Source of the DNA: a virus
DNA length: 64,000 bases
IMG/VR virus record: IMGVR_UViG_3300045988_140636
Direction: 5' to 3' (one strand)
Shown here: piece by piece, positions 1 through 64,000 of the stretch
How the letters are laid out: every line of letters starts with the position of its first letter
How positions within the stretch are numbered: the first letter of the stretch is position 1
Notes under the pieces: model-generated
Told to the model about the DNA's origin: nothing
The model's database searches: none
Seen by the model: only the letters and a program-made list of their open reading frames with translations
Translations under genes and position numbers: made by a program

Positions 1-297
1 GAAGCAACAAACATGTTCAAGGGGTGCTCGGCTTTGTCGTCGATCGGCGATGTGATCTTCTTACATACTGCTCTATCGCTGGCAGATTCCCCGAATATCG
101 ATGAAGATACGTTAAATCGATTTGGAGGATTTGCCTATGCTGCCGGAGAAAGCGGTGTAGCTCCTTTAAAAACTTTGGGACTACCGGCTGCTGCGTTGAC
201 ATTCAACACGGCTGCGCAAACCTTCTTAGAATCGGAAGGTATCATAGCGAAACTGATGGAGGAGAATTGGACGGTTAATTTCGCCGATTCAATGTAA
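1..297 (+). CDS. C-terminal fragment of a protein that continues upstream of the window; BspA-type leucine-rich-repeat-like motif (FKGCSALSSIGD); noticeably GC-richer than the rest of the window
   Basis: Open frame runs from position 1 to stop at 295-297; FxGCxxLxSI motif typical of Bacteroidales BspA-like LRR proteins; local GC ~50% versus ~33% elsewhere. Confidence 0.3.
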   Translation, partial: EATNMFKGCSALSSIGDVIFLHTALSLADSPNIDEDTLNRFGGFAYAAGESGVAPLKTLGLPAAALTFNTAAQTFLESEGIIAKLMEENWTVNFADSM

Positions 298-345
298 GGG
301 AGAAAAGAACTCAATCAAACAAAACCACATAAAAAACAAATACCC

Positions 346-582
346 ATGAATATAGAAGAAAAAACTTATCAAAAGATTACTCCCGCAACGGAAGGTAATT
401 ACCTGACTACCTACCAAGAAGGCGATGATATAAAGACTTACGAGGGAGTAAAAGCGATGTACACGCCGGCGGACTTCGACGCTTCAACCGTGCGGGAGAT
501 TACACCGGAGCAACATCTAAGCTATCAAAAAGCCAAAGAACAGGCTTTGCAGGAGGAAACAGAACAGGGAAATAATGCTTAA
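346..582 (+). CDS. hypothetical small protein (78 aa)
   Basis: ORF only; intermediate GC content. Confidence 0.25.
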   Translation: MNIEEKTYQKITPATEGNYLTTYQEGDDIKTYEGVKAMYTPADFDASTVREITPEQHLSYQKAKEQALQEETEQGNNA

Positions 583-604
583 AATGCAACTAATAAGATA
601 ATAA

Positions 605-1243
605 ATGTTAGTATGTATGATCAGTACTATCAAGAAATATTTATGGATTATACTAGTAATAGTATTAGGTCTGCTTATGGTTAGTACTTGTGTACTATAC
701 AATAGGTCCAGAAATTTAGCTAATGAACTTTCCATTTCATTAGCTAATGAAAAAGCCTTTTCTGCAGAAAATTCTATCTTAAAAGATGAGAGTAGAGTGT
801 TTCAATTTAGAATAGAACAATTAGACTACTACAATGATTCTCTTCTGGAGCAAATGAATAAGGTCAGGAAAGAACTTAAGATAAAAGATAGTAAGTTAAA
901 GCAAATGCAATACCTATTAGCTCAATCTTCTAAGAAAGATACTATATTCTATAGAGACACTATATTTAAGGATGCAACTATTAATATGGATACTGTGCTA
1001 GGGGATAAATGGTATAAGTTACAATTAGGCTTGAGATATCCTAACACCATAATAGTTAATCCAGAATTTACTACTGAAACTAATATAGTTTGGAGTGTAG
1101 ATAAGGAAACTATAAAGCCTCCCCACAAATGCTGGCTTGTTAGATTATTTCAGAAAAAACATAATGTATTGAAAGTTGATATTATAGAAAATAATCCTTA
1201 TTCTACAGTTAGAAAAAGTAGATTTATAGAGGTGATAAAGTAA
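605..1243 (+). CDS. membrane-anchored protein with N-terminal TM helix and coiled-coil region (possible lysis/spanin-like or morphogenesis protein)
   Basis: Hydrophobic N-terminus (IKKYLWIILVIVLGLLMVSTCVL) followed by charged heptad-like region. Confidence 0.35.
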   Translation: MLVCMISTIKKYLWIILVIVLGLLMVSTCVLYNRSRNLANELSISLANEKAFSAENSILKDESRVFQFRIEQLDYYNDSLLEQMNKVRKELKIKDSKLKQMQYLLAQSSKKDTIFYRDTIFKDATINMDTVLGDKWYKLQLGLRYPNTIIVNPEFTTETNIVWSVDKETIKPPHKCWLVRLFQKKHNVLKVDIIENNPYSTVRKSRFIEVIK

Positions 1244-1320
1244 TAGTAAATATTTTATTTATATAATTGATTATATCAAACTATTTGTATATCTTTGTTT
1301 ATCTTTAATAGGCATATAAA

Positions 1321-1578
1321 ATGGATAATAGAATTATAAATAGAGCAGAGGTTATTAATTCTCTGCAAGTGAGTGTACTAAGAAATATACCAGCAGGTGA
1401 TTTTAACCCTGGGATTGGATTTTTAGTGAAAAATATTACTGAGGGGAATATACAACTTCAAGTGAGACCTGCTGGTCAATCAGAGTTTATAACTACTGTC
1501 TTATATCCTGGCTGGAATCCAGAGATTTATTCTGAGATTAAAGGAGTATTAGCAAATACCTTGCAATATGGATATTAA
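1321..1578 (+). CDS. hypothetical protein (85 aa)
   Basis: ORF with AT-rich upstream region containing TAtcTTTG-like box at ~1287-1296. Confidence 0.3.
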   Translation: MDNRIINRAEVINSLQVSVLRNIPAGDFNPGIGFLVKNITEGNIQLQVRPAGQSEFITTVLYPGWNPEIYSEIKGVLANTLQYGY

Positions 1579-1851
1579 ATACTAGGTAGGAATAATCTTG
1601 TACCTATCAATACTAATAGAGCTGTAACCTATCTAACTAAATTCAACTATCATAATAGTAATTATGTGTTAAATATTCAAGCTAGTACCTTTACAGGAGG
1701 AAGTAGGCTATGTATAGGAGGAAAAGTAGATGGTCAAACCGCTGGAGATATGTTTTTTTTTCACAAACTTCTTCTGTATCCTTATTCTATGCATGTAGAT
1801 CTTTTAAAAATACAATTAAAGAAATTGAAAGTAAAAAATAATTTTTAATAT

Positions 1852-2235
1852 ATGGATCCAAGTTTAATTACAGGAATTGTAACTTTGTGTACTAACCTAG
1901 CTACAGGTATAGTAACCTGGTTACTAGCCAGAAGAAAATATAATACGGAAGTAGACTCTAATGAGATAGAAAACTTAAAGAAATCTCTAGAGTTTTATGA
2001 GGATATAGTAAGAGATAATAATAGAAAGCTTCAATTCTATATTAAACTTGCTGAAGATAATAGAGTAGGAGTATATAGATTGAAGGGTATTATTCATAGA
2101 TTATTAAACAATTCCTGCTTGGATAATATTTGTACTAAAAGACAATTCTATACTGAGGATCAAATTAGGGATATATTAGGGGAGATAGCTCCTGACTTAG
2201 AGGAAAAGAATATTAAAGATGGAACTGAGTCTTAG
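1852..2235 (+). CDS. holin-like small membrane protein (single N-terminal TM helix plus charged C-terminus)
   Basis: N-terminal hydrophobic segment ITGIVTLCTNLATGIVTWLLA then RRKYN and a highly charged tail; immediately upstream of a putative cell-wall enzyme. Confidence 0.35.
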   Translation: MDPSLITGIVTLCTNLATGIVTWLLARRKYNTEVDSNEIENLKKSLEFYEDIVRDNNRKLQFYIKLAEDNRVGVYRLKGIIHRLLNNSCLDNICTKRQFYTEDQIRDILGEIAPDLEEKNIKDGTES

Positions 2236-2680
2236 AAGAAAATATCTTGGAGATACTTATACAATAGGAGACTTATACATAGATGGAAAGTTCTTTTCTA
2301 ATACTCTTGAAGATGTAGATAGAGGCTTAGATAGCTCAATGACCATAGAGGAAATTAAGGGTAAGAAGATATATGGAAATACGGCTATTCCTAAAGGAGT
2401 TTATGAGATTACTTTAGATATAATAAGTTCTAAATTTAAGAATAGATCATGGGCTAAATTCTGTAATGGAAAACTACCTAGATTGCTTAATGTAAAAGGT
2501 TATGAAGGAGTTCTTATTCATGTAGGAAACAATAGTAGTGATACTCTTGGATGTATTCTGGTTGGAGAGAATACTAGTAAGGGAGTTATTACTAATAGTA
2601 CTATTACATTTAAGAAGCTTTATTCATATCTTCTAGTAGCTAAGGAAAAAGGAGATAAGTTAACTATTAAAATAGAGTGA
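2219..2680 (+). CDS. putative peptidoglycan-acting enzyme with L,D-transpeptidase (YkuD)-like catalytic signature; endolysin candidate
   Basis: Motif IHVGNNSSDTLGCILVGEN resembles the YkuD H...(S/T)xGC(I/V)R catalytic His/Cys signature; overlaps holin-like gene in operon fashion. Confidence 0.4.
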   Translation: MELSLRRKYLGDTYTIGDLYIDGKFFSNTLEDVDRGLDSSMTIEEIKGKKIYGNTAIPKGVYEITLDIISSKFKNRSWAKFCNGKLPRLLNVKGYEGVLIHVGNNSSDTLGCILVGENTSKGVITNSTITFKKLYSYLLVAKEKGDKLTIKIE

Positions 2681-2711
2681 TCAATATGAAAAGAAGTGGA
2701 TGTAAAGGAAA

Positions 2712-2742
2712 AGGTAAAGGTAAAAAAGGTAAAGGTAAATAA
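2712..2742 (+). repeat. short tandem aaaggt(aaa) repeat encoding a KGKGKGKKGKGK peptide within a 15-codon micro-ORF (2696-2743)
   Basis: Direct hexanucleotide-like repetition aaaggtaaaggtaaaaaaggtaaaggtaaa. Confidence 0.4.
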
Positions 2743-3013
2743 TTATGGGAAGACCTAGAGCACTAAATGGCACAACTGGAGCTTCTTCTCTTAGAAGAAG
2801 AAGAGAGTTGAAGAGAAAAAAGAAGAAATAAGATTTGCCATGAGAAGAATAGTTATCTATAAATTGGAATTAATCTGTATAAAGTATATTCCAATAATTG
2901 TAGCTCTTCTTAGTTTATAGGATTCAGTATTCCTCTTACCGATAAGAAGTTAGTATTTGATACAACAGATTTAGAGAGTTTCAAAGAGATGTTAATTACT
3001 AAAGAATAATATT

Positions 3014-3646
3014 ATGGATGAACTTATGTTGATGGAATATCTCAGAAGTAAAGGTATAAGTGAACAAGAATTCATGCATAAATTCAAGGAATTTATGTCT
3101 GGACATACTAGAAATAATCATTCTAGTAACGATGACTATCATTTGATGTATGGAAGTGCTTATGACTCCAACAGACATCATGATATATCAAGTTCATTTA
3201 ACCCAGAGAGAAGTAGAGGAGGTCTCTTTGAAAGATTTAACAGAATGTCCGATAGCTTGACTGAAGAAGATATGTATGAAATAATGAAAATGGCTAGGGA
3301 GAAGAAAAACTCTGGAAATGAACATTTTAATGAATCATATGCAAAATATCTGGTATCTAACATGTACCATTATGAAGGTGGTAGAAAATATGTTGGTGAA
3401 AAATTCAGTATGGCTAAGGCTGAAGAAGTGTGTGAAAGATATAGAGGAGTTATCCCACAATCTTTTACTCATGCAGATACGTATGTAGCTATTAATGAGC
3501 ATTATCATAACTGTAGTGAATTATTCAAGTCATGGTTTGGAGAAGATATAGACCAGAAAGTCATTGAAGCAGCTATATTATACTGGTTCAAAGATGATGA
3601 TTGTAAGAGTAATTCAAAATTGTGGAATCATTTCAAGGAAAACTAA
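3014..3646 (+). CDS. hypothetical protein (210 aa)
   Basis: ORF followed by a clear intrinsic terminator. Confidence 0.4.
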   Translation: MDELMLMEYLRSKGISEQEFMHKFKEFMSGHTRNNHSSNDDYHLMYGSAYDSNRHHDISSSFNPERSRGGLFERFNRMSDSLTEEDMYEIMKMAREKKNSGNEHFNESYAKYLVSNMYHYEGGRKYVGEKFSMAKAEEVCERYRGVIPQSFTHADTYVAINEHYHNCSELFKSWFGEDIDQKVIEAAILYWFKDDDCKSNSKLWNHFKEN

Positions 3647-3651
3647 TTATA

Positions 3652-3685
3652 AAGGGCAGGTTATCTTGCCCTTTATTTTTTTTTA
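3652..3685 (+). terminator. rho-independent terminator (GC stem aagggcag...ctgccctt followed by T-run)
   Basis: Inverted repeat then ttatttttttttt directly after stop of 3014-3646. Confidence 0.6.
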
Positions 3686-3740
3686 CTTATCCTAAGTGTA
3701 AATAATTTACTTATATTATTAATATAACTCCTCTTTAATA

Positions 3741-3772
3741 CTTGTTGCGAATTTGGTTTATATATATCTTTG
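3741..3772 (+). promoter_or_regulatory. Bacteroidetes-type promoter candidate: CTTGTTGC - 16 nt - TATCTTTG, 31 nt upstream of ATG 3804
   Basis: TAnnTTTG -7 box (tatctttg 3765-3772) plus upstream TTG-rich box; identical architecture and spacing recurs at 12523-12554. Confidence 0.45.
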
Positions 3773-3803
3773 CATTGTTTATTAATAAATAGGAGAAACA
3801 AAT

Positions 3804-4976
3804 ATGACTGAAGAGCTTAGTTTAGACAATATTCTGGGATCAGATGAAATAGAAAATCTATTCTCAGAGGAAGAAGAAACACAGGAGGTTCCCCAAGATA
3901 ACGATGGGGACAATCCTGAAGAAAATAAAAATGATAAAGATAATGAAACTACTGAGGTTATTGATGTAGATAATTTATTTACTGATTCACCAGAGAGCGT
4001 AGGTAGTGGAAAAGAGGATAACACAGGGGATAGGGAAGATACTTCTCCTAAAGAGGATAAGGATGCTTCTCCCAATAAACACTTCTACTCTTCCGTTGCC
4101 AAAGCCTTGAAAGAAGAAGGTATCTTCCAAACCCTTGAAGATAATGAAGTTGAAGGAATATCTTCAGCTGAAGACTTTGCTGAGATTATAGATAAGCAAA
4201 TTCACTCTATGTTAGATGACAGACAGAAGAGAATAGATGAGGCTCTAAATGCTGGAGTGGATATTTCAGAAATTCAGAAATATGAGAAAGCTCTAGAGTT
4301 CTTTAACTCTCTTCAAGAGAGTGAAATTACTGATGAGAGTGATAAAGGGGAAAGATTAAGAAAACGGCTTATTTATACTGATTTTATAAATAGAGGGTAT
4401 AGTGCTGAAAGAGCTCAAAGAGAAGTGCAAAAATCATTTAGCTCTGGCACTGATATAGAGGATGCTAAAGAGGCTCTGACAAGTAATAAAGAATTCTTCC
4501 AAACAGAATATGATAATATTATAAAGGAAGCAAAGGAAGAAGAACAAAAGGAAGTGGAAAAGAGAAAAAAACAGGCAGAAGATTTAAAAAGATCAATTCT
4601 TGAAGATACTAAAATATTTGGAGACTTACAAGTAGACAAGGTAACTAGAAGAAAGATTTATGATAATATAAGTAAGCCTGTTTATAAAGACCCGGAGACT
4701 GGAGAATTATTCACAGCTATTCAGAGATATGAAATGGAGAATAGAACTGAATTTCTTAAGAATATTGGGTTGCTTTTTACACTAACTGATGGCTTTAAAA
4801 ATTTGGATAATTTAGTAAAGAATAAAGTGAGAAAAGAAGTAAAGAAAGGTCTTAGAGAGCTAGAACACACTCTCAACAACACATCAAGAACATCAGACGG
4901 AAATTTAAAATTTGTAAGTGGGGTTGAAGATGATCCAGAGTCCTTTATTGGAAAAGGATGGGAAATAGATGTGTAG
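3804..4976 (+). CDS. highly acidic protein (390 aa), scaffold-like by composition and position directly upstream of capsid-sized gene
   Basis: D/E-rich N-terminal third, predicted helical charged remainder; promoter upstream; immediately precedes intron-containing structural gene. Confidence 0.35.
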   Translation: MTEELSLDNILGSDEIENLFSEEEETQEVPQDNDGDNPEENKNDKDNETTEVIDVDNLFTDSPESVGSGKEDNTGDREDTSPKEDKDASPNKHFYSSVAKALKEEGIFQTLEDNEVEGISSAEDFAEIIDKQIHSMLDDRQKRIDEALNAGVDISEIQKYEKALEFFNSLQESEITDESDKGERLRKRLIYTDFINRGYSAERAQREVQKSFSSGTDIEDAKEALTSNKEFFQTEYDNIIKEAKEEEQKEVEKRKKQAEDLKRSILEDTKIFGDLQVDKVTRRKIYDNISKPVYKDPETGELFTAIQRYEMENRTEFLKNIGLLFTLTDGFKNLDNLVKNKVRKEVKKGLRELEHTLNNTSRTSDGNLKFVSGVEDDPESFIGKGWEIDV

Positions 4977-4984
4977 TCTAAGTC

Positions 4985-5364
4985 TTTCATAATTTTATGA
5001 AACATATCTAACTATTAAAAAACAACAGAAATGGCAGGAAAATTAGGAAAATTCCAGATGGTAGGTTTCCAACATTGGAAGGGTTGACTCACAAGTTAAG
5101 CCCTTGTAAAATTGGGTAAAATCGGTGAAGCCCTCCAAATAAAATTAAAGGGTAATACCGAGCTAACCTTTATAATAATATATAAAGGTAGTGTAACGCA
5201 TAGAAGATGAAACTATGATTAGAAAAGCATGTATTTATAATCACATAGAATATAATTCTTCCACGAGTATCCAACATACTGAATAGTATGAAAATGTATG
5301 CTGAACTTACACAATGGTAAAGTGTAAGAACTAAGAGATAAAAAGCTCTCAGGATAACAGATTG
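4985..5364 (+). ncRNA. candidate minimal (endonuclease-free) group I intron upstream of structural-gene exon; 5' boundary unresolved
   Basis: 5' part (5141-5215) is collinear with the 5' part of the GIY-YIG intron (shared ggtaataccgagctaac ... tagtgta ... gaaact); 3' end gataacagattg| matches the TAACAnnnTG| 3' ends of the other introns; putative P7 shows compensatory change (R-like acgcata / S-like tatgc). Confidence 0.35.
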
Positions 5365-6214
5365 TTAACAAAAGAGAACCACTTGGGTTCTATCTTCCAA
5401 TTAGCTCCACAAAAAGCTACCAACCTTATGGTTCAATTGCTTGCCTATTACAGAGGTAAAACCCTTGACACATTCCTAAATCAGTTCCCAGTTAGAGAAT
5501 TTGAAGATGATACTGAGTATTACTGGGATGTAATAGGTTCTTCAAGGAGAAATATTCCTCTTGTAGAGGCAAGAGATGAGAATGGCACTCCTGTTACTGC
5601 AGGAAGCCCTAATGTTGGTGTTGGTACTACTCCTTTTTATTTAGTCTTCCCTGAAGACTGGTTTGCTGATGGAGAAGTAATTGTTGGTCATTTGAACCAA
5701 GTATATCCATTCAGAATACTAGGTGACCCCAGAATGGAGGGAACTAATGCGGTGTACAAAGTTGAGCTGATGGGAGGTAATACTGCAGGATGCCCTGCAG
5801 AGAGACTCCTTGCAGGGGAAAGATTCTCTGTAGATTTCGCTCCAGTAGAGAAGGAATTATCAAGGAAAGTAGGTGATGTTAGATTCACTAGTCCTGTTTC
5901 CATGAGAAATGAGTGGTCTACAATAAGAATTCAACATAAGGTTCCAGGTTCTGCTCTTACAAAGAAACTTGCTGTGGGCATACCTATGACTAAAGCAACT
6001 GAGAACGGAGGACTTACCAAGTCTATAGCTACAATGTGGATGCATAATGTAGATTGGGAAGTTGAACAACAATTCTCTGAATACAAAAACAATGCTCTTG
6101 CGTTTGGTACTTCTAACAGAAATTCCAATGGGGAGTATATGAATATCGGTAAATCAGGCAATGCGATTAAGACAGGTGCTGGTTTAAAGGCTCAAATAGG
6201 CCAGCTAGCTGCAT
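5365..6214 (+). CDS. capsid-sized structural protein (major capsid protein candidate), exon A; ORF-track start 5362 is a TTG at the intron 3' end, not a real start
   Basis: Long ORF ending with T of TAA at 6214 where a group I intron begins (t|aagcag); spliced product ~500 aa with its own terminator; true N-terminus unresolved (possibly internal ATG ~5428 or an upstream exon). Confidence 0.5.
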
Positions 6215-7099
6215 AAGCAGTCAAGAAATTAAAATTAACAAAACTAAGTCGGTGGAAGTCCTGAGATGGATAATACCGAGCTAACTATAGGAACTAAAAA
6301 GCTTATAGTAGTGTAGAGACTAGAGGTTGAAACTCTTTATATTATGACTAAATATGGTAGAATCTATATAATAAGAAATACTATAAATAATAAGGTTTAT
6401 ATAGGACAGACTAAAGTAAGCTTAAAATTGAGATTTCAAAATCATTTATCTGCTGCAAGAAATAACAAAGATTATGTTATAGGTAAAGCGATAAGAAAAT
6501 ATGGTGAAGAAAACTTTTATATAGAATTACTTGAAGAGTGTACTATAGAAGAACTTAATGATAGAGAAAAGTATTGGATTTCTTATTTTAATTCTACTGA
6601 TAATAAATTTGGTTATAATATGTCTATTGGGGGTAATGTTATTAGAACCACTAAAGAATTAGACAAGGACTTAATAATAAACATGTTTAATTCTGGGATT
6701 CCAGCATATAAAATAGCTAAAATTTTGCATACTGGAGTACCTAATATTACTAGTCTATTAAAGAGATCTAATATAATTTATGGCTTAGGTTTGCAAAAGA
6801 CTAATAAACTTGAGGAGTCTATGATAATAGATTTATATTTAGATGGTTATAGTACAGTAGACATAGGAAAAAAGTTTGGTAAAAATAAGAGTACGATAAG
6901 AAGAATACTCTTGAGGAATGATATTAAACTTAGAGCCTTTAAAGAGACTAAAAACTTGGGAAGAGATCTCCCAACATTACAATAGTAATGCTCCACGAGA
7001 GTTTTGCATTTAGATGTGGTAATCTAAATGAATATATAGTCCGAACTTCATAGTAATATGAAGAAATAGTGGATAAAGAGCCACTATGATAACATAATG
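6215..7099 (+). ncRNA. group I intron containing GIY-YIG homing endonuclease gene
   Basis: 5' part with ataccgagctaac and R-like gtgtagagactagagg (6305-6320); S element aatatatagtccgaac at 7025-7040; P9-like hairpins ttcatagtaatatgaa and atagtggataaagagccactat; ends gataacataatg| at 7099. Confidence 0.7.
6344..6985 (+). CDS. GIY-YIG homing endonuclease (I-TevI-like) with C-terminal DNA-binding region, intron-encoded
   Basis: YGRIYIIRNTINNKVYIGQT ... R ... E ... N motifs of GIY-YIG; located between intron core elements. Confidence 0.8.
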   Translation: MTKYGRIYIIRNTINNKVYIGQTKVSLKLRFQNHLSAARNNKDYVIGKAIRKYGEENFYIELLEECTIEELNDREKYWISYFNSTDNKFGYNMSIGGNVIRTTKELDKDLIINMFNSGIPAYKIAKILHTGVPNITSLLKRSNIIYGLGLQKTNKLEESMIIDLYLDGYSTVDIGKKFGKNKSTIRRILLRNDIKLRAFKETKNLGRDLPTLQ

Positions 7100-7600
7100 T
7101 ATTTGAGCAAATGGAAGTAGCTAATACTATGTATTATAATACTTTCAGCTTGAAACTTCTTGAAGATGCCTTGTATGAATTATCTGCATCCAAGTTGGAT
7201 TTTGGTGATAGATATTTCTTAATCAAAACAGGTGAAAGAGGAGCTATCCAATTCCATAAAGCTGTATTGAATGTAGTTTCAGGTTGGACCCAATTTGTAT
7301 TGGATAACAGTTCTACTAGAGTAGTAGAGAAAACCCAGTCTAGATTACATACAAATGCATTGTCTGCAGGATTCCAATTTGTCGAGTACAAAGCTCCCAA
7401 TGGAGTCAGAGTTAAAATTGATGTAGATCCTATGTATGATGATCCAGTTAGAAATAAGATACTTCATCCTCTTGGAGGAGTGGCTTATTCCTACAGATAT
7501 GATATTATGTATATCGGAACAATGGATCAGCCGAATATCTTTAAGTGTAAGATTAAAGGTGATACAGAATATAGAGGGTATCAATGGGGGTTAACGGCGT
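7100..7600 (+). CDS. capsid-sized structural protein, exon B (joins exon A in frame: ...GQLAA-L-FEQMEVANTMYY...)
   Basis: 3' splice after g7099; one nt from exon A (t6214) plus ta 7100-7101 gives Leu codon; exon ends at T7600 of TAA where next intron starts (t|aagcc). Confidence 0.55.
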
Positions 7601-8433
7601 AAGCCTTTACACATTTCTCAGCTCCCAAAGTTCTCCCCTAGAAACAGAAGTAGAGCTAGTAAAGAAAAACAAGGTTAATTGCTGGAAGTTCCTTAGAGCT
7701 TTCACTGCTTTTTAAACTTCAAACATTTAAATATGGAAGTTAAAGAATTATGGAAGCCTCTGCTAGAATATAAAGGCATAGAGGTAAGCTCAATTGGTAG
7801 AATAAGAAAAGCTGCTAATAAGAGTAGAAAAGAGAGAATCTTGACTGAATTTCCTAAAGATAGAGATGGTTACTACAGATGCTCTGTGCAAAGACTTGAT
7901 GGAACATGGACTTCTCAACCAGTCCATAGATTAGTTGCCAAAGCATTTATCCCTAGAACTAAGAATAGAGATATAGTTAATCATATAGATGGGAATAGAA
8001 CTAATAACAGAATAGAAAATCTTGAATGGGTAACTCCAAAAGAAAATGTCATTCATTCATTTAAATTTGGTTCAAGAAAAATTTGTAAACAAGTTCCCAA
8101 GAAGACTATTCTAACAGATTTCCAAGTTAATCAGATAGGGAAATTAAGAGAATTATATACAGTCAATCAAATAGCTAAACTTTTTAATATAGAATATCAG
8201 TCTCTCAAAAATATAATTCATAAAAAGAAACAATGTGAAAGATTGGATGATCAGCAGCCAAGCATATATACTAGTGTATATGAAGGTTCAGAGACTATCC
8301 CAGATGGGAGTAAGTAGTAAGTACTACTGAAACGCCTTGCTCACTTAATATTAAGTGATGAAGATATAGTCCGAACTCTAATGAAAGTTAGAGATAATAC
8401 ATGGAAACGATGTATTAGCAACATAAAAAAAAT
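7601..8433 (+). ncRNA. group I intron containing HNH homing endonuclease gene
   Basis: P-like ggttaattgctggaag at ~7674-7689; S element gaagatatagtccgaac at 8346-8365; hairpins tctaatgaaagttaga and aatacatggaaacgatgtatt; ends aacataaaaaaaatg| at 8433. Confidence 0.7.
7733..8317 (+). CDS. HNH homing endonuclease (NUMOD4-HNH_3-HTH architecture), intron-encoded
   Basis: [10 protein letters not shown]...[26 protein letters not shown] core; N-terminal SIGRIR NUMOD4-like; C-terminal helix-turn-helix-like repeats. Confidence 0.8.
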
Positions 8434-8582
8434 GTGAGAAATCCTTTTACAGGACAGAAGGGTAATCCCTATATGTCTTTTGATGAGGACTCGGCAGTTA
8501 TTCATAGAATGGCCACTTTAGGTATCTGTGTTCTTGATCCTACGAGAACTATGTCAATTATTCCTGCTATACTGCAGGGTTA
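8434..8582 (+). CDS. capsid-sized structural protein, exon C (49 codons, ...DPTRTMSIIPAILQG*)
   Basis: Frame restored by t7600 + tg 8434-8435 (Leu); open to TAA 8580-8582; strong terminator immediately downstream. Confidence 0.5.
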
Positions 8583-8588
8583 ATATAA

Positions 8589-8619
8589 TGGGAGTAGGTA
8601 CTCCTACTCCCTATTTTTT
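8589..8619 (+). terminator. rho-independent terminator (gggagtagg tact cctactccc + T-run)
   Basis: Perfect 9-bp GC-rich stem then tattttttt; 6 nt after inferred exon C stop. Confidence 0.7.
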
Positions 8620-8634
8620 TAGAAAGGAGAAGAT

Positions 8635-9675
8635 ATGGCAAAAAATAAAGTAGAAGAAAATATAAATTACGAGACACCTGAATTTGAAATAGATGAAGAT
8701 TCTATCAGAGAAGTCTCTATGAGAGAGGTTTCAAAGTTGCATCACAATCTTGAAGGAGAGAGCAATGCTTCTGAAGTGTTGGAGAAATCTAACACTGTAA
8801 AGAATAATGCTCTAATTAATTGTTTGAGAAAAGAGAGAGTTATAGTAAGACATATACCAAAAGAAGGAGGAATGATCACAAACCCCAAACATGTGTTATA
8901 TGGAGGAATGGCTGAAAGTGCTAGCAGAACATTCGTAGTTCCTAGATTATCTTCTGGTATGTTTGTAAATGTTCTTACAGATGCTGAGAAAGCTTTTCTA
9001 GAGGAAATTATGGGGCTTGAATATAACTCATTAAGTATCTACAAGAAAGTCGATAATTTCTGGGATGACTCTAACGAAAATGGAATTTCAAAGGTAACAT
9101 TGAAGAAGCAAGATAATTATTTTGATTTATCTAACCCGGAGGATTATATAAGATATAAGATACTACTAGCCAATAAAGATTTTATCGCTTCTTCATTACA
9201 GGAATTACAGGACCATCCAAAAGCTACCTATCAGTTTGTTATTGTAACAGAAGGTGATGAGATTAAATCTGCTAGAGGAAATATGAGTAATACTATGAGA
9301 TGCTATAAGGAATTCGGTAAGGTAGAAAATGATATAGATACATTAAGAGTAATAATAGAATCTATAGACGGAAGACCTACATCTCCCACTGCTAAACTGG
9401 AATTTTTGCAAACGAAAATTAATAGTCTTATTCAAGCAGACAGCAAACTCTTTTTAAGAGTGATTACTGATCCCCTGCTTAGTACTAAGGTTCTTATAAA
9501 GAAAAGTATTGAAGCAGGCCTCATTTCAAGTAGAGGAAACTATTTATACTTGAAGAGTGATAATACTCCCCTATGTGAGATTAATGAGGAACCTACTCTG
9601 AATATAGCTGCTAGATTCCTTAATTCTCCTAAGCATCAGGAATTGAAATTTTCTTTAGAAGCAAAGTTAAAATAG
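8635..9675 (+). CDS. virion/structural-module protein (346 aa), function unknown
   Basis: ORF with aggagaagat Shine-Dalgarno-like spacing before ATG; part of + strand structural operon. Confidence 0.45.
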   Translation: MAKNKVEENINYETPEFEIDEDSIREVSMREVSKLHHNLEGESNASEVLEKSNTVKNNALINCLRKERVIVRHIPKEGGMITNPKHVLYGGMAESASRTFVVPRLSSGMFVNVLTDAEKAFLEEIMGLEYNSLSIYKKVDNFWDDSNENGISKVTLKKQDNYFDLSNPEDYIRYKILLANKDFIASSLQELQDHPKATYQFVIVTEGDEIKSARGNMSNTMRCYKEFGKVENDIDTLRVIIESIDGRPTSPTAKLEFLQTKINSLIQADSKLFLRVITDPLLSTKVLIKKSIEAGLISSRGNYLYLKSDNTPLCEINEEPTLNIAARFLNSPKHQELKFSLEAKLK

Positions 9676-9676
9676 T

Positions 9677-10345
9677 ATGAATAATAAAGAATTCTCTAAT
9701 GAGTTTGACATACTTTATAATAATCTAATGAGTAATAATGCAGCTCCATTGAATGAGTATGAGAAGAGTGTCTTACTTACTCAATCCCAAGAATCTATAG
9801 TGATAGATATATATAATGGGAGATTCAATGGGGAATCCTTTGAAAATACTGAAGAAGTTACAGAATATATAAGTAACTTAGTTAAAGAAGTTACTTTAAG
9901 TGATAAGATAGAGAATGAGGCTCATAAGAATTCTATATTCTTTCAACTACCGGAAGATCTATGGTTTATAACTTATGAATCTGTTAACTTAAGTGATGAA
10001 TCTCTAGGATGTGCAAACAATAAAGATGTAATCGTAGTTCCAGTATCTCAAGACAACTTTTATAATGTATCGAGGAACCCATTTAGGGGTCCCAATGATA
10101 GAAGGGTTTTGAGATTAACTATTGGAACTAAAGCAGAATTAGTTAGTAAATACAATATAAAATCCTACACTGTCAGGTATCTTTCTAGACCAGATCCTAT
10201 CATCTTAGAGGATCTGACAGGCTATGGGGTAAGTATAAATAATGAAACAAAAGTAACAGAGTGTAAACTAAATCCTGTAATCCATAGGGCTATACTTAAT
10301 AGAGCAGTTTCTCTTGCTAAGGCTATATGGTCATCAGGTGCATAA
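9677..10345 (+). CDS. structural-module protein (222 aa), function unknown
   Basis: ORF tightly packed (1-nt gap) after previous gene. Confidence 0.4.
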   Translation: MNNKEFSNEFDILYNNLMSNNAAPLNEYEKSVLLTQSQESIVIDIYNGRFNGESFENTEEVTEYISNLVKEVTLSDKIENEAHKNSIFFQLPEDLWFITYESVNLSDESLGCANNKDVIVVPVSQDNFYNVSRNPFRGPNDRRVLRLTIGTKAELVSKYNIKSYTVRYLSRPDPIILEDLTGYGVSINNETKVTECKLNPVIHRAILNRAVSLAKAIWSSGA

Positions 10346-10379
10346 ATAATCTATTGTATAATTTAATATATATATTAAA

Positions 10380-11651
10380 ATGGCGACATTTAGTACAAAT
10401 CAAGCAAGACAACTTTATGTAGCAGAAGCATTAAAACCCTCTAATGTTATTTCAACTGACGCAGTCGGCTCTATTGCAGTAAAATCTGACACAGCAAAAA
10501 ATCACCTGTATTTTGAATACATGGGAGCTGGAGGTATGCTAAGAAGTGACCTAATAGATATTAAAAATATCATGTATGCTAAAGCAACAGATGCTGATGA
10601 TCTGGCTCATGAATTAGCTAAATACAAGGTAACTTTAGATCCTACTGTGAATGGCGGATCTCCGGTGGCTGGTCAGGATTATATCCTTAGAATTGCCTTT
10701 AGAAACTATATTGGTATGTCTGAGGAAGATCAATACTTTAAATATGGCATAGTCCATGCAGTGTCAGGAATGACAGCAGGCAGTTTTTATCAAGAGCTTT
10801 ACAAGTCACTGAAAAAGAACTTCTCAAGAGAAACAGAACAGTTGTTGGACTTTAGCTTGGAAGGAACTGCAGCTAAAGTTACTATGACTACTAATACTGG
10901 TATTACAGTAACTGCAGTAGAAAATGGGGTAATAGGGAACTCTATTAAATTTGCTGTAGAATCTATTACTGCTACAAATGCAGGTTTCAGAGTAACACAA
11001 GAAGATGGATTTACCGTTATCAGGGCTTCCTTGACAGCTGCTAAGAAAACTATCAAAGATTTGAAGGATTTGGTTGCTGCTAATCCAGGTATAGCAGCTA
11101 TGATTTCTATAGCTGGTACAGATGGAACAGCAGTACAATTAGAGGCTACTCCTGTAGCTCTTACTGGTGGAGATGCAAGTGGCTTGATAGTAGAAGAGGT
11201 TCCTCAAGAATGGATACTTGGTACATTCCCTCAAGTCCCTGTAAATTTCACTCTTATGCCAGATACTATTGTAGTTAATAGTGATGATAGAATTTGGGGT
11301 TTGGTAGAGAAACAAGCTTCAACTAATAGTATTCCCGATGGACATAAAATTGCAGATCTTGAATACTTCTGTATGGGTGAGAGAGGAGATGTTTATAGAA
11401 TGGTGGGATTCCCTAACGTTATCAGAACCAAGTACTTGGTGAACCCCGATTTGAAATATAATACTATCGACATTCACTATGCCTATGTTGGTTCTAATGA
11501 GGCTGTTCAGAAATCAGAGAAGGATATTACAATCGTAGTTCCTAAGGTTGGAGATAATAATCAGACTAGTAATAAACTTACTAATGACATTATCACAGCT
11601 ATTAATACTGCTACTGGATTAACGATTACAGCACTTGATGTCTCTGAATAG
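10380..11651 (+). CDS. abundant virion protein candidate (423 aa, beta-rich, Thr/Val/Gly-rich; head-decoration/auxiliary capsid or tail protein)
   Basis: ORF followed by strong intrinsic terminator, consistent with high expression; composition typical of Ig-like/beta structural proteins. Confidence 0.4.
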   Translation: MATFSTNQARQLYVAEALKPSNVISTDAVGSIAVKSDTAKNHLYFEYMGAGGMLRSDLIDIKNIMYAKATDADDLAHELAKYKVTLDPTVNGGSPVAGQDYILRIAFRNYIGMSEEDQYFKYGIVHAVSGMTAGSFYQELYKSLKKNFSRETEQLLDFSLEGTAAKVTMTTNTGITVTAVENGVIGNSIKFAVESITATNAGFRVTQEDGFTVIRASLTAAKKTIKDLKDLVAANPGIAAMISIAGTDGTAVQLEATPVALTGGDASGLIVEEVPQEWILGTFPQVPVNFTLMPDTIVVNSDDRIWGLVEKQASTNSIPDGHKIADLEYFCMGERGDVYRMVGFPNVIRTKYLVNPDLKYNTIDIHYAYVGSNEAVQKSEKDITIVVPKVGDNNQTSNKLTNDIITAINTATGLTITALDVSE

Positions 11652-11668
11652 GGCTATTAAATAATTAA

Positions 11669-11697
11669 GGGAGACTAATGTCTCCCTATTTTTTTTT
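11669..11697 (+). terminator. rho-independent terminator (gggagac taat gtctccc + T-run)
   Basis: 7-bp stem and 11-nt T-run after stop at 11651. Confidence 0.65.
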
Positions 11698-11719
11698 ATT
11701 ACCTTTATAATAGAGTGCT

Positions 11720-12223
11720 ATGAAATTTAATGAATTATATGTTAATCCAGAAGGAACATTATTGGTAATAGAGGTTCAATGCACAGATACTGAGGGTATT
11801 TATCCTAAACAAGTGGTGATAGATAATCAAGATACTTATACTGAAGGGATGCCTAGTTCGTCTCCTATATATCAAAGCATTAATTCTGATCAGTCTAAAG
11901 TTTTTAGACTAGAGATTCCCAAAGAATCTTTGGATATATCTGATAACTTACTATTTGTGTACTGCAGAAGTGATAAAGATGACATAATTATGTGTCCTGT
12001 ATGTAACTTTTTTAGAATAAACCAAAGTTTCATGCCGTCTGTAAAAACTATTGGAACATCATGCTGTTGCCCTCCGAAAGTGTTTATAGATTATATCTTA
12101 AGATTTAAAGCTTTTGAACTATCTATCAAAGCAGGAAATTATCTTCAAGCTATACAATTTTGGAACAAATTCTTTAGGAATAAAGAATTAAAAAATTTAT
12201 TTGGTAATGGATGCTGTAAATAA
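11720..12223 (+). CDS. cysteine-rich hypothetical protein (167 aa)
   Basis: ORF; CPVC...CCCPPK cysteine cluster. Confidence 0.35.
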   Translation: MKFNELYVNPEGTLLVIEVQCTDTEGIYPKQVVIDNQDTYTEGMPSSSPIYQSINSDQSKVFRLEIPKESLDISDNLLFVYCRSDKDDIIMCPVCNFFRINQSFMPSVKTIGTSCCCPPKVFIDYILRFKAFELSIKAGNYLQAIQFWNKFFRNKELKNLFGNGCCK

Positions 12224-12485
12224 ATACTTGTCGAACTCATTGATTTCTTATTTTAATGCTTTGACAAAACTTGGATACATATCCTATGGAAAAGTAAATA
12301 GGTTAATAGCAGTGCTATTTATTACAGAAATGTTAGAGATAGGCTATAATAAAACTATAACTGAAGAAGATTATAGAGCTATTGGAGAAGCTTTAACCTG
12401 CTTATTTGGATCGAATTGTTTATTACCATATCCAGAGTTTATAAGAAATGTTACAGAAACTGTAAAATATAATCCATTTCTATAA
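12201..12485 (+). CDS. hypothetical protein (94 aa)
   Basis: ORF overlapping previous by 23 nt. Confidence 0.3.
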   Translation: MVMDAVNKYLSNSLISYFNALTKLGYISYGKVNRLIAVLFITEMLEIGYNKTITEEDYRAIGEALTCLFGSNCLLPYPEFIRNVTETVKYNPFL

Positions 12486-12522
12486 TAATTAATATAATAT
12501 TTATACTAGAAAAATGATAATA

Positions 12523-12554
12523 TCCTTGTTGCAAGAATAAATTTTACTTATCTT
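12523..12554 (+). promoter_or_regulatory. Bacteroidetes-type promoter candidate: CTTGTTGC - 16 nt - TATCTTTG, 31 nt upstream of ATG 12585
   Basis: Same bipartite motif and spacing as 3741-3772. Confidence 0.45.
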
Positions 12555-12584
12555 TGCAATAAGGATTTTTTATTATATACAAAT

Positions 12585-13316
12585 ATGAGTACATTTAGAG
12601 AGTTGACTTATTTAGTTTTGGATGAACTTAAACTACATTCTGATGATTCTACATTCACTGAAGACCATGTTATGATTCTTCTTGATAAATATAGGGCCTT
12701 TCTACTTAAGCAAAGATATTCAAGTGTTAAGAAACGAATGCCTTCCAGTAATTATCAGACTATATGCTTAGATTTAATTCAGGTTCCTGCTATATCCGGT
12801 GAACCTTGTGAGGGAGGAATCTATCTTAGAAGCAAAGATAAGATACCATTTCTTATGCAAATTGGGACACCTAAGGTTTATCCAGTTGATTATTACCAAG
12901 GTGACATAGCTTATGTTAGTAGAGATAGGATGAGATATGTAGGGTATAACAAATTTCTAAAGAACATTATTTATTGTTCCATCGGTCCTGACAACTATTT
13001 ATATTTTAAGTCTTGTAATCCGCAACATCTATACCTTGAGCATGTAAGACTTACTGGGATATTCTTTAATTCCATCAGAGCCTCTGACCTCCAGTGCCCT
13101 GATGAAGAAGGTAAAATCCCATGCGATATATTAGATAGAGAATTTCCTATAGAGGATTCCCTTATTTCCCCTCTTGTAGAGCTGACAGTTAAAGAGCTCT
13201 TGGGAGCTTCTTACAGACCAGCTGATCCTGATAACAATGCTAAGGACGATTTATCTGATATGGCTTCTTTTATAGCTAGGAATACAAAGAGTAATTTTCA
13301 AAAACAATTAGAATAA
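12585..13316 (+). CDS. structural-module protein (243 aa), function unknown
   Basis: ORF downstream of promoter candidate. Confidence 0.4.
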   Translation: MSTFRELTYLVLDELKLHSDDSTFTEDHVMILLDKYRAFLLKQRYSSVKKRMPSSNYQTICLDLIQVPAISGEPCEGGIYLRSKDKIPFLMQIGTPKVYPVDYYQGDIAYVSRDRMRYVGYNKFLKNIIYCSIGPDNYLYFKSCNPQHLYLEHVRLTGIFFNSIRASDLQCPDEEGKIPCDILDREFPIEDSLISPLVELTVKELLGASYRPADPDNNAKDDLSDMASFIARNTKSNFQKQLE

Positions 13317-13320
13317 TACT

Positions 13321-13872
13321 ATGGCTAATCCAGAAGAGGTAATAAGCTATGAAGAGTTTAGAGGTCTAGTTAATAAAGTAAAAGGAAGTAGACATCATAA
13401 AATAAAAAACTCATATGGAGTTTATGACGGATATAAATTTTACAGGAAGACTAAACCAAAAGAACCTAAATATATACTTACAGAATCTCAGTATTTTTCT
13501 ATTATTAGAAAAGTAAATAAATTGTTAGCTGATTTATTATCAAAAGGTGATGATATTACGTTACCATGTAGATTGGGAAAATTAGAGATAAGAAAATATA
13601 AAGCCAATATTGCTTTAGAAGGAAATAAAATCAAGACTAATCTCCCTATCGACTGGGATAGAACTCTTAAATTATGGTATGAAGATGAGGAATCCTATAA
13701 GAATAAAACACTTATTAAAGTGGAAGAAAAAGAAATATTTAAAATCTACTATAATAGAAATGTAGCTAATTTTACTAATAAATCTTTCTATACTTTTCAT
13801 CTAAATAGAAATATAAAGAAAGAACTAAAGCAAAATATAAAGGAGGGAATAGTAGATAGTTTTATGATATAA
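13321..13872 (+). CDS. hypothetical basic protein (183 aa)
   Basis: ORF, lysine-rich. Confidence 0.35.
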   Translation: MANPEEVISYEEFRGLVNKVKGSRHHKIKNSYGVYDGYKFYRKTKPKEPKYILTESQYFSIIRKVNKLLADLLSKGDDITLPCRLGKLEIRKYKANIALEGNKIKTNLPIDWDRTLKLWYEDEESYKNKTLIKVEEKEIFKIYYNRNVANFTNKSFYTFHLNRNIKKELKQNIKEGIVDSFMI

Positions 13873-13883
13873 ATTATTTAGAT

Positions 13884-14576
13884 ATGGCTGAACAATATTC
13901 AAGTATAAAATTAATTTTAGATAAAATACTCAGACATCCTCTTATGCAAGATATAACATTAGAGACAGCAGTTGACTACTGTGTAGATTTCATGAGGATT
14001 GTTGGAACACCTAGTATATTTGAAGAAAAAACAGAAATAATTAGGGTGAAAGAATATAGGGCTATTCTTCCTTGTGACTATTACCAAGTTATTCAAATAA
14101 GGAAAGTTGGAGGAGCAGCCTTCAGATATTCTACAGACTCATTCCATATGAGTGAATGTAAGCATGATTATAAAAGAGGTGTAAACGATTTAACCTATAA
14201 AATACAGGGCAATATTATATATACATCTATTGAAGACGGAGATATAGAGATATCCTATGAAGCTATAGCTACTGATGAAGATGGATACCCTCTTATTCCA
14301 GATAATAGTAGCTTTACTAGAGCACTTGAACTCTATATTAAGAAAAAACAGTTTACTGTACTATTTGATTTGGGGGAGATAAGTCCAGCTGTACTGCAAA
14401 ATGTACAACAAGAGTATGCTTGGGCTGTAGGAGATTGTGAATCTGAGTTCAATAGATTATCTATTGATAAAGCTGAATCCTTCTTTAACTCCTGGAGGAC
14501 TCTTATTATAAGGGATGGGGAGCATAGAACTGGCTTTAAAAACAATGGAAGTAAGGAAAGATTAAAACTATATTAA
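13884..14576 (+). CDS. structural-module protein (230 aa), function unknown
   Basis: ORF, 1-nt spacing to next gene. Confidence 0.4.
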   Translation: MAEQYSSIKLILDKILRHPLMQDITLETAVDYCVDFMRIVGTPSIFEEKTEIIRVKEYRAILPCDYYQVIQIRKVGGAAFRYSTDSFHMSECKHDYKRGVNDLTYKIQGNIIYTSIEDGDIEISYEAIATDEDGYPLIPDNSSFTRALELYIKKKQFTVLFDLGEISPAVLQNVQQEYAWAVGDCESEFNRLSIDKAESFFNSWRTLIIRDGEHRTGFKNNGSKERLKLY

Positions 14577-14577
14577 T

Positions 14578-17500
14578 ATGCAGCAGGGACAATCTATTTT
14601 CAAAATTAGAGGGATGCAGAGAGATTTAAGTGTTTCTGCATTTAACTCTCAATATTCTTATGAAAATAAGAATATTAGAATAATGTCTACGGATGATAAT
14701 ACTCTGCTAAGTATATCTAATGAGAAGGGGAATATATCCCATTATATTTATGGGATAGGGGATTCTATAAAAGGTATTCCAATTGGACAGTCCCTTCTTA
14801 ATGATGAATTAGTAATATTCTCATCTGGGCAGATAATTATCCGGATGATAAAAGATATAGACGCCTCATCTAGCATCATAAATGATTTGACAGTTTCTGA
14901 GAAGGATATTAAAGATATTGATCACAAAGATTTTGAAGATAAAATATATAAGATATGGCTAGATGGATTAAATGTAAGAGGAAAAATCTTATTCTCTGGT
15001 AATTTAAAATTTAACCCAAGGTATCCTATAGAAGCTATCTCATTATATGAAAATGAAAATTCAAAAAAGGTGTATTGGGTAGATGGTATAAATCAACCTA
15101 GGGTTATAAACATAGCCTCTGAAACAGAATGGAAGGATAACTCCTTTAATTTCGTGAAAGAGGTAATACCTCCTGATAGTGTTACTATAGATACAATAGA
15201 TGGGGGAGGACAATTCTCTAGTGGAGTAATACAGTATTGTCTAACATATGTTAGTGAATATTTACAAGAGAGCAATATAGTTTACACATCTCCTCTGTAT
15301 TTTACCTCTTCTGGAGGTAAAGGAGGTTCTCCAGAAGAGATATCTAATAATTCTTTTAGGATAAATATATACAATCCTGACACATCTTGGGACTATGTGA
15401 GAATCTACAGTATATTTAGGTCTTCTATTAATGCAACTGCTGAAGTTAAAAGAGTTGTAGACTTAAGCATAGGAACATCTACTGGTGGTAGTTTAACTTA
15501 TACAGATTCTGGGAATTATGGAGATATTGAAGATCCTACAAAGCTCTTATATGTTGGAGGAGTAGAGGCTGTATTTGGTACTATATCACATAAGGACGGT
15601 ACATTATTCCTTGGAGACATTAAGGTTAGTGATGATCACTTGTGGGTAGAAAATAATACAAAGGCTAATACAGTATTTGGCACAGAGAGAATTTTAGATA
15701 GGCTTCCACTCCAGCAAGGAGTTTATAGTTATGGGAATACCTTACCTAATCCAACAGAGAGAATATTTAAATATGGGGAAACTTATAGACTTGGAATACA
15801 ATTCCAAGATAAAGTAGGTAATTGGACTAATCCTATATTTATAACGGATATAGTAAATAATATTAAACCAACTGGCGGAAGAGAAATAAGTACTGGAAGT
15901 GGTACTGATAAACAGAATGTTGGATGCTTTTGCGGTATATTTGATAACCATAACATCCTAACTAAATATCTAAAGGAACATGGATATATTAGTGCTAGAC
16001 CTCTGGTGGTTTATCCCAAATTTTCAGAAAGAACTATCATAGCTCAAGGAATAGTGTGCCCTACTGTATTTAGAGTTTCTGACAGATACAATAATGCTCC
16101 TTATGCTCAGTCCTCTTGGATATTTAGACCATTTGGAATAGGAGAACAGGGTAATATGGGTACTGCCAATTTTAACAGCCGTGGTTATAGGGCTGAGTTT
16201 AGGCACTGTATGCATTTACCTCCAGTGAACTATAGAGAGTGTGAAATACAAAATGCAGGACTCGATAGTTTGAGTTCTGTTACTCCATTTATAACTTCTA
16301 ACCATTCTAATTGGGTCAATAATTACGGAGATGAGTTCTTTGTAGATCATTCAATTTTCACTTTTCATTCTCCAGATATTGAATTGGGGGACGAATTTAC
16401 AATGGATAATCTATATAACTATAGGATAAGAGTAGTAGGGATTGTTCCTATAAGTTCAAAATATGTTACCAGAACTTTGTCCACTTCTTCCCCCACTTTA
16501 ACTTATACATATACTGGAGGAAGCTCAACTGGATATGGAAGGCATATCGAAGGACAGGAAATTTCTTTAGATTCTAAATTGGATATAGCACAAGCATGGT
16601 ATAGTATTGGAGCTGATGTTTTGTGGATGGATTATGCTGTTAAAGGAAATAAGGTAGTAGCTAGGGAAGGAAATTACTCCTGGGGATATCTTACATACTT
16701 ATGGCATAGAAATGGATCTCTTAATAATGATAATAGTGGAGGATCTGCTAAGTTAAAATCCAAAACTGAAGCGATGCTGAGATTCTCCTATAATACTTAT
16801 TATCTAGATACTCCGGTGCTAGTACGAAGTAGTAAAGATTTTCCTGATATGTCTATATGGGATTCTAATGAGATATCTGCTATATATGTGGGGGATAAAA
16901 CATATTATGGTAATATAGACTCTATAATATCTCCGGTAAAGGGAGGAACAGGAAACTATAATTATCCGGTAATTGTAACTGGATCATCTAGTGATCGAGG
17001 TATACCAAGAGATATATATAGAGGTCATGCAAGAAAACCTGAATATACTAATCCAGGTTCTGGAGGCAGTGTTCCTGTGATGGATACTAGGTTAACTGGT
17101 GCTGTTAGCATGAAATATAAATCTCCCAAACACTTAGTCATAAATTTGGGAGATATATATACTGATAGCAATAGTCAAACGAATTATACTCAATGGATAC
17201 TTCCACAAATTAAATCTGAAAATGGTGACATTATAAATCTTCCTTATGGCGAAACCCAGTCTAGCCCTCCCTTCTGGACAAATATAAGTTCAGGAAATAC
17301 TATATTTAATTATAGAAGTATAGAAATACCAGATGATATAGGAGATTATTTCAGTCCTGGTTATAATACATCCGCTGGAGGAGGAGTTATGTATCTATGT
17401 GATATAATAAGAGACAATATAGATGAAACCACTCTATTTGGAGGAATGACTAAGAATGCTATGTTAGCTAATGAATGGCTTATAGCTGGAGAAGATGTAA

Positions 17501-18861
17501 CTCTACAGAACATATCTGAAAATGAAGGATTTTATGTGTATTGGAATTGGGGGGATACCTACTATCAAAGATACGACTGCTTAAAGACTTACCCATTTGA
17601 TTCAGAATCCCAAAATAATGTAGTAGATGTTTTATCTTTCATGTGTGAGACTAGGATAAATTTAGATGGGAGGTATGATGATAATAGGGGTACTAAAAAT
17701 CTACTCAATATTAACATAGACAACTTCAATAAGATAAATAAAGTATATTCTCAGGATAACAATTACTTTATCTATAGAATGACTGACTCTTCAACTGAAG
17801 TTAGAGAATTTCCCAATTCTATAACTTGGACAAAGACTAAGACTAATGGAGAACTAACTGATTCCTGGACTAATATAACTTTAGCTTCTGTTCTAGACTT
17901 GGATGGAGATAAAGGAAAAATAAGAGCCTTAAGAAGATTTAATAATGAGCTTATAGCTTTTCAAGACAGAGGAATAAGTAATATATTATATAATTCAAGG
18001 ACTCCATTATCCTCTACAGATGGTATTCCCATAGAGTTAGCGAATTCAGGAAAAGTAGATGGAAAGAGATATTTATCAGATAAAATAGGATGTACGAATA
18101 AATGGTCCATAAGAGAAACTCCTAATGGAATTTATTTTATAGATGATATATCAAAAGGTATATTCTTATTTAGTGGAGAAATAGCTAATTTATCTGATAA
18201 GTTAGGTTTCCACTCCTGGATAAATAGTAGATCCACAGATGTGAATATATGGAATCCAATAGACTTTGAAGGTTTTGTAACATACTATGACAAAGTAAAT
18301 GGAGATGTATTTTTCATCTCTAAAGAGGAATGTTTGGCATTCTCAGAACCTCTAGGTCAATTCTCTTCCTTTTATAGCTATGAAAATACTCCGTTTTTCT
18401 CTAATATAAGAGATAGAGGTCTTTTTATAAGACCTTCCTCTGAAGAATCTAACTATAAATTATGGCTCCATAATGAGGGGGATTATAACATGTACTTCGA
18501 TAAATATCAACCATTCTATATTACAGTGATAGTAAACGAGAACCCTATTCTAGATAAAATATTTACTAATATTGAATTTAGATCAGATTCATGGAAATCC
18601 GGGGAATTAATTAACTCAACTTTTGATACCTTAAATGTATGGAATGAATATCAGAAAGGAGTAACAAAACTATCTAATCTATCATCAATCCCCTCTTCTT
18701 TGAAAGAAAGATTTAGGATATGGAGGGCTAATATTCCAAGAGATTGTTTTAATCATAGAGATAGAATTAGGAATCCTTGGATATATCTTAAGCTCTCCAG
18801 AACAACAGAGAATACTAACAGAACTATACTCCATGATTTAATAGTTAAGTATCTATATTAG
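14578..18861 (+). CDS. large virion protein (1427 aa), tail fibre/spike-like by size and beta-rich composition
   Basis: Long uninterrupted ORF, Gly/Asn/Ser/Tyr-rich; terminator downstream. Confidence 0.45.
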   Translation: MQQGQSIFKIRGMQRDLSVSAFNSQYSYENKNIRIMSTDDNTLLSISNEKGNISHYIYGIGDSIKGIPIGQSLLNDELVIFSSGQIIIRMIKDIDASSSIINDLTVSEKDIKDIDHKDFEDKIYKIWLDGLNVRGKILFSGNLKFNPRYPIEAISLYENENSKKVYWVDGINQPRVINIASETEWKDNSFNFVKEVIPPDSVTIDTIDGGGQFSSGVIQYCLTYVSEYLQESNIVYTSPLYFTSSGGKGGSPEEISNNSFRINIYNPDTSWDYVRIYSIFRSSINATAEVKRVVDLSIGTSTGGSLTYTDSGNYGDIEDPTKLLYVGGVEAVFGTISHKDGTLFLGDIKVSDDHLWVENNTKANTVFGTERILDRLPLQQGVYSYGNTLPNPTERIFKYGETYRLGIQFQDKVGNWTNPIFITDIVNNIKPTGGREISTGSGTDKQNVGCFCGIFDNHNILTKYLKEHGYISARPLVVYPKFSERTIIAQGIVCPTVFRVSDRYNNAPYAQSSWIFRPFGIGEQGNMGTANFNSRGYRAEFRHCMHLPPVNYRECEIQNAGLDSLSSVTPFITSNHSNWVNNYGDEFFVDHSIFTFHSPDIELGDEFTMDNLYNYRIRVVGIVPISSKYVTRTLSTSSPTLTYTYTGGSSTGYGRHIEGQEISLDSKLDIAQAWYSIGADVLWMDYAVKGNKVVAREGNYSWGYLTYLWHRNGSLNNDNSGGSAKLKSKTEAMLRFSYNTYYLDTPVLVRSSKDFPDMSIWDSNEISAIYVGDKTYYGNIDSIISPVKGGTGNYNYPVIVTGSSSDRGIPRDIYRGHARKPEYTNPGSGGSVPVMDTRLTGAVSMKYKSPKHLVINLGDIYTDSNSQTNYTQWILPQIKSENGDIINLPYGETQSSPPFWTNISSGNTIFNYRSIEIPDDIGDYFSPGYNTSAGGGVMYLCDIIRDNIDETTLFGGMTKNAMLANEWLIAGEDVTLQNISENEGFYVYWNWGDTYYQRYDCLKTYPFDSESQNNVVDVLSFMCETRINLDGRYDDNRGTKNLLNINIDNFNKINKVYSQDNNYFIYRMTDSSTEVREFPNSITWTKTKTNGELTDSWTNITLASVLDLDGDKGKIRALRRFNNELIAFQDRGISNILYNSRTPLSSTDGIPIELANSGKVDGKRYLSDKIGCTNKWSIRETPNGIYFIDDISKGIFLFSGEIANLSDKLGFHSWINSRSTDVNIWNPIDFEGFVTYYDKVNGDVFFISKEECLAFSEPLGQFSSFYSYENTPFFSNIRDRGLFIRPSSEESNYKLWLHNEGDYNMYFDKYQPFYITVIVNENPILDKIFTNIEFRSDSWKSGELINSTFDTLNVWNEYQKGVTKLSNLSSIPSSLKERFRIWRANIPRDCFNHRDRIRNPWIYLKLSRTTENTNRTILHDLIVKYLY

Positions 18862-18872
18862 TTACAATCAAA

Positions 18873-18917
18873 GTAACAATGAGTAAAGAATTGTTTTATT
18901 CATTGTTACTTTTTTTG
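18873..18917 (+). terminator. rho-independent terminator (gtaacaatga ... tcattgttac + ttttttt)
   Basis: 10-bp inverted repeat with T-run, 12 nt after stop 18861. Confidence 0.55.
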
Positions 18918-18921
18918 TATA

Positions 18922-18956
18922 AATCTTGCATAAAATATAAGTTTGATTTATATTTG
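18922..18956 (+). promoter_or_regulatory. promoter candidate (TTTG ... TAtaTTTG at 18949-18956) preceding ATG 18975
   Basis: TAnnTTTG box 19 nt upstream of ATG; TTTG about 22 nt further upstream. Confidence 0.35.
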
Positions 18957-18974
18957 CAAATAAAATATTATTGT

Positions 18975-21740
18975 ATGAATAAGAGATATCAAACTGGATA
19001 TATAAAGCAAAAACCTTATTCGCTTAATACTCCATCTTTTAATCTTGCAGATCTTAGACTAGAAGATATACCTGAAACACCTTCTATATTAAATTCTAAT
19101 GATTGGTTAAATAATATAGGGTCTATTGCAGGGGGGATTAGTGGAGTAATTGGGACATCTCTGCAGAATTCTAGAATAGGTGATACTCCTGATGTGGAAG
19201 ATCAAATAAATTCTGCTGCTAATTATAAGGTAGGAGCCTACTCTAATGAGTCACTACTTGATGAGTGGGGCAATTATAATCCATTAGATTATGTGACTTA
19301 CTCAGATATTAGAGGAGGAAACGTAGCTCAAAGAGGGTTAAATACTTTATCCTCGATAGGTTCTGGAGCAATGGGTGGAGCCTCTATTGGAGGCCCTATA
19401 GGAGCTATTGTAGGAGGAGTTGCAGGCCTTGGAAGTTCTATAGCTGGTTGGCTGACTGGAAATGCTAAGGCTAGAAGAAAAGTTAAAGAGTTAAATGATA
19501 AAATAGATGCGGCAAATAGACATGTACAGAGTTCATTTGTCAACTCAGCTAGATCTATAGATGAAATCAATGATATGAGCATATTATCTAATTATTCAGC
19601 TTATGGGGGTCCTATAAATATGAGATCATTCTCACCTATGTCTCCTTTTGGAAATAGATATAGTAAAGGAGGATCTATAAGAATTAAACCTAGTAAGAGA
19701 GGAACCTTCACAGCTGCTGCGAAGAAACATGGTAAATCAGTGCAGGCTTTTGCTTCTCAAGTATTAGCAAATAAGGAAAACTACTCTCCAGCTATGGTTA
19801 AGAAAGCTAACTTTGCTAGAAATGCAGCTAAATGGAAACATGCTGATGGAGGCCCCAATAAAGTATCTCCTCTAGGTAGAGCTACGTCTGTAGCCTACTT
19901 GTATGATTTAGAAAATCCACTAAGATATGATGTATCTCTCACAGATAATACTGCTAAATTATACGATGATAACACATTAGGAGCAGGAGTGGATATTAGA
20001 TATTATGGTAAGCCCTATAGAGGAAGATTACTTAGAGGAGAGCTTATACCATTAGATGAGGTAGACGAAACTGCTTATCAAGCTATTTCTGATTATGATA
20101 GAGCTTTGATGAAAGAGGCTAGTAAACACACAAACAGGCCTGATACTATAAGTCAAAGTCCTAGACTATATACTGCACAAGCTTCTTACCATTATGGTCC
20201 TTATTCTAAAGAAGATAGAAAGAAGCTAGGGAAAGCTTTAGCTACTGGAGATACAAGAACTATGGAGAAGATAGTTAGAGGTAAAGCTGAAGGTTGGGGA
20301 AGAAGGAAAGAAGCCATCAAATCACCTTATAGTATTAAACCTTCTTTTGAAGAATGGAAAAATGCTCTTCCTTCAAACTTAAGAAATACAGACCCTGCAT
20401 TTTATAACCTTAGGGGTGCATATGAGGGAGGATTAGAGCCTGTATTAGAGGAAGATGGCTATTATCATCTTGGCAGTAGAAACCCAATTACAGGAGAAAT
20501 ATTAAAGACTGCATTACATCCTACCTTTAATGATACGATTCTTGAGGAATCACTTAGAGGAAACTATCCAACATATAAAAATGGAAAGTGGTACACCTTA
20601 GATTGGGGGGATATTCTAGAGGGTAATAAAAGAGCTAAAGGAGGTCCTATAAACACTCATGGAGGAGTATTTGATAATGGTGTCACCATTGTAGGTAATG
20701 GTGGAACTCATGAGGAGAACCCATTAGAAGGTGTACAGATGGGTGTAGATGAACAGGGAATACCTAACCTAGTTGAAGAAGGAGAAGTAATATTTAACGA
20801 CTATGTATTTAGTAATAGAATAGAAGCTCCTAAGAATCTCAAAAAAAGATATAAATTTAAAGGAAAAACCTTTGCTGACGTAGCTAAATCTATTCAAAAG
20901 GAAAGTGAAGAAAGACCTAATGACCCTATTAGCAAAGCTGGACTAGATGTTAATATGGCTAGATTAGCAATGTCTCAGGAAGAGGTAAGAAATAGTAAGA
21001 TGAAAAAGAGAACTTCAAATAAATATGCTGGAGGAGGAGTATTGCCATATATGAGATATGCTCCAGCTGTAGGGGCTGGAATAAATGCTTTGACAGACCT
21101 TATTGGCTCAACAAATAAATATGACTATTCTAATGTAGATTTAATTCAAGATGTAATAGATAATCTACAGACTGTGAGTTATAAGCCTGTAGGAAATTAT
21201 CTTACATATAGACCTTTTGATAGAAATTTCTATATAAATAAACTTAATTCTCAAGCTTCTGCTACAAGAAGAGCAATAGAGGGATTATCTGGTGGAAATA
21301 GAGCAACTAAAATAGCAGGAATAGTAGCCTCTGATTATAATACACAGGGGAGACTAGGTGATTTAGCTAGACAAGCTGAGGAATATAACTTAGCTCAAAG
21401 AGAAAGAGTTGAAGCCTTTAATAGAGGAACTAACCAACTTAATTCTGAAATGGGTCTGAGAGCAGGTCAAATAAATAAACAGAATGATGAACTAAGACTT
21501 AAATCAGCTATTACTCAAGCTCAACTTAGAGATCAGATTGATTCTGCTGTATCTGCTGCTAGATCTGCTAACTTAAATAACTTCCTGGACTCTTTAGGGG
21601 ATATTGGAAGAGAAGAGACTATATTCAATTTAATAAATAGTAATCCAGGACTCAGATATGGATATACTGGCAGAACTGGAAATATAGGATATAAGACCAG
21701 ATCTAAAGGTGGTTATTTAACTATTAAAAGGAAGAAGTAA
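18975..21740 (+). CDS. large virion protein (~921 aa from ATG 18975; ORF track extends to 18879 through terminator/promoter, probably spurious), Gly-rich N-terminal region
   Basis: Long ORF; upstream 96 nt contain a terminator hairpin and promoter boxes so the real start is likely MNKRYQ at 18975. Confidence 0.45.
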   Translation: MNKRYQTGYIKQKPYSLNTPSFNLADLRLEDIPETPSILNSNDWLNNIGSIAGGISGVIGTSLQNSRIGDTPDVEDQINSAANYKVGAYSNESLLDEWGNYNPLDYVTYSDIRGGNVAQRGLNTLSSIGSGAMGGASIGGPIGAIVGGVAGLGSSIAGWLTGNAKARRKVKELNDKIDAANRHVQSSFVNSARSIDEINDMSILSNYSAYGGPINMRSFSPMSPFGNRYSKGGSIRIKPSKRGTFTAAAKKHGKSVQAFASQVLANKENYSPAMVKKANFARNAAKWKHADGGPNKVSPLGRATSVAYLYDLENPLRYDVSLTDNTAKLYDDNTLGAGVDIRYYGKPYRGRLLRGELIPLDEVDETAYQAISDYDRALMKEASKHTNRPDTISQSPRLYTAQASYHYGPYSKEDRKKLGKALATGDTRTMEKIVRGKAEGWGRRKEAIKSPYSIKPSFEEWKNALPSNLRNTDPAFYNLRGAYEGGLEPVLEEDGYYHLGSRNPITGEILKTALHPTFNDTILEESLRGNYPTYKNGKWYTLDWGDILEGNKRAKGGPINTHGGVFDNGVTIVGNGGTHEENPLEGVQMGVDEQGIPNLVEEGEVIFNDYVFSNRIEAPKNLKKRYKFKGKTFADVAKSIQKESEERPNDPISKAGLDVNMARLAMSQEEVRNSKMKKRTSNKYAGGGVLPYMRYAPAVGAGINALTDLIGSTNKYDYSNVDLIQDVIDNLQTVSYKPVGNYLTYRPFDRNFYINKLNSQASATRRAIEGLSGGNRATKIAGIVASDYNTQGRLGDLARQAEEYNLAQRERVEAFNRGTNQLNSEMGLRAGQINKQNDELRLKSAITQAQLRDQIDSAVSAARSANLNNFLDSLGDIGREETIFNLINSNPGLRYGYTGRTGNIGYKTRSKGGYLTIKRKK

Positions 21741-21741
21741 T

Positions 21742-23457
21742 ATGGCAAGATATGTAATAACCGGTAGTAAATTCAAACCCTTTTCTTATGCTGAATTAAT
21801 ACAACCTATACAGCTTGCTGAAGCTGCTCACCAAGCTGTAGAAGATCAGTATAATGAATTGTCTACTAAGGCTAATGTATGGGAAAATATAGCTAGTGAA
21901 CAGGATTCTCCATACACATACAATATGTATAAGACCTATGCAGATGACTTAAAATACCAGGCTGACCAGCTAGCTACTTCAGGTCTTACTCCTGCTTCCA
22001 GACAAGGTTTGAATAATATGAGAACTAGATATAGTCAGCAGATAGTACCTATCGAGCAAGGGTATGCAGCTAAAGTAAGAGATATAGAAGCTCAGAAACA
22101 AGCTAAGTTAAAGGATAACACTTTGATGTTTGATAGAGAAGCAGCCTTTACTAATCTAGATGATTACGTAAGAAATCCTAACTTAAGTTACACTGCTTAT
22201 TCAGGACAGACTATAGCATCTCAAACTTCTCAAATGGCCAGAAATTTAGCTAAGGAGTTAAAAGAATATAAGAAAGGTAAACCTATCGATGCTTATACTA
22301 ACACCTTCCTGACTAAATATAATGTATCTTCTGATGATGTTCTATATGCAATAGAACATCCTAATGACAAAAGAAGTAATAAAGCATTAAGAGCTATAAT
22401 GGATGCAGCTGTAAATGCTTCTCCTATTCCTTCTTGGGGAGATATGGATACATTAGATAGAGCTCACCAGTATGCAGGAATGGGATTATGGGATGCTATT
22501 GGAGAGGGAAGAGTAACACCTATAGAGAATTATGGAGCAAGACTAGCTGCTAGACAAGCTGCTAGAAGCTCTTCTTCAGCAACAGTTCCTAGAGTACCAT
22601 GGAGAGCCATACCTATAACTAGAACTAATGAACAAATAAGGAATACTACTCAAATGAAGAGTGATGCTGAATTTCTAAGAGAGTTAGCAAGTAATCCATC
22701 AAAAGCTCTTGATGTTCAAAAGACCTATTACCCTGGGGTAAAAGGTAGAGGAGAGCCAGGTAGTGCTGATATTAATATTGCTCCAGTATATGTTGTAGCA
22801 CAATCTTATATGAAGAGACTTTCCGATATAAGTAAAAAATATGGTATAAACATTAACTTTAGTGTAGGAGATAACGGAAATAATTCTACAGAAGGGTTAA
22901 TTAAAGCAGCAGAAGAATTAGAATCTAGAATAAGAAAGAGTGCTATAAGAAGTACAGGCTATGCTCTTACAAACACGAACTTTGATTTAGGGTCTAGAAT
23001 ACTAGCAGAGAATATCAGATCCAGAAGTCAAAGAGCAAATGATGACACTGGAGCATTTGAAATAGAGGATGGAAAAGTAAAAAGTAAACCTTCTAAGTTA
23101 GAAGACGTAATTGGTTATATTAATAAAGATGCACAGATTGAGTTTGATCCTTCATTGGGTGTGGTGCTTAGAGGAAGCATTCAAGATGGTAAAACATATA
23201 AGACTAAATCATTCCTTCTTGACCCAGAAGTAATAGCTGGAGAATCTATAAATGTTGGAGGGAGAATCTATAATAGATATCAATACCTTATAGATTTAAT
23301 TAATGTGAGTATGGAGAATAATGATGTAGAAGCTGCTACTGCTATATCTACTAGATTAATGGAAGATTTAGATAGTTACTTTAATTCTATAGCAAAGACA
23401 CAAGGAAATACTATGTCAGCAAAAGAAGAGGAAGCAGCTTCTTATTATAGAAATTAA
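21742..23457 (+). CDS. virion protein (571 aa), function unknown
   Basis: ORF starting 2 nt after previous stop. Confidence 0.4.
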   Translation: MARYVITGSKFKPFSYAELIQPIQLAEAAHQAVEDQYNELSTKANVWENIASEQDSPYTYNMYKTYADDLKYQADQLATSGLTPASRQGLNNMRTRYSQQIVPIEQGYAAKVRDIEAQKQAKLKDNTLMFDREAAFTNLDDYVRNPNLSYTAYSGQTIASQTSQMARNLAKELKEYKKGKPIDAYTNTFLTKYNVSSDDVLYAIEHPNDKRSNKALRAIMDAAVNASPIPSWGDMDTLDRAHQYAGMGLWDAIGEGRVTPIENYGARLAARQAARSSSSATVPRVPWRAIPITRTNEQIRNTTQMKSDAEFLRELASNPSKALDVQKTYYPGVKGRGEPGSADINIAPVYVVAQSYMKRLSDISKKYGININFSVGDNGNNSTEGLIKAAEELESRIRKSAIRSTGYALTNTNFDLGSRILAENIRSRSQRANDDTGAFEIEDGKVKSKPSKLEDVIGYINKDAQIEFDPSLGVVLRGSIQDGKTYKTKSFLLDPEVIAGESINVGGRIYNRYQYLIDLINVSMENNDVEAATAISTRLMEDLDSYFNSIAKTQGNTMSAKEEEAASYYRN

Positions 23458-23468
23458 AATTAATCATA

Positions 23469-26400
23469 ATGGCAAATGGAATAAATGATCCTTCTAAAAG
23501 GGGAATTTCTGGATTAAAAGGTTTAAATACCACTGAAGGGATAAATAGATATCTAGATGAACTTGGATATAGTAGGAGTATACCAGAATATAAAATGAGA
23601 AAGGCTGCATCTCCAGAACCTATAATTCAAGAGGTTGGAGAGGTAGGAGTAGGAGATTCTTATTTCGATAGAGGTATAACTTCTCTTACTCAATTACAAG
23701 ATTTAGAAAATACCAGGGGAGAGTTACAACCCTGGTATTCTCAAATATCAAATGGTTTAGCTAAAGGTGCAGTTCTAGCAGGTACTACATTCTTAAATGG
23801 TACTCTTGGATTATTGTTTGGTGCTGAAACAGCTATAGAGGAAGGAAGATGGTCAGGACTATGGGATAATCCCTTTGATAAAGCATTACAGTCAGTTAAT
23901 GAGTGGGCTGAAGAAGCCCTTCCCAATTACTACACCAGAGAAGAGCAAGAAGGCCCTTGGTATGATAATATATTTACTGCCAACTTTATAGGGGACAAGT
24001 TTATAAAAAACCTAGGATTTGCAGTAGGAGCTTTTTATGGAGGTAGTCTCATCTCTAAGACCTTGAAATTAACTAGGCTACCTCAAATAATAGGTACTAT
24101 AACAAAGAGCTCAAAAGCTCCAAAGCTTGTAACATCTGGAGTAGGAGTTGTAGCATCTGCTGTTAATGAAAGTATAATGGAAGCATTAAATAATTCAACT
24201 GATTGGTTTAATTTACAGAAAGCACAGATCGATGATGATTATACTAGTAGATTAGATGCTATAGGTCAATCTTATGTGAGAGGAGAAAATGGTACTATTA
24301 CTTTAACTGGGAATATAAAAGAATTTAGTCTAGCTCTACAAGAGGCTCATTCATCGTCTATCAGTAGATTAACTGAAGATAGATTGAAGATGGGTAATAT
24401 GGATCTATTGATGAACCTACCAATACTTACAGCTTCTAATATTATCCAGTTCGGTAAGATGTATGCTAATGGATTTAAGACAGCAAGAAAGGCAACTAAC
24501 ATAGTTGGAGAAGCTGGAGAATATACTACTAAAAGAACTATAGGTAGAGGGGTAGCTAAATCTACTATGGTAGCCCTCTCTGAAGGTCTTGAAGAGATTT
24601 CACAAGCAGCAGCAAGTAGAATATCTGGTAATTATTATGAAGATGATGTAAACAATTTCTATAAAGCTAAAATAGATCCGCAAGCTGAACAAGAGACATT
24701 AAGTTGGATAAAATCCTCTGCTCAAGGAATTAATGAAACAGTGAATGATGGATCATCTTGGGAAGAATTTTTTATAGGTACTCTTACTGGAGCTCTTGGC
24801 ATTCCTAAATTCAGAGGAGTGAGAAGTAGTGATGGTAGATTACAGTCTCCTATTACTCTTGAGGGAGGAATCCATGGTAGATTTAGGGAGTATATGGATA
24901 AGATAAACAGAGAGACTGAAATAGTTAATTATATGAACAATAGAGTTCAGTCTCCTGAATTCAAGAATTATTACCAAGGGCTCATTAGACATAATAAATA
25001 TCAAACTGATATGAACCAGGCTGTAGAAGAGAATAATGAGTTTGAGTTCAAAAATGCTGAATATGCTCAGTTAGTTTCTGATATTGCGATGTTTGATAAT
25101 GCGGGAAAACTTGAGGATTTAACTACTCTAATTAATGCCGCCTATGATACCTCTGATGAAAACCTTGCATCTATAGTTGAAAATACTACTTCCACTATAA
25201 CTGATGAAAGTGGTAAAGAAGTTAAAGTTGGTCCATTTATTGACAGAAATGGTAATCCCATGTATAGTACTCCAGAAGGAAAGCAGGAAATGATAGATAA
25301 GCTGACTCAAACAAAAGATGAGATGCTTAATACTATCACAAACTATACTAAGATTAAAGATGATATTGATGTAAGAACAGGACAACAGTTAAATGATGAA
25401 CAGCTTGAAGAATTAACATGGCTAAAAGCTCAAATTGGTAATTGGCAGGATAGGGCTAATCAACTTTCAAGTGAGATTAAACCTACTATAGGTACTATAT
25501 TAGGAAGTATGTCTCAGCTTGCTAATATGTATAATTCAGTTAAGACTGAGGAAGGTAGAGCTCATGCAGGATTAACTGATTTGTATAATTCTGCTGATAA
25601 GAATGAAAGGCAGATAAGAAAGAACATGTCTATCCTTGAGACTGTAAGAAATCTTGATGATAAAACCTTTACTTATCTTTTATCAAAAGATCCTAAGTTA
25701 GTAGAAGGAATCAAGTCAGTAGTAGAAAGTCCTCTTAGTGGTGTAGCTGCTGATGATGCACAAGTATTCAATGAAAAGATTGATGATATTGTGAAGTTAG
25801 TAAATGCAACTGCTAATTATAATACTAAACTAAAGGAGTATCTTGAGAATCCTACTAAACTTCAAGAAGACATAGTATCCTCTACTGAGGAGGTTGCTAA
25901 GAAGAAATCTAAGAGAAAATCTGATAATCTAAAGAGTAAGTTACTTTCAGCTACTAATTTATCTGAGTTTAGGCAGGCTCTTAATGAGGAAGAAGATATT
26001 GCTATAAAAGAAGAAACACTTAAATCTCTTGAGGATGAAGGTAATGAGATGTCTAAGAATTATGAAGAAACAAACTCATATAATACAGAAGTACAAAGAG
26101 TAATTAATTCTCTCAATGAAAGTCCAGATGTTAAAATGGATGCTCTTAAACTTCTTCAAGACCAATTTGAGAACTCTTCTAATTTAGAAGAGATAGCAAA
26201 TCCTAACTCTATATATATTGATAACTCGTATGCTTTATATGATGACAATTTAACTCTTGAGGAGAATACTATTAAATTTCAAGAGGCTCAATATGCTCTT
26301 CTCAGAGCAATGAATCAAGTCAATAATGAAAATAGATTTAAAAATAGATTCTCACAAGATTATAGAACATTAAGGGAAAAAGGTAAACCAAATCCTTCAG

Positions 26401-29400
26401 CTCCTACAAAAGACACTACAGGAGATAGTGAAACCTCTACTATTCCTTCAGTTGATACTGGAGGGTTTCCTGTTACTACTTATGAGCCTCCTGCAGGTAA
26501 TATAACTTCAACTCAAGTAAGAGATGAGAATAAGGAAACTAATGACAGAATAGAGACTCCACAATCACTTGATAGTAAACAAAAGGGTAAAAGGCCTTAT
26601 TATAGACCTTCAATACCTGAACTGCATATTCAAGCAAGCAAGGAGGGAGATTTTAGACCATTCAATATAGTAGCTGCTGAAAGGGAGCATGGGGTAAATT
26701 TTGATGAGTTATATAACTATCTAAAAGGTAATGGTGCATTTACTTATGTGAATGAGAGTAATCTAAAGGTAGGTGATGAGCTTGGATTTATGATTGACCC
26801 TGAATTCAATGACCATACAATTTTCATTGTAGATAGAAGAAACAATCAGATTGTAGGTAGTCTTGACGAATCTGACTATTCAGTAAGTAGATATGAAGGT
26901 CTTGCTGGTCTTGAAGAGAAGATAAAAGCTGAATTTACACAAAGAGGTGATAAAACTAAGAAATTCATTGCTACTCCTACCACAAGAGTATCACAAATAA
27001 TGGTAGGTAGAATACCTTATAGTACTGAGGAAAGAAGCTTGGCTAATATACCTAATGTATTAGGGGAAGGTAGAGAACCTATCTTTGGTATAATCAAGAA
27101 TGGTACTCTTTCTACTAATGGTAAAATAGATGATAGTCTTATTATCAAACCAGTAGATATGGCTCAAAAAGAGGGTAGAATGTATCTACTTATTCCTAAT
27201 GCTGCTGGTAAATATTCACCTGCTGCTTTAAGAGTGAAGCACTTCAATAAAACTGAATTCAATCCTGATGATATTGAAATACAAAGCGCACAGATGTATA
27301 AAAATATACAGGAGTCTATTGAAGCACTTGCTAATTCATTGAGTGAAGATGACTTAAATAATGCAGTAAAGTCTCTTTCAACTAACCTTTACACTGGAGA
27401 TTTGCATATTGATTGGTTTACATCAGATGCAGGTAATGGTATTAGATTTACTAAAGTACAAAGAGATGCTCAAGGTAATGAGATATATGAAGAGAAAGAT
27501 GGTAAAAGGATAAGGAAGGAGACTGTAAAAACAGTATTCTTGACTGAAAAATGGGACCAAAATACTCTATATTCTATTATAGGAGATAAGGAGATACAGA
27601 CAGGACCTGCTTTAAAAAATATTGATGATATCTCGAAGGAAATAAGGGAAATTCTTCTTGACTTCAATTTACTTCTTCAAGTGAATCTAGGTATGTTGAA
27701 TAAAGGTGGGTACAATAATATGCTTATCAATTCTAATGTACTTACATCAAATATCTCAGATGCAAGGGTAATAAGTAGTTGGTTTACTACTGATTACTTT
27801 GATATAGAGGGTAACCTACATCAAGCTATAAGTCCTGCATCCATATCTCCAGATACTACAAGGAAGATAGAAACCCCTGTAGGTGGAACTGAAGGTGTTA
27901 TCACAGGTACTAAGGTGGTTATTGATGGTGTTACTTATGGAGTAGACTTAACTACTGGTATTATATACGATAGTAATAATCAGAGAATATATCCTGAAAA
28001 TGCTCAATTAATCAGTGACTTAGCTTGGGCAAATGCTAACTTTGGTGATGCTACCAATGGCTCTTTGATATGGAATAACAAAATTCTATTACCAAGTGGT
28101 CAGGTATTGGATAGAGGAACCCAAAAATATTTAACAGGTGAAAATGCTCAGAAGGTTAAAGATAAGATTGCTGGAAGAGAAAGAACTGTAGGAGATAGTA
28201 AGAAAGTCATAGCACAAATAGCTGAGAACCAAAAGAAAGTAGATAAGGCAAGAACTGATAGTGAATTCTACTATATACTTGAGGAAGATGGCCAGTATCA
28301 TGCATATGAAAGAGTACATAATAGATTAGGAAGTAATTGGGTTGAGTCAAAGAAACAGTCTGATTCTCTCAAAGATATAAGAGTAAAATTATCTCAATTA
28401 TCAGATAATGTTACTCAGTATAATAACTATTTGAAGTATTTAGGTAATCACTGGAAAGTTGATTTAAGTGCTTTTAGTGGGAAGATTGATGTAAGAAATA
28501 GAGATACTATTGTAAACATTATAAGGGATAGTATGTCTGAAACTAAGTCACAGAGAGCTCTAAATGCTGGCACTGCCGTAGATAGTGTAATCAGGAACTT
28601 CTTTACATCGAATGATACCCCTATAAGACCTGATAATATGAATGAGAAAGCCTTTGCAGACTTAATTTCTTCACTTACAGAAATTAGATCTAATATTGAA
28701 TCAAGAGGTGAGAGATTTTTAACTAATAATATTGTACTATTTCAAAAGTATGCTGATGGAACAAGAGTTGCAGGAGAAGTTGATATTCTTTCAGTTGATG
28801 CAGATGGAAATTTTAGAATATATGATGTAAAAACAAGTAGGTATAGTTTTTATGACTTTATAGATAGATATGGTAACAAAGTAAATTACTTTACTAATCC
28901 ATCAGCCACTCAAAGAATAAGTACTAGAGACTATTATACTCTACAATTATCTGCATACAAAAATCTATTTGAGTCTCAGTATCATGCTCCTGTTACAACA
29001 CTTGCTATTTTACCATTTGTTACTAGCTATAATAAGGATATTGTTGAGGGAGTAACAAAGGAGAAGGGTATAATAATTACTTATAATCCTAGTGTTAATG
29101 TGCCATTAGTAGGTGCTGTAAAAGCAAGTGAGCCTACTTCTACTAATTCAACAGTACCAGTCTTTAATAGTGCTCTTGAAACACAAGATCCTATTAATAA
29201 TGTACTTCCTGAATATAGTCTTGAGGATAGCAAAGTAGGCTATTTCGTAAGAGATAGTAAGTTGCATAAGAGCTACTTAACTCCTATTGGTAAAGTGAAT
29301 GGTGTTGATGTGTATATGGCTAAGATACCTAATATAACTAAGGGATTTGGTAGACAGGGTGAAGAAGCTCATGTTGCAAGTAATTCATATATGGCGATAT

Positions 29401-30632
29401 TTCCTAATGGTAATTCAATTACTCTTATTAAGAATGACCCAATGACTCTTACTGAACAGCAAGCTAAGGATACTATCAGGAAGATACTTAATGGTAATCC
29501 TCAGAGAGTGCTAGATATATCAAATGAGAAAACTCTTATATTCGATCCTTCATCTGCTCCTGCAGTTGAAGTACCTAAACCTGAGACTCCTGCTAATATA
29601 TTATCCACCTCTACTGAGTCTGGAGCAGCTAAAACAGCACAAGCTGAACAAACAGTAAACAATAGAAAGGCTTCTAGAACTAGACATAAGTTAAGAGAAG
29701 TAGATAATAAAACAAGAGATGTTTGGAATCAAGAAAAGGAACTTGCATGGGTAAGAAAGATACTTCCTCAATTATCAGAAGATAATAGAATAAGAGTGGT
29801 AAAAGGTCTCATTAGAGTTGGTAGCCAAGGAACTTTAGCTTGGGGGCAATTTAACAATGGTATAGTTACTCTATCTGATATAGCTGCAGAAGGAACTGTC
29901 TATCATGAAGCATTCCATGTTGTCTTCAACCTCCTTCTGGACCAAACAGAAAGGCAAGGATTATTAGCTGAGGCTAGAGAAATGTACGGAGATAAATCTG
30001 AGTTAGATCTTGAAGAAGATATGGCAGAAGGCTTCAGAGAATATATGCAAACTAGACAAGCTAAAGGGCTTTTTGATAGGATAAAAAATTTCTTCAGAGA
30101 CCTATATGTAAAAGTAACAAATTGGAATAGGGTACAGCCACATCTTATTGCTTATTATCAGATGATAAATGAGGGCAAATATGCTGGAGATAACCTTAAT
30201 ATTTTCTCAATTAATCAATCTAGGAATAGAATAGTGTCTCCAGAAGAGCTAGAAAAAGCATTGAATGATGAATTCAAGAAGGCTAATGAAGAATTAAGAA
30301 AACTCAATTATAAAACTTATTATACTGTAGATGCAGCAATGAGAGCCTTTCGTAATAGTAATATAAGAGAAGCATTTTTATATAGAATTACTAGAGAAGG
30401 AGCCAATAATGCTGTAGGTCATAAGATTCAACTATTAACTGTCCCAATGTTTAATAGATATAAGGAAAGAGAATTGAACAGACTTAGAAAATCTACAGGA
30501 ATTGAGTTGTTATTTGATTCTTTAGATTCAGATATTCAAATGCAGTTACTTAATAAGGGATGGACTAAAGAGCAATTTGACTCTATCTCTATAGCCGAGA
30601 GAGATCAAGCTATTGCATGTCTAGCCATCTGA
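23469..30632 (+). CDS. giant virion protein (2387 aa) with C-terminal HExxH zinc-metallopeptidase-like motif (VYHEAFHVVFN)
   Basis: Single 7.2 kb ORF; HEAFH motif near aa ~2150; followed by bidirectional terminator. Confidence 0.5.
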   Translation: MANGINDPSKRGISGLKGLNTTEGINRYLDELGYSRSIPEYKMRKAASPEPIIQEVGEVGVGDSYFDRGITSLTQLQDLENTRGELQPWYSQISNGLAKGAVLAGTTFLNGTLGLLFGAETAIEEGRWSGLWDNPFDKALQSVNEWAEEALPNYYTREEQEGPWYDNIFTANFIGDKFIKNLGFAVGAFYGGSLISKTLKLTRLPQIIGTITKSSKAPKLVTSGVGVVASAVNESIMEALNNSTDWFNLQKAQIDDDYTSRLDAIGQSYVRGENGTITLTGNIKEFSLALQEAHSSSISRLTEDRLKMGNMDLLMNLPILTASNIIQFGKMYANGFKTARKATNIVGEAGEYTTKRTIGRGVAKSTMVALSEGLEEISQAAASRISGNYYEDDVNNFYKAKIDPQAEQETLSWIKSSAQGINETVNDGSSWEEFFIGTLTGALGIPKFRGVRSSDGRLQSPITLEGGIHGRFREYMDKINRETEIVNYMNNRVQSPEFKNYYQGLIRHNKYQTDMNQAVEENNEFEFKNAEYAQLVSDIAMFDNAGKLEDLTTLINAAYDTSDENLASIVENTTSTITDESGKEVKVGPFIDRNGNPMYSTPEGKQEMIDKLTQTKDEMLNTITNYTKIKDDIDVRTGQQLNDEQLEELTWLKAQIGNWQDRANQLSSEIKPTIGTILGSMSQLANMYNSVKTEEGRAHAGLTDLYNSADKNERQIRKNMSILETVRNLDDKTFTYLLSKDPKLVEGIKSVVESPLSGVAADDAQVFNEKIDDIVKLVNATANYNTKLKEYLENPTKLQEDIVSSTEEVAKKKSKRKSDNLKSKLLSATNLSEFRQALNEEEDIAIKEETLKSLEDEGNEMSKNYEETNSYNTEVQRVINSLNESPDVKMDALKLLQDQFENSSNLEEIANPNSIYIDNSYALYDDNLTLEENTIKFQEAQYALLRAMNQVNNENRFKNRFSQDYRTLREKGKPNPSAPTKDTTGDSETSTIPSVDTGGFPVTTYEPPAGNITSTQVRDENKETNDRIETPQSLDSKQKGKRPYYRPSIPELHIQASKEGDFRPFNIVAAEREHGVNFDELYNYLKGNGAFTYVNESNLKVGDELGFMIDPEFNDHTIFIVDRRNNQIVGSLDESDYSVSRYEGLAGLEEKIKAEFTQRGDKTKKFIATPTTRVSQIMVGRIPYSTEERSLANIPNVLGEGREPIFGIIKNGTLSTNGKIDDSLIIKPVDMAQKEGRMYLLIPNAAGKYSPAALRVKHFNKTEFNPDDIEIQSAQMYKNIQESIEALANSLSEDDLNNAVKSLSTNLYTGDLHIDWFTSDAGNGIRFTKVQRDAQGNEIYEEKDGKRIRKETVKTVFLTEKWDQNTLYSIIGDKEIQTGPALKNIDDISKEIREILLDFNLLLQVNLGMLNKGGYNNMLINSNVLTSNISDARVISSWFTTDYFDIEGNLHQAISPASISPDTTRKIETPVGGTEGVITGTKVVIDGVTYGVDLTTGIIYDSNNQRIYPENAQLISDLAWANANFGDATNGSLIWNNKILLPSGQVLDRGTQKYLTGENAQKVKDKIAGRERTVGDSKKVIAQIAENQKKVDKARTDSEFYYILEEDGQYHAYERVHNRLGSNWVESKKQSDSLKDIRVKLSQLSDNVTQYNNYLKYLGNHWKVDLSAFSGKIDVRNRDTIVNIIRDSMSETKSQRALNAGTAVDSVIRNFFTSNDTPIRPDNMNEKAFADLISSLTEIRSNIESRGERFLTNNIVLFQKYADGTRVAGEVDILSVDADGNFRIYDVKTSRYSFYDFIDRYGNKVNYFTNPSATQRISTRDYYTLQLSAYKNLFESQYHAPVTTLAILPFVTSYNKDIVEGVTKEKGIIITYNPSVNVPLVGAVKASEPTSTNSTVPVFNSALETQDPINNVLPEYSLEDSKVGYFVRDSKLHKSYLTPIGKVNGVDVYMAKIPNITKGFGRQGEEAHVASNSYMAIFPNGNSITLIKNDPMTLTEQQAKDTIRKILNGNPQRVLDISNEKTLIFDPSSAPAVEVPKPETPANILSTSTESGAAKTAQAEQTVNNRKASRTRHKLREVDNKTRDVWNQEKELAWVRKILPQLSEDNRIRVVKGLIRVGSQGTLAWGQFNNGIVTLSDIAAEGTVYHEAFHVVFNLLLDQTERQGLLAEAREMYGDKSELDLEEDMAEGFREYMQTRQAKGLFDRIKNFFRDLYVKVTNWNRVQPHLIAYYQMINEGKYAGDNLNIFSINQSRNRIVSPEELEKALNDEFKKANEELRKLNYKTYYTVDAAMRAFRNSNIREAFLYRITREGANNAVGHKIQLLTVPMFNRYKERELNRLRKSTGIELLFDSLDSDIQMQLLNKGWTKEQFDSISIAERDQAIACLAI

Positions 30633-30664
30633 ACATTATGGTGAAATTTTTTATTAGGGAGAAA

Positions 30665-30702
30665 GCAAAAAAAAAGGAGGAATATTGTTCCTCCTTTTTT
30701 TA
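30665..30702. terminator. bidirectional intrinsic terminator between convergent genes (A-run, aggaggaa tattg ttcctcct, T-run)
   Basis: 8-bp stem flanked by aaaaaaaaa and ttttttt; sits between + gene end 30632 and - gene end 30731. Confidence 0.65.
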
Positions 30703-30730
30703 TCTACAATATGCTTCATTAGTAGACACT

Positions 30731-33700
30731 TCATTGTTTAAAGAATGGAATTCCTGTTTCTGGATGTAATCCCCTGTATATAGTTCTATTCATTGGAATT
30801 ACAGGAGATTCAAAGAATGACTTATATGCTGTGCTATGTCCTTCATATCTGCCTGATTGTATCTCATCTGTATAGTTCCAAGGATTGAGTAATTTAGTTA
30901 AATCCAGTATATTTTCTATTGTATTTACACCAGCAGCAGGAGATTTAACGATCTTTAAGCCTTCTGAAATCATAGATTTTCCAGGTATCATAGCACCTAA
31001 TTCAGTATATAATCTTCTCGTCTGGTATTCAGTCATTCTGACTAGCCATGGCCTATCCTTATCATCAGACCACTTAATGAGACCTATAATAGCCATTACT
31101 GCTAAGAAATGCCCTGTTTCAGTTAAGGCTCTTTTTATATTAGCTTTTTCAGTAGAAGTAAGTTCATTCCACCTAGCGGCAATATTAAATTGAGTCTCTC
31201 TTAAATCTCTTGCGAGCTGCAATAGAAATCTACCACTCGTTCTATAATAACCTTCAGTCCAAGCATCTAAGTCATAGTTATATGAAGCTGATTTGAATCT
31301 TCTATTCAAAGATGGTTTTATCCACTTCCTGAACATCATACCCATTCTACCAATAGCCAATCTCTGTACTGCAGATCTATCAGCTTTATTATAAATACCG
31401 TGCATTCTCTGATTAATCGCAGCACTTCTTCGACTAAATTTAATAATATCATCTTGTGTGAAATCAGAACCATCAGCTTTTTTATAACCCTGCTTTAATT
31501 GAAGTTTAGTCCCTAGTTTCTTATTATTTTTATCAATAGGTACTACCTCCATGGCATCCCATAGACTAACAATCTTACCATTAGGAGCTTTCATCTTATA
31601 AGCATCTGCTAATGCTAAAGAAGTTCTATTCTGCATCCAGTGTTCTCCTGCATTATTCATAAAGAATAATGTAGATGTGCCAAACATTCTGCTGAACCAA
31701 GTCTTCCTATCAAAGTTCACTTCTCTGACATCCTGCTCATATTCCTGCATTACATTGAACAACTCATCCCATAGGGCAAGTTTGCTTGTCTTTACTCTAT
31801 TGCCTATCTCAGCAAGATATGCAGGAAGAGATTGACCATATATCCTATCAGCAGTAATTGTATTCTTCTCATTGAAGAACTCACCAGCAAATGACTCAAT
31901 TCTCATCATCACTTTACCAGTAGCTATATTGGAAATACCTGAAAGAACATTGAGTGCTAAGTTGTTCATAGAAGTAACTCTATTTGCAAAGTTAGCAACT
32001 TTACCCTTATCAATATTTGTCTTGCCAAATGTACCTTCATCTGCCATGTATCTTCCATATACTTGCATTTCAAAGAAGTCATTCAGTCTTTGGACAAATC
32101 TTGTAGCTTCTCCTTCTTTGGTTAATTTACTCTCAACCTTTCTACCTACTGCCTTGAACTTTTCTACAAGTGGCTTACCCCCTTGAGTTTGAATTACTTG
32201 CCTTTCTCTTAACAAGTCTCTACCTAATTCAAGCACATCAATAACCTTGTTCATTTCATCAAAGTCATTAGCCATTGCAGCATAGGCTGTGAGAGTACTT
32301 ACAATGTCAGTAGACAAGTCATTTGCACTTTCTCCCTCTTTCAGTTTAGTAAAGTATATAGGAAGAGTCTGTACCTCATTGCCTTCAAAGTCCTTCACTG
32401 TAGCTCTGTCTCCAAAGTCCACATCATCAGTTCTTCTAATAAACTCATCCTTGATACTTTTCCATATCTGCTTTGCCCCTGACCTCACACCATCAGATGA
32501 CTTAACTCTCTCAAGTAAGTCCTTTCTTATCTTGACAGCATTAGTAAGTGTAGTGTACTTCTCAGGCAAATAAGAATCCAACTGGGACTTAATGTTCATC
32601 ACTGTATCATAATACTCTTTCTGAGCTGCATTTAGTCTTTGGTATTGCTTATTACCATAGATTGACATCTTAGGTACTTTCTTACCATTGACTATTTCCA
32701 TATTGGCATCAAACCAAGCTTGTCTTTCTTTCTTATACTTCTCAGCATTTTCACCAACAGGGTTCTTTCCATACTTCTCATTAAGAGATTTGAACATTTC
32801 CCTTACTTTCTCCTTGAACAGGGCTTGATTGATTTCAGAGATGTAATTACCACTTAAATTACCCTTACTATCCCTCTCAAACATCCAGTCAGTATTCTTA
32901 ATACCAGCCTTTTCAAGTTTGATAGTAGCAGCCTGTAATTGTTTCATCACATCAATGGTTCTTGATCTTGCCTGTTCTTTACTCTTCTTGACAGCTTGAT
33001 CCATTACCTTTAACATATAATCCGAAGAATCTGCCATACTATCCAGCCATCTATCAAAGAAAGATATATCCTTATCAGCCATCTTCACCAAATCCTCGGC
33101 CTTAATTACTTTACCCTTAAATTTGCCAAAAGGTATCATAATATTTTCCCCTACAAAAGGTTTGATAAAGTCTACAAATAATGGCATAGACACACTATTA
33201 TATTTAACAAATAAGTCTCCAAGCAAGTTAGAAGTATCATTTAATAATACTCTCACTCTTTGACCATACCTATTGTCATCATATCTCTCTTCATCCACTA
33301 GTGCCTTCCTTATGTCCTCTATAATATTCTTATAAGAGTACATATAATTCCTCACATCCCTTAATACAGAAGCTCTCTTATTTACATTAGTTGCCGGAGT
33401 ATCCCTTAGTAATTCAAGTCTGTAACTTACTTTTTGTAACTCTTCAAGAGCATTATCAAGAAAAGAGTAAATTCCTTCAATTTCATTGTTATCATATAGC
33501 TCCATTTCTAGTCTATCAATAAGGAGCCTTTGATTGGTACTAAATTGACTATTAGGATTTCTCTTTTCGTAAATCTTAAGTCTTCTAAGCTCATTATTAA
33601 TAATATTCTGTAGTACTTTTCTATCTCTTTGAATTCTTTCATTGGTTTGATAGAATAGATCAGATGACTTGATATTATCTATACTTATCTCCTCATCCAT

Positions 33701-34768
33701 TCTACCATTAAGGATATCCCTTGCTAATCTACTAAAATCTTTATCTGCTTCATATATAGCTTTTTGTATCTGGTTGACATTTATGGTCTTGAAGAAGGAT
33801 TTAATAGCTGAGATAACTCTCTCCAATAAGTTCTTATAGGGTTTCTGTTCTATGGGTTCTGATTTTAACAAATGTTTTGCAAGTAATTTACCTGCTGCTT
33901 CCTTGGCTAATTTAGAAGTATCTCCATTATAGAGTGTATTATATGTATCATATTCATCACCAAGTATTTCATCTACGAGACCATTTGAATTTAGGTTATT
34001 GATTAATCTATTAATAATAGGAGACTCTCCCATAGCTTCAATAGCAAAGTGAGCAAACTCTTCAGGAAGAGCTTTCTCTCCTTCAATACCATTAGCCAAC
34101 CTAATCATCTCTACTAATCCATTAGCTGCTGTTTTTGCTGTATCAAAATCAGTAACCCCATTAATACCCATTCTTTTCTCAAGATTTGTAAGAACTCCTG
34201 TTGTAACACCGTTAGCTGCTAGAATATCTCTTAATCTATTATTGAGATTGGAATTGTATATCATTTTATCAGCTTCAATTGAATTGAGCCTATTTCTCTT
34301 TTCAACTTTTACTCCTATGAGTATTCTTGGTGATTCAGTATCTTGAATCTTAATGATTCTAGCTACATAATCATCTCTGAAATCTGAGGTTTGATTGAAT
34401 GAGATTGCTTTCTGTAATAGTGTCTGATAGTTCTCATCATTATTTATCCAAAGAGCGGGTCTATTCATTCCTCTCTTATAGTATCCAATATCTCTATTCA
34501 GCTTTTCAAGTACTTTAGACTCAGGAATAACATCACTAAAATTAGTCTTTTTCAGCAAACTATTGATTGTGGGTTCATTGTTTTCATCTAATGTTAGCTT
34601 AGAATTCCAATTCTTAATAAATTCACTACTCTTAGTAATTAAATAAAGTCTGGTAGCTTCTGATCTATTATTCCCAGTGTAGGCAAGCAAGCCCTTGAAG
34701 AGCTTGCTGTCTACTATCTGGCCTTTATCATTTCTCACTTGAGGAATAATTGCACAATTTCTTGACAT
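30731..34768 (-). CDS. giant virion protein (1345 aa), function unknown; immediately downstream of the virion RNA polymerase gene
   Basis: 4 kb ORF, 6-nt gap to upstream gene. Confidence 0.45.
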   Translation of the reverse strand: MSRNCAIIPQVRNDKGQIVDSKLFKGLLAYTGNNRSEATRLYLITKSSEFIKNWNSKLTLDENNEPTINSLLKKTNFSDVIPESKVLEKLNRDIGYYKRGMNRPALWINNDENYQTLLQKAISFNQTSDFRDDYVARIIKIQDTESPRILIGVKVEKRNRLNSIEADKMIYNSNLNNRLRDILAANGVTTGVLTNLEKRMGINGVTDFDTAKTAANGLVEMIRLANGIEGEKALPEEFAHFAIEAMGESPIINRLINNLNSNGLVDEILGDEYDTYNTLYNGDTSKLAKEAAGKLLAKHLLKSEPIEQKPYKNLLERVISAIKSFFKTINVNQIQKAIYEADKDFSRLARDILNGRMDEEISIDNIKSSDLFYQTNERIQRDRKVLQNIINNELRRLKIYEKRNPNSQFSTNQRLLIDRLEMELYDNNEIEGIYSFLDNALEELQKVSYRLELLRDTPATNVNKRASVLRDVRNYMYSYKNIIEDIRKALVDEERYDDNRYGQRVRVLLNDTSNLLGDLFVKYNSVSMPLFVDFIKPFVGENIMIPFGKFKGKVIKAEDLVKMADKDISFFDRWLDSMADSSDYMLKVMDQAVKKSKEQARSRTIDVMKQLQAATIKLEKAGIKNTDWMFERDSKGNLSGNYISEINQALFKEKVREMFKSLNEKYGKNPVGENAEKYKKERQAWFDANMEIVNGKKVPKMSIYGNKQYQRLNAAQKEYYDTVMNIKSQLDSYLPEKYTTLTNAVKIRKDLLERVKSSDGVRSGAKQIWKSIKDEFIRRTDDVDFGDRATVKDFEGNEVQTLPIYFTKLKEGESANDLSTDIVSTLTAYAAMANDFDEMNKVIDVLELGRDLLRERQVIQTQGGKPLVEKFKAVGRKVESKLTKEGEATRFVQRLNDFFEMQVYGRYMADEGTFGKTNIDKGKVANFANRVTSMNNLALNVLSGISNIATGKVMMRIESFAGEFFNEKNTITADRIYGQSLPAYLAEIGNRVKTSKLALWDELFNVMQEYEQDVREVNFDRKTWFSRMFGTSTLFFMNNAGEHWMQNRTSLALADAYKMKAPNGKIVSLWDAMEVVPIDKNNKKLGTKLQLKQGYKKADGSDFTQDDIIKFSRRSAAINQRMHGIYNKADRSAVQRLAIGRMGMMFRKWIKPSLNRRFKSASYNYDLDAWTEGYYRTSGRFLLQLARDLRETQFNIAARWNELTSTEKANIKRALTETGHFLAVMAIIGLIKWSDDKDRPWLVRMTEYQTRRLYTELGAMIPGKSMISEGLKIVKSPAAGVNTIENILDLTKLLNPWNYTDEIQSGRYEGHSTAYKSFFESPVIPMNRTIYRGLHPETGIPFFKQ

Positions 34769-34774
34769 ATCTTA

Positions 34775-37630
34775 TTAACTTAATAAATTTATTGTACCAC
34801 AAATACTGTCACCATTTTCATCTCTATAATCTACATTAGGCTGAATAGACGTTACATCATTTTCTGAACCTGAGGGAATTTCAAGGGAAGAGCCATATAT
34901 ATCTTCATAAGCCTGTCTTAATGCATCCTCACTAAAGGCCTCTCTGTACATTTCAGAATAAGCCAAATCCTCTTCTGTCATTTGAGGAGTTTCATAAGAA
35001 GTAACTGCTTCATCAATAACAGCATTAGGATTATAACCTTTCTTGTTCTTATCAATTACAGAAGTCATTTCACTTGCTTCCTTACCATACTCATATTCAA
35101 TAAAGCTATTCTTGAATCCAAGTGGCTCAATCCTTCTATAGACGGCTACATTAGACTCTTCAACTCTATCTGCAGTTAATCTGTAATAAATATAGTTACC
35201 TTTGTTTCTTCTTGCAATGAAATCAAAGAAGTCATATACAGGACCATCAGGAGTATCTATTCTCTTCTTGATGATTTTTTTATCCCCAAAATTAGCATTT
35301 TCATCTATTACAAATGTAACTTCATCCTTAATCCCATTATCTTCACCTCTAAATAAAGTTGAAGCATCATCAGGAATTTCAGGAACAAGCTTTCTATTAT
35401 CAAGATGATTGTAGACATACTGTTCAACAAAGTCACTATAGTCATCCTCGGATGTAAGGAGACTTCTTAGTGTTTCAATATACTCTGGAACTGCACTTCT
35501 TACAGCTACAGGAGCTAAATGAATAAAGGTATTAGGACCAAATGCAAAGCCATTTCTGTAGAAGCTGTATCTGAATAAGTTAAGAGCAAGCTTTTGAGCT
35601 TCTGGGTTACTCATATATAATAGAGAAGTCCAGTCTCTCATATATCTTTCTCTTAGAGTGGGACTCAATTGACCAACATTCTTAAACACCACAGTGTCCA
35701 CAGGATTTGTATCATTTGCCCTTATCACTCTAAGTCTCTTAATAAACTCAAGGTCAGCTATATCCTCATTCTCTGCAACCACTTTCTTGAAGTAAGTTGG
35801 GAAATTATTGATGAAGTCCCTTCTCTTGTCAGCAGATGTAATCATCTTTGTAGGATTACCATTCTCATCTACTGAACTCCAATCAGGTTCTGCACCAAAG
35901 AAATCTGTCTTAGACATTATATAAGCAAGCAAATCATTGTAAATACTATTCATAGTCTTCACATTTAATCTACCTGTCTTTGTCATGTTTCTAAGAACAT
36001 CAACTACCTCATCAAATGACTCAGTGAATTGAGGGAAATACTTGCTTAACATTCTCTCTGATTGCTTCAATCCAAGTGTGTAGAATGCCTGTAAGAAAGG
36101 CAATTTACTTGCAAGCAATTGCTCTCTTATGTTGTCAATGTCATCATTAAGAGAAATACTGTCACTGATTACATCTGCCCCTACAAGTGGAAACTTGTCA
36201 TTCTCCTCCATATCTTTCAAGAAGTCTTGAACCTTTTGGATTTTGAGCTTTGTATCAGCAATAGTTGGACCTGCTGCACCACCTTGAGTATCAGACCTTG
36301 TAGCTTGCACAAGCTGACCAAGGCTATCAGCAGTTCTCATTATTCTCTTAAATAGGAATCCTACAGCAACTTGTTTCTTATAGAACTCAACCTTACTGTA
36401 ATCAGAAGTCTGATGGGCACTTGTGATGCCTGCCATTTCCTTTGCAATAAGGATGTTGTTGGCAAGGTCTTCAATTAGGAAGTCATTATTCTTATAGTTA
36501 TCATAAGTAACTTCTTCCATCATTGCAGCCTTCTTCTTATATTCTACAAGGATTTCATCAATCACAGTGTCCTTACCTTTACCTTCTCTACTCTCCCTAA
36601 AATAAGTCTGGGTAATATCCATAACAATAGGTTGTGTCATAAGCAAACCTATCTCAATAGGGTTATAACCTAGTCTTGAAAGAAGCATAGAAGCATCAGC
36701 AGTGAATGTATTTTGGTTAATACCAGCCAACACAGGATCTTTCACATTATCCACAGATGCAGCCAAGAAACCTGCATTATTCTTTGATATAAACTCTTTG
36801 TCTTCATTCATAATGTTATGTAAAGAAATAAGTCTCTTCCCATTCAATATAAATGAGCCATTCTCTACATCAAGGCCTAATTCAGTATGTTGCATTAAAG
36901 CATGATTAGCATTATGATTTGCATATATACCTATCAGTTTTGCACCAGTCATATTCTGTTGATGAAGTTGTACTTGAGTTCTTGGAGAAATAGGGTCAAG
37001 TCTTTTCTTAGTTTTTTCAGTAAGCCTATCAAGTTCTTTTAAATCCATTGAAAGTAACTTAGTAATAATCGAGCCATCAGAAATATTTAAGTCTCTTTTT
37101 AAATCTGATTCATAGCTCGAACTAAGAATACTAATAATTCTTGCAGCTTTCTTTTGATAATCAAAACCACCTGGGTTAAGAATCTTAGAGGCTGTATCTG
37201 TATTCGTTAGAACTCCCCACATCATATCTATCATCAAGTTGTTTCTTGCTTCAAGACTATTTTCTTGTGGAGTTTTATTAAAGTCATACTTTACTTTTCT
37301 AATCTTGTATGTATCAAGTCTGTACTTTTCCTTGTTTTCTTCAAACCATTTCTTAAACTCTACAGGTGCATTTGCAAAGTCCTCTAATAGATTTCCTGCC
37401 CTAAATAAGGTAGCTAATTCATCAAGTATTTCTTGCTCACCTTTAAAGTCCTGTTTTGCTCTTCTGAAGTCAAACTTATCTACCTTGAATTCAGGAAGCA
37501 TAATATACATCTTATCCACATCAAAGTCAGAACCTGACAGAGTGGTAATCTCAGCAGGAAGCATAATTGCAGAACCATTCTGTTGAGGTAAGAATCCTTT
37601 GATATACAAAGGAGCCATTGAGTACTTATC
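34775..37630 (-). CDS. virion-packaged RNA polymerase candidate (crAss-type, DFDVD motif), exon 2; precise 3' splice site within ~37625-37640 unresolved; ORF-track start 37696 is a GTG inside the intron
   Basis: Frame open from intron 3' region; SGSDFDVDKMY motif resembles DxDxD catalytic motif of crAss-like virion RNAP; S element and P9 hairpins lie at 37640-37716 so true exon starts downstream of annotated M. Confidence 0.5.
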   Translation of the reverse strand, partial: DKYSMAPLYIKGFLPQQNGSAIMLPAEITTLSGSDFDVDKMYIMLPEFKVDKFDFRRAKQDFKGEQEILDELATLFRAGNLLEDFANAPVEFKKWFEENKEKYRLDTYKIRKVKYDFNKTPQENSLEARNNLMIDMMWGVLTNTDTASKILNPGGFDYQKKAARIISILSSSYESDLKRDLNISDGSIITKLLSMDLKELDRLTEKTKKRLDPISPRTQVQLHQQNMTGAKLIGIYANHNANHALMQHTELGLDVENGSFILNGKRLISLHNIMNEDKEFISKNNAGFLAASVDNVKDPVLAGINQNTFTADASMLLSRLGYNPIEIGLLMTQPIVMDITQTYFRESREGKGKDTVIDEILVEYKKKAAMMEEVTYDNYKNNDFLIEDLANNILIAKEMAGITSAHQTSDYSKVEFYKKQVAVGFLFKRIMRTADSLGQLVQATRSDTQGGAAGPTIADTKLKIQKVQDFLKDMEENDKFPLVGADVISDSISLNDDIDNIREQLLASKLPFLQAFYTLGLKQSERMLSKYFPQFTESFDEVVDVLRNMTKTGRLNVKTMNSIYNDLLAYIMSKTDFFGAEPDWSSVDENGNPTKMITSADKRRDFINNFPTYFKKVVAENEDIADLEFIKRLRVIRANDTNPVDTVVFKNVGQLSPTLRERYMRDWTSLLYMSNPEAQKLALNLFRYSFYRNGFAFGPNTFIHLAPVAVRSAVPEYIETLRSLLTSEDDYSDFVEQYVYNHLDNRKLVPEIPDDASTLFRGEDNGIKDEVTFVIDENANFGDKKIIKKRIDTPDGPVYDFFDFIARRNKGNYIYYRLTADRVEESNVAVYRRIEPLGFKNSFIEYEYGKEASEMTSVIDKNKKGYNPNAVIDEAVTSYETPQMTEEDLAYSEMYREAFSEDALRQAYEDIYGSSLEIPSGSENDVTSIQPNVDYRDENGDSICGTINLLS

Positions 37631-38540
37631 TTCAGTTGGTTGTTTTGTTATCTTACAGATGTTTATTCTGTAATTCTTTATGTTTCCATAAAGCACGGAC
37701 TATATCTTCATCCTATAAGGATGTTGGGCACTCGTGGGTATATTATATTCTATTTTCATAGTTTCAATACCTAGTCTCTGAACCTTTTATAACCATTTAA
37801 GTTATAACTTGGCTGCTGATTGTCCCTACTTATTGAATTGTCACACACTTGCATATTCCCAGTAATAACCATATCTTTTCTGATGAGTTTTAATACCACT
37901 AATTATGTTAGCATCTTTCCTAATATTTCCTAATTGTCTGGCAGCTTCTCTAATAGATTGGTAAGTATTTATAATATTACCATCATTATCTATTTGATTA
38001 ATCTGTCTTTTATTAGGATTAGATTCTCTAAGTTTTAATCCTATTTTAACTGCTTTATTTCCATAACAGTTATTATAAGACTTAGTACACCATTCAAGAT
38101 TTTCTACAGAATTATTAGTCTTATTTTCATCTTTGTGGTTTATACATTCCAAATTGTTAGGATTTGGAATAAAAGTATCAGCTACTATTCTATGTACTGC
38201 AATAGTTCTTTTCTTGTTAGTGTCATCGTATAATTTCACTATAGGATAGCCACTACTATCAAGTACTGAGGATAAAGGTTTCAAAATGTTACCTTGTCTA
38301 TAACTAAATACTTTACCACTTTTAGTTACTTTATAGCTTGGATATTCTCCAAATCTACTTTTAATATTAAATAGTTCTTCTTCCATATAATGTTTTTGTG
38401 TAGATTTATATGTGCAAAGATACTATAAATATTTGAATTATGCAAATTTTGTATCAATAATCTAACAGGATGTTCCAGCAATTCACCCAATTTATTATTC
38501 TTTAGTATTACTACTAAAGCGAGTCCCAATCTTTCGATTA
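37631..38540 (-). ncRNA. group I intron with HNH homing endonuclease inserted between P and Q elements (boundaries approximate)
   Basis: Minus-strand reading: P gggtgaattgctggaac (38496-38480), Q caatcagcagcc (37822-37811), R ggttcagagactagg (~37785-37771), S gaagatatagtccgtg (37716-37701), P9 hairpin ctttatggaaacataaag; exon 1 ORF stop at 38538-38540. Confidence 0.65.
37841..38386 (-). CDS. HNH homing endonuclease (HNH_3/NUMOD), intron-encoded
   Basis: AVHRIVADTFIPNP...INHKDENKTNNSVENLEWCT HNH signature. Confidence 0.8.
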   Translation of the reverse strand: MEEELFNIKSRFGEYPSYKVTKSGKVFSYRQGNILKPLSSVLDSSGYPIVKLYDDTNKKRTIAVHRIVADTFIPNPNNLECINHKDENKTNNSVENLEWCTKSYNNCYGNKAVKIGLKLRESNPNKRQINQIDNDGNIINTYQSIREAARQLGNIRKDANIISGIKTHQKRYGYYWEYASV

Positions 38541-41500
38541 AACTCTATAACCAATCAACTTCCTAAGATCTTTAGGAAGTTTGGTAATATCAAGTTCATG
38601 AGTTCCTTCCTTCATAAGGGGTTCATAGAACTCTCTTGAATAAGCTGGCATGTAACATTCAAGATATTTAATTCTCTTGTTCTCACCTTCCCCTTCAAAT
38701 ACCACATGAAGTTCATCAGTTAAGCCATAATCAGATACCTGAATCAATGCTCCACCTCTAATCTTCTGTTTGGTGATTTTGCTCTTGATGATACTATTAA
38801 GAAGAGTCTGTACTCTTTGAGATTGTACAGGATCAAATAATGGAATATTGAACTGACCATTCTCATTAAGGGTACAGGCTCTGACCATATCAATTCCATA
38901 TCTCTGATTACCTCTAATCTCTTCAAGTAGTGCCTCCTCTATCTTCTTAGGGTCTTTGAATATATCATTCACATTCTTGAATGCTTGCAAGATATTCTCA
39001 GTATTGATTGCATTATACAGGTCCAGCCATTCCTGCTTGGTCATTTTCTTACCATCAACCTCAATGATAGCATCTGATGCAATATCAGCAGTAATCAACT
39101 TTCTAATCTGAGTACCTACAAGCTGCACAGCATCAATAGCATGTTCAGGAGTTGCAGTCTGAATACCATAATCTTCATAGCTTATTTTATGTACTACATT
39201 AGGATTCTCAATACCATTAGGCATAGTAGTATTCTTCAATACCTCCTTTACTTGCCTGAAGTCACTAACCTCGTTAAGGTCAATAACACCTTGCTTCCCG
39301 ACTTTAGTAGTAGATTCAAATTGAACTACATCAATATTGTTCTCTTCCATGAATTCATTAATAGCTTTAAGCTTGCTTGATTTACTAAGTGGACCAGCTA
39401 TTAACTCATGCATGGCAAGTAATAAGAATTCAGAGTTCTTATGCTGTACAGGAGTCTTAATACCAGTATGACCTTCTACACCACTCATGTTGCTAATTTG
39501 GGTATATACATAAGGTTTCTTAGTCTGCCAGATGATATTAAAGTCAGCAATGTTCCAAGTACCATTTTTGAAATTATTATATGCCTGCTCCATCTCATCT
39601 GTCCATTGGCCAGACATACCAAGTATTGCTCTATAGGAGCTTAAACTTCTATAAGCCTGTGCATCTGCAACATTAACTGCCTTAAACTTGTTAATAATAT
39701 TATCTCTATCCATCTTGGGCATTTCACCTTTCTTAACTCTCTCATCAAGAACTGTTTCAATATCACTCAGTACTGAAGATACAACCTCATCATCCTTCAA
39801 GTAGATAGTTCTTTCCCAATCTCTACCAATTCTTTCTCCCTTATAAGTAGCTTTGGTATTCATTCTAAGAGCTGGGGCATGAACCTCCTTATATCTCTTC
39901 TGAAAGTCCTCTACATTCTTATAGAAAGCTAAGTCGGTAGTAGTTAACTCAATAATTTGAGAAGTAGCTAATTTACTATTCCAGTAATACTCTCTTAATG
40001 CAGCTTTTGTATTATTCTTTACTATAAGGTTTTTGTTAATACTATCTGCTTCTTGTTTAGTAATATCTCCTCTTATAGACTTCTGATTTATTAAGTCTTT
40101 AATTTGTTGGAACAAATCTGTAGCAACTCTATCATCTACTGGATTATTGTTGTTATAATCTTTCAATAACAACTCCATATCAGTAGTCCATAAAGTAGTA
40201 CCAAGGATTTCTTTAGCTTTGATAAGAGACTTTGCAGTTCTTGAGTTCTGCTGTGATTGACCTGCAAAAGGTAAGTACTTATACTTTCCATTTGGTAACT
40301 CATCAAATAAACCAATTCTTGCCCAGTCTCTATATGCCTCTTCAAAGCCATTATCCATAACTTCTCTAAGAGTATCTCTAATGAATTCCTTTAACTCAGC
40401 ACCACTGCCTTCCCTGCTCAATCTACTCAATCTGTCAAGGAATGTTTCTCCATTATTATATCTAATGGAATTAAGTGCAGGTAAGAACTTAAACTCAGCT
40501 CCCCCTATACTCTTAATACTTCCATCCTTCTTCCTGGAAATATCATAGTTTGCTATAGGGGAGATGTTTGGATTATTATTCTGAAATTCCTCATCTCTTG
40601 CTCTGACAAGCATTATTCTGTCATATTCTTGATTGACTAAATCAGTTAGTTTATCAAGGATAATATCATCATAAGTCAGCTTGTTCCCATTCTCATCATA
40701 TTCAACTCCACTTACATATTTTCTGAATCTAATGAATTCAGCAGAAGGAGAATCTGAAAGAATAGGGACATGATACCAGGCCCACTTCACACTTGTTCTA
40801 CTATCTTCTGGGTCTCCCCAATATTCAGTAAGAAGTGCTAAGGTATAATCTAAGTCATCCCAGTTAGTGTAGTCCACTTTATCAGAGTTCAATACTACTT
40901 TATGATTTAGGCCTCTTCTCATTTCCTCAGAGTTAACCAGTTGCTCTAACCAGTCACTTCTCCATCTCCCATCTTTAAAGAACCACTCATATTGCTTAAA
41001 CTCAGTATTAATAAATTCTTCAAATCTCTTCCTATCTCCTCTTACATTCTTAAGCTGTTTAATTAACTTTCCAAGATAATTTGGGGTGACATGAGAGTAA
41101 TAAGACTTATCATTCTCTCTAACACTACTTTCAATAGCATCTTCAGTTACATTAGCCATCATATTTGCAATCGCACTATAAGCTGAACCAAATGTATTGA
41201 TTAAGTCTCCTCTCTTCTCTATTCCATCTTCTCCTGTTTCTGACTTTATTTCCCCCTTCTTGATTCCTTTGAATATAATATTCAATTGAGGTAGTAGGAC
41301 CATAATAGGGTCAGTAAACTTAGCTGTATCAGAAGTTCTAATATCAGTTAGTGCATTTCTTAATATAGAGGGATTGGCATCAATACCAATCATATTCAAC
41401 AGCTTTAGTATAGTTTTCCAGATCCTATCATCCTCAAGAAGTTCTAATCTTGCTTCAGTATCCAAATTAGAGAATTTATTGTTTAGAGTTTCGACCCACT

Positions 41501-42890
41501 TAAGACCTTTTTCAGCATTTTCAATATTTATGTCCCCATTCTTCTCATATACACTATCATTATCAAGTTGCATACCATTCTCATAGTTATCTCTCCAAGC
41601 ATCAAGAAGGTAATATACACCTTCAGGCTTGTTAATAGCAATGGTTTGCATCTTGAATGTACCATCAAGCATCGTCTTTTTCTTCTGGATCCAATAGGGT
41701 ACGAAATCCTTTCTGAAATCTTGATAGAATTGAGAAAATAGCGTATCATCCTCCTCAAGCAATTCTCTTACTTGAGTCACCCAAGGTTTATTCCTTTCGA
41801 GCCCCTGTATAAGAGGGATCATATCTTCAGAAGTAATCATATCTCTCAACTTGTCGATAAGAGTTGCATGAACATAATCAGCATCTAAATACCTTAGATT
41901 ACCCAAATCATCTTCCTTATACATTCCTTCATAGTCAAGCCTGGGTATTTCCCTAATAACTTTTCTAACTGCTTGAGATAAAGATTCATGGGAACTAACT
42001 TGTCTAAAGTTAGTCATCCAGCCATCTTTAAAAGTCTCTTCCTTATTATAATCATCAGCTTGCTCATCAAGCTCACTGTATCCTTCAGGAGTATCATCAT
42101 TTAAGTTAGCATCTTTAGGAGCACTATAGTTCAAGTCAATTCTAACTCCTTCTGTCATTACGAGTAATGTGCTAGCTTCTTCTGCCAAAGGTTTAAAGTT
42201 ATCAACAACTTTTCTATAAGCTTGTTCCTTATATACAGCTTTTCTTCTTGCAGCATCCAATTTTTGTTCATCAGAGAATCTTTCAGATTCATCTATAACA
42301 CCCTCATCAATTAATGTCTGCTCTCTTGCATTTATTGCCCCAAGTTCAATTTGTACTCTATTCTCTTCTGTATCGTTGATATAGGATTGAAATATATCCA
42401 ATACTCTGTCAAATAATCCAGCAGGGGTGTATTTCTTTATGGCATCAAATCTATTAAGGGAGCTTAACTCCATCTGTAATTGTAATCTTTCTTCATCAGA
42501 AGCTGTATCCATTCTCTTATTAAGAGAATCATTCATTTCCTGTAGTGCTTTATCTACCTCATTACTAAAGAATCTAGCAATAAGGCTTACTCTATCTCTT
42601 CTAGTTCTTGGGTCAAAGTCTAAATCAACCTTAGCTTGCTCTTCAATAGAAGAGATCTTAGGAGTGTCAAATGAAGTAGATAATGCTTCATCAAGCATTT
42701 CTATTGTATCTGCACTTCTGAGTTTAAATCTGAAATCATTAAGTTCCTTTGCAGAAGGATACTCTTCAATAGATTTATTATTCTCTTTTTGCCATAAAGC
42801 TACAAGGCCCTTTACAGATTCTTCTGTCTCACCTTGTAACTTCTCAGTTAAGTGCCTAATCTCTTTAGTTGCTACTAAACAATTATTCAT
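38541..42890 (-). CDS. virion-packaged RNA polymerase candidate, exon 1 (1450 aa); together with exon 2 ~2400 aa
   Basis: Long ORF ending ...KLIGYRV immediately before intron core; promoter-like TAccTTTG 30 nt upstream of ATG. Confidence 0.5.
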
Positions 42891-42919
42891 ATAATATACT
42901 TGTTAAATAAAAACAATAG

Positions 42920-42960
42920 CAAAGGTAAGTATTTATCCTTAATAAACCAAGGTATTAAGT
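42920..42960 (-). promoter_or_regulatory. promoter candidate for RNA polymerase gene (taccTTTG box at 42927-42920 on minus strand)
   Basis: TAnnTTTG 30 nt upstream of ATG 42890; 308-nt AT-rich intergenic region. Confidence 0.3.
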
Positions 42961-43110
42961 GTGAAAGTTGTCATTAATTAATTTGATTACTAATTATAGT
43001 ATGAAGAAATAAGAGATCAATTTATATATTTACATCTAACCTCTTAAGATACTTATATCAATCCACTTTACTAGAATAAGGTAACATTTTGAATTCTTAT
43101 TTGACTTTAA

Positions 43111-43157
43111 GAGAAAAAAAATTACTAAGGGAGTAACAGGATTTCTCCGTTACTCCC
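43111..43157 (-). terminator. rho-independent terminator for gene 43199-43825 (gggagtaac ... gttactccc with T-run on minus strand)
   Basis: 9-bp perfect stem; on minus strand followed by tttttttt. Confidence 0.6.
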
Positions 43158-43198
43158 ATTTGAAAACTTTCTAACATGGTCAAGAAGAGGTGTAAAGA

Positions 43199-43825
43199 TT
43201 ACTCTACCACATATTTTACTCCATTATAAATGAGATGTGAAATCGTATTTATATTTACATATCTCTCTCCGGTCTCTTTCTCTGTTCTTTTAATGTCCAT
43301 ATCCATACATTTATATTTACCATCTCTTGAAACGAATTGCATCTTGTAACCTCTTAGTACTCTATCCTCTCCTTCAATATAATCCTTTACAGGATTGTTT
43401 TGAATGAATTCTAGAGCTTCCTTGTAGGCTACAGCCATGGATTTCTTTTGTCTTTTAGCTTTATCTATTAACGCAATAGCCTCAGCTCTTTGAGATTCTC
43501 TCTCAGACTCAAACTGTTTCTTAGCCTTAGCCTTGTCTTGTTTCTTGAAGACCACAGTGAATACCTCAGAGGACTTAATACCTTCAAAGATAGTTCTTAT
43601 ACCCGGAGTACCATCTTTCTTATCTTCCTTAGTAACCTTTACTTCTTTTTCATACTGGTCAGAAGTATTGAGCATATCATAAATATATGCATTGCTCAGA
43701 CTTACAGTCTTACCACTCTCAAGATGTTCAAATACAACACTATCCTTCTTTATTTCTTTTACAATGTAATGAGACTCTTCTGAGAAGACGTCACCTACTT
43801 CAATTTCTGTAAGATTTATTTTCAT
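43199..43825 (-). CDS. hypothetical protein (208 aa)
   Basis: ORF. Confidence 0.35.
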   Translation of the reverse strand: MKINLTEIEVGDVFSEESHYIVKEIKKDSVVFEHLESGKTVSLSNAYIYDMLNTSDQYEKEVKVTKEDKKDGTPGIRTIFEGIKSSEVFTVVFKKQDKAKAKKQFESERESQRAEAIALIDKAKRQKKSMAVAYKEALEFIQNNPVKDYIEGEDRVLRGYKMQFVSRDGKYKCMDMDIKRTEKETGERYVNINTISHLIYNGVKYVVE

Positions 43826-43837
43826 GTTTTTATTATT

Positions 43838-44590
43838 TTAGTATATTATTTCTTTTAAATAAGCTGCATATACAGCAGTCATTTCAATATCACCACTTGC
43901 TTCAAAGCTATCCATAGTAGTCTTATAAAGACCTCTTGTCTTTTCCCCTCCTCTTGCTAATGCAGCAGCTTCGACCAGCTGTGAAGTCTTTGAGCTTGTG
44001 CTGAATGGAACACTCACACCTTTAGTAATACTTGAGAGTTCCTTATACCACGTAGCTCCTATAGTTAAGGTATCAAACTTGATTCCTTTTTCAGCAGCTT
44101 TTTTAGCTTCCTCTCTCCAATCAATTTGATTATTAATCACTTTATCTCCATAATTATATCCCACTTCATGTGGTGATGCATCTGCAATGAGAAGAACTGC
44201 TTTGATAGAACCTTCTCTCCAGTTAGTTTCCTCTACTATCTTCTTGATAACAAGTTCATAGAATTCATCTGAATCACCTCCATATGTGTTTTCGACACTA
44301 TTAATAAACTCTATAAGTGTAGCCTCATTATTAGTAAGCTCACATACTTGATACGCCTTACCAAATACATCTTTTCTTGGCATATCAAAATAATCACCAA
44401 AGGCCACTACTCCTATCTTCAAGTTAGGATTCTGCTTAAGAAGTTTAGGAATCAGTTCCTTTACATATAACTTAACTGCATTGATGTAAGCCCTCATAGA
44501 GCCAGTAGTATCAAATGCAATCACCATATCAAGCACACCATCATTTAAAGGTGATTTTGTATCTTTTTTCTTAACTAAATTCGTTCTCAT
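43838..44590 (-). CDS. von Willebrand factor A (vWA) domain protein
   Basis: MIDAS-like DTTGSM motif in VIAFDTTGSMRAYI and vWA-like hydrophobic pattern. Confidence 0.5.
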   Translation of the reverse strand: MRTNLVKKKDTKSPLNDGVLDMVIAFDTTGSMRAYINAVKLYVKELIPKLLKQNPNLKIGVVAFGDYFDMPRKDVFGKAYQVCELTNNEATLIEFINSVENTYGGDSDEFYELVIKKIVEETNWREGSIKAVLLIADASPHEVGYNYGDKVINNQIDWREEAKKAAEKGIKFDTLTIGATWYKELSSITKGVSVPFSTSSKTSQLVEAAALARGGEKTRGLYKTTMDSFEASGDIEMTAVYAAYLKEIIY

Positions 44591-44765
44591 ATTCTTTTTC
44601 TACTAAATACATTTCATCATTTTCAGCATCATATGCGACAGCAGAGTTATAGGGAGTAAACTTGTGAGCCCAACAGAATTGAACAAAATTAAAAATATTT
44701 GAAAAGCAGAATATTTTAGGATTATCCTGCAGCCAGGCTTCTCTTAATTTATCTATATTCATCAT
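44571..44765 (-). CDS. hypothetical small protein (64 aa)
   Basis: ORF overlapping neighbours. Confidence 0.25.
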   Translation of the reverse strand: MMNIDKLREAWLQDNPKIFCFSNIFNFVQFCWAHKFTPYNSAVAYDAENDEMYLVEKEYENEFS

Positions 44766-45598
44766 ACCAGTCCTCTTTTAATAAATTCTTGTCTTAATGG
44801 CTCTATTAGTTCTACTACAGTAGGATGAGGATTACCTGTTCTAGCTATTTCACTTCTTAAATCAAAGAAATGTTTGTAGTCAGAAATAAATCCAGTCATA
44901 ATAATTTCTGCTTTAGTCCCCTGAATTAAGAAATATGCAGCTTGTTGAGGTTGCCACCCTTTCTTAATCCACTTGAAATATAAAGACTCAATAACTCTTA
45001 AATCTTCTTCAAATTCTAATTCCTCTTCTTCTTTTAACCATATAGGAGTAGCGAATGATATACTGGAGCCAAATTTTTGCTTCATATAATTACAGAACCG
45101 AGTGGACTCAATAGCCCAGGAGAATACCCTATGCCTTGTAATATCTTTATAGAAGTGAATATCAGATACATATCTTACACAGACTCTCTTCTCATGGTAC
45201 TCTGTAGGCTCACAGATATACTGCAAGTCACCAAGCCAATCATTTTCTACTAACACTCTGAGATTAGTAGTAACAGCTACTCTCCTCTGACCATTAACTT
45301 CACATACCTTGAATCCTTTTGAATAAGGATTCTTAGTATATTTACCCCAGCCATTAGCTTCTATAGGTATTATAGTCTCCATAGGCATAGCTAGATACAC
45401 TGTACCATGCTCCAACATAGCACCATGACCAGACTTAATCATTCTATCTACAAATGGCTTGGCTGAGTTCTCTGTAATCTTATCTTCAGACTTATAACAG
45501 GTTCTTCCAGCTCTTTCTATGGCTTTGTATATTCCATCTATCCCAGATTCCTGTTCTAAGATTTCCCATGAAGGTTTAATTAATTCCATATACAACAA
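44762..45598 (-). CDS. thyX: flavin-dependent thymidylate synthase ThyX
   Basis: ThyX signature RHRVFSWAIES (RHRX7S) and length 278 aa. Confidence 0.75.
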   Translation of the reverse strand: MLYMELIKPSWEILEQESGIDGIYKAIERAGRTCYKSEDKITENSAKPFVDRMIKSGHGAMLEHGTVYLAMPMETIIPIEANGWGKYTKNPYSKGFKVCEVNGQRRVAVTTNLRVLVENDWLGDLQYICEPTEYHEKRVCVRYVSDIHFYKDITRHRVFSWAIESTRFCNYMKQKFGSSISFATPIWLKEEEELEFEEDLRVIESLYFKWIKKGWQPQQAAYFLIQGTKAEIIMTGFISDYKHFFDLRSEIARTGNPHPTVVELIEPLRQEFIKRGLV

Positions 45599-45844
45599 TT
45601 ATTGATAAATAAATTCTACTAGCTTCTCCTTTGATACCATTCCAGACAACTTTCTTAAAAGATTACCTTCATTGTCTGTAATTAATAGTGTAGGGAGTGA
45701 TTTAATATTATATTTGAGAGAGAGTCCTTCTCCATCCATAGAGTCTATATTAACACTTTCATGTTCAATATTACACTCTTTCAATAACTTTTCTAACTCT
45801 TTACATGGTCCACACCAATCAGCATATATCTTTATTACTTTCAT
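45599..45844 (-). CDS. thioredoxin
   Basis: WCGPC active site in KIYADWCGPCKEL; 81 aa. Confidence 0.8.
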   Translation of the reverse strand: MKVIKIYADWCGPCKELEKLLKECNIEHESVNIDSMDGEGLSLKYNIKSLPTLLITDNEGNLLRKLSGMVSKEKLVEFIYQ

Positions 45845-46289
45845 CTATCTCCTCCTCTTCTGCAATATCCTCTATTTCCATACAATCTTCACACCAGTAT
45901 TCATTATTTGCCCAATCTTCCTGTGCAAATTCTAAAGTATTAGCATCTACCCATGCATGCTTCAGAATATTTGTACCTCCACAATTATTACAATGTAAAG
46001 GTCTTACATTATCTTTACAGTTTCTCTCTTTTAGAGATTTTAATATTAACTCCCTAGGTTCTTCATCTTCCCATTTTACTTCCGGGAACATATTACCATC
46101 AATCTCAGAACAATGAAAAGTCCCGTCCATTACCCACCAAGAATTTTCTAATTTCTTTGGCTTCTTATCGAATATGAACAAACTGCCATATTTATCTCTT
46201 GCTATCCACATAACTTTATTCTTTTTTTTAATAATTTCATCACTAATAAAAGCAATAAAAATTTCTTCATATTTACTCCTCCCACTCAA
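45819..46289 (-). CDS. hypothetical protein with C-terminal zinc-ribbon-like CNNCGG...CEDC
   Basis: ORF; paired CxxC motifs. Confidence 0.3.
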   Translation of the reverse strand: MSGRSKYEEIFIAFISDEIIKKKNKVMWIARDKYGSLFIFDKKPKKLENSWWVMDGTFHCSEIDGNMFPEVKWEDEEPRELILKSLKERNCKDNVRPLHCNNCGGTNILKHAWVDANTLEFAQEDWANNEYWCEDCMEIEDIAEEEEIDESNKDIC

Positions 46290-47007
46290 TTTTAGTTGTA
46301 TTGATATAATTTCCCAGTGATTTTGTTATCCCTTGTATTGCTTCTTCTTTTGAAGGAAAAATAGTATTACTACTATATCTATCACCTACTCTTGGATTAG
46401 TGTATATATTTACATATCCCTCTTTCTTTTCGATAAGCATCATAAGGTCAGTACCCTGTGTTTCATAAATTCTGGCTTTTCCATCTTTATCACATGCACT
46501 AATCATTTCTTCACCATTCTCATATTCTATAAGAGCAACAATGGGATATTCCCAGTTTCTATCAAAGCAAATAATCCTTGCCTTTCTACCATCACGAGTA
46601 CATACTGGCTTGCCATCTTTGGCTGCTTCAAGGTCAAAGGGTTTAAGATTTAATTTCTTTTCTTCCATATCTTCTTTGTTTTGTTTGATTTCTATTGCTA
46701 TTCTTCCATTTTGACAATCCATCATAACTACATGTCTATTGTCATCGTAGATATAACTTGCATTTGCAAGGATGTATTCTTGGACTATTATGATACCCAT
46801 ACCTCGAATAAAGTATTCGTAAGGCTCTCCTACCTTTTCAAGTTTCTTGAATATGACATTCTTCTTATCACTTCTACATGTACAATGCGGATTATTAGCA
46901 ATGCAAATATTCTTATCATAAAAGGCACATTTATAACATCCTGTTCCTTCCACGCACTGATACCACTCACCGTTGTACTCAAATATTTCTCCTACTTGTC
47001 TTTCCAT
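46273..47007 (-). CDS. cysteine-rich hypothetical protein (244 aa)
   Basis: ORF. Confidence 0.3.
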   Translation of the reverse strand: MERQVGEIFEYNGEWYQCVEGTGCYKCAFYDKNICIANNPHCTCRSDKKNVIFKKLEKVGEPYEYFIRGMGIIIVQEYILANASYIYDDNRHVVMMDCQNGRIAIEIKQNKEDMEEKKLNLKPFDLEAAKDGKPVCTRDGRKARIICFDRNWEYPIVALIEYENGEEMISACDKDGKARIYETQGTDLMMLIEKKEGYVNIYTNPRVGDRYSSNTIFPSKEEAIQGITKSLGNYINTTKIEWEE

Positions 47008-47104
47008 ATCTTTATCCTTTCATTCGTCCTAAAAATTCCAAGTACAGCACATTATGTACTTCACCTGTCGATTTAATTTTTGCTTTCATTTCTTTATTAT
47101 ATCA

Positions 47105-47416
47105 TCAACATTTCTTAATTTCTACTTCTAGACTATCTACCTTCCACTCATTTAAATTACCTTTATCTGGTAGTATAATTTGGTCTCTTACTGCTCCTTC
47201 TATATCACACTCTGAGTAGTCTATATCTTCGAAGTAATCCCCATCTTCATCTACTCCTGAATCCACTATTGTATAGTCATCTACCCATATCGACACTATC
47301 TTACTTAATGTTATAATAGCTTCAACCTCAATTTTCCTACTTGAATTTGATTTCATATTCCATGGGGAATGATCATTATGTTCCACTCCTTCTGGATAAT
47401 ATCCACTTTCAGTCAT
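47105..47416 (-). CDS. acidic small protein downstream of HicA-like gene (possible antitoxin partner, not HicB-like by sequence)
   Basis: 8-nt overlap with HicA-like ORF; D/E-rich. Confidence 0.3.
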   Translation of the reverse strand: MTESGYYPEGVEHNDHSPWNMKSNSSRKIEVEAIITLSKIVSIWVDDYTIVDSGVDEDGDYFEDIDYSECDIEGAVRDQIILPDKGNLNEWKVDSLEVEIKKC

Positions 47417-47621
47417 TTCTTCTTTTCTTTAGGTTCGTATCTAGGTTATTCTCCTTAATCAACCTCCTAATAATCACGTCCTTAATGTTCTTCGGGATGC
47501 TGATATGCCTCCCTTCACTATTTATGTAAATAGAATGGCTTCCATTACATCTATCATAATAGAAGCCATTACTCTCTACCATTTTAATAAATTCTCTCCT
47601 TGTATATTGTTTTCTTTGCAT
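47409..47621 (-). CDS. hicA: HicA-like (YcfA family) mRNA interferase toxin domain protein
   Basis: REFIKMVESNGF...NGSHSIYINSEGRHISIPKN...IRRLIKE aligns with HicA pattern EFxxWLESxG...GSxH...GRRxxxP...I(L/R)K. Confidence 0.5.
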   Translation of the reverse strand: MQRKQYTRREFIKMVESNGFYYDRCNGSHSIYINSEGRHISIPKNIKDVIIRRLIKENNLDTNLKKRRND

Positions 47622-47637
47622 GGAATCTTTTTAAAAT

Positions 47638-48051
47638 CTACAAAATTCCTCTCATCTTTAGTAAAATCTCTACTCCATTCCAATCCACATAGGGTAATGT
47701 ACTATATTCATCATGCTTTAGTGGTATCCCAAGAGCACTATCATCTATATAAATATGTGCAAATATCTTTTTAGAGGAAGTCCAATTATGTTGGGTAGGA
47801 TTTTCATTGACACCATATAGAGGAATCTCGTTTTTACGAAACCAATCAATAGCTTCCTGAAGAGTATCCACAAGTCTAACACCCTCATTGGTAACACATT
47901 TATTGTTACAGTGACTCCTCATAGTATATAAGATAATTTGATGTTCTTTCTCTACTAGTTTTCTCAATACAGGTATTGCACCTATATCTTTACCTATTTT
48001 AGGGAACTCATGAGTTACACAAGTTCCATCAAAATCTACTGCTATTACCAT
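47638..48051 (-). CDS. HAD-superfamily phosphatase-like protein (nucleotidase candidate)
   Basis: N-terminal DxDGT motif (VIAVDFDGTCV) and YIDDS motif near C-terminus. Confidence 0.45.
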   Translation of the reverse strand: MVIAVDFDGTCVTHEFPKIGKDIGAIPVLRKLVEKEHQIILYTMRSHCNNKCVTNEGVRLVDTLQEAIDWFRKNEIPLYGVNENPTQHNWTSSKKIFAHIYIDDSALGIPLKHDEYSTLPYVDWNGVEILLKMRGIL

Positions 48052-48351
48052 CTACTTCCCTCCTTCGTTACTAGTTAGATATTCTATTTCAAATTCAGAT
48101 TTAGGAATCTCAAAGCAACAGTGAGTCCCAAATTCAACCCATCTTAGTTTATATCCCAAGGATTCAAGCCTTCTAGATAAAGGTGCTTTAGTACTAATGA
48201 TATTCACAAACTTATTATTTCCCATATAGTTTAATCCATTATTTCCTGTACCGTAGGCTTTCCCTATCTTAGACAAATTAGGTCTACCAGGCTTATAGTA
48301 AAGCCCAGTAGCCTTGTGTTTTATTCTATACGGAATCATTACCAGTTTCAT
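48052..48351 (-). CDS. hypothetical protein (99 aa)
   Basis: ORF. Confidence 0.3.
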   Translation of the reverse strand: MKLVMIPYRIKHKATGLYYKPGRPNLSKIGKAYGTGNNGLNYMGNNKFVNIISTKAPLSRRLESLGYKLRWVEFGTHCCFEIPKSEFEIEYLTSNEGGK

Positions 48352-48754
48352 TTTTATCCAACCACATCACAGTCATTATACAATATGAAGCTAAATCAAG
48401 AAGAGTGTCTCTGATAGACTCATCTTTAACCATAGCCTTCTTGTTAATTAATGATTCTAGTCTATTCATCTTATCTCCCATTCTTACCAGACCTGCTATA
48501 AGTCCAAACTTATTGAGAGAGCAATCAAAGGAATTACCATAATCATGGTTCTTAGCTGCATAAACTTTAGCCATATTGGTAGTTATATCCATAAAGGAAT
48601 CTACACTACTGTCCAGTTCCGGTCTTTGTCCTAAAATTTTCAGTTCATTCATTACAGATCTTATGGGATCTAAAGCCTCTATAGATACTCCTGCCCTTAT
48701 AGCATTTTCAAGTTTATCTATAAGATCTTTATACACTTTATTAATTTTTACCAT
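48326..48754 (-). CDS. MazG-like nucleotide pyrophosphohydrolase candidate
   Basis: KNHDYGNSF...GL(I)AGLVRMGDKMNRLESL resembles all-alpha NTP-PPase (MazG/HisE-like) motif. Confidence 0.35.
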   Translation of the reverse strand: MVKINKVYKDLIDKLENAIRAGVSIEALDPIRSVMNELKILGQRPELDSSVDSFMDITTNMAKVYAAKNHDYGNSFDCSLNKFGLIAGLVRMGDKMNRLESLINKKAMVKDESIRDTLLDLASYCIMTVMWLDKNETGNDSV

Positions 48755-48791
48755 TTCCTTAATTTATTTTTTTTTTACTATATTATCTTAA

Positions 48792-49109
48792 TTAATGAAC
48801 CCAGTAGGTTGGAAGAGGACCATTGTCATCAAGATATTCTCTATAGCTCTTTGGTAAGTCCTTTATTTTATAAGACTGATTAGTTCTGATATTTACTAGA
48901 ACATCTTCTCCCATAGAGGCTATAACATCGCCCTTAACCATGATCTTCTCTCCATTAAATTCAAAGTCTCCTATACATAATTTATGTCTGGACACGTCTA
49001 CATCCAACTTTACCCTGTGAACAAAATATGCTCCAGCTTTAACCATTATATCATATAGTACTTTAGCTATATCTTCCGCTATCTCTTCTGGAGCTTCACA
49101 GTTGATTTC
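48792..49109 (-). CDS. family A DNA polymerase, exon 2 (begins with E of motif C: EINCEAPEEIA...; ends ...TYWVH*); ORF-track start 49112 is a GTG at the intron 3' end
   Basis: Alignment to T7/Klenow segment after HDE (EIQVGCRTEEIAQVV / ELVFEVHKDDVDAVAK); intron ends ...taacatatgtg| at 49110. Confidence 0.65.
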   Translation of the reverse strand, partial: EINCEAPEEIAEDIAKVLYDIMVKAGAYFVHRVKLDVDVSRHKLCIGDFEFNGEKIMVKGDVIASMGEDVLVNIRTNQSYKIKDLPKSYREYLDDNGPLPTYWVH

Positions 49110-49973
49110 CACATATGTTACGAATATGTCGATTCCACATATTCTCTTTAGATTTCTCTAAAGGTCGGACTATATCTTATAAAAATCTCCACATATAGGC
49201 TAGTTGCCCATTGGTTAGATTTCTATCAGTGCTTTTCAGCTGCTCTTGCAGCTTACTCCATTTCTGGATAGTCTCTGAACTCCATAATTTATAAGAGTAA
49301 CAATTAATAGGATATTTAGCTAATATAGAATGAATAATATAGGCTCCCTCATATTTATTTATTCCTAAATAATATAATGGTCTGCTATGATTATTATCTA
49401 CTCTTACTTTAGCTTTTACTCCTATACTCTCAAAGAAAGGAATAAATACATTTTCTTGAATATTCAGAGAAAATTTCTGAGTATTAAGGTTGTAATATAA
49501 GTCCCTCTTATGAAGGCTCCCATCATCATAGAACCACAATGCTAAACCTAACTCATCAAGATTACTCACTACTTCTTCTATAGGGAGTTCCTTGATTAAT
49601 TTAAGTGAAAACCAAGCTCCTCCATAATAAGTATATATGGGAGTTTGGTTATAACCATTGCTGTCTACATGATTTATTTTGCCTTTACCAATTAATTGTT
49701 TTTTATACTCTAAGTATTCCTTATGCTTACAATTGGATGTATATATAGTACTACCACTATTAGTAGTAGATATGCAACCATCCCCTAATATAGCAGTAAG
49801 AAAAACCTGAGTTTGCTCTCTTGTAAAATCATAAAGCTGCTTATTGCCTATTTCTCTTAAGTTACTTAAAATCATATTTAATACTTTTACTAGTTTATTA
49901 TTACAATAATTCAGTGATTAAATCTTTAAGGGTTTCAAGCAATTAACACTGTTTTACTACAACAAAATTACTT
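49110..49973 (-). ncRNA. group I intron with LAGLIDADG homing endonuclease, inserted in DNA polymerase motif C
   Basis: S element aagatatagtccgacc (49177-49160 on minus strand), P-like gtgttaattgcttgaaaccc near 5' end, P9 hairpins; 5' splice after t (tacgat|aag), 3' splice after g. Confidence 0.65.
49177..49875 (-). CDS. LAGLIDADG homing endonuclease (double-motif), intron-encoded
   Basis: Two LAGLIDADG-like motifs: FLTAILGDGCI and LALWFYDDGSL. Confidence 0.75.
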   Translation of the reverse strand: MILSNLREIGNKQLYDFTREQTQVFLTAILGDGCISTTNSGSTIYTSNCKHKEYLEYKKQLIGKGKINHVDSNGYNQTPIYTYYGGAWFSLKLIKELPIEEVVSNLDELGLALWFYDDGSLHKRDLYYNLNTQKFSLNIQENVFIPFFESIGVKAKVRVDNNHSRPLYYLGINKYEGAYIIHSILAKYPINCYSYKLWSSETIQKWSKLQEQLKSTDRNLTNGQLAYMWRFL

Positions 49974-51938
49974 ATCGTAGGGTGTTACAGTAATTAACAC
50001 CTTGAATAATAAGTCATTACGTCTTAAGTATTCAAAAAAGTTTATCATACTCACCTTATAACACAATGCTCCAGTATGCTGTATAGGATAATTAACGGAT
50101 TGCCTATCAGAATCAGACTTCCTCTTAAAGAACTCTTTTACCATCTGCACCGTATCACATTTAGGAGCATCTATTTTCATTTCCCTATAGTAATCCCAAA
50201 ACCTAGGTTCCTTAAACTTTACTTGTAGCTTCCTAAGATAGTTCCAATCATAGATATAGGCTCTATATCCAACTTTAGGATTAAGGTCTATATAGCCTTT
50301 ACTGAACCAGTCCTTCTTTCTGAACTCAATATATCTTTTAAGACCATTAAAACCTTTCATATAATTGTCATATATCTCTTTAGCTCTTTTAGCTGTAAGC
50401 CCGAAGTTTCTCATAATGGTGTTGTCATTACCAGCGTAATTAAAAGCAAACTCATAACCTTTAGCCTCACTTCTCAACTTATGATACTGCTTCTTAACTT
50501 CTTTGGCAGGCATATCTTTAGGAATTTCAGGAAATACTATCTTCGCAGTTAGTGTATGTAAGTCCTTCTCACCATAGGTAAGCTCTCTAATCATCTCCTT
50601 ATCATCAGCTACATCAGCCATGATAAATGATTCTTGCCCTGAGTAATCGGCACTTATCCATTTATTGCCACTTTCAGCTATGAAACAAGCCCTAGTCCTA
50701 GCATCAGCAGGCATATTAAGCATATTTACGTACTCAACCTTAGCTGACTTGTCCTTACCTCCTGAGCTTATTCTTGCTGTATCAGTACCCAATGAGTTAA
50801 AGTTGGTATATAGCCTTCCAGTATCCCTATCTATCTGTTTAAGTACATTTGCCCCATAGGTACTGCACAGCTTCTTCATTTCCTTATACCTTATATATAA
50901 GGGAATAAGACCACACTTATCCTTCTGAGGAGCCAATACCTTAGCTCCTATACTATCCTTATCCTCTCCTTCATCTTTGTCAAGAGAAGTTGTATCAACC
51001 CCATATTTCTTAAATAAAGGAATAACTTGTTTGGAGCTATTCCAATTAAGAACCACTTGGGGTTCAGTATTAAAACCTGAGAATAAACTACCTTGCCTAT
51101 CTATTTTAATATACTTTGAATTGGGCTCATGCTCTATAAGCCATCTGTCCATTTCACCTTTAATGCTATCAAGAATAGATTGATCATGTTTCATTTTTTT
51201 CTGCCATTTATCTGTATCCATCTTTATGCCACAATAGCACATATAAGCAATAGGAAGTATAGCCCTGTTCTCATACTCCATAGCAGTAAGAAGTCCTTGC
51301 TTCTCTAATTGTTTCAATTGTAATTCTTGTATTTTCTCAAGATATTTTACATCATTGGCAGCATAGACTATGACATCTTCTGTAAGACCTTTATAGATGA
51401 TTTGCCCTCTTATGGATTTATCGAGCTCTACTCCAAGATACATTTCACCTAGCTTTTTCAGATTCATATATAGAACATATTTAGCTTTTGAACTTTTTTT
51501 ACTAGGGTCTGCCGGTACATAGTCATATCTAGGACATTGTATCTTATCCCATACTTCTGGACTTAATACAGTAGGGTAACCTAACCACATTAGTTTCTCT
51601 GCTAGAAACAAGTCATAGACATTACGAGGAACTATATGGTATTTATAAAGCCACTGTAGATCAAATTTGGCATTATGAAATAAGAAAAGCCTATCAGATT
51701 CAAGATAGTTTTCATATAAAGTAATATCTGTAGTAAGACAATCTATTACTACTTGAAAATCAAAGCACCCTAATTGCAATGACAAGAGCTTATCCTTATG
51801 ACAACTTAATCCACTAGTCTCGGTATCAACTCCTACAATTCTAAGAGGTTTAAGTAGGGATAGACTCTCGTCTACCCCTATTATTTTGTACTTCTCAGGT
51901 TCAAATAATTCTATATTTTTCGTAACTACATATATCAT
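49974..51938 (-). CDS. family A DNA polymerase, exon 1 (3'-5' exonuclease DxE motif GVDTETSGL, motif A DYSGQESFIMA, motif B RSEAKGYEFAFNYAG, ends ...TVTPYD)
   Basis: Conserved PolA motifs in order; ORF stop lies 2 codons inside intron. Confidence 0.7.
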
Positions 51939-52207
51939 TATTCAAATATTATAATATGTCCATACCCTATTGAATAAATAATAGACTTAACAACTGCTCC
52001 AGCTTCTTTCAGGAACTCTCCTTCTATTATCATGGGGCCTCCTGGCGGAGAAATAAATCTCTTAGTCTCTTCTACATACCCAGATTTCACATTTATATAA
52101 TCATGCTTTAATACATAGGTTTTGGAATCTTTTCCACTCATATTCTTGAGTTTTCTTAGACAATTATCTATTCCTCCCCTAGAATTAAGTTTTATTATGT
52201 TATCCAT
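51938..52207 (-). CDS. hypothetical protein (89 aa)
   Basis: ORF. Confidence 0.3.
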   Translation of the reverse strand: MDNIIKLNSRGGIDNCLRKLKNMSGKDSKTYVLKHDYINVKSGYVEETKRFISPPGGPMIIEGEFLKEAGAVVKSIIYSIGYGHIIIFE

Positions 52208-52695
52208 TATTTCATATATGCTATCAAGTTTTCGAAATCAATGACATACTTATATTTTTCAAAGAATCTACTTCCTAAGATTCCATGAAATTGTACACCG
52301 GATTCTTGCTTAATCACTTTAAACGCTGCATCTAAGTCAGCTATATTAAACTCTTCTTCAAATCTTTTTCTCTTATATGTTACTGTAATTCTGCAAGAGC
52401 CAGTACTAACTTCATTCCCTTCAAATCCTATCACACTAGATTCTCCATCAATGATTTCATGGTCTAGAAGAGGTAAAACAGAACTGTTTATATAGGATAA
52501 ATTACTACCTGTGTCCAATAGAAAATTTAATTTCTTTCTATTACAGTTAAATGTTGCTACTGGTAGCTCTGTTAAATCCATAGATTCTTTAAAGGAGATT
52601 TTACTATTGTTTCTATTCCTTACTTCCATGATGGTATTAGCAATAAAAGCTACTGCTAATACCATTAATATCACGATTATTATATCTAATATCAT
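52207..52695 (-). CDS. membrane-anchored protein with retropepsin-like aspartic protease signature (LLDTGSNLSYI)
   Basis: N-terminal TM helix; hydrophobic-hydrophobic-D-T-G-S motif typical of clan AA aspartic peptidases. Confidence 0.35.
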   Translation of the reverse strand: MILDIIIVILMVLAVAFIANTIMEVRNRNNSKISFKESMDLTELPVATFNCNRKKLNFLLDTGSNLSYINSSVLPLLDHEIIDGESSVIGFEGNEVSTGSCRITVTYKRKRFEEEFNIADLDAAFKVIKQESGVQFHGILGSRFFEKYKYVIDFENLIAYMK

Positions 52696-52716
52696 GCCTC
52701 ATAATTTTTTTAGTTA

Positions 52717-53256
52717 TTATCTAAGTCCAGTGGAACCAAGACCTCCTCTTTGTTTTCCTTCCAGATTCTCTACCTCAACCAATTTTATTCCAGAACTTAA
52801 TAGCCATTTTAACTTCTGCCATGTAGAAGCATGTTGACTAAGTCCGATTTCAAATTGGCAGATTCTATCCCCCTTTTTAATAGAGGTTTCTCTCATTGGA
52901 GAACAAATATAGTTCCATTCATCTTCTTCTCCTTTATAAATATTATCTATGAAACCCATACCATTAGGAATGAACAATCCCATCTTTCTAGGTATGCTGC
53001 TTCTTGACAGTATTTTGGCTGTAAATCCTTTTGGTAATTCCATAGCCACTCCAAGTGGTACATAGTAAGTTTCCATTGTTACATTCCTGTATCCAACTTC
53101 ATTTCCATCTTGATCTGCTCTTTTCTTGAGAGTGCCTGATTGAGGAGCAGGAATGTCCATGTCAATAGCACTTTTCAAATCTATACAGTCTCCAAGTTTA
53201 CTAATTTCGGGCATGCAGCCATCTACTAATACTTTCACTTTTATCTTAAGCTTCAT
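52717..53256 (-). CDS. dut: dUTP diphosphatase (dUTPase)
   Basis: Motifs RSS, GFIDNIYKGE (GxIDxDYRG), RICQ, C-terminal RGGLGSTG. Confidence 0.8.
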   Translation of the reverse strand: MKLKIKVKVLVDGCMPEISKLGDCIDLKSAIDMDIPAPQSGTLKKRADQDGNEVGYRNVTMETYYVPLGVAMELPKGFTAKILSRSSIPRKMGLFIPNGMGFIDNIYKGEEDEWNYICSPMRETSIKKGDRICQFEIGLSQHASTWQKLKWLLSSGIKLVEVENLEGKQRGGLGSTGLR

Positions 53257-53279
53257 ATTTATTCTATTTCTTTTTATTA

Positions 53280-53495
53280 TTAAAACAAATAATTGTAATC
53301 TACTATATGAGGGGGAGTCAAAGCCCTCTTCTTTTTAAACATAATTTTACTTCCTACCATAAAAGAGATACTATCTGCGTTATATCCTATAGCTTTAAGG
53401 TACTCTTCTACATTATCTATTTTATTAGCCACCTCCTCTGGTATTTTTATACAATCCACGGTGGAACTTTGATAATCCAATACTACAGTTTCCAT
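53280..53495 (-). CDS. hypothetical protein (71 aa)
   Basis: ORF upstream-adjacent to RNR. Confidence 0.3.
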   Translation of the reverse strand: METVVLDYQSSTVDCIKIPEEVANKIDNVEEYLKAIGYNADSISFMVGSKIMFKKKRALTPPHIVDYNYLF

Positions 53496-53512
53496 AATTA
53501 AATAGTTATTAG

Positions 53513-56500
53513 TTAATCACATCTTGAATAACCACAATTCATGCAGTGTGTACAACCTCCATCTCTAACTAGGTTTCCACCGCACTCTGGGCACACTTCT
53601 CCTTTAATCTCTGAAGATTTAATATACTTGGCTAATATTCTACACATGGCAGAACTGAAGGAAGTTATATTATCATTTACTTTTTTGGCTGTTTTAGTAA
53701 TAAATTCAATGCTAACTCCATGTCTTAATAGCATTGATGAATATAAAGTAGCGGCTTTCTCCTCTATATTAGTATTAGCCAACTGTAAATCAGATAATTG
53801 AATAAACTTACTATCAAAGCTGTAGTGCATTTTACCTTTCTTGATAATCTTTCCTTTATGGGGAGGAATATCAATAGGTCTTAGAGGTCTGAATGCAAAA
53901 ATTTCATAAGGTTTCCCTTCTAACAATCCTACAAGAACGATAAATTGTTCCCCTTTCACTTTGACTTGATGATAGTCAGCTTCAAGCTCTTTAGGTCTCT
54001 TAGGAGCTTGTCTATTACTTATAGTACTAGGCTTTTCTATCTTATTCAAGACTCCTTCCCTACAACCATCTCTATATATAGTCTGTCCTTTATTTCCTGT
54101 TCTCCATGCTTCTATATAAATATCAGCAATCTCCTCTTCAGTAATCTCTTTTGGAAGATTTATTGTAGAACTAATACTATGAGTGATATATTTCTGTACA
54201 ATACCTTGCAACTTGATTCTTTGCTTCCAATCTATCTCTGGTGCTGTAGATCCATAATAAGGACTCTTCTTAAAAGCCTCTTTAAGATATTCCATATCCT
54301 GTAACTTCTCCAAATATTCAGGATCATTGAAGTTCCCTTTGAATGTAGAATAGCATAACCATTTGGCTAAATTAGGATGAACCACTGTGAATAAAGTGTA
54401 TTTTTCTCCTTTTACATCAGTATAATCTACTTTATCATTAGGAGACATACATTTTCTCTTTCTTCTATAGAATGGTAAAAAGACAGGCTCTATTCCAGAG
54501 GAACATTGAGCCATAATACTCACAGTGCCTGTGGGTGCAACAGTCGACCAACTTATATTTCTTCGGCCTAAGCATTTCATTTTAATAGCCTCTGTGTGGA
54601 AATTATCACTAAGGAATTCATACCATTTGTTCTTGCCACGATGGGGTATAACAGTATATTCCTTATGTGAATCCCAAGCTGGAAATGCTCCTCTCTCAAT
54701 AGTCATATCTATTTGAGAGTCCAATTGACCCTTAAATATAATCCTCATCAGATCTTCAATTTTTTGAATACCTTCATCAGAATCATATTTCAGCCCTAAC
54801 ATAGCTATGGCATCTGCCAATCCAGTAAAACCAAGACCAGCTCTTCTACCTCTTCTTGTAGTCTCTCTTATTCTACTCCATAGATTAAATTCTACAAAGT
54901 CAGATTCACCGTTAGCTATATTTATAATTCTGTCTATGGCTTCCAATTCAAGATCTACAAGATCATCTGCTAATCTCATAGCTTCGTAGGAATGCTTGTA
55001 GAGTAAGTCTTTATCAATATAAGATTCTTCCGTAAATGGATCTTTTATATAGCTTGTCAGATTAATATGTATCAATCGGCAACTATCAAAGGGACCCATT
55101 GGTATTTCTCCACAGTTATGAGCAACCATATTATTAGCAATTAAACAATGTGTTCCAGGTACTTGTATATCATATACATCTACTTGTTCACCTTCTTCAA
55201 TGCTAACTATACAATTATCCCACTGATTTCTACACTTAGTAGCTAAGTAATCAGGTAATGGCTCTGTATTTTTCCAAGCTGGGGTTTTTTCACTTGGGAC
55301 AAACCTCCCATCTTCTCCTCTGACCTGGTGATTTTGTGGATTCTGTTCTAATGCTGTAAGTCTAGCATGTTTAGAGTGATCAATAGATTGAAGGTTATTA
55401 ATTACATTATTAAATGGATTTGCATCTAAGTGATGAATATCCTTATCAATCTGCTGACCATATACTCCCTCATAAACAAGTCTATGCTCCATTACATAGT
55501 CCCTATTTCCCTCGGTAGTAAGTTTCACTCCGACATATCTCCTTCCTCTTCTGCTCCTTAGGATATGAGCAATTCTATCTCCTATCTTAAGATTTTGAGC
55601 TTCTATAAATCCCACTCCTTGAACGAACATTTTATGGTTAGGCGTAACCATTATAGAAGATCCATTTCTTAGGACAATCTTTAATGTTTTAGCATTATCT
55701 CTTGTCTTAAAAGCTGCTGTAGAGGGAACTATACAAATATGCCCTTCCTCATTCATGCTATATACATAAGTAGGTTCAGTTATATCAGCAATTCTCTTTC
55801 TGCCTTCTACAGTTTCAATGAGAGTATCAGGATGAAAGCAAGGATTTGTCCCGATCATCTTAAATTCTTCATAAACACCATCAGGAGCATAATCATGCAT
55901 AGCATTTTCAAACATTATTCCAGGTTCAGCTGTATTATATGCACAATGCATTAGAGTATTCCATAACTTTCTTGCTTTAATCTTTTTTAAACAAACTCTT
56001 TTTTCAGCAGGAAGGGCTTCCCCAAAGCAGAGTAATTTATCATATTCCATCTCTTCTAATTGAGAAGGATCATAATTGGCATGTACAGGCCATCTAAGCA
56101 AATAATCTTCATCATTGATTACTGCTCTCATGAACTCATCTGTGACTTTCACACTTATATTGGCTCCAGTTACTTTGGTAAGATCTTGCTTTTTAGTAAT
56201 GAACTCTTCAATGTCAGGGTGATTTATACTAATACTTAACATTAAAGCTCCACGTCTACCATTCTGTGCTACCTCATTGGTGATATCAGAACATACATCC
56301 ATAAAGCTTGCTGCACCAGTAGATGATTTAGCTGCATTATTCACTGCAGCTCCTCTTGGTCTTAGATTAGATAAATCATAACCTACTCCTCCTCTCCTTT
56401 TCATGAGCTGGACTTGCTGGCTTCTGGTATTCATTATACTAGAGTAACTATCTACTGGAGAACCTATTACAAAACAGTTAGATAAAGAGACCAATTTTCC

Positions 56501-56797
56501 TGTACCTAATCCGGACATAACAGAACCTCCAGGGATTATATATTTAAAGTTCTTGAACAGTTCATATATATCCTCCTCTTTTAGCTCTTTCCTTTCATTC
56601 CCATAAGGGGATAATACTAACCTGCCTTTTTGACTCATAGGAGTATTATTCGCATATTCTCTCTCTATTCTACCAAATTCCTTAGCGAGTCTCCTATGCA
56701 TATCATCAGGAGTAGTTTCTCCTTCCATAGCGTACTTGTTTTTCCATGTGGAAGCCGCTAATTCATCTCCATTAAAATAATTCAATAAATCATTCAT
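53513..56797 (-). CDS. nrdJ: ribonucleotide reductase, class II (adenosylcobalamin-dependent, NrdJ-like) with C-terminal zinc ribbon, interrupted by an intein
   Basis: Catalytic NPCGEI region (split by intein), CPECGG...CTHCMNCG zinc ribbon at C-terminus, overall RNR alpha architecture. Confidence 0.7.
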   Translation of the reverse strand: MNDLLNYFNGDELAASTWKNKYAMEGETTPDDMHRRLAKEFGRIEREYANNTPMSQKGRLVLSPYGNERKELKEEDIYELFKNFKYIIPGGSVMSGLGTGKLVSLSNCFVIGSPVDSYSSIMNTRSQQVQLMKRRGGVGYDLSNLRPRGAAVNNAAKSSTGAASFMDVCSDITNEVAQNGRRGALMLSISINHPDIEEFITKKQDLTKVTGANISVKVTDEFMRAVINDEDYLLRWPVHANYDPSQLEEMEYDKLLCFGEALPAEKRVCLKKIKARKLWNTLMHCAYNTAEPGIMFENAMHDYAPDGVYEEFKMIGTNPCFHPDTLIETVEGRKRIADITEPTYVYSMNEEGHICIVPSTAAFKTRDNAKTLKIVLRNGSSIMVTPNHKMFVQGVGFIEAQNLKIGDRIAHILRSRRGRRYVGVKLTTEGNRDYVMEHRLVYEGVYGQQIDKDIHHLDANPFNNVINNLQSIDHSKHARLTALEQNPQNHQVRGEDGRFVPSEKTPAWKNTEPLPDYLATKCRNQWDNCIVSIEEGEQVDVYDIQVPGTHCLIANNMVAHNCGEIPMGPFDSCRLIHINLTSYIKDPFTEESYIDKDLLYKHSYEAMRLADDLVDLELEAIDRIINIANGESDFVEFNLWSRIRETTRRGRRAGLGFTGLADAIAMLGLKYDSDEGIQKIEDLMRIIFKGQLDSQIDMTIERGAFPAWDSHKEYTVIPHRGKNKWYEFLSDNFHTEAIKMKCLGRRNISWSTVAPTGTVSIMAQCSSGIEPVFLPFYRRKRKCMSPNDKVDYTDVKGEKYTLFTVVHPNLAKWLCYSTFKGNFNDPEYLEKLQDMEYLKEAFKKSPYYGSTAPEIDWKQRIKLQGIVQKYITHSISSTINLPKEITEEEIADIYIEAWRTGNKGQTIYRDGCREGVLNKIEKPSTISNRQAPKRPKELEADYHQVKVKGEQFIVLVGLLEGKPYEIFAFRPLRPIDIPPHKGKIIKKGKMHYSFDSKFIQLSDLQLANTNIEEKAATLYSSMLLRHGVSIEFITKTAKKVNDNITSFSSAMCRILAKYIKSSEIKGEVCPECGGNLVRDGGCTHCMNCGYSRCD
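55115..55840 (-). mobile_element. intein (242 aa) with HNH endonuclease domain, inserted between NP and CGE of the RNR active site
   Basis: Begins Cys (CFHPDTLIETVEG), ends HN followed by +1 Cys (MVAHN|CGEI); internal HNH motif DIHHLDANPFNNVINNLQSIDHSKHA. Confidence 0.75.
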
Positions 56798-57830
56798 TAT
56801 TTAACCAATTTGTTATTACGTTAATTTCTGAAATATTTGCAGGATATTCCACATTATGAGTGGAATAATAATGAAGTTCTGATACTATCTTACTCCAATG
56901 CCTGCATAAATACTGTTTATTTCTTCCGTAGACATGGTCTTCGAACTTACTGGTATCATCATAGATCCATACAAGAGGCTTCTTATTATATCTATTGATT
57001 ACTATAAATCTGTAATCCAATAGTTTATAATTTCTATAGAACTCATCTTTGTCCAAGGTCTGTCTTATAAGATACCAATAAAGCTGAGCTTGAATCCAGT
57101 AATTCCAGTCTATAAAAGACTTATAGAATTCCCATTCACTCTTCCCAGATGTTTTTAAATCACAAGGAATGATATATTTCTCCTTATGATTAACTATGAG
57201 TAGGTCAGCCATACATCTTAGCGGAATTTTATTCCATTCCCCTTTGAACTTCAATTGATAAAATCTTTCTACCTCAGGATTGAAAGGATTATTACATTCA
57301 AAGTACCACTTAGTCATTCTATGCGTCTTTAATACTTCCACACATTCACATGCACTAATATAATCTTTGGTAGATACCAGTGTTTTACCTTTAGATAAAA
57401 ATAATAGAGAGTAATAATCTCTACACTCTTCCTTTATCTTTCTTATTCTATAGGAAGCATACTTAGGATTAGAATAATATCCACAAGATTCTCCTATGTC
57501 TGATATAATATTGTCTGGTATTTGCTCTATGCCTTTGCAGGATTCATGATATGTATTAAATAACATTTTAGCTATCTGGGCTAGGGAGTCACTAATATCG
57601 GGAAGTTCAGCTACTTCATATCTTTTATCGAATTCCTTTTGACCATCTGTAAGAAGAGTATCTACCATACTTCCAAATAACAAAGAAGGAGTCTCTATTT
57701 TATCATATAGATTGCCTAAACCATTAAATCCTTCTCTATTAAATCTGGCTATAACAGAATAAGAATAAGCTGGGTCAGATCTATACTCCTCTTCATTCAC
57801 TTTCCAAGAAATATCATACAAAGATTTCAT
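56790..57830 (-). CDS. PD-(D/E)XK nuclease, RecB/Cas4-like exonuclease candidate
   Basis: RCMADLLIV...IIPCDLKTSGK...QAQLYWYL matches D...D/ExK...QxxxY motifs of RecB-family nucleases. Confidence 0.5.
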   Translation of the reverse strand: MKSLYDISWKVNEEEYRSDPAYSYSVIARFNREGFNGLGNLYDKIETPSLLFGSMVDTLLTDGQKEFDKRYEVAELPDISDSLAQIAKMLFNTYHESCKGIEQIPDNIISDIGESCGYYSNPKYASYRIRKIKEECRDYYSLLFLSKGKTLVSTKDYISACECVEVLKTHRMTKWYFECNNPFNPEVERFYQLKFKGEWNKIPLRCMADLLIVNHKEKYIIPCDLKTSGKSEWEFYKSFIDWNYWIQAQLYWYLIRQTLDKDEFYRNYKLLDYRFIVINRYNKKPLVWIYDDTSKFEDHVYGRNKQYLCRHWSKIVSELHYYSTHNVEYPANISEINVITNWLNNE

Positions 57831-57833
57831 ACC

Positions 57834-58106
57834 TTAATACTCTAAATCACTAGGAAAATCAAGTTGCATTAAGTACACATCTACCTCAGACTTTAACACA
57901 TTAAGGCTGTCTAGATCAATCTTTAAATATTCTGGCCTAGGATTTTCTTTCCTTCTGTCCATTCGTATCTTATTTATTGCAGAATCTACTAGCTCCTTCA
58001 ACGAGTAAAAGTCTCTATTATCTAGGAATTTATAGCCTAAATGAATATCCTTTTCAGGAAGTAAACCAATTAATTTCCTAATTCTATCTACAGGTGTGCT
58101 GCTCAT
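57834..58106 (-). CDS. hypothetical protein (90 aa)
   Basis: ORF. Confidence 0.3.
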   Translation of the reverse strand: MSSTPVDRIRKLIGLLPEKDIHLGYKFLDNRDFYSLKELVDSAINKIRMDRRKENPRPEYLKIDLDSLNVLKSEVDVYLMQLDFPSDLEY

Positions 58107-58596
58107 AATTTTTTATAATTTCTATTGCTTGAAGAAGTTGTTTTTTTGTATACACCTCAAAATATATAGATCTTTCACCGCTCTTTGTGTAGAGCTGGTC
58201 CAAGTAATACAAAAACATTTTCTTCTTGATATAAAATACATCATTTTCTATCCCCTTAGCCTCAATATACACATTGAGATTGTTATATTTAAAGTAAAAG
58301 TCTGGAGTATATCTGATTCCTACTATCTTTCCAGTCTTCTGTATTAATATCCTTGAAGGACAATTGTTTATTCCTTCTTCAAGTCTCTTGGCTCTTTGCC
58401 TATCTGTCTCCATATCATAATATGGAGTCATTGGTTGAAATCCATCCCACAAGGTAAAGGTCTTAGGTTCATATTGAGGATCAAATCCATGTTGTAAAAG
58501 GATATTATAAAATCTCTTCTCTATAACACTCTTAAAGGTAATGCTACTATCCTTGCAGACAGTAGCATTCCTTATCTTTTTATTTGCAGTTTTCAT
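58084..58596 (-). CDS. hypothetical protein with possible PD-(D/E)XK endonuclease-like motif (TPDF...YIEAKG)
   Basis: PD...E-x-K spacing; weak. Confidence 0.3.
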   Translation of the reverse strand: MKTANKKIRNATVCKDSSITFKSVIEKRFYNILLQHGFDPQYEPKTFTLWDGFQPMTPYYDMETDRQRAKRLEEGINNCPSRILIQKTGKIVGIRYTPDFYFKYNNLNVYIEAKGIENDVFYIKKKMFLYYLDQLYTKSGERSIYFEVYTKKQLLQAIEIIKNYEQHTCR

Positions 58597-59171
58597 TTAA
58601 AGTCAAAACATTCTTGCGTTAGCAAATTTTGAAACTCTTCCAATAATCCAAGAGCAATTTGGGCTTCTCTGGCAGATCTGAAAGCAGCGAAGTTTTTGTA
58701 ATCCTTGATACATTCTTTTTTCAGGTTATAAACTTTCATACTAATTATATCTGCCATGTATATGTTAGGGCTATTACTAATATGATCTTCATAATTGGCA
58801 TCTAGATCGATAGCTATTTCCCTTAAGAACATAGTATATAGTGAAGCTGGACAAATATTAAGTAAGGTAAAAAGGAATTCTATAGAATTCTCTTCATTTA
58901 GACTGGATTTTTGGCATATTTTCCTAAGATAATACTCTACATCTTTTTCAGATTTAAGGGGTCCTTCTTCTAGATCTTCTCTCTCTACTATTAAACCTTT
59001 TTTAATTAGTTTACTTATGCTATTAGGAAGTACAATAAATTCTTGAATTACAGAAAAGTAATCTCCCCTACGTACTCTTCTTATAACGTCACCCATTTTT
59101 ACTTCTTCACCTGCTTTAGTGTAATACCTTTTCTTATTCATATTTTTCTGTTTAATGTCAATATTCTTCAT
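58593..59171 (-). CDS. hypothetical protein (192 aa)
   Basis: ORF. Confidence 0.3.
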   Translation of the reverse strand: MKNIDIKQKNMNKKRYYTKAGEEVKMGDVIRRVRRGDYFSVIQEFIVLPNSISKLIKKGLIVEREDLEEGPLKSEKDVEYYLRKICQKSSLNEENSIEFLFTLLNICPASLYTMFLREIAIDLDANYEDHISNSPNIYMADIISMKVYNLKKECIKDYKNFAAFRSAREAQIALGLLEEFQNLLTQECFDFK

Positions 59172-59649
59172 ACCATTTTATGGAATACCCATAAATATCT
59201 CTTAATTTTTTATCTATTTCATCAAATAGATAATGAGGCATCTTTGTCCCACTCCTTGCAAAATATGCAGGGTGTTCAATCTTCAAAACATGATTGAAAT
59301 TCTTATTGATATACGGATCAAATGTTCCAGCTTGTTTACCGAATAATACATATACAATAGAACACAAATTTTCCGAAAGATTCTTTAATAATTTAGATAT
59401 GAATGGTCTCCATAACATAACATGGGAGCCTATTTTATTCATCTCCACAGTAAGAGCAGAGTTAATCATTAATATACCCTGCTTAGCCCAGTTCTCTAAA
59501 GTTTGGTCAAAGATAATGCTATCATGTGGAATTTCCAAATTTATCACTGCTTCTTTTAATATTTTTAGAGAAGGCGACAAATCTTCTTCTGAAACTTCTT
59601 TTCTATTTCCAAACAGTACTCCAGTAGCTACTCCCTTTTGTGGATAAGG
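59158..59649 (-). CDS. ung: uracil-DNA glycosylase, exon 2 (starts PYPQKGVATGV..., contains HVLKIEHPAYFARSG C-terminal motif); ORF-track start 59652 is a TTG at intron 3' end
   Basis: Aligns with UDG from PYHGP... through HPSPLS motif; intron ends ggtaacaaattg| at 59650. Confidence 0.75.
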   Translation of the reverse strand, partial: PYPQKGVATGVLFGNRKEVSEEDLSPSLKILKEAVINLEIPHDSIIFDQTLENWAKQGILMINSALTVEMNKIGSHVMLWRPFISKLLKNLSENLCSIVYVLFGKQAGTFDPYINKNFNHVLKIEHPAYFARSGTKMPHYLFDEIDKKLRDIYGYSIKWYEEY

Positions 59650-60579
59650 CAATTTGTTACCCCAAAGGCTCTTTATCCTTTGGTTCTATATATTACTATA
59701 TAGTTCGGACTATATCTTCATTGTTTCCAATGCAGGGCACTCGTGTCAGGTTTATTATTTGAGCTATTCACCTGTTAGTCTCTGAACCTTCTACATACTT
59801 TTATGCTCTTCTGTAGCTTGGCTGCTGATTGACTCATTAAGTTGTTCCAGCAATTCACCCTGTTTATCCAGAACCCTTCTTTTACTATAAGTAATTAGTT
59901 TATATTGCATGGATGGAATAATATAATCTTTAATTAGTTCTACAAACTTAGGAAAATCCTTAGCTTGTAGATACATACTATTATCATGTTTGCCTACAGT
60001 AAAATGTAAGTCAAATTTATTTAATAATATGTTAGCTAACAAAAGCTGTTCTTCAAGAGTAAATGAACAAGTAGATAAGGTACATGAATTTTTAGTTACA
60101 TAACCATCATCCATATACCATATAGCCAAACCTAAAGCATCTATATCTTTTACAAATTCTTCAAAGATTCTTTTATGTCCATTAGAGTCATAATATTTTA
60201 ATCTTATATTTGTAAAAATAGGATGTAATCTAGATTTAAATCTATATCCAACTAATTCATGTAAATATCTTTTATTATTTACATGATATTCAACTATAGG
60301 AGATACTAAGTTATATTTATTTAGTATCTCCCATTTATACTCAAGATATTCTTTTTGTTTTTCAGAGTGCGCTATACTAAGACACATATTTTTAGCTGTT
60401 TTTCCTACTGAACAAAAACATCCATCACCTAACAAACTTCCTATAAGAAGTTGTCTTAGATCATTTTCTACTTTAATTTCCTTGTAATTCTTCATACCAT
60501 TAAGAATTTGGCACAAAGATAAGGTATTTGACCTAATATTGCAATATTCTAGTTAAATTATTTATAGATTATTACCAAA
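59650..60579 (-). ncRNA. group I intron with LAGLIDADG homing endonuclease, splitting the UDG GQD|PY motif
   Basis: Minus-strand P gggtgaattgctggaac (59849-59833), Q caatcagcagcc (59830-59819), R ggttcagagactaac (~59798-59784), S gaagatatagtccgaact (59721-59704), P9 hairpins; 5' splice after caggat|. Confidence 0.7.
59791..60516 (-). CDS. LAGLIDADG homing endonuclease (double-motif), intron-encoded; C-terminus overlaps intron P/Q elements
   Basis: LLIGSLLGDGCF and LAIWYMDDGYV motifs. Confidence 0.75.
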   Translation of the reverse strand: MCQILNGMKNYKEIKVENDLRQLLIGSLLGDGCFCSVGKTAKNMCLSIAHSEKQKEYLEYKWEILNKYNLVSPIVEYHVNNKRYLHELVGYRFKSRLHPIFTNIRLKYYDSNGHKRIFEEFVKDIDALGLAIWYMDDGYVTKNSCTLSTCSFTLEEQLLLANILLNKFDLHFTVGKHDNSMYLQAKDFPKFVELIKDYIIPSMQYKLITYSKRRVLDKQGELLEQLNESISSQATEEHKSM

Positions 60580-60765
60580 ATCCTGCCCTAGAAACACTAC
60601 CTTCAAATCCTCGAATGGACATAACTTAAAAGCCCTAAACACATCAGTTTGCTTAGGGCATACAGGCTTTATCATATACTCCTTAGATAACATATTCATT
60701 ACATGATTAAGCTCTACTTTATCAATGACCTTCATCCAACCTCCAAAATATTCTTCTGTCGTCAT
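60580..60765 (-). CDS. ung: uracil-DNA glycosylase, exon 1 (MTTEEYFGGW...KVVFLGQD)
   Basis: UDG N-terminal region ending in water-activating GQD motif; stop of ORF lies 6 codons inside intron. Confidence 0.75.
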
Positions 60766-61472
60766 TCAAGTGCTAGTAAATCGTCTATATTATTTTCTAA
60801 AAAATTATTTAGAGATTCATTTATATCTTCGCCTTGAGGTGGAGGAATAGTCTTTATGAACTCTTCAGCATTATCTATTTTAACTTCCACTTGGTTTAGG
60901 TATCTATAATCTACCAATTCCGAAAGGAATGCAGGAATAACCCTTTTAATTATATGTTTCTCTAATATACCTGGTCTATCTAATAAGAATAGCGTCGGAG
61001 ACACATGTACTACTATCTTTCTAGTAGGAGTTAACCTGTGATCCTTCAATACGCAACAGGAGTTAACCATTAGTAACATATTCATGCATCTATCTAATAT
61101 TATTCCTCTACATCCATAGTACACCTGATCTTTACAAGACACTTTACTCAAGGAGAATGAATCAAATAAGGCTCTAATTAATGAGTTACTTCCTAATGCA
61201 GTATTCTCTTTTGAGTTTAAGAACACAGGAGTAACTATTCTACATTTTCTTGACAACAGCTCATCGAACTCACTCCCAGATAGTTTAGAGAATTGGCTCC
61301 TCAGTATAGTGGGAATCTCTATATTCATATCCTCTCTTAGAGTAGCTTCAACAAGAATTCTATACGGGTTTGTATTGTTACTTCCATATAGTGAAGGGAC
61401 AGATACTGAGGGTCTACTAATTGATATTGCTTTGTATAAGTCCTCTATATATTTTTCTGAAAAAATCATCAT
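60762..61472 (-). CDS. hypothetical protein (236 aa) translationally coupled to E1-like gene; candidate accessory (E2-like?) component, unproven
   Basis: ATGA-type 4-nt overlap with upstream E1-like ORF; several conserved-looking Cys. Confidence 0.3.
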   Translation of the reverse strand: MMIFSEKYIEDLYKAISISRPSVSVPSLYGSNNTNPYRILVEATLREDMNIEIPTILRSQFSKLSGSEFDELLSRKCRIVTPVFLNSKENTALGSNSLIRALFDSFSLSKVSCKDQVYYGCRGIILDRCMNMLLMVNSCCVLKDHRLTPTRKIVVHVSPTLFLLDRPGILEKHIIKRVIPAFLSELVDYRYLNQVEVKIDNAEEFIKTIPPPQGEDINESLNNFLENNIDDLLALE

Positions 61473-62419
61473 GATATAGTTTTAAAATACATAGTTTCTG
61501 CATTATATTCAGTATAGAACGGAAGGTCCCTGTCTATAAGTGGATTACATTTATTTGCTATAAAATTGACAAACAAATTAACTATAACAGATCCAATCAT
61601 ATTAGCCATAAAAGTAGTTTGTTTATAACTGCATACAGTAGGATCGGCCTCAAAGTCTGAGAACAAATAAGGCTCATATCTTCGTATATTATCCATATCG
61701 TCTCCTTTTATACAGAACACTTGAAATTCTTCTGCTGCCAATCTGCCATCTATAAACAGACATTCTTCTCGCCTCTCTTTGGGTAATTCTAACACCCTAT
61801 CAGTCCAATTCTTAAAAGCATCCTTTCTAGCTTTCATATTATCGAACCCACAAATAGTTATTCCAGTTATAGCTGAAGAGGTATCCAGTTTTTTAGTTAG
61901 AGCTGAAACACTATGATAGTCTGAATAATTTTCTATCATATCTGCTATAGCATCTGCCTTATAAAGACCTATTTGAGACTTACTATATAACTGTCCGGAC
62001 AAATTAACTGTTTCTACTTTATCTGGGTCATATAAAGTTAGTGACCTGACATCCATTCTAGATAACATAAATACTACATAGCTTCCTATCCCTCCTAATC
62101 CAGCTACAGTAATATTTTGCTTAAGTATCTTATCAAACCAAAGGGCAGAGTTAAATCTAGATGTCCCTTCTTTTATTAATAAGGTCTTAGAATTTTCAGG
62201 AATTTTATCTATAACCAAATCCTGATCTATTAGTGCAGATATTAACATAGAATGTTCTTCTTCATCAAGATAAAATTTACTACCCTCTACAGTAATTTCA
62301 CTAACAAATTCTCCATCCATAATAACTTGCCTAATACTGGAAATAGCCTTTCCTTTGATTAACTCTATTAAGTCCCCTACAGCTAGTGATTCATTAGGGC
62401 TTTGATCTAATCTTTTCAT
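61469..62419 (-). CDS. E1-like (ThiF/MoeB/UBA-family) adenylyltransferase with ~95 aa N-terminal extra domain
   Basis: Rossmann GxGxxG (VAGLGGIGSYVV), DPDKVETVNLSGQ, crossover-region ICGFDNMKARK (DN..R) motifs. Confidence 0.65.
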   Translation of the reverse strand: MKRLDQSPNESLAVGDLIELIKGKAISSIRQVIMDGEFVSEITVEGSKFYLDEEEHSMLISALIDQDLVIDKIPENSKTLLIKEGTSRFNSALWFDKILKQNITVAGLGGIGSYVVFMLSRMDVRSLTLYDPDKVETVNLSGQLYSKSQIGLYKADAIADMIENYSDYHSVSALTKKLDTSSAITGITICGFDNMKARKDAFKNWTDRVLELPKERREECLFIDGRLAAEEFQVFCIKGDDMDNIRRYEPYLFSDFEADPTVCSYKQTTFMANMIGSVIVNLFVNFIANKCNPLIDRDLPFYTEYNAETMYFKTIS

Positions 62420-62434
62420 ATTATCATTTCTCCT

Positions 62435-63619
62435 TTAAAAAATATAATCACATAATATTTTAATATATTCTCCTATATATATATTACTATCAAGCTTCTC
62501 TAATTCTTCTTTGATTGCAGTAGCACATAATGTAACTATCTCATCGTCATCCACTCCTTGTTTAACCAAATCCTCATCTATTGTATACCAACATAGGAAT
62601 TCTATAAATCCTTCAGCCCACTTCTTGAACATCTCCAGTCCTTCTTCTCCCTTCCCAAATCTTCTTTCATATATAGGTATCATTCCTGCTACCCAAGATT
62701 TTATATTTATTTTACTTTCTCTAGGGATAACCACACTTCCTGTTACTAATTGAAGGGCTAAAGACTTTGCCAGACCTTTATCAAAACTATGCTTCTTTGT
62801 ATCATCTCTAAATTTTAAAGTCTGCTGTCTCTGACTTAAATCATCTTCTTCCATTAGATTATATGTATCCTTTTGTGTCAATGATTCAAACTTGGAAAAA
62901 GGCTTATACGTGTGAAGAGGAGGATCAAATCTACTATTTATTTTCTGAATCTTAGACTCCTCTATCTCTTTAAGTCTGGATTCTAACTCTGTATATTCAC
63001 TACACCCTTCTACTTCTATATCAAGGTAGTAATATTCCAATTCCTCAGTATTAGTTCCTTCAAAATTTCGAACTTCCTTGATTTGTGTGTTACCAAAACT
63101 AGGATAACAGAAACTTTCCACAATACACTTGTTAACCAATCTTCTAGTTATGGCTGCTGTATAATTCCCTCTATTATTAACTATTAAGGAAACAAAGTGA
63201 TTCCTATCCAATCCTTCCTCTTTCAGAGTTCTTATATCTGTTCCACTGAAGGAGGTATCCATGTTATTATGTGAATGGATTAATCCCATATGACAATCTA
63301 ACAGCTCAGGGTTGTTCACTACATAACTGCATACATCAGGAGACATATCAAACTCCGTATAAGCAGAACTTCCGATATCCATAACACATATATCTTCACA
63401 TTTTATGATTAGACTTCTATCTTCAAAGGATCCCTCAGATGTAAAAAATAGAACTCCGGACCACTCATCTTTCCATACCTTTCTACATATGTATATTATT
63501 TTTTCTTCTACTTTCTTCGGTATTATCATTTTATAAGTAGTAGAATTCTCGGTCATCTGAATTGTTTGTTTCTCTACTTTTTTCTGACTCGTCTCTAAGA
63601 CTTGATTTATTCCTTCCAT
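62435..63619 (-). CDS. JAB/MPN (JAMM) metalloprotease domain protein with ~200 aa C-terminal domain of unknown function; likely real start at M31 (~63529)
   Basis: JAMM motif HSHNNMDTSFSGTD (HxHx7Sx2D) with upstream Glu; 15-nt gap to E1-like gene. Confidence 0.6.
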   Translation of the reverse strand: MEGINQVLETSQKKVEKQTIQMTENSTTYKMIIPKKVEEKIIYICRKVWKDEWSGVLFFTSEGSFEDRSLIIKCEDICVMDIGSSAYTEFDMSPDVCSYVVNNPELLDCHMGLIHSHNNMDTSFSGTDIRTLKEEGLDRNHFVSLIVNNRGNYTAAITRRLVNKCIVESFCYPSFGNTQIKEVRNFEGTNTEELEYYYLDIEVEGCSEYTELESRLKEIEESKIQKINSRFDPPLHTYKPFSKFESLTQKDTYNLMEEDDLSQRQQTLKFRDDTKKHSFDKGLAKSLALQLVTGSVVIPRESKINIKSWVAGMIPIYERRFGKGEEGLEMFKKWAEGFIEFLCWYTIDEDLVKQGVDDDEIVTLCATAIKEELEKLDSNIYIGEYIKILCDYIF

Positions 63620-63971
63620 ATTTACAATTTACTAATTTTAATATTCTATTCAGTAAAAAACCTATTATCCCTGGATTTAAGATGGTAGTAATATAATTAT
63701 TAATAGTATCTCCTTCTACTATATGAACTACTACTTCTTTCCCCTTAAATGTGCCCATCACTCCTAGATTAGATTTATCAATCTCTAAAATACCCAGGAT
63801 ATTAGTGATTCTGTAAATAATACCCTTCGATACAAATACTTTGGTTAAAATATTTTCTAGAGACTCTTCCTCTTTTCTTATCATTCCTTTTTGATATATA
63901 TATCTTCCTTTGGTATTAAACCAATTGATAAATTCATTACTTACTAGTAGTATAAATTTCGTTATACTCAT
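63531..63971 (-). CDS. hypothetical protein (146 aa) immediately upstream of JAB gene (possible Ubl/beta-grasp partner, unproven)
   Basis: Tight coupling to JAB ORF; no GG terminus. Confidence 0.25.
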   Translation of the reverse strand: MSITKFILLVSNEFINWFNTKGRYIYQKGMIRKEEESLENILTKVFVSKGIIYRITNILGILEIDKSNLGVMGTFKGKEVVVHIVEGDTINNYITTILNPGIIGFLLNRILKLVNCKYGRNKSSLRDESEKSRETNNSDDREFYYL

Positions 63972-64000
63972 ACCAATAGAATAACCCCCATTTTTGTAAT

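Follow-up and report, generated by a model that had tools for sequence, protein, structure and literature searches.

Group I introns are an ordinary sort of phage parasite. In crAss-like phages, group I introns with endonuclease ORFs are known to split core genes, including that of the major capsid protein, and inteins are found there too (Yutin et al., 2021, Nat Commun 12:1044, PMC7886860). Staphylococcus phage Twort, as summarized in later articles, has three IA2 introns in orf142 and more in other genes (Landthaler and Shub, 1999, via PMC10136302, PMC3984707), whilst the td, nrdB, and nrdD(sunY) introns of T4 carry I-TevI/II/III and the DNA polymerase introns of SPO1, Bastille, and Pf-WMP3 carry HNH nicking endonucleases (reviewed in PMC3984707; PMC3428280). 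The two introns of Coxiella are of the IB2 and IA3 subgroups (PMC10136302).

The window considered here, the whole 64,000-nucleotide stretch that was analyzed, comes from a crAss-like phage of the Steigviridae that is related to cr128_1 in mosaic fashion, with 99.4% identity in the capsid region and 73-95% in other parts. This phage was placed in the Beta group (Steigviridae). Judged from its sequence, the genome segment carries six group I introns, predicted to be self-splicing, which interrupt four essential genes: the major capsid gene contains three (M1, M2, and M3), and the genes for the large RNA polymerase (RNAP), DNA polymerase A (polA), and uracil-DNA glycosylase (UDG) contain one each. 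An earlier note on this DNA had placed six group I-like intervening sequences between 4977 and 60579, and to this extent it was confirmed. Our overall reading, of six self-splicing group I introns with homing cargo, acquired independently, one of which (RNAP) ends in A, is held with considerable confidence when its parts are taken jointly.

5031..5084, + strand: major capsid protein exon 1, 18 codons, MAGKLGKFQMVGFQHWKG, corresponding to the N-terminal end of the capsid protein of cr85_1, which is uninterrupted
5085..5364, + strand: intron M1, group I, 280 nt, ORF-less, inserted after capsid codon 18
6185..7099, + strand: intron M2, group I, 915 nt, at about capsid codon 291
6344..6985, + strand: M2 GIY-YIG homing endonuclease gene, 213 aa, between P7.1 and P3'
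7592..8434, + strand: intron M3, group I, 843 nt, at capsid codon 455
7733..8317, + strand: M3 HNH homing endonuclease gene, 194 aa, starting in L5
37640..38540, - strand: RNAP intron, group I, 901 nt, in the large RNA polymerase gene, junction ...GYRV/PTEDKY
37841..38386, - strand: RNAP-intron HNH homing endonuclease gene, 181 aa, in the P5 loop, between elements P and Q
49110..49973, - strand: polA intron, group I, 864 nt, splitting DNA polymerase A motif C (..PYD/E..)
49177..49875, - strand: polA-intron LAGLIDADG homing endonuclease gene, 232 aa, starting in L5 with its body in L6
59650..60579, - strand: UDG intron, group I, 930 nt, splitting the GQD/PYP motif of uracil-DNA glycosylase
59791..60516, - strand: UDG-intron LAGLIDADG homing endonuclease gene, 241 aa from TTG, in L1

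Intron boundaries were set from the intron-less alleles of cr85_1, in which the capsid, RNAP, polA, and UDG genes are all uninterrupted, and of cr128_1, which has precise empty RNAP and UDG sites. Predicted splicing at these junctions gives ORFs of 504, 2404, 760, and 225 aa without internal stops; the 504-aa capsid product is 86.7% identical to its cr85_1 counterpart, with which the exon junction at M2 (GAGL/FEQ) also agrees. Capsid exon 1 had been overlooked by ORF lists and by the cr128_1 RefSeq annotation. Several details of the earlier note needed revision at this level. Its first intron was begun at 4977, which is intergenic (4977-5030) and followed by exon 1, the actual start being 5085, and its RNAP intron was ended 57 nt short of the true end, ...GAUAACAAAACAA, where the terminal G is absent. 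The five 3' ends that it quoted are true intron ends, each with G directly before the exon; their TAACA motif is meaningful by position and by conservation across the intron class, but counted by itself it shows no enrichment across the window (82 matches to TAACA(N)TG against 73±10 expected). An AAG start directly after an exon U holds for the polA intron alone, the six real starts being UGACUC, UAAAGG, UAACGG, UAAUCG, AAGUAA, and UUUGGU. Of the ORF start codons attributed to intron 3' ends, those at 5362, 49112, and 59652 are indeed the last three intron bases, but that at 37696 lies inside the RNAP intron.

The earlier note would have been undone had these regions failed to fold as group I introns; all six fold. 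In each, P1 with its U·G pair, P10, and P3-P9.1 occur in canonical order, P10 (4-8 bp) directly adjoins the P1 guide on its 5' side, and P7 retains its G-C pair, and the six are modeled as phage-type IA architecture with P7.1/P7.2 and P9.1. Rfam RF00028 scores in the window were 80.9 (UDG), 54.4 (RNAP), and 43.1 bits (M3, for the part downstream of its ORF), with only a partial match of 20.7 bits to M1; as the model gave no match or one below threshold for M1, M2, M3, and polA, the class assignment of these four rests on helix-by-helix analysis and covariation. The polA intron is without a match because its ORF fills the core.

M1 has P1 AAGGGU/GCCCUU with a U·G pair, P10 UUAAC/GUUAA, and all of P3-P9.1, including a P7 variant, GCAUA/UAUGC, which is fully compensated over three pairs and keeps the guanosine-binding G-C pair; its unconstrained fold recovers P1, P3-P6, P8, and P9 (z = -3.4), and an alignment of the M1 class (21 sequences) contains compensatory changes in 27 of 37 predicted pairs. 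P1 of M2 is GCUGGUU/GGCCAGC and its P10 an 8-bp helix, UAUUUGAG/CUCAAAUA, immediately 5' of the P1 guide, with P2-P9.1 located; M3 has P1 UGGGGGU/GCUCCCA, an 8-bp P10, UGAGAAAU/AUUUCUCA, and P3-P9.1. In polA, CUACGAU/GUUGUAG makes up P1, U·G pair included, and GAAAU/AUUUU makes up P10, and P3, P4 (UUGCUUG/UAAGCAG), an 11-bp P6, P7, P7.1, P7.2, P8, P9, and P9.1 were located, with compensatory changes in P7.2, P9, and P9.1 among homologues (L147, L152, L154, L164). The UDG intron pairs CAGGAU/GUUCUG in P1, again with a U·G pair, and CCUU/AAGG in P10, directly 5' of the guide. P1 of the RNAP intron, GAGUU/GACUC, covaries to GAAUU/GAUUC in relatives, P10 is CCAA/UUGG, and a set of 12 homologues shows compensation in 24 of 67 pairs. 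P9.0 covaries across the intron class (AA/UU, AG/CU, AC/GU, and UG/CA in RNAP), and a full 2-bp P9.0 before a G was present in 13 of 20 sequences, a count reached by none of 2000 shuffles.

Cores shared through elements termed P, Q, R, and S had been claimed across the introns, and this stands in part, the exact strings being found in three or four of them. R (TTCAGAGACTA; 4 copies against 0.09 expected by chance) and S (AAGATATAGTCC; 4 against 0.02) are close to the RF00028 consensus, and all their exact copies fall within the M3, RNAP, polA, and UDG introns in the correct order. Exact P and Q are present in M3, RNAP, and UDG, and the Q element of polA is AAUAAGCAGCU, within the ORF. M1 and M2 are without the quoted P, Q, and R strings and have a different P4-P6 (AAUCGGUGAAG ... 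UAAUACCGAGCUAAC).

Endonuclease genes occupy five of the six introns, and the proposal of three families in different loops was borne out by Pfam, all above cut-off: GIY-YIG in M2 (35.7 bits, cut-off 22.6, plus HTH domains), HNH_3 in M3 (49.0 bits, with NUMOD4 at 29.6 bits) and RNAP (33.2 bits), and LAGLIDADG_2 in polA (43.5 bits) and UDG (115.7 bits). The RNAP endonuclease also has a weaker I-HmuI NUMOD-like match (19.6, below the 27-bit cut-off). The cargo lies in L5 in RNAP and upstream of P3 and element P in UDG, where some 700 nt separate the 5' splice site from the guide sequence downstream, which puts the ORF in the P1 loop; this gene, whose start is likely the ATG at 60495 to judge from the sequence, reads through the guide, P3, P4, P5, and P6. 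The polA gene reads through R, P7.1, P7.2, P3', and P8 to a TAA overlapping S, with identical frame and stop codon retained in diverged homologues, and by its coordinates the M3 gene extends across Q, P6, R, and P7.1 and into P7.2. As the cargo differs in both family and position, the endonuclease genes are separable modules; an otherwise homologous 318-nt RNAP intron on IMG/VR contig L015 is without the HNH gene and scores 77.8 bits with Rfam. Members of the same family are not recent copies of each other, the HNH proteins (M3, RNAP) being 55% identical over only 42 aa and the LAGLIDADG proteins (polA, UDG) 31% over 140 aa. In a mixed infection, a homing endonuclease would cleave a related phage's allele that lacks the intron, and repair templated by the intron-bearing copy would then insert the intron.

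By the group I mechanism, each intron would be transcribed inside its host gene and then fold into a ribozyme, an external guanosine in P7 would attack the phosphate after the last U of the exon (that of the P1 U·G pair), and the freed 5' exon would in turn attack the 3' splice site, positioned by P10, the 2-bp P9.0, and the terminal nucleotide in the same guanosine pocket; the outcome would be an intact reading frame. Group I introns almost always end in G, the canonical ωG. The RNAP intron ends in A, unambiguously so because cr128_1 has a precise empty site (AGAGTT/CCAACA), and a terminal-G variant was not found among about 20 fetched RNAP-site homologues, all of which end CAA/CCAAC. A terminal A throughout this intron and about 20 relatives was an unexpected result. 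From mutant work on the Tetrahymena intron, a terminal A combined with a G-C guanosine-binding pair should be a poor exon-ligation substrate, and since the P7 pair of the RNAP intron is the canonical G-C, poor ligation would be expected here. This intron belongs to a lineage ending in A, and we infer that it is still spliced between CAA and CCA, with a second step that is probably slower.

It is unlikely that the RNAP element is instead splicing-defective or half-reacting, with the polymerase made as two polypeptides, an N-terminal one that would stop at the TAA right behind the 5' splice site and a C-terminal one with its own initiation. The missing terminal G, the stop codon directly after the last exon-1 codon, and the fragmented RNAP ORFs of some crAss-like groups (Yutin et al., 2021, PMC7886860) would fit such a scheme, but the five canonical introns likewise have a stop soon after the 5' splice site, and the 24 compensated pairs, together with a P1 that covaries with the exon, indicate a ribozyme under structural selection whose P9.0 and P10 put the terminal A at the junction. 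Exon 2, open for 653-989 codons in L124, L133, and L134, is not preceded by a conserved start codon; in four contigs (L124, L131, L133, L134) an in-frame TAA among the 12 nt that follow the closest G upstream shuts the frame before it, and L015 lacks the ATG present at codon 8 of exon 2. Scarcely credible is the broader idea that there are no introns at all, the genes being truly fragmented with free-standing endonuclease genes in intergenic spacers. The cr128_1 RefSeq record reads in this way, with separate "major head protein" fragments, endonuclease CDSs, and no intron features, but against it stand Rfam matches above threshold, complete P1-P10 sets complementary to the exact exon ends, covariation that backs the folds, precise empty sites, and fragments without start codons of their own, the apparent starts being the last intron bases.

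With regard to origin, the earlier note favored repeated spread of a single lineage inside this genome, with endonucleases invading later and independently. Such a model, in which ectopic homing or reverse splicing would have filled the six sites, we consider improbable. All six do have a common architecture (P7.1/P7.2, P9.1) and UAACA tail; an identical 15-mer occurs in M1 and M2, both in the capsid gene, a GGAUAAAGAGCC loop is common to M2 and UDG, and a P7.1/P7.2/P9.1 layout to M3 and polA; and the endonuclease module is separable, as in the ORF-less L015. The 3' halves of the six are, however, only 57-70% identical pairwise, and for each of them non-orthologous introns in unrelated viral contigs are as close or closer (68-75%), a margin of a few percent from a comparison set that was fetched with exact 15-20-mers from these introns and is biased to similar sequences. 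The shared strings are class-wide, the M1/M2 15-mer being found in 99 IMG/VR stretches on very diverse contigs, another class motif in 36 stretches, and the loop and tail also on contigs of jumbo phages and giant viruses, and the many compensatory stem differences between "similar" pairs imply long divergence. Close relatives differ in which sites are occupied, and the empty sites are precise: cr128_1 is cleanly empty at two of the six (RNAP and UDG), whereas the same site-specific introns are found in much more diverged phages. Across contigs the RNAP ribozyme parts are 84-100% identical against 72-93% for the flanking exons, and such conservation in diverged phages points to homing from other phages, although it could in part reflect structural constraint and not recent transfer. 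The six introns are members of a widespread phage class, and they were most likely gained in separate events, one for each site, with other crAss-like phages as the source.

The introns of the T4/SPO1 type resemble those described here in being IA-type, in lying at highly conserved motifs of nucleotide-metabolism and DNA polymerase genes, in GIY-YIG or HNH genes looped out of peripheral helices, and in spread by homing; the td intron also ends ...AACAUAAUG. They differ in that LAGLIDADG genes are found here and that ORFs extend deep into the ribozyme core (polA, UDG, M3). The Coxiella burnetii 23S rRNA intron Cbu.L1917 (Raghavan et al.) is a natural group I intron without terminal guanosine. 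It reportedly ends in A and still splices, a feature that it would share with the RNAP intron, but it belongs to another subgroup and interrupts a bacterial rRNA, whereas the RNAP intron resides within a protein-coding gene of a phage, bears an HNH endonuclease gene, and is found in many diverged crAss-like phages. As far as the summarized accounts of Twort extend, that phage is similar in having several group I introns per genome, three of them in one gene, and the phage-type IA architecture, but in orf142 two of the introns closely resemble one another, whereas the three capsid introns here are 59-66% alike, and host phylum, genes, and endonuclease complement are also unlike. Closest in virus order and phenomenon are the crAss-like introns of Yutin et al. 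(PMC7886860), whose emphasis was on the Delta and Zeta groups and on elements found via protein domains, whereas the present phage belongs to the Beta group (Steigviridae); beyond that work, the RNA structures, the exact junctions, the ORF-less M1, an 18-codon exon, and a lineage with a non-G terminus are defined here.

The capsid region of the window is 99.2-99.4% identical to that of the uncultured crAss-like phage cr128_1 (Mahlunavirus rarus, Steigviridae), and identity elsewhere is about 92% (RNAP), 94.6% (polA block) and, on the two flanks of UDG, 87.5% and 73%; whole elements also differ between both genomes and, judged by these alignments, the window is a genome distinct from cr128_1. 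The interrupted genes were identified by Pfam and public annotations as those for the crAss major capsid protein, a large "putative RNA polymerase" (RNAP), DNA polymerase A (polA) and uracil-DNA glycosylase (UDG), all four of which are uninterrupted in the related phage cr85_1. The six introns, of which M1, M2 and M3 lie in the capsid gene and the others are named after their host gene, have the following boundaries.

5085-5364, + strand, 280 nt: M1; the cr85_1 capsid start MAGKLGKFQMVSFQHWKG-LTKENH was compared with MAGKLGKFQMVGFQHWKG of the window at 5031-5084, which is directly followed by a stop, LTKENH resuming at 5365
6185-7099, + strand, 915 nt: M2; junction between GAGL and FEQ
7592-8434, + strand, 843 nt: M3; junction between WGL and RNP
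37640-38540, − strand, 901 nt: RNAP intron; cr128_1 empty site AGAGTT/CCAACA, the window having 901 more bases exactly there
49110-49973, − strand, 864 nt: polA intron; junction between PYD and EINCEAPEE
59650-60579, − strand, 930 nt: UDG intron; junction between GQD and PYPQK, the empty site of cr128_1 being contiguous at 23640/23641 of its piece L022

The six introns take up 4.7 kb in all, which is 7.4% of the window length. Splicing them out in silico gives ORFs of 504 (capsid), 2404 (RNAP), 760 (polA) and 225 aa (UDG) with no internal stops, the products being 87%, 73%, 43% and 65% identical, respectively, to those of cr85_1; the GSDFDVD motif of the polymerase lies about 45 codons past the intron junction. 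These four essential genes stand as fragments both in the window and in the public cr128_1 record, and it is the exact junctions which restore full proteins, including an overlooked 18-codon exon in the capsid protein. The stretch 4977-5084, previously considered intronic, is actually spacer and this short first capsid exon.

The Rfam group I intron model RF00028 (gathering threshold 50 bits) matched the UDG intron at 80.9 bits (59686-59932, −) and the RNAP intron at 54.4 bits (37676-37919, −), both above threshold, with 77.8 bits for an ORF-less homologue of the latter on the IMG/VR contig L015. M3 (43.1 bits, 8181-8393, +) and M1 (20.7 bits, partial) fell below threshold and no match was obtained to the M2 and polA introns; in these four introns the shortfall goes together with ORFs that break up or occupy the core and with the variant P4-P6/P7 found in M1 and M2. 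A search of the window for further hidden introns at permissive thresholds gave none besides the three Rfam matches, and a scan with the GGATAAAGAGCC motif gave matches in the M2 and UDG introns only. Several weak, sub-threshold Rfam matches cluster at 30569-30731, where convergent + and − gene blocks meet; this is probably a bidirectional terminator. The helices of each intron were located and their order and complementarity then verified by script.

P1 (exon/guide) and P10 strands of the six introns
M1: P1 AAGGGU/GCCCUU; P10 UUAAC/GUUAA (5 bp)
M2: P1 GCUGGUU/GGCCAGC; P10 UAUUUGAG/CUCAAAUA (8 bp)
M3: P1 UGGGGGU/GCUCCCA; P10 UGAGAAAU/AUUUCUCA (8 bp)
RNAP: P1 GAGUU/GACUC; P10 CCAA/UUGG (4 bp)
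polA: P1 CUACGAU/GUUGUAG; P10 GAAAU/AUUUU (5 bp)
UDG: P1 CAGGAU/GUUCUG; P10 CCUU/AAGG (4 bp)

In all six introns a U·G pair closes P1 at the splice site, P10 lies directly 5' of the guide G of that pair, and the core is in canonical order, including the P4-P6 domain and the P3-P7-P8 pseudoknot. P3, P4, P6, P7, P8, P9 and P9.1 were found in every intron and P5 was explicitly located only in M1 and M2, which have a distinct common P4-P6 (AAUCGGUGAAG ... UAAUACCGAGCUAAC). The P7 strands are GACUA/UAGUC (GCAUA/UAUGC in M1), and each intron has at the corresponding position a G-C pair which, numbering by analogy to Tetrahymena, we take to be the guanosine-binding pair; three P7 pairs of M1 are changed on both strands, this one being retained. 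Between P7 and P3', complementary strands for P7.1 and P7.2 are present in M3 and polA and for P7.1 in M2 and UDG, whilst nested stems occupy this position in the RNAP intron, where they were located and tested in the homologue comparison, and in M1, where they are seen on folding the sequence freely and on folding the alignment; freely folded, M1 gave its nested helices with z = -3.4. Such extra P7.1/P7.2 helices correspond to the subgroup IA layout, with IA2 the predicted assignment. The six elements are group I introns, for which self-splicing activity is predicted. The canonical terminal G (ωG) is present in five; the RNAP intron is without it but, as all other defining features are present, is still classed with the group I introns, its terminus being non-canonical.

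The earlier note had described four short elements, P, Q, R and S, as shared by all six introns. The exact R and S strings each occur four times in the window (0.09 and 0.02 expected, respectively), always paired and in the correct order, and those of P and Q occur in three introns, so the shared core is real but literally valid for only three to four of the six elements; the proposed ending TAACA(N)TG was not enriched as a genome-wide signal. In the polA intron, Q (AAUAAGCAGCU) was absent from a position adjoining R or P and was found instead within the start of the ORF, the body of which is flanked by an 11-bp P6. Close to the 5' splice site of the UDG intron there were only weak guide matches of 3-4 bp; the convincing guide comes after the ORF, about 700 nt downstream of that site, which places the ORF in the P1 loop.

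Support for these helices came from homologues. RNAalifold, applied without guidance to 21 M1-class sequences from unrelated IMG/VR contigs, recovered P6, P7, the P7.1/7.2 stem, P9 and P9.1, with compensatory changes in 27 of 37 pairs. Among 12 RNAP-site homologues 24 of 67 pairs were compensated, including a P1 pair with the exon in which exon base and guide base co-change, and in the polA-site homologues P7.2, P9 and P9.1 were compensated. The earlier note had set a failure of these regions to fold into a group I architecture as its refutation; with helices located and compensatory changes in all three sets of homologues, it passes this check.

M1 carries no ORF. The proteins encoded in the other five introns are, by their domain content, predicted homing endonucleases, each with a catalytic domain above the curated cut-off.

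Endonuclease genes, their position and domain score
M2: GIY-YIG gene, between P7.1 and P3'; 35.7 bits (cut-off 22.6)
M3: HNH gene, beginning in L5; HNH_3, 49.0 bits (cut-off 24.8)
RNAP: HNH gene, beginning in L5; HNH_3, 33.2 bits (cut-off 24.8)
polA: LAGLIDADG gene, L5/L6; LAGLIDADG_2, 43.5 bits (cut-off 25)
UDG: LAGLIDADG gene, L1; LAGLIDADG_2, 115.7 bits (cut-off 25)

The two HNH proteins match at 55% over the 42-aa motif only and the two LAGLIDADG proteins at 31% over 140 aa. As the RNAP intron also exists in an ORF-less version of 318 nt (L015, IMGVR_UViG_3300035498_000142), the endonuclease gene is a separable module, in line with the earlier note. The LAGLIDADG ORF of the polA intron (core stretch 49177-49290, −) crosses Q, P6, R, P7.1, P7.2, P3' and P8, and its TAA stop overlaps the S element; because diverged homologues (L147, L152, L154 and L164) retain the same frame and stop despite differing P8 and P7.2 sequences, the same bases appear to serve both as ribozyme core and as coding sequence. 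Core helices are also overlapped by the ORF in UDG and M3.

As set by the empty site of cr128_1, the RNAP intron finishes on an A at window position 37640 (−), ...GAUAACAAAACAA/CCAACU, and the fetched RNAP-site homologues, about 20 in number, all end CAA/CCAAC (terminal-A homologues L005, L008, L011, L014-L021, L124, L131, L133, L134, L137 and L139); a G-ending variant of this intron gave no matches in IMG/VR. Other junctions were considered. No shift of the splice sites reproduces the intron-less sequence, since the insertion boundaries are without repeated bases, and a G in the downstream exon is not conserved, CCAACUG, CCAACAG and CCAACGG all being seen. No G is available in frame. Going upstream from the 3' end, the first G is reached at 12 nt, the intervening bases being ATA ACA (AAA, ATA, AAT, CAA or TAA) CAA. 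Splicing there (AAG/AUAACAAAACAA, adding ITKQ) is a misfit to P10 and brings an in-frame TAA into four contigs, in three of which (L124, L133 and L134) exon 2 is otherwise open for 653-989 codons, so this G cannot be the splice site.

Covariation across the class is seen in a 2-bp P9.0, in which J7/9 (G-xx-C, downstream of the S element) pairs with the dinucleotide preceding the terminus, AA occurring with UU-G, AG with CU-G and AC with GU-G; pairing is full in 13 of 20 sequences, a number reached in none of 2000 shuffles. In the RNAP intron J7/9 is UG, the terminal A is preceded by CA, and P10 (CCAA/UUGG) starts at the next base, so that the covarying P9.0 (UG/CA) and P10 together would define the 3' splice site. 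Because the P7 guanosine pocket of this intron is canonical, we infer from these sequence features that it is spliced at the CAA/CCA junction with a terminal A, the second step probably being inefficient. The main rival explanation, that the RNAP element does not splice and the polymerase is split, is disfavoured, as the covariation of the intron argues against it and the C-terminal part has no conserved start. On balance we think it rather probable that terminal-A splicing in place of the near-universal ωG, with a canonical guanosine-binding pocket, marks a widespread natural group I lineage in the abundant crAss-like phages of the human gut. If so, the second splicing step of an essential polymerase gene would be intrinsically different, possibly slow or regulated, and the lineage would constitute a natural exception to the terminal-G rule, and a successful one in evolutionary terms, for which the ORF-less 318-nt version is testable in vitro.

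The origin of the six introns had previously been ascribed to the spread of a single family within one genome. Their 3' halves share 57-70% mutual identity and the best non-orthologous external intron for each is as close or closer (68-75%), although the external introns had been retrieved by exact words of the six themselves, which biases the set, so this comparison is indicative and not final. The motifs themselves are class-wide: a 15-mer of M1 and M2 was found in 99 IMG/VR stretches on contigs of 4-184 kb, and the GGAUAAAGAGCC loop and the GAUAACA...G tail recur in jumbo-phage and giant-virus contigs. Occupancy is variable, with M1, M2, M3 and the polA intron present in cr128_1, its RNAP and UDG sites precisely empty, and all six sites empty in cr85_1; such presence/absence polymorphism with precise empty alleles is that of mobile introns. 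By cr85_1 codon, the capsid gene is interrupted at 18, 291 and 455 in the window, at 61 and about 455 in cr116_1 (L146) and at about five sites (≤17, 121, 290, about 338 and 455) in bajarodcaudo virus 1 (L145, PQ006092.1), with some positions in common and others not, and is an intron hot spot. Where the RNAP exons of other contigs match those of the window at 72-93% identity, the ribozyme parts do so at 84-100%. Low internal identity, class-wide motifs, variable occupancy and a ribozyme more conserved than its exons together favour the view that each intron was acquired independently at its own site, through homing among crAss-like phages. The observation in the earlier note is partly confirmed and its interpretation partly supported.

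In L015 (about 2900-3040) and L131 the frame of RNAP exon 2 closes at 45-46 codons, in L015 coincident with the GSDFD(V)D catalytic motif, which points to a further site of intron insertion in the polymerase gene. [quoted passage not shown] At about 2916/2917 the window is without about 1.75 kb present in cr128_1 (1362-3115 of its piece L001), which, going by the L001 coordinates, takes in part of a gene that stands free and carries the annotation group I intron endonuclease (L001 2832-3209), its 3' end running beyond the indel boundary. It would appear that site-specific introns and an intein are exchanged at high frequency among Steigviridae crAss-like phages, near-identical genomes differing by whole elements, and such differences could serve to trace co-infection and recombination in uncultured gut phages.

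Phages are a classic setting for group I introns that carry homing endonucleases, examples being T4, SPO1 and Twort, the last of which has three introns within one gene (PMC3984707, PMC10136302), as has the window in its capsid gene, and group I introns in crAss-like phages were reported in 2021 (PMC7886860). The introns of the window are therefore new, well-resolved examples of already known phage group I introns, the terminal-A lineage being the sole feature which departs from the family definition. To our knowledge, the only precedent for a missing ωG is the 23S intron of Coxiella. By its title, as cited in PMC5423948, that intron is one which "lacks the canonical omegaG".

Follow-up and report, generated by a model that had tools for sequence, protein, structure and literature searches.

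The major capsid protein gene

By sequence homology, four exons and three introns constitute a single crassvirus major capsid protein (MCP) gene (Pfam PF23898) in the window, which is the whole 64,000-nucleotide stretch analysed here (one strand of IMG/VR virus record IMGVR_UViG_3300045988_140636). The gene is very probably split by three group I introns (5′ sites of the second and third at 6185 and 7592), the excision of which would give a 504-residue MCP; we infer the splicing itself from sequence. The coding parts and the element that follows them are:

5031–5084, + strand, exon 1 (54 nt, MAGKLGKFQMVGFQHWKG), located by tblastn with residues 1–21 of crAss001 gp32, a junction search, and gapless alignment
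5365–6184, + strand, exon 2, from PF23898 positions 18–290 and the junctions
7100–7591, + strand, exon 3, from PF23898 positions 290–450 and the junctions
8435–8583, + strand, exon 4, from PF23898 positions 450–495 and the junctions, ending in the TAA stop codon at 8581–8583
8590–8620, + strand, intrinsic-terminator-like hairpin (8590–8611; 9 bp, six of nine G-C) and T-run, directly after the MCP stop codon

Three ORFs match the Crass_capsid profile PF23898 (5362–6216, E = 1.6e-114; 7111–7602, E = 1.2e-74; 8434–8583, E = 2.7e-14) and tile profile positions 18–495 in order (18–290, 290–450, and 450–495). Joining 5031–5084, 5365–6184, 7100–7591, and 8435–8583 gives a product of 504 residues. All of them (1–504) align without a gap to crAss001 gp32 (PDB 7QOF chain A; E = 9e-296), and with these corrected junctions no gap opens against any of the six homologues compared. 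The identity to crAss001 gp32 is 85.5% (tblastn), from which an HK97 fold is expected, the crAss001 capsid protein being a solved structure. In a comparison of two intron-bearing lineages, dN/dS over the joined exons is 0.04, indicating at the sequence level that the exons are under purifying selection.

An earlier note on this DNA had listed the same three ORFs and proposed that they encode an MCP of about 500 residues in three exons with two introns. The ORFs are successive segments of the capsid profile, and the MCP assignment is borne out by the profile matches and the full-length alignment to 7QOF. The core of the exon reading stands; the joins proposed there, however, would give 517 residues and not 504. 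A further intron upstream of 5365, flagged as a candidate, is confirmed at the sequence level, with the first exon at 5031–5084, which makes four exons and three introns. The strong terminator claimed at the end of the gene corresponds to the 9-bp hairpin and T-run. The acidic gene upstream (3804–4976), described as scaffold-like, is syntenic with crAss001 gp31 and has no match in PHROGs or Pfam, so that synteny is all that speaks for the label. A sigma-70 promoter scan, which does not cover Bacteroidota promoters, did no better than chance, with 20 sites versus 16.8 expected in shuffled sequence, and its sites were set aside.

Positions 4900–8700 are 99.3% identical to MT774392 (uncultured crAss-like phage cr128_1). 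On this sequence match, the source is a crAss-like gut phage near-identical to cr128_1 (Mahlunavirus rarus, Steigviridae). Exon 1 is unannotated in the cr128_1 GenBank record. At least 35 Steigviridae records have an uninterrupted MCP gene. In the literature searched under the names cr128_1 and Mahlunavirus, no mention of introns was found.

Anatomy of the three introns

The introns, their helices, and the ORFs within them are:

5085–5364, + strand, intron 1 (site A, after codon 18; 280 nt, no ORF, ribozyme class Y)
Intron 1, + strand, 5′ elements: guide 5095–5105 (P10 GTTAA, P1 GCCCTT), P3 5112–5118/5268–5274, P4 5122–5127/5156–5161, P6 5167–5188
Intron 1, + strand, 3′ elements: P7 5196–5202/5297–5302, P7.1 5203–5207/5257–5261, P8 5275–5290, P9 arms 5307–5352, omega-G 5364
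5215–5248, + strand, 11-codon ORF stub in the P7.1 loop of intron 1, read from the sequence (MIRKACIYNHI, then stop)
6185–7099, + strand, intron 2 (site D, codon 292; 915 nt, class Y)
Intron 2, + strand, 5′ elements: guide 6193–6205 (P10 CAAATA, P1 GGCCAGC), P2 6207–6221, P3 6239–6245/7000–7006, P4 6249–6254/6274–6279
Intron 2, + strand, core elements: P6 6285–6308, R/P7 6311–6322, P7.1 6323–6327/6989–6993, P8 7007–7030
Intron 2, + strand, 3′ elements: S/P7′ 7032–7046, P9 7046–7063, P9.1 7066–7087, omega-G 7099
6344–6985, + strand, predicted GIY-YIG homing endonuclease gene (213 aa, HTH domains; Pfam PF01541 and HTH_23)
7592–8434, + strand, intron 3 (site F, codon 456; 843 nt, class X, resembling T4 td)
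Intron 3, + strand, 5′ elements: guide 7614–7627 (P10 TTTCTCA, P1 GCTCCCA), P2 7629–7657, P3 7670–7674/8335–8339, P element 7677–7687
Intron 3, + strand, core elements: Q 8249–8262, P6 8263–8282, R/P7 8285–8297, P7.1 8298–8309, P7.2 8314–8327
Intron 3, + strand, 3′ elements: P8 8341–8358, S/P7′ 8360–8376, P9 8376–8393, P9.1 8397–8415, omega-G 8434
7733–8317, + strand, predicted HNH/NUMOD4 homing endonuclease gene (194 aa; Pfam HNH_3 and NUMOD4)

In all three introns an S-like element lies 58–74 nt 5′ of the 3′ splice site and is followed by two hairpins, much as the earlier note had described. Its assignment of a GIY-YIG enzyme to one insert and an HNH enzyme to the other agrees with the Pfam and PHROG matches (PHROG homing endonuclease families, E = 4e-29, and PHROG HNH endonuclease, E = 4.6e-39, respectively). 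Each of the two insert ORFs is intron-encoded and combines a catalytic domain with DNA-binding modules, and both are predicted homing endonucleases on these domain matches. The GIY-YIG gene is contained entirely within the P7.1 loop of intron 2, in a reading frame different from that of the exons. Intron 1 has the ORF stub in the equivalent P7.1 loop. At the stub position, two IMG/VR relatives (L058 and L066) have about 300 nt of extra sequence, beginning ATGAATGGATTTATTTATAT; judged from this comparison, the stub is probably the remnant of a deleted GIY-YIG gene.

Class Y combines the P element AAAUCGGUGRAG, Q UAAUACCGAGCUAAC, and R AGUGUAGAGACUAG with a P7.1 that forms one compound arm, and this ribozyme type is abundant in phages of Bacteroidota and Firmicutes. 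We aligned 29 distinct sequences of the intron 1/2 type (plain MAFFT, not fitted to structure). Across the core (P3–P8), 93.3% of cells are paired, compared with 31–43% when the 3′ partners are slid, in a test that somewhat favours the structure because it was drawn by eye from the same sequences. Both sides change in 28 of the 41 pairs, and none of 500 shuffles reached the covariation score. For this covariation test, fixed-length trimming of helices was discarded, since J4/5 and J8/7 vary in length. P7 is 100% and P3 97.5% paired in the same alignment, in a P3/P7 pseudoknot topology. The register of P5 varies between members, and the P4–P5 helix is 89.7% paired. The unaided minimum free energy fold of intron 1 recovers P1, P4, P5, P6, P8, and P9 (z = −3.85).

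The core of intron 3 is supported through sequence homology to introns that pass the Rfam group I model RF00028. In particular, an ORF-less site-F intron with a score of 77 bits shares 88% and 79% identity with it; among relatives, the ORF-less introns at this site reach 77 bits in L003 and 72.9 bits in L004, where the gathering score is 50. Two other introns elsewhere in the window also pass (80.9 and 54.4 bits). An Infernal search with RF00028, which the earlier note had proposed as a check, gave no match in 4900–8700 even at E ≤ 10, and the other sRNA and snoRNA matches there are weak and due to chance. Introns 2 and 3 are missed because of their endonuclease inserts, and intron 1 because the model misses its ribozyme type: it finds none of 11 ORF-less class Y cores. 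The failure is a limit of the model and not evidence against the fold. As to a group II intron, no domain V/VI RNA was found in the whole-window Rfam scan (RF00028 only), and the insert ORFs are predicted endonucleases, not reverse transcriptases.

It is quite unlikely that the introns are real while at least one of them needs a protein factor or splices inefficiently, throttling capsid output, with introns 1 and 3 as the candidates. In intron 3, the HNH gene starts in the P5 arm, passes through Q, P6, R/P7, and P7.1, and has its stop codon in P7.2. About 70 nt of the core are thus shared with the gene, a possible obstacle to folding, and ORFs that extend into the core are known to need tightly controlled expression (review PMC3984707). 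Intron 1 is without P2, and it could be impaired in splicing with no visible sign in its sequence. Against this, the core helices of introns 1 and 3 are all intact and conserved. Inefficient splicing would moreover be costly, since no other protein of the virion is as abundant as the MCP.

Splice junctions

The predicted exon–intron boundaries are 5084/5085 and 5364/5365 for intron 1, 6184/6185 and 7099/7100 for intron 2, and 7591/7592 and 8434/8435 for intron 3. Eleven MCP introns from four phages were compared, and in every one a single placement among those with equal scores gives U at −1 together with G at the intron end. The omega-G, present in 11 of 11, corresponds here to G5364, G7099, and G8434. 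All three 3′ splice sites in the earlier note were correct, each following a G. The TAACAnnnTG motif assigned to them holds for introns 1 and 2 and not for intron 3, which ends in AACATAAAAAAAATG.

Each 5′ site is positioned to form P1 with the guide: AAGGGU/GCCCUU with U5084·G5100 in intron 1, GCUGGUU/GGCCAGC with U6184·G6199 in intron 2, and UGGGGGU/GCUCCCA with U7591·G7621 in intron 3. Directly 5′ of the P1 strand, the guide can form P10 with the following exon (GUUAA/UUAAC, CAAAUA/UAUUUG, and UUUCUCA/UGAGAAA, respectively). Exon and guide change together. At site D, exon GCTGGTT and guide GGCCAGC in the window are replaced by GCAGGTT and GGCCTGC or GGTCTGC in L003 or IMG/VR relatives; at site F, TGGGGGT and GCTCCCA are replaced by TGGGGAT and GTTCCCA. 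P10 shows compensating variants in relatives as well (TTAAC/GTTAA versus TTGAC/GTCAG; TATTTG/CAAATA versus TATTCG/CGAGTA). Silent exon changes are thus matched in the intron guide, as is only to be expected if selection acts on the pairing and, through it, on splicing. For the site-F intron of L003, RF00028 draws a different P1 (GCGGCG/CUCGCC) that is not conserved in the window, and the exon/guide pairing is preferred.

The spliced products predicted from these junctions are:

5084/5365, spliced junction 1: TGGAAGGGT joined to TTAACAAAAG
6184/7100, spliced junction 2: GGTGCTGGTT joined to TATTTGAGCA; junction-spanning peptide AIKTGAGLFEQMEVANTMYYNTFSLK
7591/8435, spliced junction 3: CAATGGGGGT joined to TGAGAAATCC; junction-spanning peptide GYQWGLR

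The matched guide changes and the dN/dS of the joined exons both speak against an unspliced, broken gene, whether as the pseudogene of a defective phage or as a capsid protein translated in separate pieces. Such a gene would agree with GenBank, where each piece has its own 'major capsid protein' CDS. However, the 18 codons of exon 1 and the 48 of exon 4 could hardly be expressed on their own, and an ATG is missing from the 5′ ends of exons 2 and 4. The same gene architecture also recurs across several independent assemblies; at least five IMG/VR contigs have both class Y elements of the window with the same spacing of 1118 nt. A broken gene is therefore very unlikely.

The earlier note placed the 5′ splice sites on the T of two TAA stop codons (6214/6215 and 7600/7601). 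These joins are in frame and stop-free, and U precedes each cut. Nevertheless, they are wrong by 30 nt and 9 nt, as the covarying P1 pairs set the cuts at 6184 and 7591. The joins would insert LKAQIGQLAA and LTA, and they are rejected because these 10 and 3 residues are seen in no homologue: they are missing from the crAss001, cr85_1, MT839637, spliced bajarodcaudo, cr116_1, and cr111_1 proteins. In addition, the bases taken there as exon include the guide (6193–6205) and P2 hairpin (6207–6221) of intron 2. Both TAA codons are intron sequence, 6214–6216 lying in the P2 loop and 7600–7602 between splice site and guide. These sequence comparisons already refute the TAA sites, which retain hardly any credibility. 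Bridging of the gaps by inteins, stop-codon readthrough or recoding, or ribosomal bypass has a negligible probability: suppressor tRNAs and inteins do occur in some crAss-like phages (PMC7886860), but here the endonuclease ORFs are out of the exon frame with many stop codons in between, Pfam gives no Hint or intein domain match, and the intervening 280–915 nt show complete group I anatomy and nothing homologous to the capsid protein.

Proposed pathway and implications

In the splicing pathway that we favour, a single precursor transcript would span the stretch between about 5031 and the terminator (8590–8611), and the three group I introns would excise themselves from it. The last exon base U would pair with the guide G in P1, the bases just 5′ of the guide would pair with the first bases of the following exon in P10, and each intron would end in G. 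Exon joining would then yield the HK97-type capsid protein. By analogy with other phage introns, the endonucleases of introns 2 and 3 may cut intron-less alleles of co-infecting relatives and thereby spread the intron; activity and homing are presumed for both enzymes on this analogy. The endonuclease gene of intron 1 would have been lost.

In the public record of this phage species, 'major capsid protein' stands for three fragments, the first exon being left out, where one 504-residue protein would be correct. For crAss-like phages, the corrected MCP bears on proteomics, taxonomy, and phylogenies built on the capsid. Neither protein-domain searches nor RF00028 pick up introns that lack an endonuclease gene, or an entire ribozyme type. 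Therefore, the intron loads of gut phages are probably under-counted. We offer only as a tentative and rather doubtful suggestion that class Y is a structural subgroup of group I introns not captured by current general models, and that the capsid gene of crAss001-like phages is an intron hot-spot. If so, many 'fragmented' phage genes would be unrecognised as spliced, and the hot-spot would comprise at least seven insertion sites with up to five introns per gene.

Comparison with known systems

The td, nrdB, and sunY introns of T4 belong to subgroup IA2 and carry GIY-YIG or HNH-type endonucleases. Intron 3 and the two RF00028-positive introns elsewhere in the window presumably share the layout of td, with P/Q/R/S elements and with P7.1 and P7.2 between P7 and P3′; we also take as td-like their endonuclease ORF in a peripheral loop and their 3′ end resembling AACAUAAUG. 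Unlike in T4, the host gene here is structural and not one of nucleotide metabolism, and the HNH ORF, situated in the P5 arm, extends into core sequence. Landthaler and Shub (1999) are reported to have found a single gene, orf142 of Staphylococcus phage Twort, interrupted by three self-splicing group I introns. Twort belongs to another phage lineage with another host, and splicing was reportedly shown there, whereas for the introns described here it is predicted from sequence.

The MCP gene of Bajarodcaudo virus 1 (PQ006092) has introns at the same sites A, D, and F, 79–88% identical to those in the window, and two more at codons 121 and ~340 (five in total). Its site-D intron carries the same 213-aa GIY-YIG gene. 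In contrast, its site-F intron has no endonuclease gene and measures 351 nt, compared with 843 nt in the window. The relatives thus display gain and loss of endonuclease genes at fixed insertion sites.

In the Bacteroides-infecting 'Jug' jumbo phages of the gut (Sci Adv 2026, PMC12880540), many essential genes are split by group I introns with HNH, GIY-YIG, or LAGLIDADG genes, and metatranscriptome reads confirmed splicing for 37 of 76 predicted introns. Those phages form a different clade, and that study singles out terL, nrdD, and the DNA polymerase gene; the evidence here is genome sequence.

One of the closest precedents comes from the same phage order, the same gene, and the same kind of element. 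[quoted passage not shown] (2021, Nat Commun, PMC7886860) described MCP genes interrupted by group I introns, with five MCP fragments in one Zeta-group genome. These introns were detected via endonuclease protein domains, and the alpha-gamma group was said to be without such insertions. Intron 1, having no ORF, would be invisible to a protein-domain search. In the present case the host is a member of the Steigviridae near crAss001, and the analysis defines the ribozymes together with their exact junctions. That crAss-like phages can have capsid genes split by introns was thus already known in 2021; the present case is another example, which extends them to the crAss001-like family and adds to existing knowledge without changing it.

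Identity of the phage and its capsid ORFs

Window positions 4900-8700 are 99.3% identical, over the full length of the segment, to the uncultured phage cr128_1 (MT774392 / NC_055885; Crassvirales, Steigviridae, Mahlunavirus rarus), whose source is human faeces. The three ORFs that the earlier note had joined into one structural gene are present and match consecutive parts of a single Pfam profile, PF23898 (Crassvirus major capsid protein, MCP), and the ORFs between them encode a GIY-YIG and an HNH endonuclease, as had been noted.

ORFs of the capsid region
5362-6216, +, PF23898 profile positions 18-290, E = 1.6e-114
6344-6985, +, GIY-YIG protein with HTH modules, intervening ORF
7111-7602, +, PF23898 profile positions 290-450, E = 1.2e-74
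7733-8317, +, HNH_3/NUMOD4 protein, intervening ORF
8434-8583, +, PF23898 profile positions 450-495, E = 2.7e-14

The terminator proposed after the stop codon is a 9-bp G+C-rich hairpin followed by a T-run (8590-8611). Farther downstream, Pfam matches to CrAss_Ring_3_4 (tail ring protein; 9677-10345, +) and crAss_AuxCP (auxiliary capsid protein; 10380-11651, +) confirm that the order of the structural module is crAss001-like. A free-standing homing-endonuclease-like gene, apparently in no intron, lies upstream of the capsid module at ~2631-3008 (+); it was identified via the corresponding cr128_1 CDS, QOR59720.1 ('endonuclease; Group I intron endonuclease [phiCrAss001]').

Over the MCP gene, the GenBank entry for cr128_1 (records L001/L002, corresponding to window 5031-8583) is inaccurate. 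It has three separate 'major capsid protein' CDSs alternating with CDSs named 'hypothetical protein / homing endonuclease' and 'HNH endonuclease', no intron or join feature in the MCP region, and no feature over 5031-5084. The first MCP CDS begins at an internal ATG (window ~5428), and the third begins within intron 3 at ~8381, 54 nt upstream of the correct 3' splice site.

Exons and splice junctions

In ORF 5362-6216 the capsid match sets in only at position 18 of the profile. Upstream, a reading frame that begins with the ATG at 5031 encodes MAGKLGKFQMVGFQHWKG, 17 of whose 18 residues are identical to the N-terminus of the crAss001 homologue gp32, and joining 5084 to 5365 gives ...HWKG/LTKENHLG... 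without a gap. Therefore, the further candidate intron suspected upstream is real; it spans 5085-5364 (280 nt) and has no ORF.

The earlier note placed the other two 5' splice sites on the T of the TAA codons at 6214 and 7600. These joins are in frame, yet relative to the crAss001 capsid (PDB 7QOF, 504 aa) they insert LKAQIGQLAA (10 residues) and LTA (3 residues) exactly at the joins. Both insertions are also missing from cr85_1, MT839637, and the spliced products of three further relatives with introns, which rules out 6214 and 7600 as splice sites. We searched all placements near each site, and the top-scoring gap-free ones formed short ambiguous runs. In every run a single placement ends the exon in U and the intron in G, and the same rule applies to each of the eight MCP introns in three related phages. 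The junctions selected are 5084/5365, 6184/7100, and 7591/8435.

Corrected exons of the MCP gene (junction search)
5031-5084, +, exon 1
5365-6184, +, exon 2
7100-7591, +, exon 3
8435-8583, +, exon 4

The exons encode 504 aa, the length of crAss001 gp32, with 85.5% identity (tblastn). The in-frame stretches that end in the TAA codons belong to the introns: the TAA at 6214-6216 is in the P2 hairpin loop of intron 2, and that at 7600-7602 falls after the 5' splice site of intron 3 and ahead of its guide sequence. The S-like elements described earlier were recovered at 7032-7046 and 8360-8376, 58-74 nt 5' of the 3' splice sites, with two hairpins after each.

Inteins or stop-codon recoding as the bridge across the interruptions are excluded, as the ORFs in the inserts are not in frame with the exons, many stop codons intervene, no Hint domain is present, and the inserts lack capsid homology. 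Group II introns are likewise excluded, there being no Rfam match and no reverse transcriptase.

Guide pairing

In each of the three introns, an internal guide sequence lies 10-30 nt into the intron from its 5' end. The 3' portion of the guide forms P1 with the last bases of the upstream exon, closing in U·G, and the 5' portion forms P10 with the first bases of the downstream exon.

Guide pairings (exon/guide)
Intron 1: P1 AAGGGU/GCCCUU; P10 UUAAC/GUUAA
Intron 2: P1 GCUGGUU/GGCCAGC; P10 UAUUUG/CAAAUA
Intron 3: P1 UGGGGGU/GCUCCCA; P10 UGAGAAA/UUUCUCA

At the intron 2 site (site D, codon 292), bajarodcaudo virus 1 and two IMG/VR contigs have a silent exon change of GCT to GCA, and their guide changes with it from GGCCAGC to GGCCTGC; in a third contig with the same exon change, the guide is GGTCTGC. 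At the intron 3 site (site F, codon 456), GGG to GGA goes with GCTCCCA to GTTCCCA. P10 covaries as well (TTA to TTG with GTTAA to GTCAG; TATTTG to TATTCG with CAAATA to CGAGTA). Because changes in the guides track silent changes in the exons, the pairing, and with it splicing, appears to be under selection; the pattern is hard to explain otherwise. A dead or unspliced MCP gene is thus very unlikely, given this covariation and the selection on the exons described below.

Two ribozyme types

The introns fall into two types by their conserved elements. Class X, which includes intron 3, is marked by P AAUUGCUGGAA, Q AAUCAGCAGCCAAG, R GGUUCAGAGACUA, and S GAAGAUAUAGUCC; its P7 and P3' are separated by two small hairpins, P7.1 and P7.2. 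This layout resembles that of T4 td (IA2). The Rfam group I model RF00028 detects class X when it is ORF-free, giving 77 and 72.9 bits for the site-F introns of bajarodcaudo virus 1 and cr116_1. Intron 3 is identical to the bajarodcaudo site-F intron at 88% over the first 115 nt and 79% over the last 190 nt, with ~530 nt bearing the HNH gene in place of the P5 loop.

RF00028 also detects two other class X introns in the window. One (59650-60579, -) splits a uracil-DNA glycosylase gene with exons at ~60765-60580 and 59649-59158, which join as ...FLGQD/PYPQKGVATG...; it scores 80.9 bits at 59686-59932, ends in GGTAACAAATTG, and contains a LAGLIDADG_2 endonuclease ORF (59791-60516). The other (~37640-38537, -; 54.4 bits at 37676-37919) contains an HNH_3/I-HmuI-like ORF (37841-38386) and lies between very large ORFs at 38538-42890 (1450 aa) and 34775-37696 (973 aa). 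Neither ORF has a Pfam match, and they are probably halves of one giant gene.

Class Y (introns 1 and 2) has P AAAUCGGUGRAG, Q UAAUACCGAGCUAAC, R AGUGUAGAGACUAG, and S AURUAGUCCGAAC. RF00028 gives no match to class Y in the window at E<=10 and detects 0 of 11 ORF-less IMG/VR examples at the gathering score; we therefore examined the fold directly. An IMG/VR scan for the Q element gave 104 matches in 99 stretches, 78 of them with flanking P and/or R elements, so that the ribozyme type (Q element TAATACCGAGCTAAC) occurs in ~78 places (loci L009-L107) on contigs of 4-184 kb. We aligned 29 distinct cores with MAFFT, endonuclease ORFs being removed from the P7.1 loop where present, and evaluated a structure of P3, P4, P5, P6, P7, P7.1, and P8 in group I topology (P3/P7 crossing). 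Standard pairs fill 93.3% of cells, as against 31-43% with the 3' partners slid by 1-3 columns, a comparison that favours the structure since it was drawn from the same sequences. The count of both-sided changes (28 of 41 pairs) is unaffected by this, and the covariation score was reached by 0 of 500 shuffles. Pairing is 100% in P7, where three pairs covary (GACUA/UAGUC, GCAUA/UAUGC, GAGUA/UACUC, GCGUA/UACGC, and GAUUA/UAAUC), and 97.5% in P3, where six of the seven pairs do. When intron 1 is folded together with its flanking exon sequence, the unaided MFE structure contains P1, P4, P5, P6, P8, and the two P9 hairpins (z = -3.85).

Class Y-like sequence (68-72% identity over 63-80% of the query) adjoins homing endonuclease genes in Staphylococcus 6ec-like, Clostridioides phiCD211-like, and Bacillus phages; the type is therefore widespread, though unannotated there.

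Placement of the endonuclease genes

The GIY-YIG ORF lies entirely within the P7.1 loop of intron 2 (stem strands 6323-6327 and 6989-6993). In intron 3, the HNH ORF opens in the P5 arm, runs through Q, P6, R/P7, and P7.1, and stops in P7.2; according to a review (PMC3984707), such overlap with the ribozyme core demands tight control of ORF expression.

The P7.1 loop of intron 1 holds only an 11-codon ORF stub (MIRKACIYNHI and a stop; 5215-5248). Two longer IMG/VR relatives (L058 and L066) have ~300 nt extra at this position and open a GIY-YIG-like ORF there (MNGFIYI), which suggests that intron 1 has lost its endonuclease gene by decay and retained its ribozyme.

Distribution and selection

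In the phage collection searched, the MCP gene is uninterrupted in at least 35 close Steigviridae records, including crAss001, 25 PhiCrAssBcn isolates, cr85_1, cr106_1, cr112_1, IAS virus, and DAC15, and is split in four phages at seven distinct sites.

MCP introns by codon
Window phage / cr128_1: 18, 292, 456
Bajarodcaudo virus 1: 18, 121, 292, ~340, 456
cr116_1: 61, 456
cr111_1: 148

Each of the 11 introns is preceded by U (position -1) and ends in G. The gene of the rodent-gut bajarodcaudo virus 1 (L003; PQ006092, 2003-6883) has five introns and six exons. The site-F intron carries the HNH gene in the window and is without it in two relatives. An assembly artefact is excluded because at least five IMG/VR contigs share the window's arrangement, with its two class Y elements 1118 nt apart. 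For the spliced MCP of the window and bajarodcaudo virus 1, dN/dS is 0.04, with synonymous sites near saturation, which indicates strong purifying selection on the interrupted gene.

Relation to known systems

Several group I introns in one phage gene is a classical situation (Twort orf142). Yutin et al. 2021 (PMC7886860) recognised, via endonuclease domains, group I introns that interrupt core genes of crAss-like phages in the Delta and Zeta groups, among them MCP genes in up to five fragments. They described the alpha-gamma group as free of such insertions, and a 2023 review (PMC10136315) says the same. Bacteroides-infecting gut phages carry group I introns with HNH, GIY-YIG, and LAGLIDADG genes, validated by metatranscriptomics (PMC12880540). 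Our literature search found no publication on the cr128_1 introns. Comparative evidence indicates that the MCP introns are real and cleanly resolved instances of a known phenomenon. New are the exact four-exon structure of the gene, its ORF-less intron 1, two corrected splice sites, the presence of intron-split capsid genes in the crAss001-like family as well, and the escape of one of the two ribozyme types from RF00028.

Follow-up and report, generated by a model that had tools for sequence, protein, structure and literature searches.

A putative mobile group I intron ending in adenosine interrupts a crAss-type phage RNA polymerase gene

A 64,000-nt stretch of viral DNA (IMG/VR record IMGVR_UViG_3300045988_140636; hereafter the window), from a gut crAss-like phage, contains a gene for a crAss-type RNA polymerase with a predicted product of 2404 aa. 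The gene is probably divided by a mobile group I intron of 901 nt, which would be spliced from the transcript and spread by endonuclease-driven homing. Introns are already known from crAss-like phages; the unusual part of this one is its last nucleotide, an A.

The RNA polymerase gene and its two exons

The preliminary description of this DNA had joined two minus-strand ORFs, one of 1450 aa with an ATG start (42890-38538) and one of 973 aa with an annotated GTG start (37696-34775). Both lie where it had placed them, and sequence comparison confirms them as putative exons of a single RNA polymerase gene (42890-38541 joined to 37639-34775, minus strand), whose product would be a single-subunit enzyme of the crAss-like phi14:2 gp66 type. 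The main features are as follows (slashes mark junctions throughout).

38541-42890, minus strand: RNA polymerase exon 1, 1450 codons, C-terminal end ...LIGYRV
37640-38540, minus strand: group I intron, IA-like (P7.1/P7.2, P9.0, P9.2), 901 nt, an exact insertion relative to intron-less alleles
37841-38386, minus strand: HNH homing endonuclease gene, I-HmuI-like, 181 aa, in the P5 loop
34775-37639, minus strand: RNA polymerase exon 2, 954 codons and stop, 5' end PTEDKYSMAPLY
37514-37528, minus strand: DFDVD codons, the DxDxD metal-binding motif, aligning with DFDID of phi14:2 gp66

The UAA at 38540-38538, the apparent stop of exon 1, consists of intron bases 1-3, and the predicted ligated junction is GGUUAUAGAGUU/CCAACUGAAG, encoding LIGYRV/PTEDKYS. 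The window gene shares 92.5% DNA identity with the uninterrupted gene of phage cr128_1 for a 2431-aa "putative RNA polymerase", with which exon 1 is collinear. A segment spanning the junction matched phi14:2 gp66 (PDB 6VR4) in a phmmer search with an E-value of 6.7e-27, the alignment running unbroken over the junction, and exon 2 alone matched it with an E-value of 7.5e-20; the cr128_1 identity and the gp66 match bear out the earlier claim of a crAss-type polymerase, including the proposed similarity of the joined protein to gp66. Exon 1 alone, where the first double-psi barrel would lie, matched no PDB sequence and nothing in Pfam or PHROGs, and its identity as polymerase is probable from the cr128_1 annotation and the continuity of the gene. 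Residues ~1106-1724 of gp66 align with the joined protein, including IGYR(V/I)P and SGSDFD(V/I)DKMY; sequence similarity between the two is low, and the N-terminal 1450 aa have no direct match. The gp66 chain in 6VR4 (the chain was compared, not the phi14:2 gene) is one 2194-residue polypeptide that aligns unbroken over the intron site.

The intron interrupts the conserved IGYR(V/I)/P motif, 38 codons 5' of the catalytic DFDVD. The latter had been noted about 40 residues past the junction and occupies residues 38-42, where it corresponds to the catalytic DFDID; the alignment matches SGSDFDVDKMYIMLP of the joined protein to TGSDFDIDKMYVMLP of 6VR4 and so puts DxDxD in a homologous context. According to the summary in Yutin et al. 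2021 (PMC7886860), virion packaging and early-gene transcription are known only for the phi14:2 enzyme; the window polymerase may also be packaged in the virion. Automated gene prediction breaks the polymerase into two ORFs, the second with a spurious GTG start, and the two need to be joined as a 2404-aa protein; the same annotation fix applies to dozens of gut-phage contigs.

Boundaries and identity of the intron

Comparison with the intron-less cr128_1 gene gave an insertion of exactly 901 nt, and comparison with the intron-less allele L253 gave the same exact insertion, with flanks 99.5-99.6% identical; the exon junction is U38541/C37639. The 3' splice site had earlier been placed at ~37634, 37631 or 37626, which proved wrong, the mapped boundary being 37640/37639. 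The corresponding guanosines of exon 2 (G37633, G37630 and G37625) are the nearest Gs 3' of the ribozyme, but splicing after any of them is highly improbable: the first two would cost 7 and 10 nt and shift the frame off the conserved protein, the third would remove the invariant PTEDK and is an A in 18 of the 28 alleles, and intron-less alleles are collinear up to C37639. Presumably these candidates came from looking for a terminal G; the intron ends without one.

All four core elements (P, Q, R, and S) were found between the two ORFs, in agreement with the preliminary description, and Rfam model RF00028 matched 37676-37919 (minus strand) with 54.4 bits (E 4.8e-11; gathering score 50). Family members without the homing endonuclease gene (HEG) scored 100 bits (L046) and 77.8 bits (L028). 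The Rfam alignment of the window intron is out of register in the 5' third, which falls on the 3'-terminal part of the HEG ORF; P1-P5 in fact occupy 38545-38461. By these sequence features the interruption of the polymerase gene is a group I intron, and conservation of the fold together with conservation of the codons over the junction suggests that it is actually spliced.

Fold of the ribozyme

We drew the structure by hand and scored it on 13 family members, against slid controls and 500 shuffles. Pairing was found in 96.2% of the cells, and 34 pairs had changed on both sides (only 6-8 in the slid controls); none of the 500 shuffles reached the values of the fold for four of the five measures, and 5 of 500 did for the count of further pair types. 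P3, P4, and P7 show no variation among family members, and compensatory changes occur in P5a, P6, and P8. The elements, all on the minus strand, are:

38521-38545, minus strand: P1 hairpin, exon GAGUU (38545-38541) paired with guide GACUC (38525-38521)
38500-38519, minus strand: P2 hairpin, double changes in 5 of 8 pairs
38473-38490, minus strand: P3 5' strand UUGGGU and the P element (38483-38473; J3/4 and P4 5' strand, AAUUGCUGGAA)
37822-38471, minus strand: P5 with extension P5a/P5b, its terminal loop the site of the endonuclease gene
37811-37821, minus strand: Q element (P4 3' strand)
37787-37807, minus strand: P6 hairpin, double changes in 7 of 8 pairs
37772-37784, minus strand: R element (P7 5' strand, GGUUCAGAGACUA), including the G of the canonical G-binding G-C pair
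37737-37771, minus strand: P7.1/P7.2 hairpin between P7 and P3', a hallmark of subgroup IA, double changes in 4 of 5 outer pairs
37709-37729, minus strand: P3 3' strand (GCCCAA) and P8 hairpin
37697-37708, minus strand: S element (P7 3' strand, AAGAUAUAGUCC)
37694-37696, minus strand: J7/9 "GUG", the false GTG start, including the 5' half of P9.0
37653-37693, minus strand: P9 (37693-37676, GAAA loop) and P9.2 (37673-37653) hairpins
37640-37652, minus strand: 3' tail G-AUAACAAAA-CA-A, with A37640 the last intron nucleotide

At the 5' splice site, U38541 forms a wobble with G38525 that is U.G in 13 of 13 sequences, and the neighboring exon/guide pair of P1 covaries (GC in nine, AU in three, GU in one), giving GAGUU/GACUC, GAAUU/GAUUC, and a G.U intermediate; a GAAA loop caps the upper stem. 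P10 joins CCAA of exon 2 (37639-37636) with the guide UUGG (38529-38526), contiguous with P1 on the guide, and L046 and L111 have a variant P1 loop yet retain a P10 of 5 bp (CAACU/AGUUG). In HEG-less relatives (L028, L046) a short loop closes the P5 arm. The GTG of the 973 aa ORF, already held to be no real start, falls in J7/9 right after S, and the P9 hairpins claimed earlier could be placed as P9 and P9.2 at 37693-37653. In P9.0, U37695 and G37694 pair with A37641 and C37642; covariation in the family (U-A in 12, C-G in L015) comes from the single lineage L015, and in related introns the J7/9 base covaries with the next-to-last intron base (A with U, U with A, C with G). The G-binding site is the G-C pair beside the bulged base in P7, which we take to be such by analogy with G264-C311 of Tetrahymena; R (GGUUCAGAGACUA) and S (AAGAUAUAGUCC) do not vary within the family and match exactly their counterparts in relatives ending in G.

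An adenosine at the 3' end

Given the junction U38541/C37639, the last intron nucleotide is therefore A, and it is A in 28 of 28 distinct alleles, whose last 12 intron bases contain no G except at the next-to-last position of L015. Around 30 related introns with the same tail have G at the position of A37640, and the window's own UDG intron also ends in G. Since the terminal G is missing while relatives of the same architecture keep it, the RNA polymerase intron is best seen as a variant within group I, not as one of its typical introns.

The nearest conventional reading, in which G37652 is terminal and the mRNA keeps 12 bases (AUAACAAAACAA), adding Ile-Thr-Lys-Gln between RV and PTED, is very unlikely. 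Every family member has G37652, which stands right after the P9.2 hairpin, a frequent place for terminal Gs, and the 12 extra bases of the window are in frame and free of stops; but in 6 of 28 alleles the same frame reads AUA ACA UAA, a stop. The variable triplet of the tail changes at all three codon positions (AAA, UAA, CAA, AUA, AAU, AAC, UCA, UUA), unlike coding sequence, whereas GAUAACA of the tail is invariant even where changes would be synonymous. Moreover, the P10 partner is CCAA rather than AUAAC, P9.0 puts the splice site 12 nt downstream of G37652, the ~30 related introns with the same tail have their terminal G at the A37640 position and not at that of G37652, and the four added residues would break the IGYR(V/I)P motif common to phi14:2 gp66.

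With A37640 as the last base, the second step of splicing deserves attention. The terminal G of group I introns is, to our knowledge, described as universal and as essential for exon ligation. Mutants of the Tetrahymena intron were reportedly studied by Price and Cech in 1988 and by Been and Perrotta in 1991, and on the basis of that work a terminal A facing an unchanged P7 G-C pair would be expected to impair exon ligation. This combination suggests that the second step may rely on positioning by P9.0 and P10, may be slow, or may need a helper protein.

We lean, with some reservation, towards a wider reading, in which the terminal guanosine has been given up by a whole clade of group I introns whose G-binding pocket stayed unchanged; the 3' site would then be set by P9.0, P10, and the conserved UAACA tail alone, or a protein cofactor would be needed. 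The clade would take in the HNH-carrying family, which is spread over RNA polymerase genes of several crAss-like lineages, and, it appears, some introns of bacterial 23S rRNA, namely those at GGU/AGCGAA (L174, L230). If this is true, a slow second splicing step might throttle the output of a late virion protein. The rule of the universal terminal G would be affected by a family that ends in A, is conserved and apparently functional, and has close relatives ending in G, and the HEG-less member L046 has a size (260 nt) that suits direct in vitro work on the terminal base.

Translation across the junction

The first seven codons of exon 2 (PTEDKYS) vary mostly synonymously in 27 of the 28 intron-bearing alleles, with D replaced by H in one lineage, and are therefore translated. 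In 6 of the 28, an in-frame UAA lies just 5' of PTEDKYS with no start codon between, so that translation must come from exon 1. These codons bear on a second alternative, in which the exons are never ligated: a polypeptide of residues 1-1450, ending at the intron UAA, would assemble with a C-terminal part begun at Met-8 of exon 2, and the intron would be a mere carrier of the endonuclease gene. In its favor, the terminal A would be expected to hamper the second splicing step severely, 25 of the 28 alleles have an in-frame AUG (SMAPLY) eight codons inside exon 2, and cellular RNA polymerases with split large subunits occur. Nevertheless, we regard this as very unlikely, since the seven codons before that AUG are under clear purifying selection at the protein level in intron-bearing alleles, and since the Met at codon 8 is absent in three alleles (L028 has none nearby, L220 has it at codon 9, L145 is frameshifted). 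Compensatory changes persist in P1, in P9.0, and throughout the ribozyme core, which would serve no purpose if the RNA were not spliced, and a split into two polypeptides would sever the conserved IGYRVP motif beside the active site.

L145, the 28th allele, carries a frameshifting deletion in exon 2, which is what a decaying pseudogene in defective phage genomes might look like. For the family such decay is scarcely credible: the exons are open over 1450 and 954 codons, the other 27 alleles are undamaged and their protein sequence is conserved, and the contigs, at ~95-100 kb, have the size of full genomes. One member lies on a 96-kb contig whose name gives ~2600x coverage, so these phages look abundant and replicating.

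The endonuclease and intron mobility

The HNH gene described earlier between P and Q is present at 38386-37841, its last codons overlapping the 3' strand of P5b. The ORF scored 33.2 bits with Pfam HNH_3 (cut-off 24.8) and matched PHROG 59 (E 9e-36), and its protein is homologous over its full length to I-HmuI (1U3E; phmmer E 2.7e-12, residues 16-176 against 11-170 of the chain); NUMOD-like domains of Pfam, taken singly, fell below their cut-offs. The best 80 of 251 relatives are intron-less, HEG-less copies of the intron exist, and its distribution is patchy. The intron-less allele L253, 99.5% identical, differs at the junction by three clustered synonymous changes, and this clustering together with the patchy distribution suggests that the endonuclease may be active in homing.

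In the pathway that we propose, the pre-mRNA would fold into an IA-like ribozyme, an external guanosine would attack after U38541, held in the U.G wobble of P1, and the freed 5' exon would attack the A37640/C37639 bond, placed by P9.0 (C37642/A37641 with G37694/U37695) and P10 (CCAA with guide UUGG), to give ...LIGYRV-PTEDKY.... At the DNA level, the I-HmuI-like HNH enzyme encoded in the P5 loop would cut or nick intron-less alleles of co-infecting relatives, and repair would copy the intron in.

Comparison with known introns

The SPO1 DNA polymerase intron with I-HmuI and the T4 introns of td, nrdB, and nrdD are likewise group I introns at a conserved motif of an essential phage gene. Introns of this kind and the window intron carry an HNH gene in a peripheral loop, the window HNH protein being a full-length homolog of I-HmuI, and in the window family, as in theirs, intron-bearing, intron-less, and HEG-less alleles coexist. 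The host gene differs: here it encodes a virion-type RNA polymerase, and the phage is crAss-like and infects Bacteroidota. The window intron also ends in A, whereas the group I introns of SPO1 and T4 end in G.

A second group I intron family in the same polymerase genes is inserted ~40 codons downstream at DFD/VD, where it splits the DxDxD motif itself. It carries a LAGLIDADG gene in L002 (bajarodcaudo virus 1, PQ006092) and none in L028, and it differs from the HNH family in site, in type of endonuclease, and in its canonical terminal G (..AAUG/GUUGA). The active-site region of crAss-type polymerases is thus the target of two distinct mobile intron families, whose sites are separated by 40 codons.

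Yutin et al. 2021 (PMC7886860) report crAss-like phages with self-splicing introns and endonuclease genes in core genes, and their Figure 3 legend places a LAGLIDADG endonuclease, encoded by an intron, within the block of transcription genes. They assign the burden of introns to the Delta and Zeta groups and describe the alpha-gamma group as without such insertions (PMC7886860). The window phage, a relative of Steigviridae/Asinivirinae, nevertheless carries introns in its RNA polymerase, UDG, and probably capsid genes, so that Steigviridae-like phages are not free of such elements. A terminal A was not found in the searched passages of that paper.

The sole natural precedent that we could document for a terminal A in group I is the hexacoral mitochondrial ND5-717 intron, whose last nucleotide is A in place of the "universally conserved" G and whose exons are nevertheless correctly ligated in vivo (PMC8146996, PMC6545197); the literature treats ND5-717, too, as a variant. 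ND5-717 is an obligatory organellar intron with strictly vertical inheritance, and the literature gives a HEG only to another intron, COI-884. The phage intron family, in contrast, encodes a homing endonuclease and has a patchy distribution over phage genomes, and introns closely related to it terminate in G.

Intron boundaries in the RNA polymerase gene

Two minus-strand ORFs, separated by the ORF of an HNH endonuclease, had been proposed in the preliminary description to form one crAss-type RNA polymerase gene that is split by a group I intron:

38538..42890, minus strand: upstream RNA polymerase ORF, 1450 aa, ATG start
37841..38386, minus strand: HNH endonuclease ORF, 181 aa, between the two polymerase ORFs
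34775..37696, minus strand: downstream RNA polymerase ORF, 973 aa, called from a GTG

The proposal is borne out by the intron-less relative cr128_1 (uncultured phage; Crassvirales, Steigviridae, Asinivirinae), whose DNA shares 92.5% identity with the polymerase region of the window and contains one unbroken CDS of 7296 nt, annotated as 'putative RNA polymerase'. Aligned to cr128_1 by blastn, the window has a clean insertion of 901 nt (38540..37640, minus strand), on either side of which the subject coordinates adjoin (4431 then 4432): exon 1 terminates in ...GGUUAUAGAGUU at 38541, exon 2 starts with CCAACUGAAG at 37639, and the polymerase after joining the exons has 2404 aa. Exon 2 matches phi14:2 gp66, a DNA-dependent RNA polymerase (PDB 6VR4; E 7.5e-20), with SGSDFDVDKMY opposite TGSDFDIDKMY, as expected if DFDVD is the catalytic motif, as had been suggested. 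The similarity to gp66 continues across the junction (a slash marks junctions below): a stretch of 721 aa from the joined protein aligns with an E-value of 6.7e-27 and no gap at the junction, LIGYRV/PTEDKYSMAPLYIKGFLP standing opposite IGYRI/PNQGQSSNDPLQIVGILP. Exon 1 searched alone against PDB, Pfam, and PHROG gave no match, and it is assigned to the polymerase because it is collinear with the annotated cr128_1 gene. On these sequence comparisons, we consider the identity of the interrupted gene as an RNA polymerase to be settled.

The UAA closing the 1450-aa ORF consists of intron bases 1-3, and the GTG from which the 973-aa ORF was called lies in J7/9, directly after the core element S, so it is not a true start codon, as the preliminary description held. 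A second intron-less locus, L253, is closer to the window than cr128_1 (99.5-99.6% identity over 1000 nt either side), and its boundaries agree. Three of its roughly nine differences from the window are synonymous and clustered within 7 nt at the junction (GTC/CCGACG in L253 vs GTT/CCAACT; L253 2779..2839 compared with window 38570..37610); this cluster could be a homing co-conversion tract or a cleavage-resistant target, and fits either. One of these changes abolishes the U required for the splice-site wobble.

Ribozyme fold and splice sites

Rfam gives a group I match at 37676..37919 (minus strand) with 54.4 bits (gathering score 50), and another, stronger one at 59686..59932 (minus strand). 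Searches using the endonuclease protein and intron DNA patterns, by which we collected the family, showed that many crAss-like contigs contain this intron at an identical site. The endonuclease gene is missing from two versions, L028 (318 nt) and L046 (260 nt); Rfam scores them at 77.8 and 100 bits, respectively, beginning at P1. Since these copies align from P1, Rfam evidently misplaces the 5′ third of the window intron (true position 38545..38461), and its alignment of the window, in which P3-P5 are forced onto the 3′ end of the endonuclease gene, was for that reason not used for the fold. Instead, the fold is based on the homologues without the gene and on a manually drawn structure (helices P1, P2, P3, P4, P5/5a/5b, P6, P7, P7.1/7.2, P8, P9.0, P9, and P9.2), applied to an alignment of 13 members with the endonuclease segment excised.

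In this alignment 96.2% of cells are in standard pairs and 34 pairs show changes on both sides; as the structure was derived from these very sequences, the first figure is inflated, and the double-change count is affected less. Slid controls gave 36-44% paired and 6-8 pairs changed on both sides; none of 500 shuffles reached the observed value for four of five measures, and 5/500 did for the count of further pair types. The ribozyme fold and its pairings to both exons are kept by compensatory change, which, together with the Rfam match, upholds the assignment to group I. In the family member L107 (1..410, minus strand of the locus; contig incomplete), the P7.1/P7.2 loop holds a different ORF, ending ...LQLNVIYETK-stop, rather than an HNH gene in P5.

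At the 5′ splice site, the last exon base (U38541) is in a U.G wobble with G38525 in 13/13 sequences, and the exon/guide pair beside the wobble covaries (G-C in nine, A-U in three, G.U in one of these 13). At the other end, CCAA at the start of exon 2 pairs with a guide UUGG directly 5′ of the P1 part, forming P10; L046 and L111, whose P1 loop is a variant, retain a P10 of 5 bp with this exon. P9.0 is formed by C37642 and A37641, just before the last intron base, with G37694 and U37695 of J7/9, and in L015 a C-G pair replaces U-A. Among alleles, exon-2 codons 1-7 show synonymous variation (four codons for Thr, three for Ser, and both for each of Glu, Lys, and Tyr), while PTEDKYS is retained in 26 of 28 alleles; L015 has PTEHKYS, and L145 has a frameshifting deletion from codon 7 (PTEDKYH). 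Six alleles with an upstream UAA have no start codon ahead of the PTEDKYS codons; given this and the conservation of PTEDKYS, translation must enter from exon 1. Judged from these sequence patterns, the exons are probably ligated at U38541/C37639. One family member lies on a 96-kb contig with, according to the contig name, ∼2600x coverage.

Endonuclease gene and other introns

The HNH ORF, placed in the loop that closes the P5 extension, matches Pfam HNH_3 (33.2 bits; cut-off 24.8) and PHROG 59 (E 9e-36), and shows full-length homology to I-HmuI of Bacillus phage SPO1 (PDB 1U3E; E 2.7e-12), all in agreement with its earlier identification as an HNH endonuclease. A family-conserved TTTG-N20-TATCTTTG lies at 38415..38446 (minus strand), within the P5 loop and 29 nt 5′ of the HNH start codon. 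It fits what we take to be the Bacteroides promoter consensus (TTTG / TAnnTTTG); since the pattern is not enriched across the window (4 matches vs 1.4 expected), we treat it as a lead only.

A second intron of the window splits a uracil-DNA glycosylase (UDG) gene inside GQD/PYP:

60579..59650, minus strand: UDG group I intron, 930 nt, Rfam 80.9 bits, bounds from the intron-less cr128_1 gene
59791..60516, minus strand: LAGLIDADG-type ORF of the UDG intron, near its 5′ end

The UDG intron is preceded by U and ends ...UAACAAAUUG/ with G; TATCTTTG is found ahead of its LAGLIDADG ORF too. A second intron family in the polymerase gene splits the catalytic motif (SGSDFD/VDK), 40 codons downstream of the window site:

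L028 2675..2951, minus strand: second-family intron, no LAGLIDADG gene, ends in G
L002 (bajarodcaudo virus 1) 5540..6445, minus strand: second-family intron with LAGLIDADG gene, ends in G

The major capsid gene (5362..8640, plus strand) also looks split, at least twice:

6344..6985, plus strand: GIY-YIG homing endonuclease ORF, upstream in the capsid region
7111..7602, plus strand: capsid ORF, major head protein PHROG 11589, profile positions 290-450 of 495
7733..8317, plus strand: HNH ORF, 3′ of the capsid ORF
8181..8393, plus strand: sub-threshold group I match, 43.1 bits, E 1e-7

Elsewhere in the window, a weak PrrB/RsmZ sRNA match (30569..30702, plus strand; 31.9 bits, gathering score 44, E 0.0014) occupies the gap between convergent ORFs of 2387 aa and 1345 aa, probably by chance.

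[quoted passage not shown]

The polymerase intron ends ...GAUAACAAAACAA/CC, and its last base is A in 28/28 distinct alleles (from viral and metagenome contigs and the window). A tail-only pattern search of viral contigs gave mostly chance matches and was filtered by the upstream S element. About 30 related introns in other genes have the S element, P9, and UAACA tail of the polymerase intron; those with GAG in J7/9 read UAACA-N3-4-CUG/, and one 23S rRNA intron with GUG in J7/9 reads ...AACAAAACAG/AGCGAA. Because these relatives with the same tail carry G there, A37640 occupies the usual position of the terminal G. The method of setting the boundary is sound: the UDG intron, mapped likewise against cr128_1, ends in the usual G. 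A search of the G-binding site for a compensating change found none: R and S, which presumably contain the guanosine-binding G-C pair by analogy with Tetrahymena, are the same in the A-ending family and its G-ending relatives.

Other 3′ ends were considered. Moving the boundary by +1 changes Pro to Ser; moving it by −1 leaves Arg-Val-Pro intact, but the splice site then follows a Watson-Crick U-A pair, the terminal base is still A, and in the rRNA relatives a base that we take to be conserved would be mutated. No shift gives a terminal G while preserving Arg-Val-Pro. The invariant G37652, right after P9.2, would keep 12 extra in-frame bases (predicted junction GGUUAUAGAGUU/AUAACAAAACAA); we rejected it because six alleles have a UAA in that frame, because the variable triplet differs at every codon position while GAUAACA is constant (a non-coding pattern), and because P9.0 and P10 geometry indicates the downstream site. 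The Gs further downstream that the preliminary description had put forward for mapping (∼37634, 37631, and 37626) all fail, as each causes a frameshift or loses the invariant PTEDK, and exon 2 starts at 37639. The observation and main reading of that description are correct and its 3′ splice sites wrong.

Among the relatives, L174/L223 and L230 (metagenome contigs, bacterial 23S rRNA genes) share with the polymerase intron the S element and P9, with GUG in J7/9. They end ..CCAA/AGCGAAAUUCC and ..UCAA/AGCGAAAUUCC, respectively, and their close relative L150 ends ..ACAG/AGCGAA. With the exon boundary set from GGUAGCGAAAUUCC, which we take to be conserved rRNA sequence, these two introns appear to end in A at GGU/AGCGAA, so within this lineage the terminal A may recur outside phages as well.

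Comparison with known introns

Essential phage genes are classic sites of group I introns that carry homing endonucleases. In crAss-like phages, group I introns were described chiefly from the Delta and Zeta groups (Yutin et al., 2021; PMC7886860); according to the Figure 3 legend of that paper, the transcription gene block contains a LAGLIDADG endonuclease encoded in an intron, and the authors state that such insertions are absent from the alpha-gamma group. With such introns known from phages and crAss-like phages, and from the same gene in bajarodcaudo virus 1, the core finding is of a known type: the polymerase intron is a mobile phage intron of ordinary type, and the gene that hosts it is unusual and important. 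Its one unexpected feature is the terminal A, which is directly testable in vitro. The terminal G has been termed "universally conserved", with the hexacoral mitochondrial ND5-717 intron named as having A and ligating its exons in vivo (PMC8146996, PMC6545197); when we searched the literature for further natural introns lacking the terminal G, only the ND5-717 papers were found. ND5-717 is obligatory and vertically inherited, whereas the polymerase intron family has a homing endonuclease gene and a patchy distribution.

Follow-up and report, generated by a model that had tools for sequence, protein, structure and literature searches.

A probable mobile group I intron with a LAGLIDADG endonuclease gene between the motif C Asp and Glu of a crAss-like phage DNA polymerase

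Group I introns of the IA2 type have been reported in the DNA polymerase I (PolA) genes of several phages: after E. coli codon 674 in SPO1, SP82, Bastille and Pf-WMP3, at codon 676 in phiL7, and at "site 881" in the T7-like phages PhiI and W31 (PMC3428280). We confirmed on the sequence that the Pf-WMP3 intron lies at TRLSSSKP|NIQQIPSR, that is, after codon 674. By the same numbering, the reported "site 881" would place the PhiI and W31 intron between the His and the Asp-Glu pair of motif C, one codon upstream of the intron discussed here, and a polymerase insertion of ~680 nt in the T7-like Yersinia phage Yep-phi was found in motif B, not motif C. In crAss-like phages, core genes for replication and structure are interrupted by group I introns that carry endonuclease ORFs, some of the LAGLIDADG type, and other genes contain inteins (Yutin et al. 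2021, PMC7886860; review PMC10136315). An intron in a Bastillevirinae DNA polymerase gene encodes a LAGLIDADG enzyme assigned to PHROG 11023 (PMC11878797).

The intron in the window, by which we mean the whole 64,000-nucleotide stretch of viral DNA that was analysed, has in common with the phage PolA IA2 introns the helices P7.1 and P7.2, an in-phase position at a conserved catalytic-site motif, a stop codon at or near the intron start, and an endonuclease ORF that overlaps core helices; like the Pf-WMP3 intron, it has no P2. It differs from them in its site (between the residues equivalent to Klenow D882 and E883), in its host (a crAss-like phage of Bacteroidota), in encoding a LAGLIDADG instead of an HNH endonuclease, and in having an ORF that covers more of the core (P5' to P8). 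The introns previously described in crAss-like phages (PMC7886860) belong to the same virus order, the present case being in the PolA of a Beta-group (Steigviridae, Mahlunavirus-like) phage. The Bastillevirinae intron has an endonuclease of the same PHROG 11023 and of LAGLIDADG_2, likewise within a group I intron of PolA, but its hosts are Herelleviridae of Bacillus, a lineage unlike that of the present phage. The DNA polymerase I of Bacteroides phage crAss001 (gp64, AXQ62707) is an orthologue with 72% identity to the window polymerase, matches it exactly around motif C (LITVTPYDEINCEAPE) and shares the NxLNxPA variant of the NLQNIP motif; unlike the window gene, it is intron-less and has no C-terminal insertion of ~53 amino acids.

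The source phage is crAss-like (Steigviridae) and shares ~96% identity with the uncultured phage cr128_1, its nearest relative, whose GenBank/RefSeq record presents the locus as three separate CDS, a truncated "DNA polymerase I" and two "hypothetical proteins," with no annotation of the polymerase intron. Exon 1 (49974..51938, minus strand, as are all features below; 655 codons) encodes a 3'-5' exonuclease domain and the polymerase domain up to the motif C Asp, and ends with the codon GAT at the point where the alignment to an intron-less relative, L017, breaks; both of its Pfam domains are above threshold (DNA_pol_A_exo1, 65.9 bits; DNA_pol_A, 144.9 bits). The corresponding ORF (51938..49968) is 656 amino acids long and has the C-terminus ...LITVTPYDK*. 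Exon 2 (48792..49109; 105 codons plus stop), which is contiguous with exon 1 in L017 and its product P0001, opens with the GAA codon of the motif C Glu followed by INCEAPEEIA, aligns to the Taq C-terminus, and includes the ~53-amino-acid insertion relative to the 707-aa crAss001-type enzymes. Matches in the PDB were the Taq, Bst, Klenow and Prex polymerases. The motif A Asp (DYSQIE) is present in ADYSGQES, motif B (RxxAKxxNFxxxYG) in RSEAKGYEFAFNYAG, and the TGR-motif Arg in TARISS, each aligned with Taq and T7. In motif C (His-Asp-Glu), Tyr stands in place of His, and Asp and Glu are united only after exon joining; the Tyr-for-His replacement qualifies motif C, not membership in family A.

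This PolA gene very probably carries a mobile group I intron of the IA2 type, inserted in phase 0 between the Asp and Glu codons of motif C, a reading in which we infer splicing and endonuclease activity from the sequence. The intron (49110..49973; 864 nt) begins with AAGUAA, which places an in-frame stop one codon past the 5' splice site, and ends with ...UAUGUG, the terminal G being position 49110. Comparison of L017 with the window revealed a single clean 864-nt gap corresponding to 49973..49110, with flanks 91-94% identical, and L017 encodes the contiguous 760-aa P0001, which reads ...VTPYD|EINCEAP... unbroken and to which the predicted spliced product is 96% identical from end to end. The boundaries predicted from P1 (with its invariant U.G), P10 and the terminal G match the L017 indel to the base, in agreement with the proposal of the initial annotation that the intron splits the catalytic Asp and Glu; the predicted ligated junction joins the exon 1 end ...CCCUACGAU to the exon 2 start GAAAUCAAC. 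That annotation had also held that the GTG (49112..49110) opening a small downstream ORF (49112..48792; GTG, then EINCEAPEEIA) is in fact the final three intron nucleotides, and this is borne out by the other copies, in which the intron ends with GUG, AUG or UUG and only the last G is invariant. Among the best 120 homologues, 105 have an unbroken ...PYDE.N.E., 7 are intron carriers that end in PYDK*, and 5 have HDE. Agreement of this kind is far beyond chance. At this position, cr128_1, MT835492 and 14 IMG/VR contigs (11-176 kb) carry the same intron.

The ribozyme fold was derived from an alignment (A1) of 15 distinct intron copies, with helices P1, P10, P3, P4, P5, P6, P7, P7.1, P7.2, P8, P9 and P9.1. 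These 12 proposed helices were 98.1% paired, a figure inflated relative to the slid controls because the structure was hand-drawn from the same 15 copies that scored it, and 21 pairs were changed on both sides. When the partners were slid by 1-3 columns, 37-47% of positions were paired and 0-2 pairs were double-changed, and none of 500 shuffles attained the observed pairing and covariation values. The compensatory changes include P1 and P10, the helices that fix both splice sites. Part of the helix conservation reflects coding constraint, because the ORF overlaps most core helices; P4 and P7 contribute no covariation evidence because they are invariant, and P7.1 and P7.2 are short of one pair each in nine L002-type copies. 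P1 (49958..49979) consists of 6 bp between exon UACGAU (49979..49974) and the guide GUUGUA (49963..49958), and is 100% paired in all 15 copies, with the guide reading GUUGUA or GUCGUA, G-U and G-C alternating at column 10/25, and the U.G wobble at the 5' splice site unchanged throughout (15/15). P10 consists of 5 bp, 100% paired, between AUUUU of the P1 loop (49968..49964) and GAAAU of exon 2 (49109..49105), with covariation at column 20/880 (C-G in 9 copies, U-A in 6).

The 5' half of the ribozyme core (49826..49951) contains the 5' strand of P3 (49951..49947; CAGUG, CGAUG, CUACG or CAAUG, 3 covarying pairs), P4 (49942..49937) with P4' (49842..49837), P5 (49931..49929) with P5' (49849..49847; 2 covarying pairs), and the 5' strand of P6 (49836..49826; 1 covarying pair). 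The 3' half (49110..49290), located by RF00028 alignment, contains P6' (49290..49280), the 5' strand of P7 (49273..49269), P7.1 (49268..49257), P7.2 (49253..49238; 2 covarying pairs), P3' (49231..49227), P8 (49226..49179; 6 covarying pairs), J8/7 with the 3' strand of P7 (AAGAUAUAGUC, ending at 49168), P9 (49163..49146; 5 covarying pairs) and P9.1 (49143..49123; 1 covarying pair). The core helices P3 to P8 are accompanied by a J8/7-P7 segment that fits the RF00028 consensus, and P3, P5, P6 and P8 covary; the same segment, AAGAUAUAGUC, is present in two group I introns elsewhere in the window that pass the Rfam gathering scan (80.9 and 54.4 bits). Joining of P7.1 and P7.2 by G-U-A is the criterion for IA2 (PMC3428280), and the arrangement UCCAgaaaUGGA-GUA-AGCUGCaagaGCAGCU carries this signature. 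The Rfam gathering scan of the whole window (50-bit threshold) does not call the polymerase intron, and a permissive RF00028 scan reached 35.1 bits (E=7e-7) over the intron 3' half only; the P6 loop holds ~535 nt of ORF and the P5 extension holds the ORF start, more than the model, with its 253 positions, can span. The RF00028 placement of P1-P6 inside the ORF was a forced, wrong alignment and was replaced by the comparative analysis. Two other pairings were rejected: a local hairpin CAGUG...CACUG (49951..49924), which lacks covariation of its second arm in L002, L007 and L016, and an alternative P5 of CUUAAAG with UUUUAAG, which is broken in the L002 group. P3 was assigned to the pairing with the distal CACUG (49231..49227) because that arm covaries. 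An intein or a group II intron is unlikely, since neither Hint motifs nor a reverse-transcriptase ORF are present and the core is clearly of group I. The window additionally carries an intein in RNR.

The intron contains an ORF of 232 codons plus stop (49177..49875) that matches PF03161 LAGLIDADG_2 with 43.5 bits (cut-off 25) and, weakly (E=4e-7), PHROG 11023 "homing endonuclease with LAGLIDADG motif," so that the LAGLIDADG assignment of the initial annotation holds. Its translation contains two LAGLIDADG motifs, at ...AILGDGCIS... and ...LWFYDDGSL... (...FLTAILGDGCIS... and ...LALWFYDDGSLH...), each with a conserved acidic residue as in monomeric enzymes; both motifs are kept in all 15 copies, and none of the 15 has a broken ORF. 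The ORF opens within the P5 extension, runs across P5', P4', P6, the P6 loop, P6', P7, P7.1, P7.2, P3' and P8, and ends in J8/7; it is a clear case of an endonuclease ORF overlapping almost the entire ribozyme core. Alleles with and without the intron coexist in near-identical phages, and the intron and its host gene have diverged discordantly; both observations suggest that the intron is mobile. Relative to the window, identity in L007 is 94.7% for the polymerase exon and just 80% for the endonuclease, and in L002 it is 51% for the polymerase and 71% for the endonuclease. The same intron is present in polymerases that share only ~51% identity. Across a 48-nt target region, YDE-clade alleles match at 37-47 of 48 positions versus 22 of 48 in an HDE relative, and the crAss001 allele reads CCTTATGAT|GAAATT across the equivalent site.

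In the proposed mechanism, the pre-mRNA would fold, exogenous G would attack after the U of ...UACGAU, and the 3'-OH of exon 1 would next attack after the terminal G (49110), such that the joined exons (GAU-GAA) would encode a 760-aa polymerase of ~88 kDa with the motif ...VTPYDEINCEAP.... On unspliced RNA, translation would end at the UAA one codon beyond Asp, and the product should be dead as a polymerase because its motif C would have no Glu and its last 105 residues would be missing. The putative monomeric two-motif LAGLIDADG enzyme would cut intron-less alleles near ...CCCTACGAT|GAAAT... during co-infection, probably leaving the 4-nt 3' overhangs typical of its enzyme class, and repair of the cut allele would copy the intron in (homing).

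The locus might instead encode a polymerase that is split without any splicing, in which the 656-aa chain ending ...PYDK and a 106-aa chain started at the GTG (49112) assemble non-covalently and the endonuclease gene is free-standing. The three CDS of the cr128_1 record agree with this, as does the fact that exon 2 is preceded, depending on the copy, by GTG, ATG or TTG, each of which can serve as a bacterial start codon, although such a pattern is expected by chance since three of the four NTG triplets are start codons. We consider it highly unlikely: the endonuclease ORF is enclosed by an entire, covarying group I fold; the guide pairings of P1 and P10 change in step with the exons, which would be purposeless without splicing; the catalytic Asp and Glu would be placed on separate chains; and intron-less relatives are unbroken at exactly the exon junction. 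Still less probable is a decayed, non-splicing intron or an assembly artefact that leaves the polymerase gene a pseudogene. The Rfam score under the gathering threshold would fit such decay, and splicing is itself deduced from sequence features; the arrangement nevertheless recurs in at least 16 independent contigs or records (contigs of 57-176 kb) from differing samples and countries, its helices and ORF are kept through compensatory and synonymous change, and this PolA is the only polymerase found in the replication block of the window, with both exons free of frameshifts and stops.

A different splice junction that restores the canonical HDE can be regarded as effectively refuted by sequence comparison. 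The HDE tripeptide is absent from all six frames of 48900..50300, the only P1 terminated by U.G is at GAU| with P10 and the terminal G setting the 3' site, and unbroken homologues, crAss001 included, have YDE. The initial annotation was therefore right in reading YDE in place of HDE, a motif shared by the contiguous P0001 and crAss001, and also in aligning the PYD|EINCEA region to motif C: phmmer aligned Taq ...MLLQVHDELVLEAPKERAE with ...VLITVTPYDEINCEAPEEIAE, so that Y, D and E fall opposite H784, D785 and E786, respectively. The corresponding T7 gp5 residues 650-666 read AWVHDEIQVGCRTEEIA. YDE is also lineage-typical, the point that the annotation had left for alignment to settle, as it is native to a clade of more than 90 unbroken homologues (...PYDEINCEA...), among them gp64 of the cultured crAss001, in which an uninterrupted gene reads VTPYDEINCEAP and which shows that YDE is viable. 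HDE is retained in more distant relatives, and across 111 representative clusters motif C was YDE in 8 and HDE in 99. YDE is not a product of the intron but the ancestral motif of the crAss001/IAS/cr128 polymerase clade. A reclassification of family A (PMC10201439) is silent on YDE and on crAss polymerases. Loss of the "fidelity-switch" Arg (Klenow R668) alongside the His was ruled out, the Arg of TGR being kept as TAR.

The intron is a well-supported but ordinary instance of a familiar type of phage parasite and upsets no existing understanding, and its novelty is limited because introns in conserved phage PolA motifs and in crAss-like phages have already been described. The preferred reading would correct the annotation of the locus to a 760-aa spliced polymerase with a homing endonuclease as the middle ORF. 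Gene callers can be expected to divide this core marker gene wrongly across many gut-virome assemblies, with consequences for the PolA phylogenies by which Crassvirales are classified. The distribution of the intron also points to active exchange of introns among crAss phages of the Beta group (Steigviridae-like) and an unclassified lineage of 110-176 kb.

Among 110 representative relatives, all 7 Tyr enzymes were without the NLQNIP Gln (Klenow Q677), with Leu, Asn or Cys instead, and 99 of the 103 His enzymes kept it. Klenow Q677 is a J-helix residue said to regulate terminal-mismatch removal. The motif C Tyr may be half of a coupled active-site remodelling and not a neutral quirk, a tentative suggestion from sequence co-variation that we consider rather unlikely. 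If the Tyr and the Gln loss interact at the primer terminus, they would represent a recurrently evolved alternative configuration in crAss001-type replicases, which would affect fidelity or the hand-off between polymerase and exonuclease sites, and the homing endonuclease target would track the variant (YDE) clade. The YDE motif and the co-variation at Q677/H881 provide a mutational hypothesis testable in a cultured system, crAss001 gp64. The Tyr enzymes occurred in at least three sequence contexts, PYDE, IYDE and VYDE.

The family A DNA polymerase (PolA) gene is very probably interrupted between the Asp and Glu codons of motif C by a spliced, mobile group I intron. Joining exon 1, which ends on GAT (51938..49974, minus strand), to exon 2, which starts on GAA (49109..48792, minus strand), gives a 760-aa product. 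A search of 5.8 billion proteins with this product returned a contiguous 760-aa polymerase that matches 100% of the query length at 96% identity, as well as many further contiguous homologues of 700-760 aa. Among the 120 best homologue hits, the motif C region (...PYDE.N.E.) was uninterrupted in 105, five, all more distant, had IPVHDE, and seven ended in PYDK and a stop and are therefore intron carriers. The contig encoding the 760-aa relative (L017) is syntenic with the window in two BLAST blocks (90.7% and 94.4% identity), the gap between which is window-only sequence of exactly 864 nt (49973..49110); its intron-less allele reads CCCTACGAT|GAAATCAAC at the junction. The initial annotation, which had proposed a LAGLIDADG-bearing intron between these two residues, was thus borne out: the relative lacks exactly this segment, the homologues are contiguous, and a 232-aa ORF matching Pfam LAGLIDADG_2 (49875..49177, minus strand) lies inside the 864 nt.

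On either side of this endonuclease ORF, the 656-aa exon 1 ORF (51938..49968, minus strand) ends in LLFKVLITVTPYDK and a stop and matches Pfam DNA_pol_A_exo1 and DNA_pol_A, the latter match ending at profile position 333/381, and the 106-aa exon 2 ORF (49112..48792, minus strand) has a GTG start followed by EINCEAPEEIA and gave no match in the Pfam search. The record of the uncultured phage cr128_1 (Crassvirales; Steigviridae; Mahlunavirus), which is 96% identical in the polymerase region, has the same three ORFs, one labelled "DNA polymerase I" and the others "hypothetical proteins", and the intron is unannotated. Exon 2 also encodes an insertion of ~53 aa near the C-terminus (48795-48990, minus strand; HKLCIGDFEFNGEKIMVKGDVIASMGEDVLVNIRTNQSYKIKDLPKSYREYLDDNGP), for which no family match was found; it is shared by 760-aa relatives, but neither the crAss001-type enzymes of 707 aa nor the lineage of L002, a locus with another intron copy, have it.

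The polymerase intron was not called by the default Rfam scan of the window, though two other group I introns were; a permissive scan matched 49380..49146 to RF00028 with 35.1 bits, against a gathering threshold of 50 (E=7e-7), and the matched segment contains AAGAUAUAGUC, which is typical of J8/7-P7, and then a P9 hairpin. The same intron occupies the same site in cr128_1, MT835492 and 14 IMG/VR contigs, and 15 distinct copies were aligned. In 12 helices (P1, P10, P3, P4, P5, P6, P7, P7.1, P7.2, P8, P9 and P9.1), derived by comparison from the same sequences used for counting, standard pairs filled 98.1% of 1125 cells, with both-side changes at 21 of 75 helix pairs. When 3' partners were slid by 1-3 columns as a control, 37-47% of cells were paired with 0-2 both-side changes, and none of 500 shuffles reached the observed pairing values. 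P3, with 716 nt between its two strands, takes four forms among the copies (CAGUG/CACUG, CGAUG/CAUCG, CUACG/CGUAG and CAAUG/CAUUG), and P8 and P9 contain six and five covarying pairs, respectively. P1 pairs UACGAU with GUUGUA or GUCGUA, and its final pair, at the 5' splice site, is U.G in every copy; P10 pairs GAAAU with AUUUU or GAGAU with AUCUU, the guide sequence and exon 2 covarying. The terminal intron base is G in all copies, preceded by two variable bases; P4 and P7 were invariant across the alignment, and P7.1 and P7.2 each lose one pair within the L002-type group. At alignment columns 44/149 in P4 (window 49942 / 49837), 14 copies have U.G, and the copy at locus L016 has C and A, which would be an isosteric C.A+ wobble, a non-standard pair. 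P7.1 and P7.2 are linked by GUA, the criterion quoted for subgroup IA2 (PMC3428280), to which the intron therefore belongs; like the Pf-WMP3 intron, it is without P2.

The LAGLIDADG ORF begins in the P5 extension (49875), runs through P5', P4', P6, the P6 loop of ~535 nt, P6', P7, P7.1, P7.2, P3' and both P8 strands, and stops at a UAA in J8/7 (49179..49177), so that most core helices double as coding sequence. ORFs that reach into the intron core have been described before (Hausner et al. 2014; Pf-WMP3), though the overlap here is extensive. The ORF is intact in all 15 copies, and its two motifs, ILGDGC and FYDDGS, indicate an endonuclease of the monomeric type.

Phage PolA introns have been reported after E. 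coli codon 674 (SPO1, SP82, Bastille and Pf-WMP3), at 676 (phiL7) and at "site 881" (T7-like PhiI and W31) (PMC3428280), and a LAGLIDADG in a PolA intron was reported for a Bastillevirinae phage (PMC11878797); the present case therefore joins a known kind. The Pf-WMP3 intron site, ...SSSKP|NIQQIP, confirms the meaning of the 674 numbering, and on that reading the PhiI/W31 intron would split H|DE, one codon from the intron described here. New features are the host lineage and gene, the insertion point one codon from the reported one, and the fact that the intron is publicly unannotated. In the T7-like Yersinia phage Yep-phi (HQ333270, 13179-15125), a ~680-nt intervening sequence in the DNA polymerase, annotated as a joined CDS, lies between RDNAKTF and IYGFLYGAG, that is, in motif B (T7 F524|I525), a site different from 674, 676 and 881.

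Tyr in place of the canonical motif C His, also claimed by the initial annotation, held up: a phmmer alignment places Y, D and E on Taq H784, D785 and E786 (T7 gp5 counterpart, WVHDEIQVGCRTEEIA), and no HDE was found in any frame near the junctions. When the spliced protein was compared with its homologues, one of the checks then proposed, PYDE prevailed among the best hits; gp64 of the cultured phage crAss001 reads VTPYDEINCEAP from an uninterrupted gene, as is also the case for IAS virus, and VHDE is present in cr108_1 and DAC17, both other Asinivirinae. Motif C was HDE in 99, YDE in 8 and HDQ in 3 of 111 representatives of 50%-identity clusters, counting those that cover the motif. The crAss001/IAS motif and these counts indicate that YDE is typical of the lineage, has recurred, and does not preclude a viable phage. 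In Klenow, mutation of H881 is reported to cut kcat ~10-fold, and Arg668-His881-Asp882 to form a conserved network (PMC11122685); the network Arg is kept here, as TARISS.

The motif C His (H881) co-varies with the NLQNIP Gln (Klenow Q677, numbering checked via Pf-WMP3) in 110 representative relatives: enzymes with the Gln had His in 99 cases and Tyr in none, and those lacking it had His in four and Tyr in seven (Fisher's exact test p = 1e-8, a figure inflated by relatedness). Tyr enzymes show three different sequence contexts, PYDE, IYDE and VYDE. The window PolA has NMLNMPA at about 50724-50704 and YDE at 49979-49974 plus 49109-49107 (both minus strand).

Intron-plus and intron-minus alleles both occur in phages >90% identical, and intron divergence is discordant with that of the host gene: identity to the window is 94.7% for polymerase exon 1 and 80% for the endonuclease at locus L007, and 51% and 71%, respectively, at L002. 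In the 48 nt around the insertion site, 37-47 positions are conserved among YDE-clade alleles, and 22/48 match in an HDE relative. From these sequences, such conservation fits homing, itself inferred, by an endonuclease that would recognise the motif C coding sequence. The same intron lies in polymerases ~51% identical to that of the window in L002 and L008-L015 (MT835492 and IMG/VR contigs, 108-176 kb), which are much larger unclassified phage genomes with a 274-aa sigma-70-like ORF adjoining the polymerase; this sharing suggests that separate lineages of gut phages have exchanged the intron.

The window has a second group I intron (RF00028 80.9 bits; locus 59686-60516 with 59158-59652, minus strand), adjacent to another LAGLIDADG_2 ORF of 241 aa (Pfam E=2.7e-33), with which it overlaps; the intron's Rfam match lies in full at the 3' end of that ORF. 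A UDG-superfamily ORF follows directly downstream, which suggests that the intron splits a gene for uracil-DNA glycosylase. A third (37676-38386, minus strand; RF00028 54.4 bits) bears a 181-aa HNH_3 / I-HmuI-like endonuclease ORF (PHROG 59) and separates a 1450-aa ORF (38538-42890, minus strand) from a 973-aa ORF (34775-37696, minus strand); neither had a Pfam match, and together they are probably one giant intron-split crAss gene of ~2400 aa. The 1094-aa ribonucleotide reductase ORF (53513-56797, minus strand) contains an intein at residues about 326-561, with matches to Intein_splicing (58 bits) and PT-HINT and a domain of the HNH_3 endonuclease type, and the same intein is present in L017, the relative without the polymerase intron.
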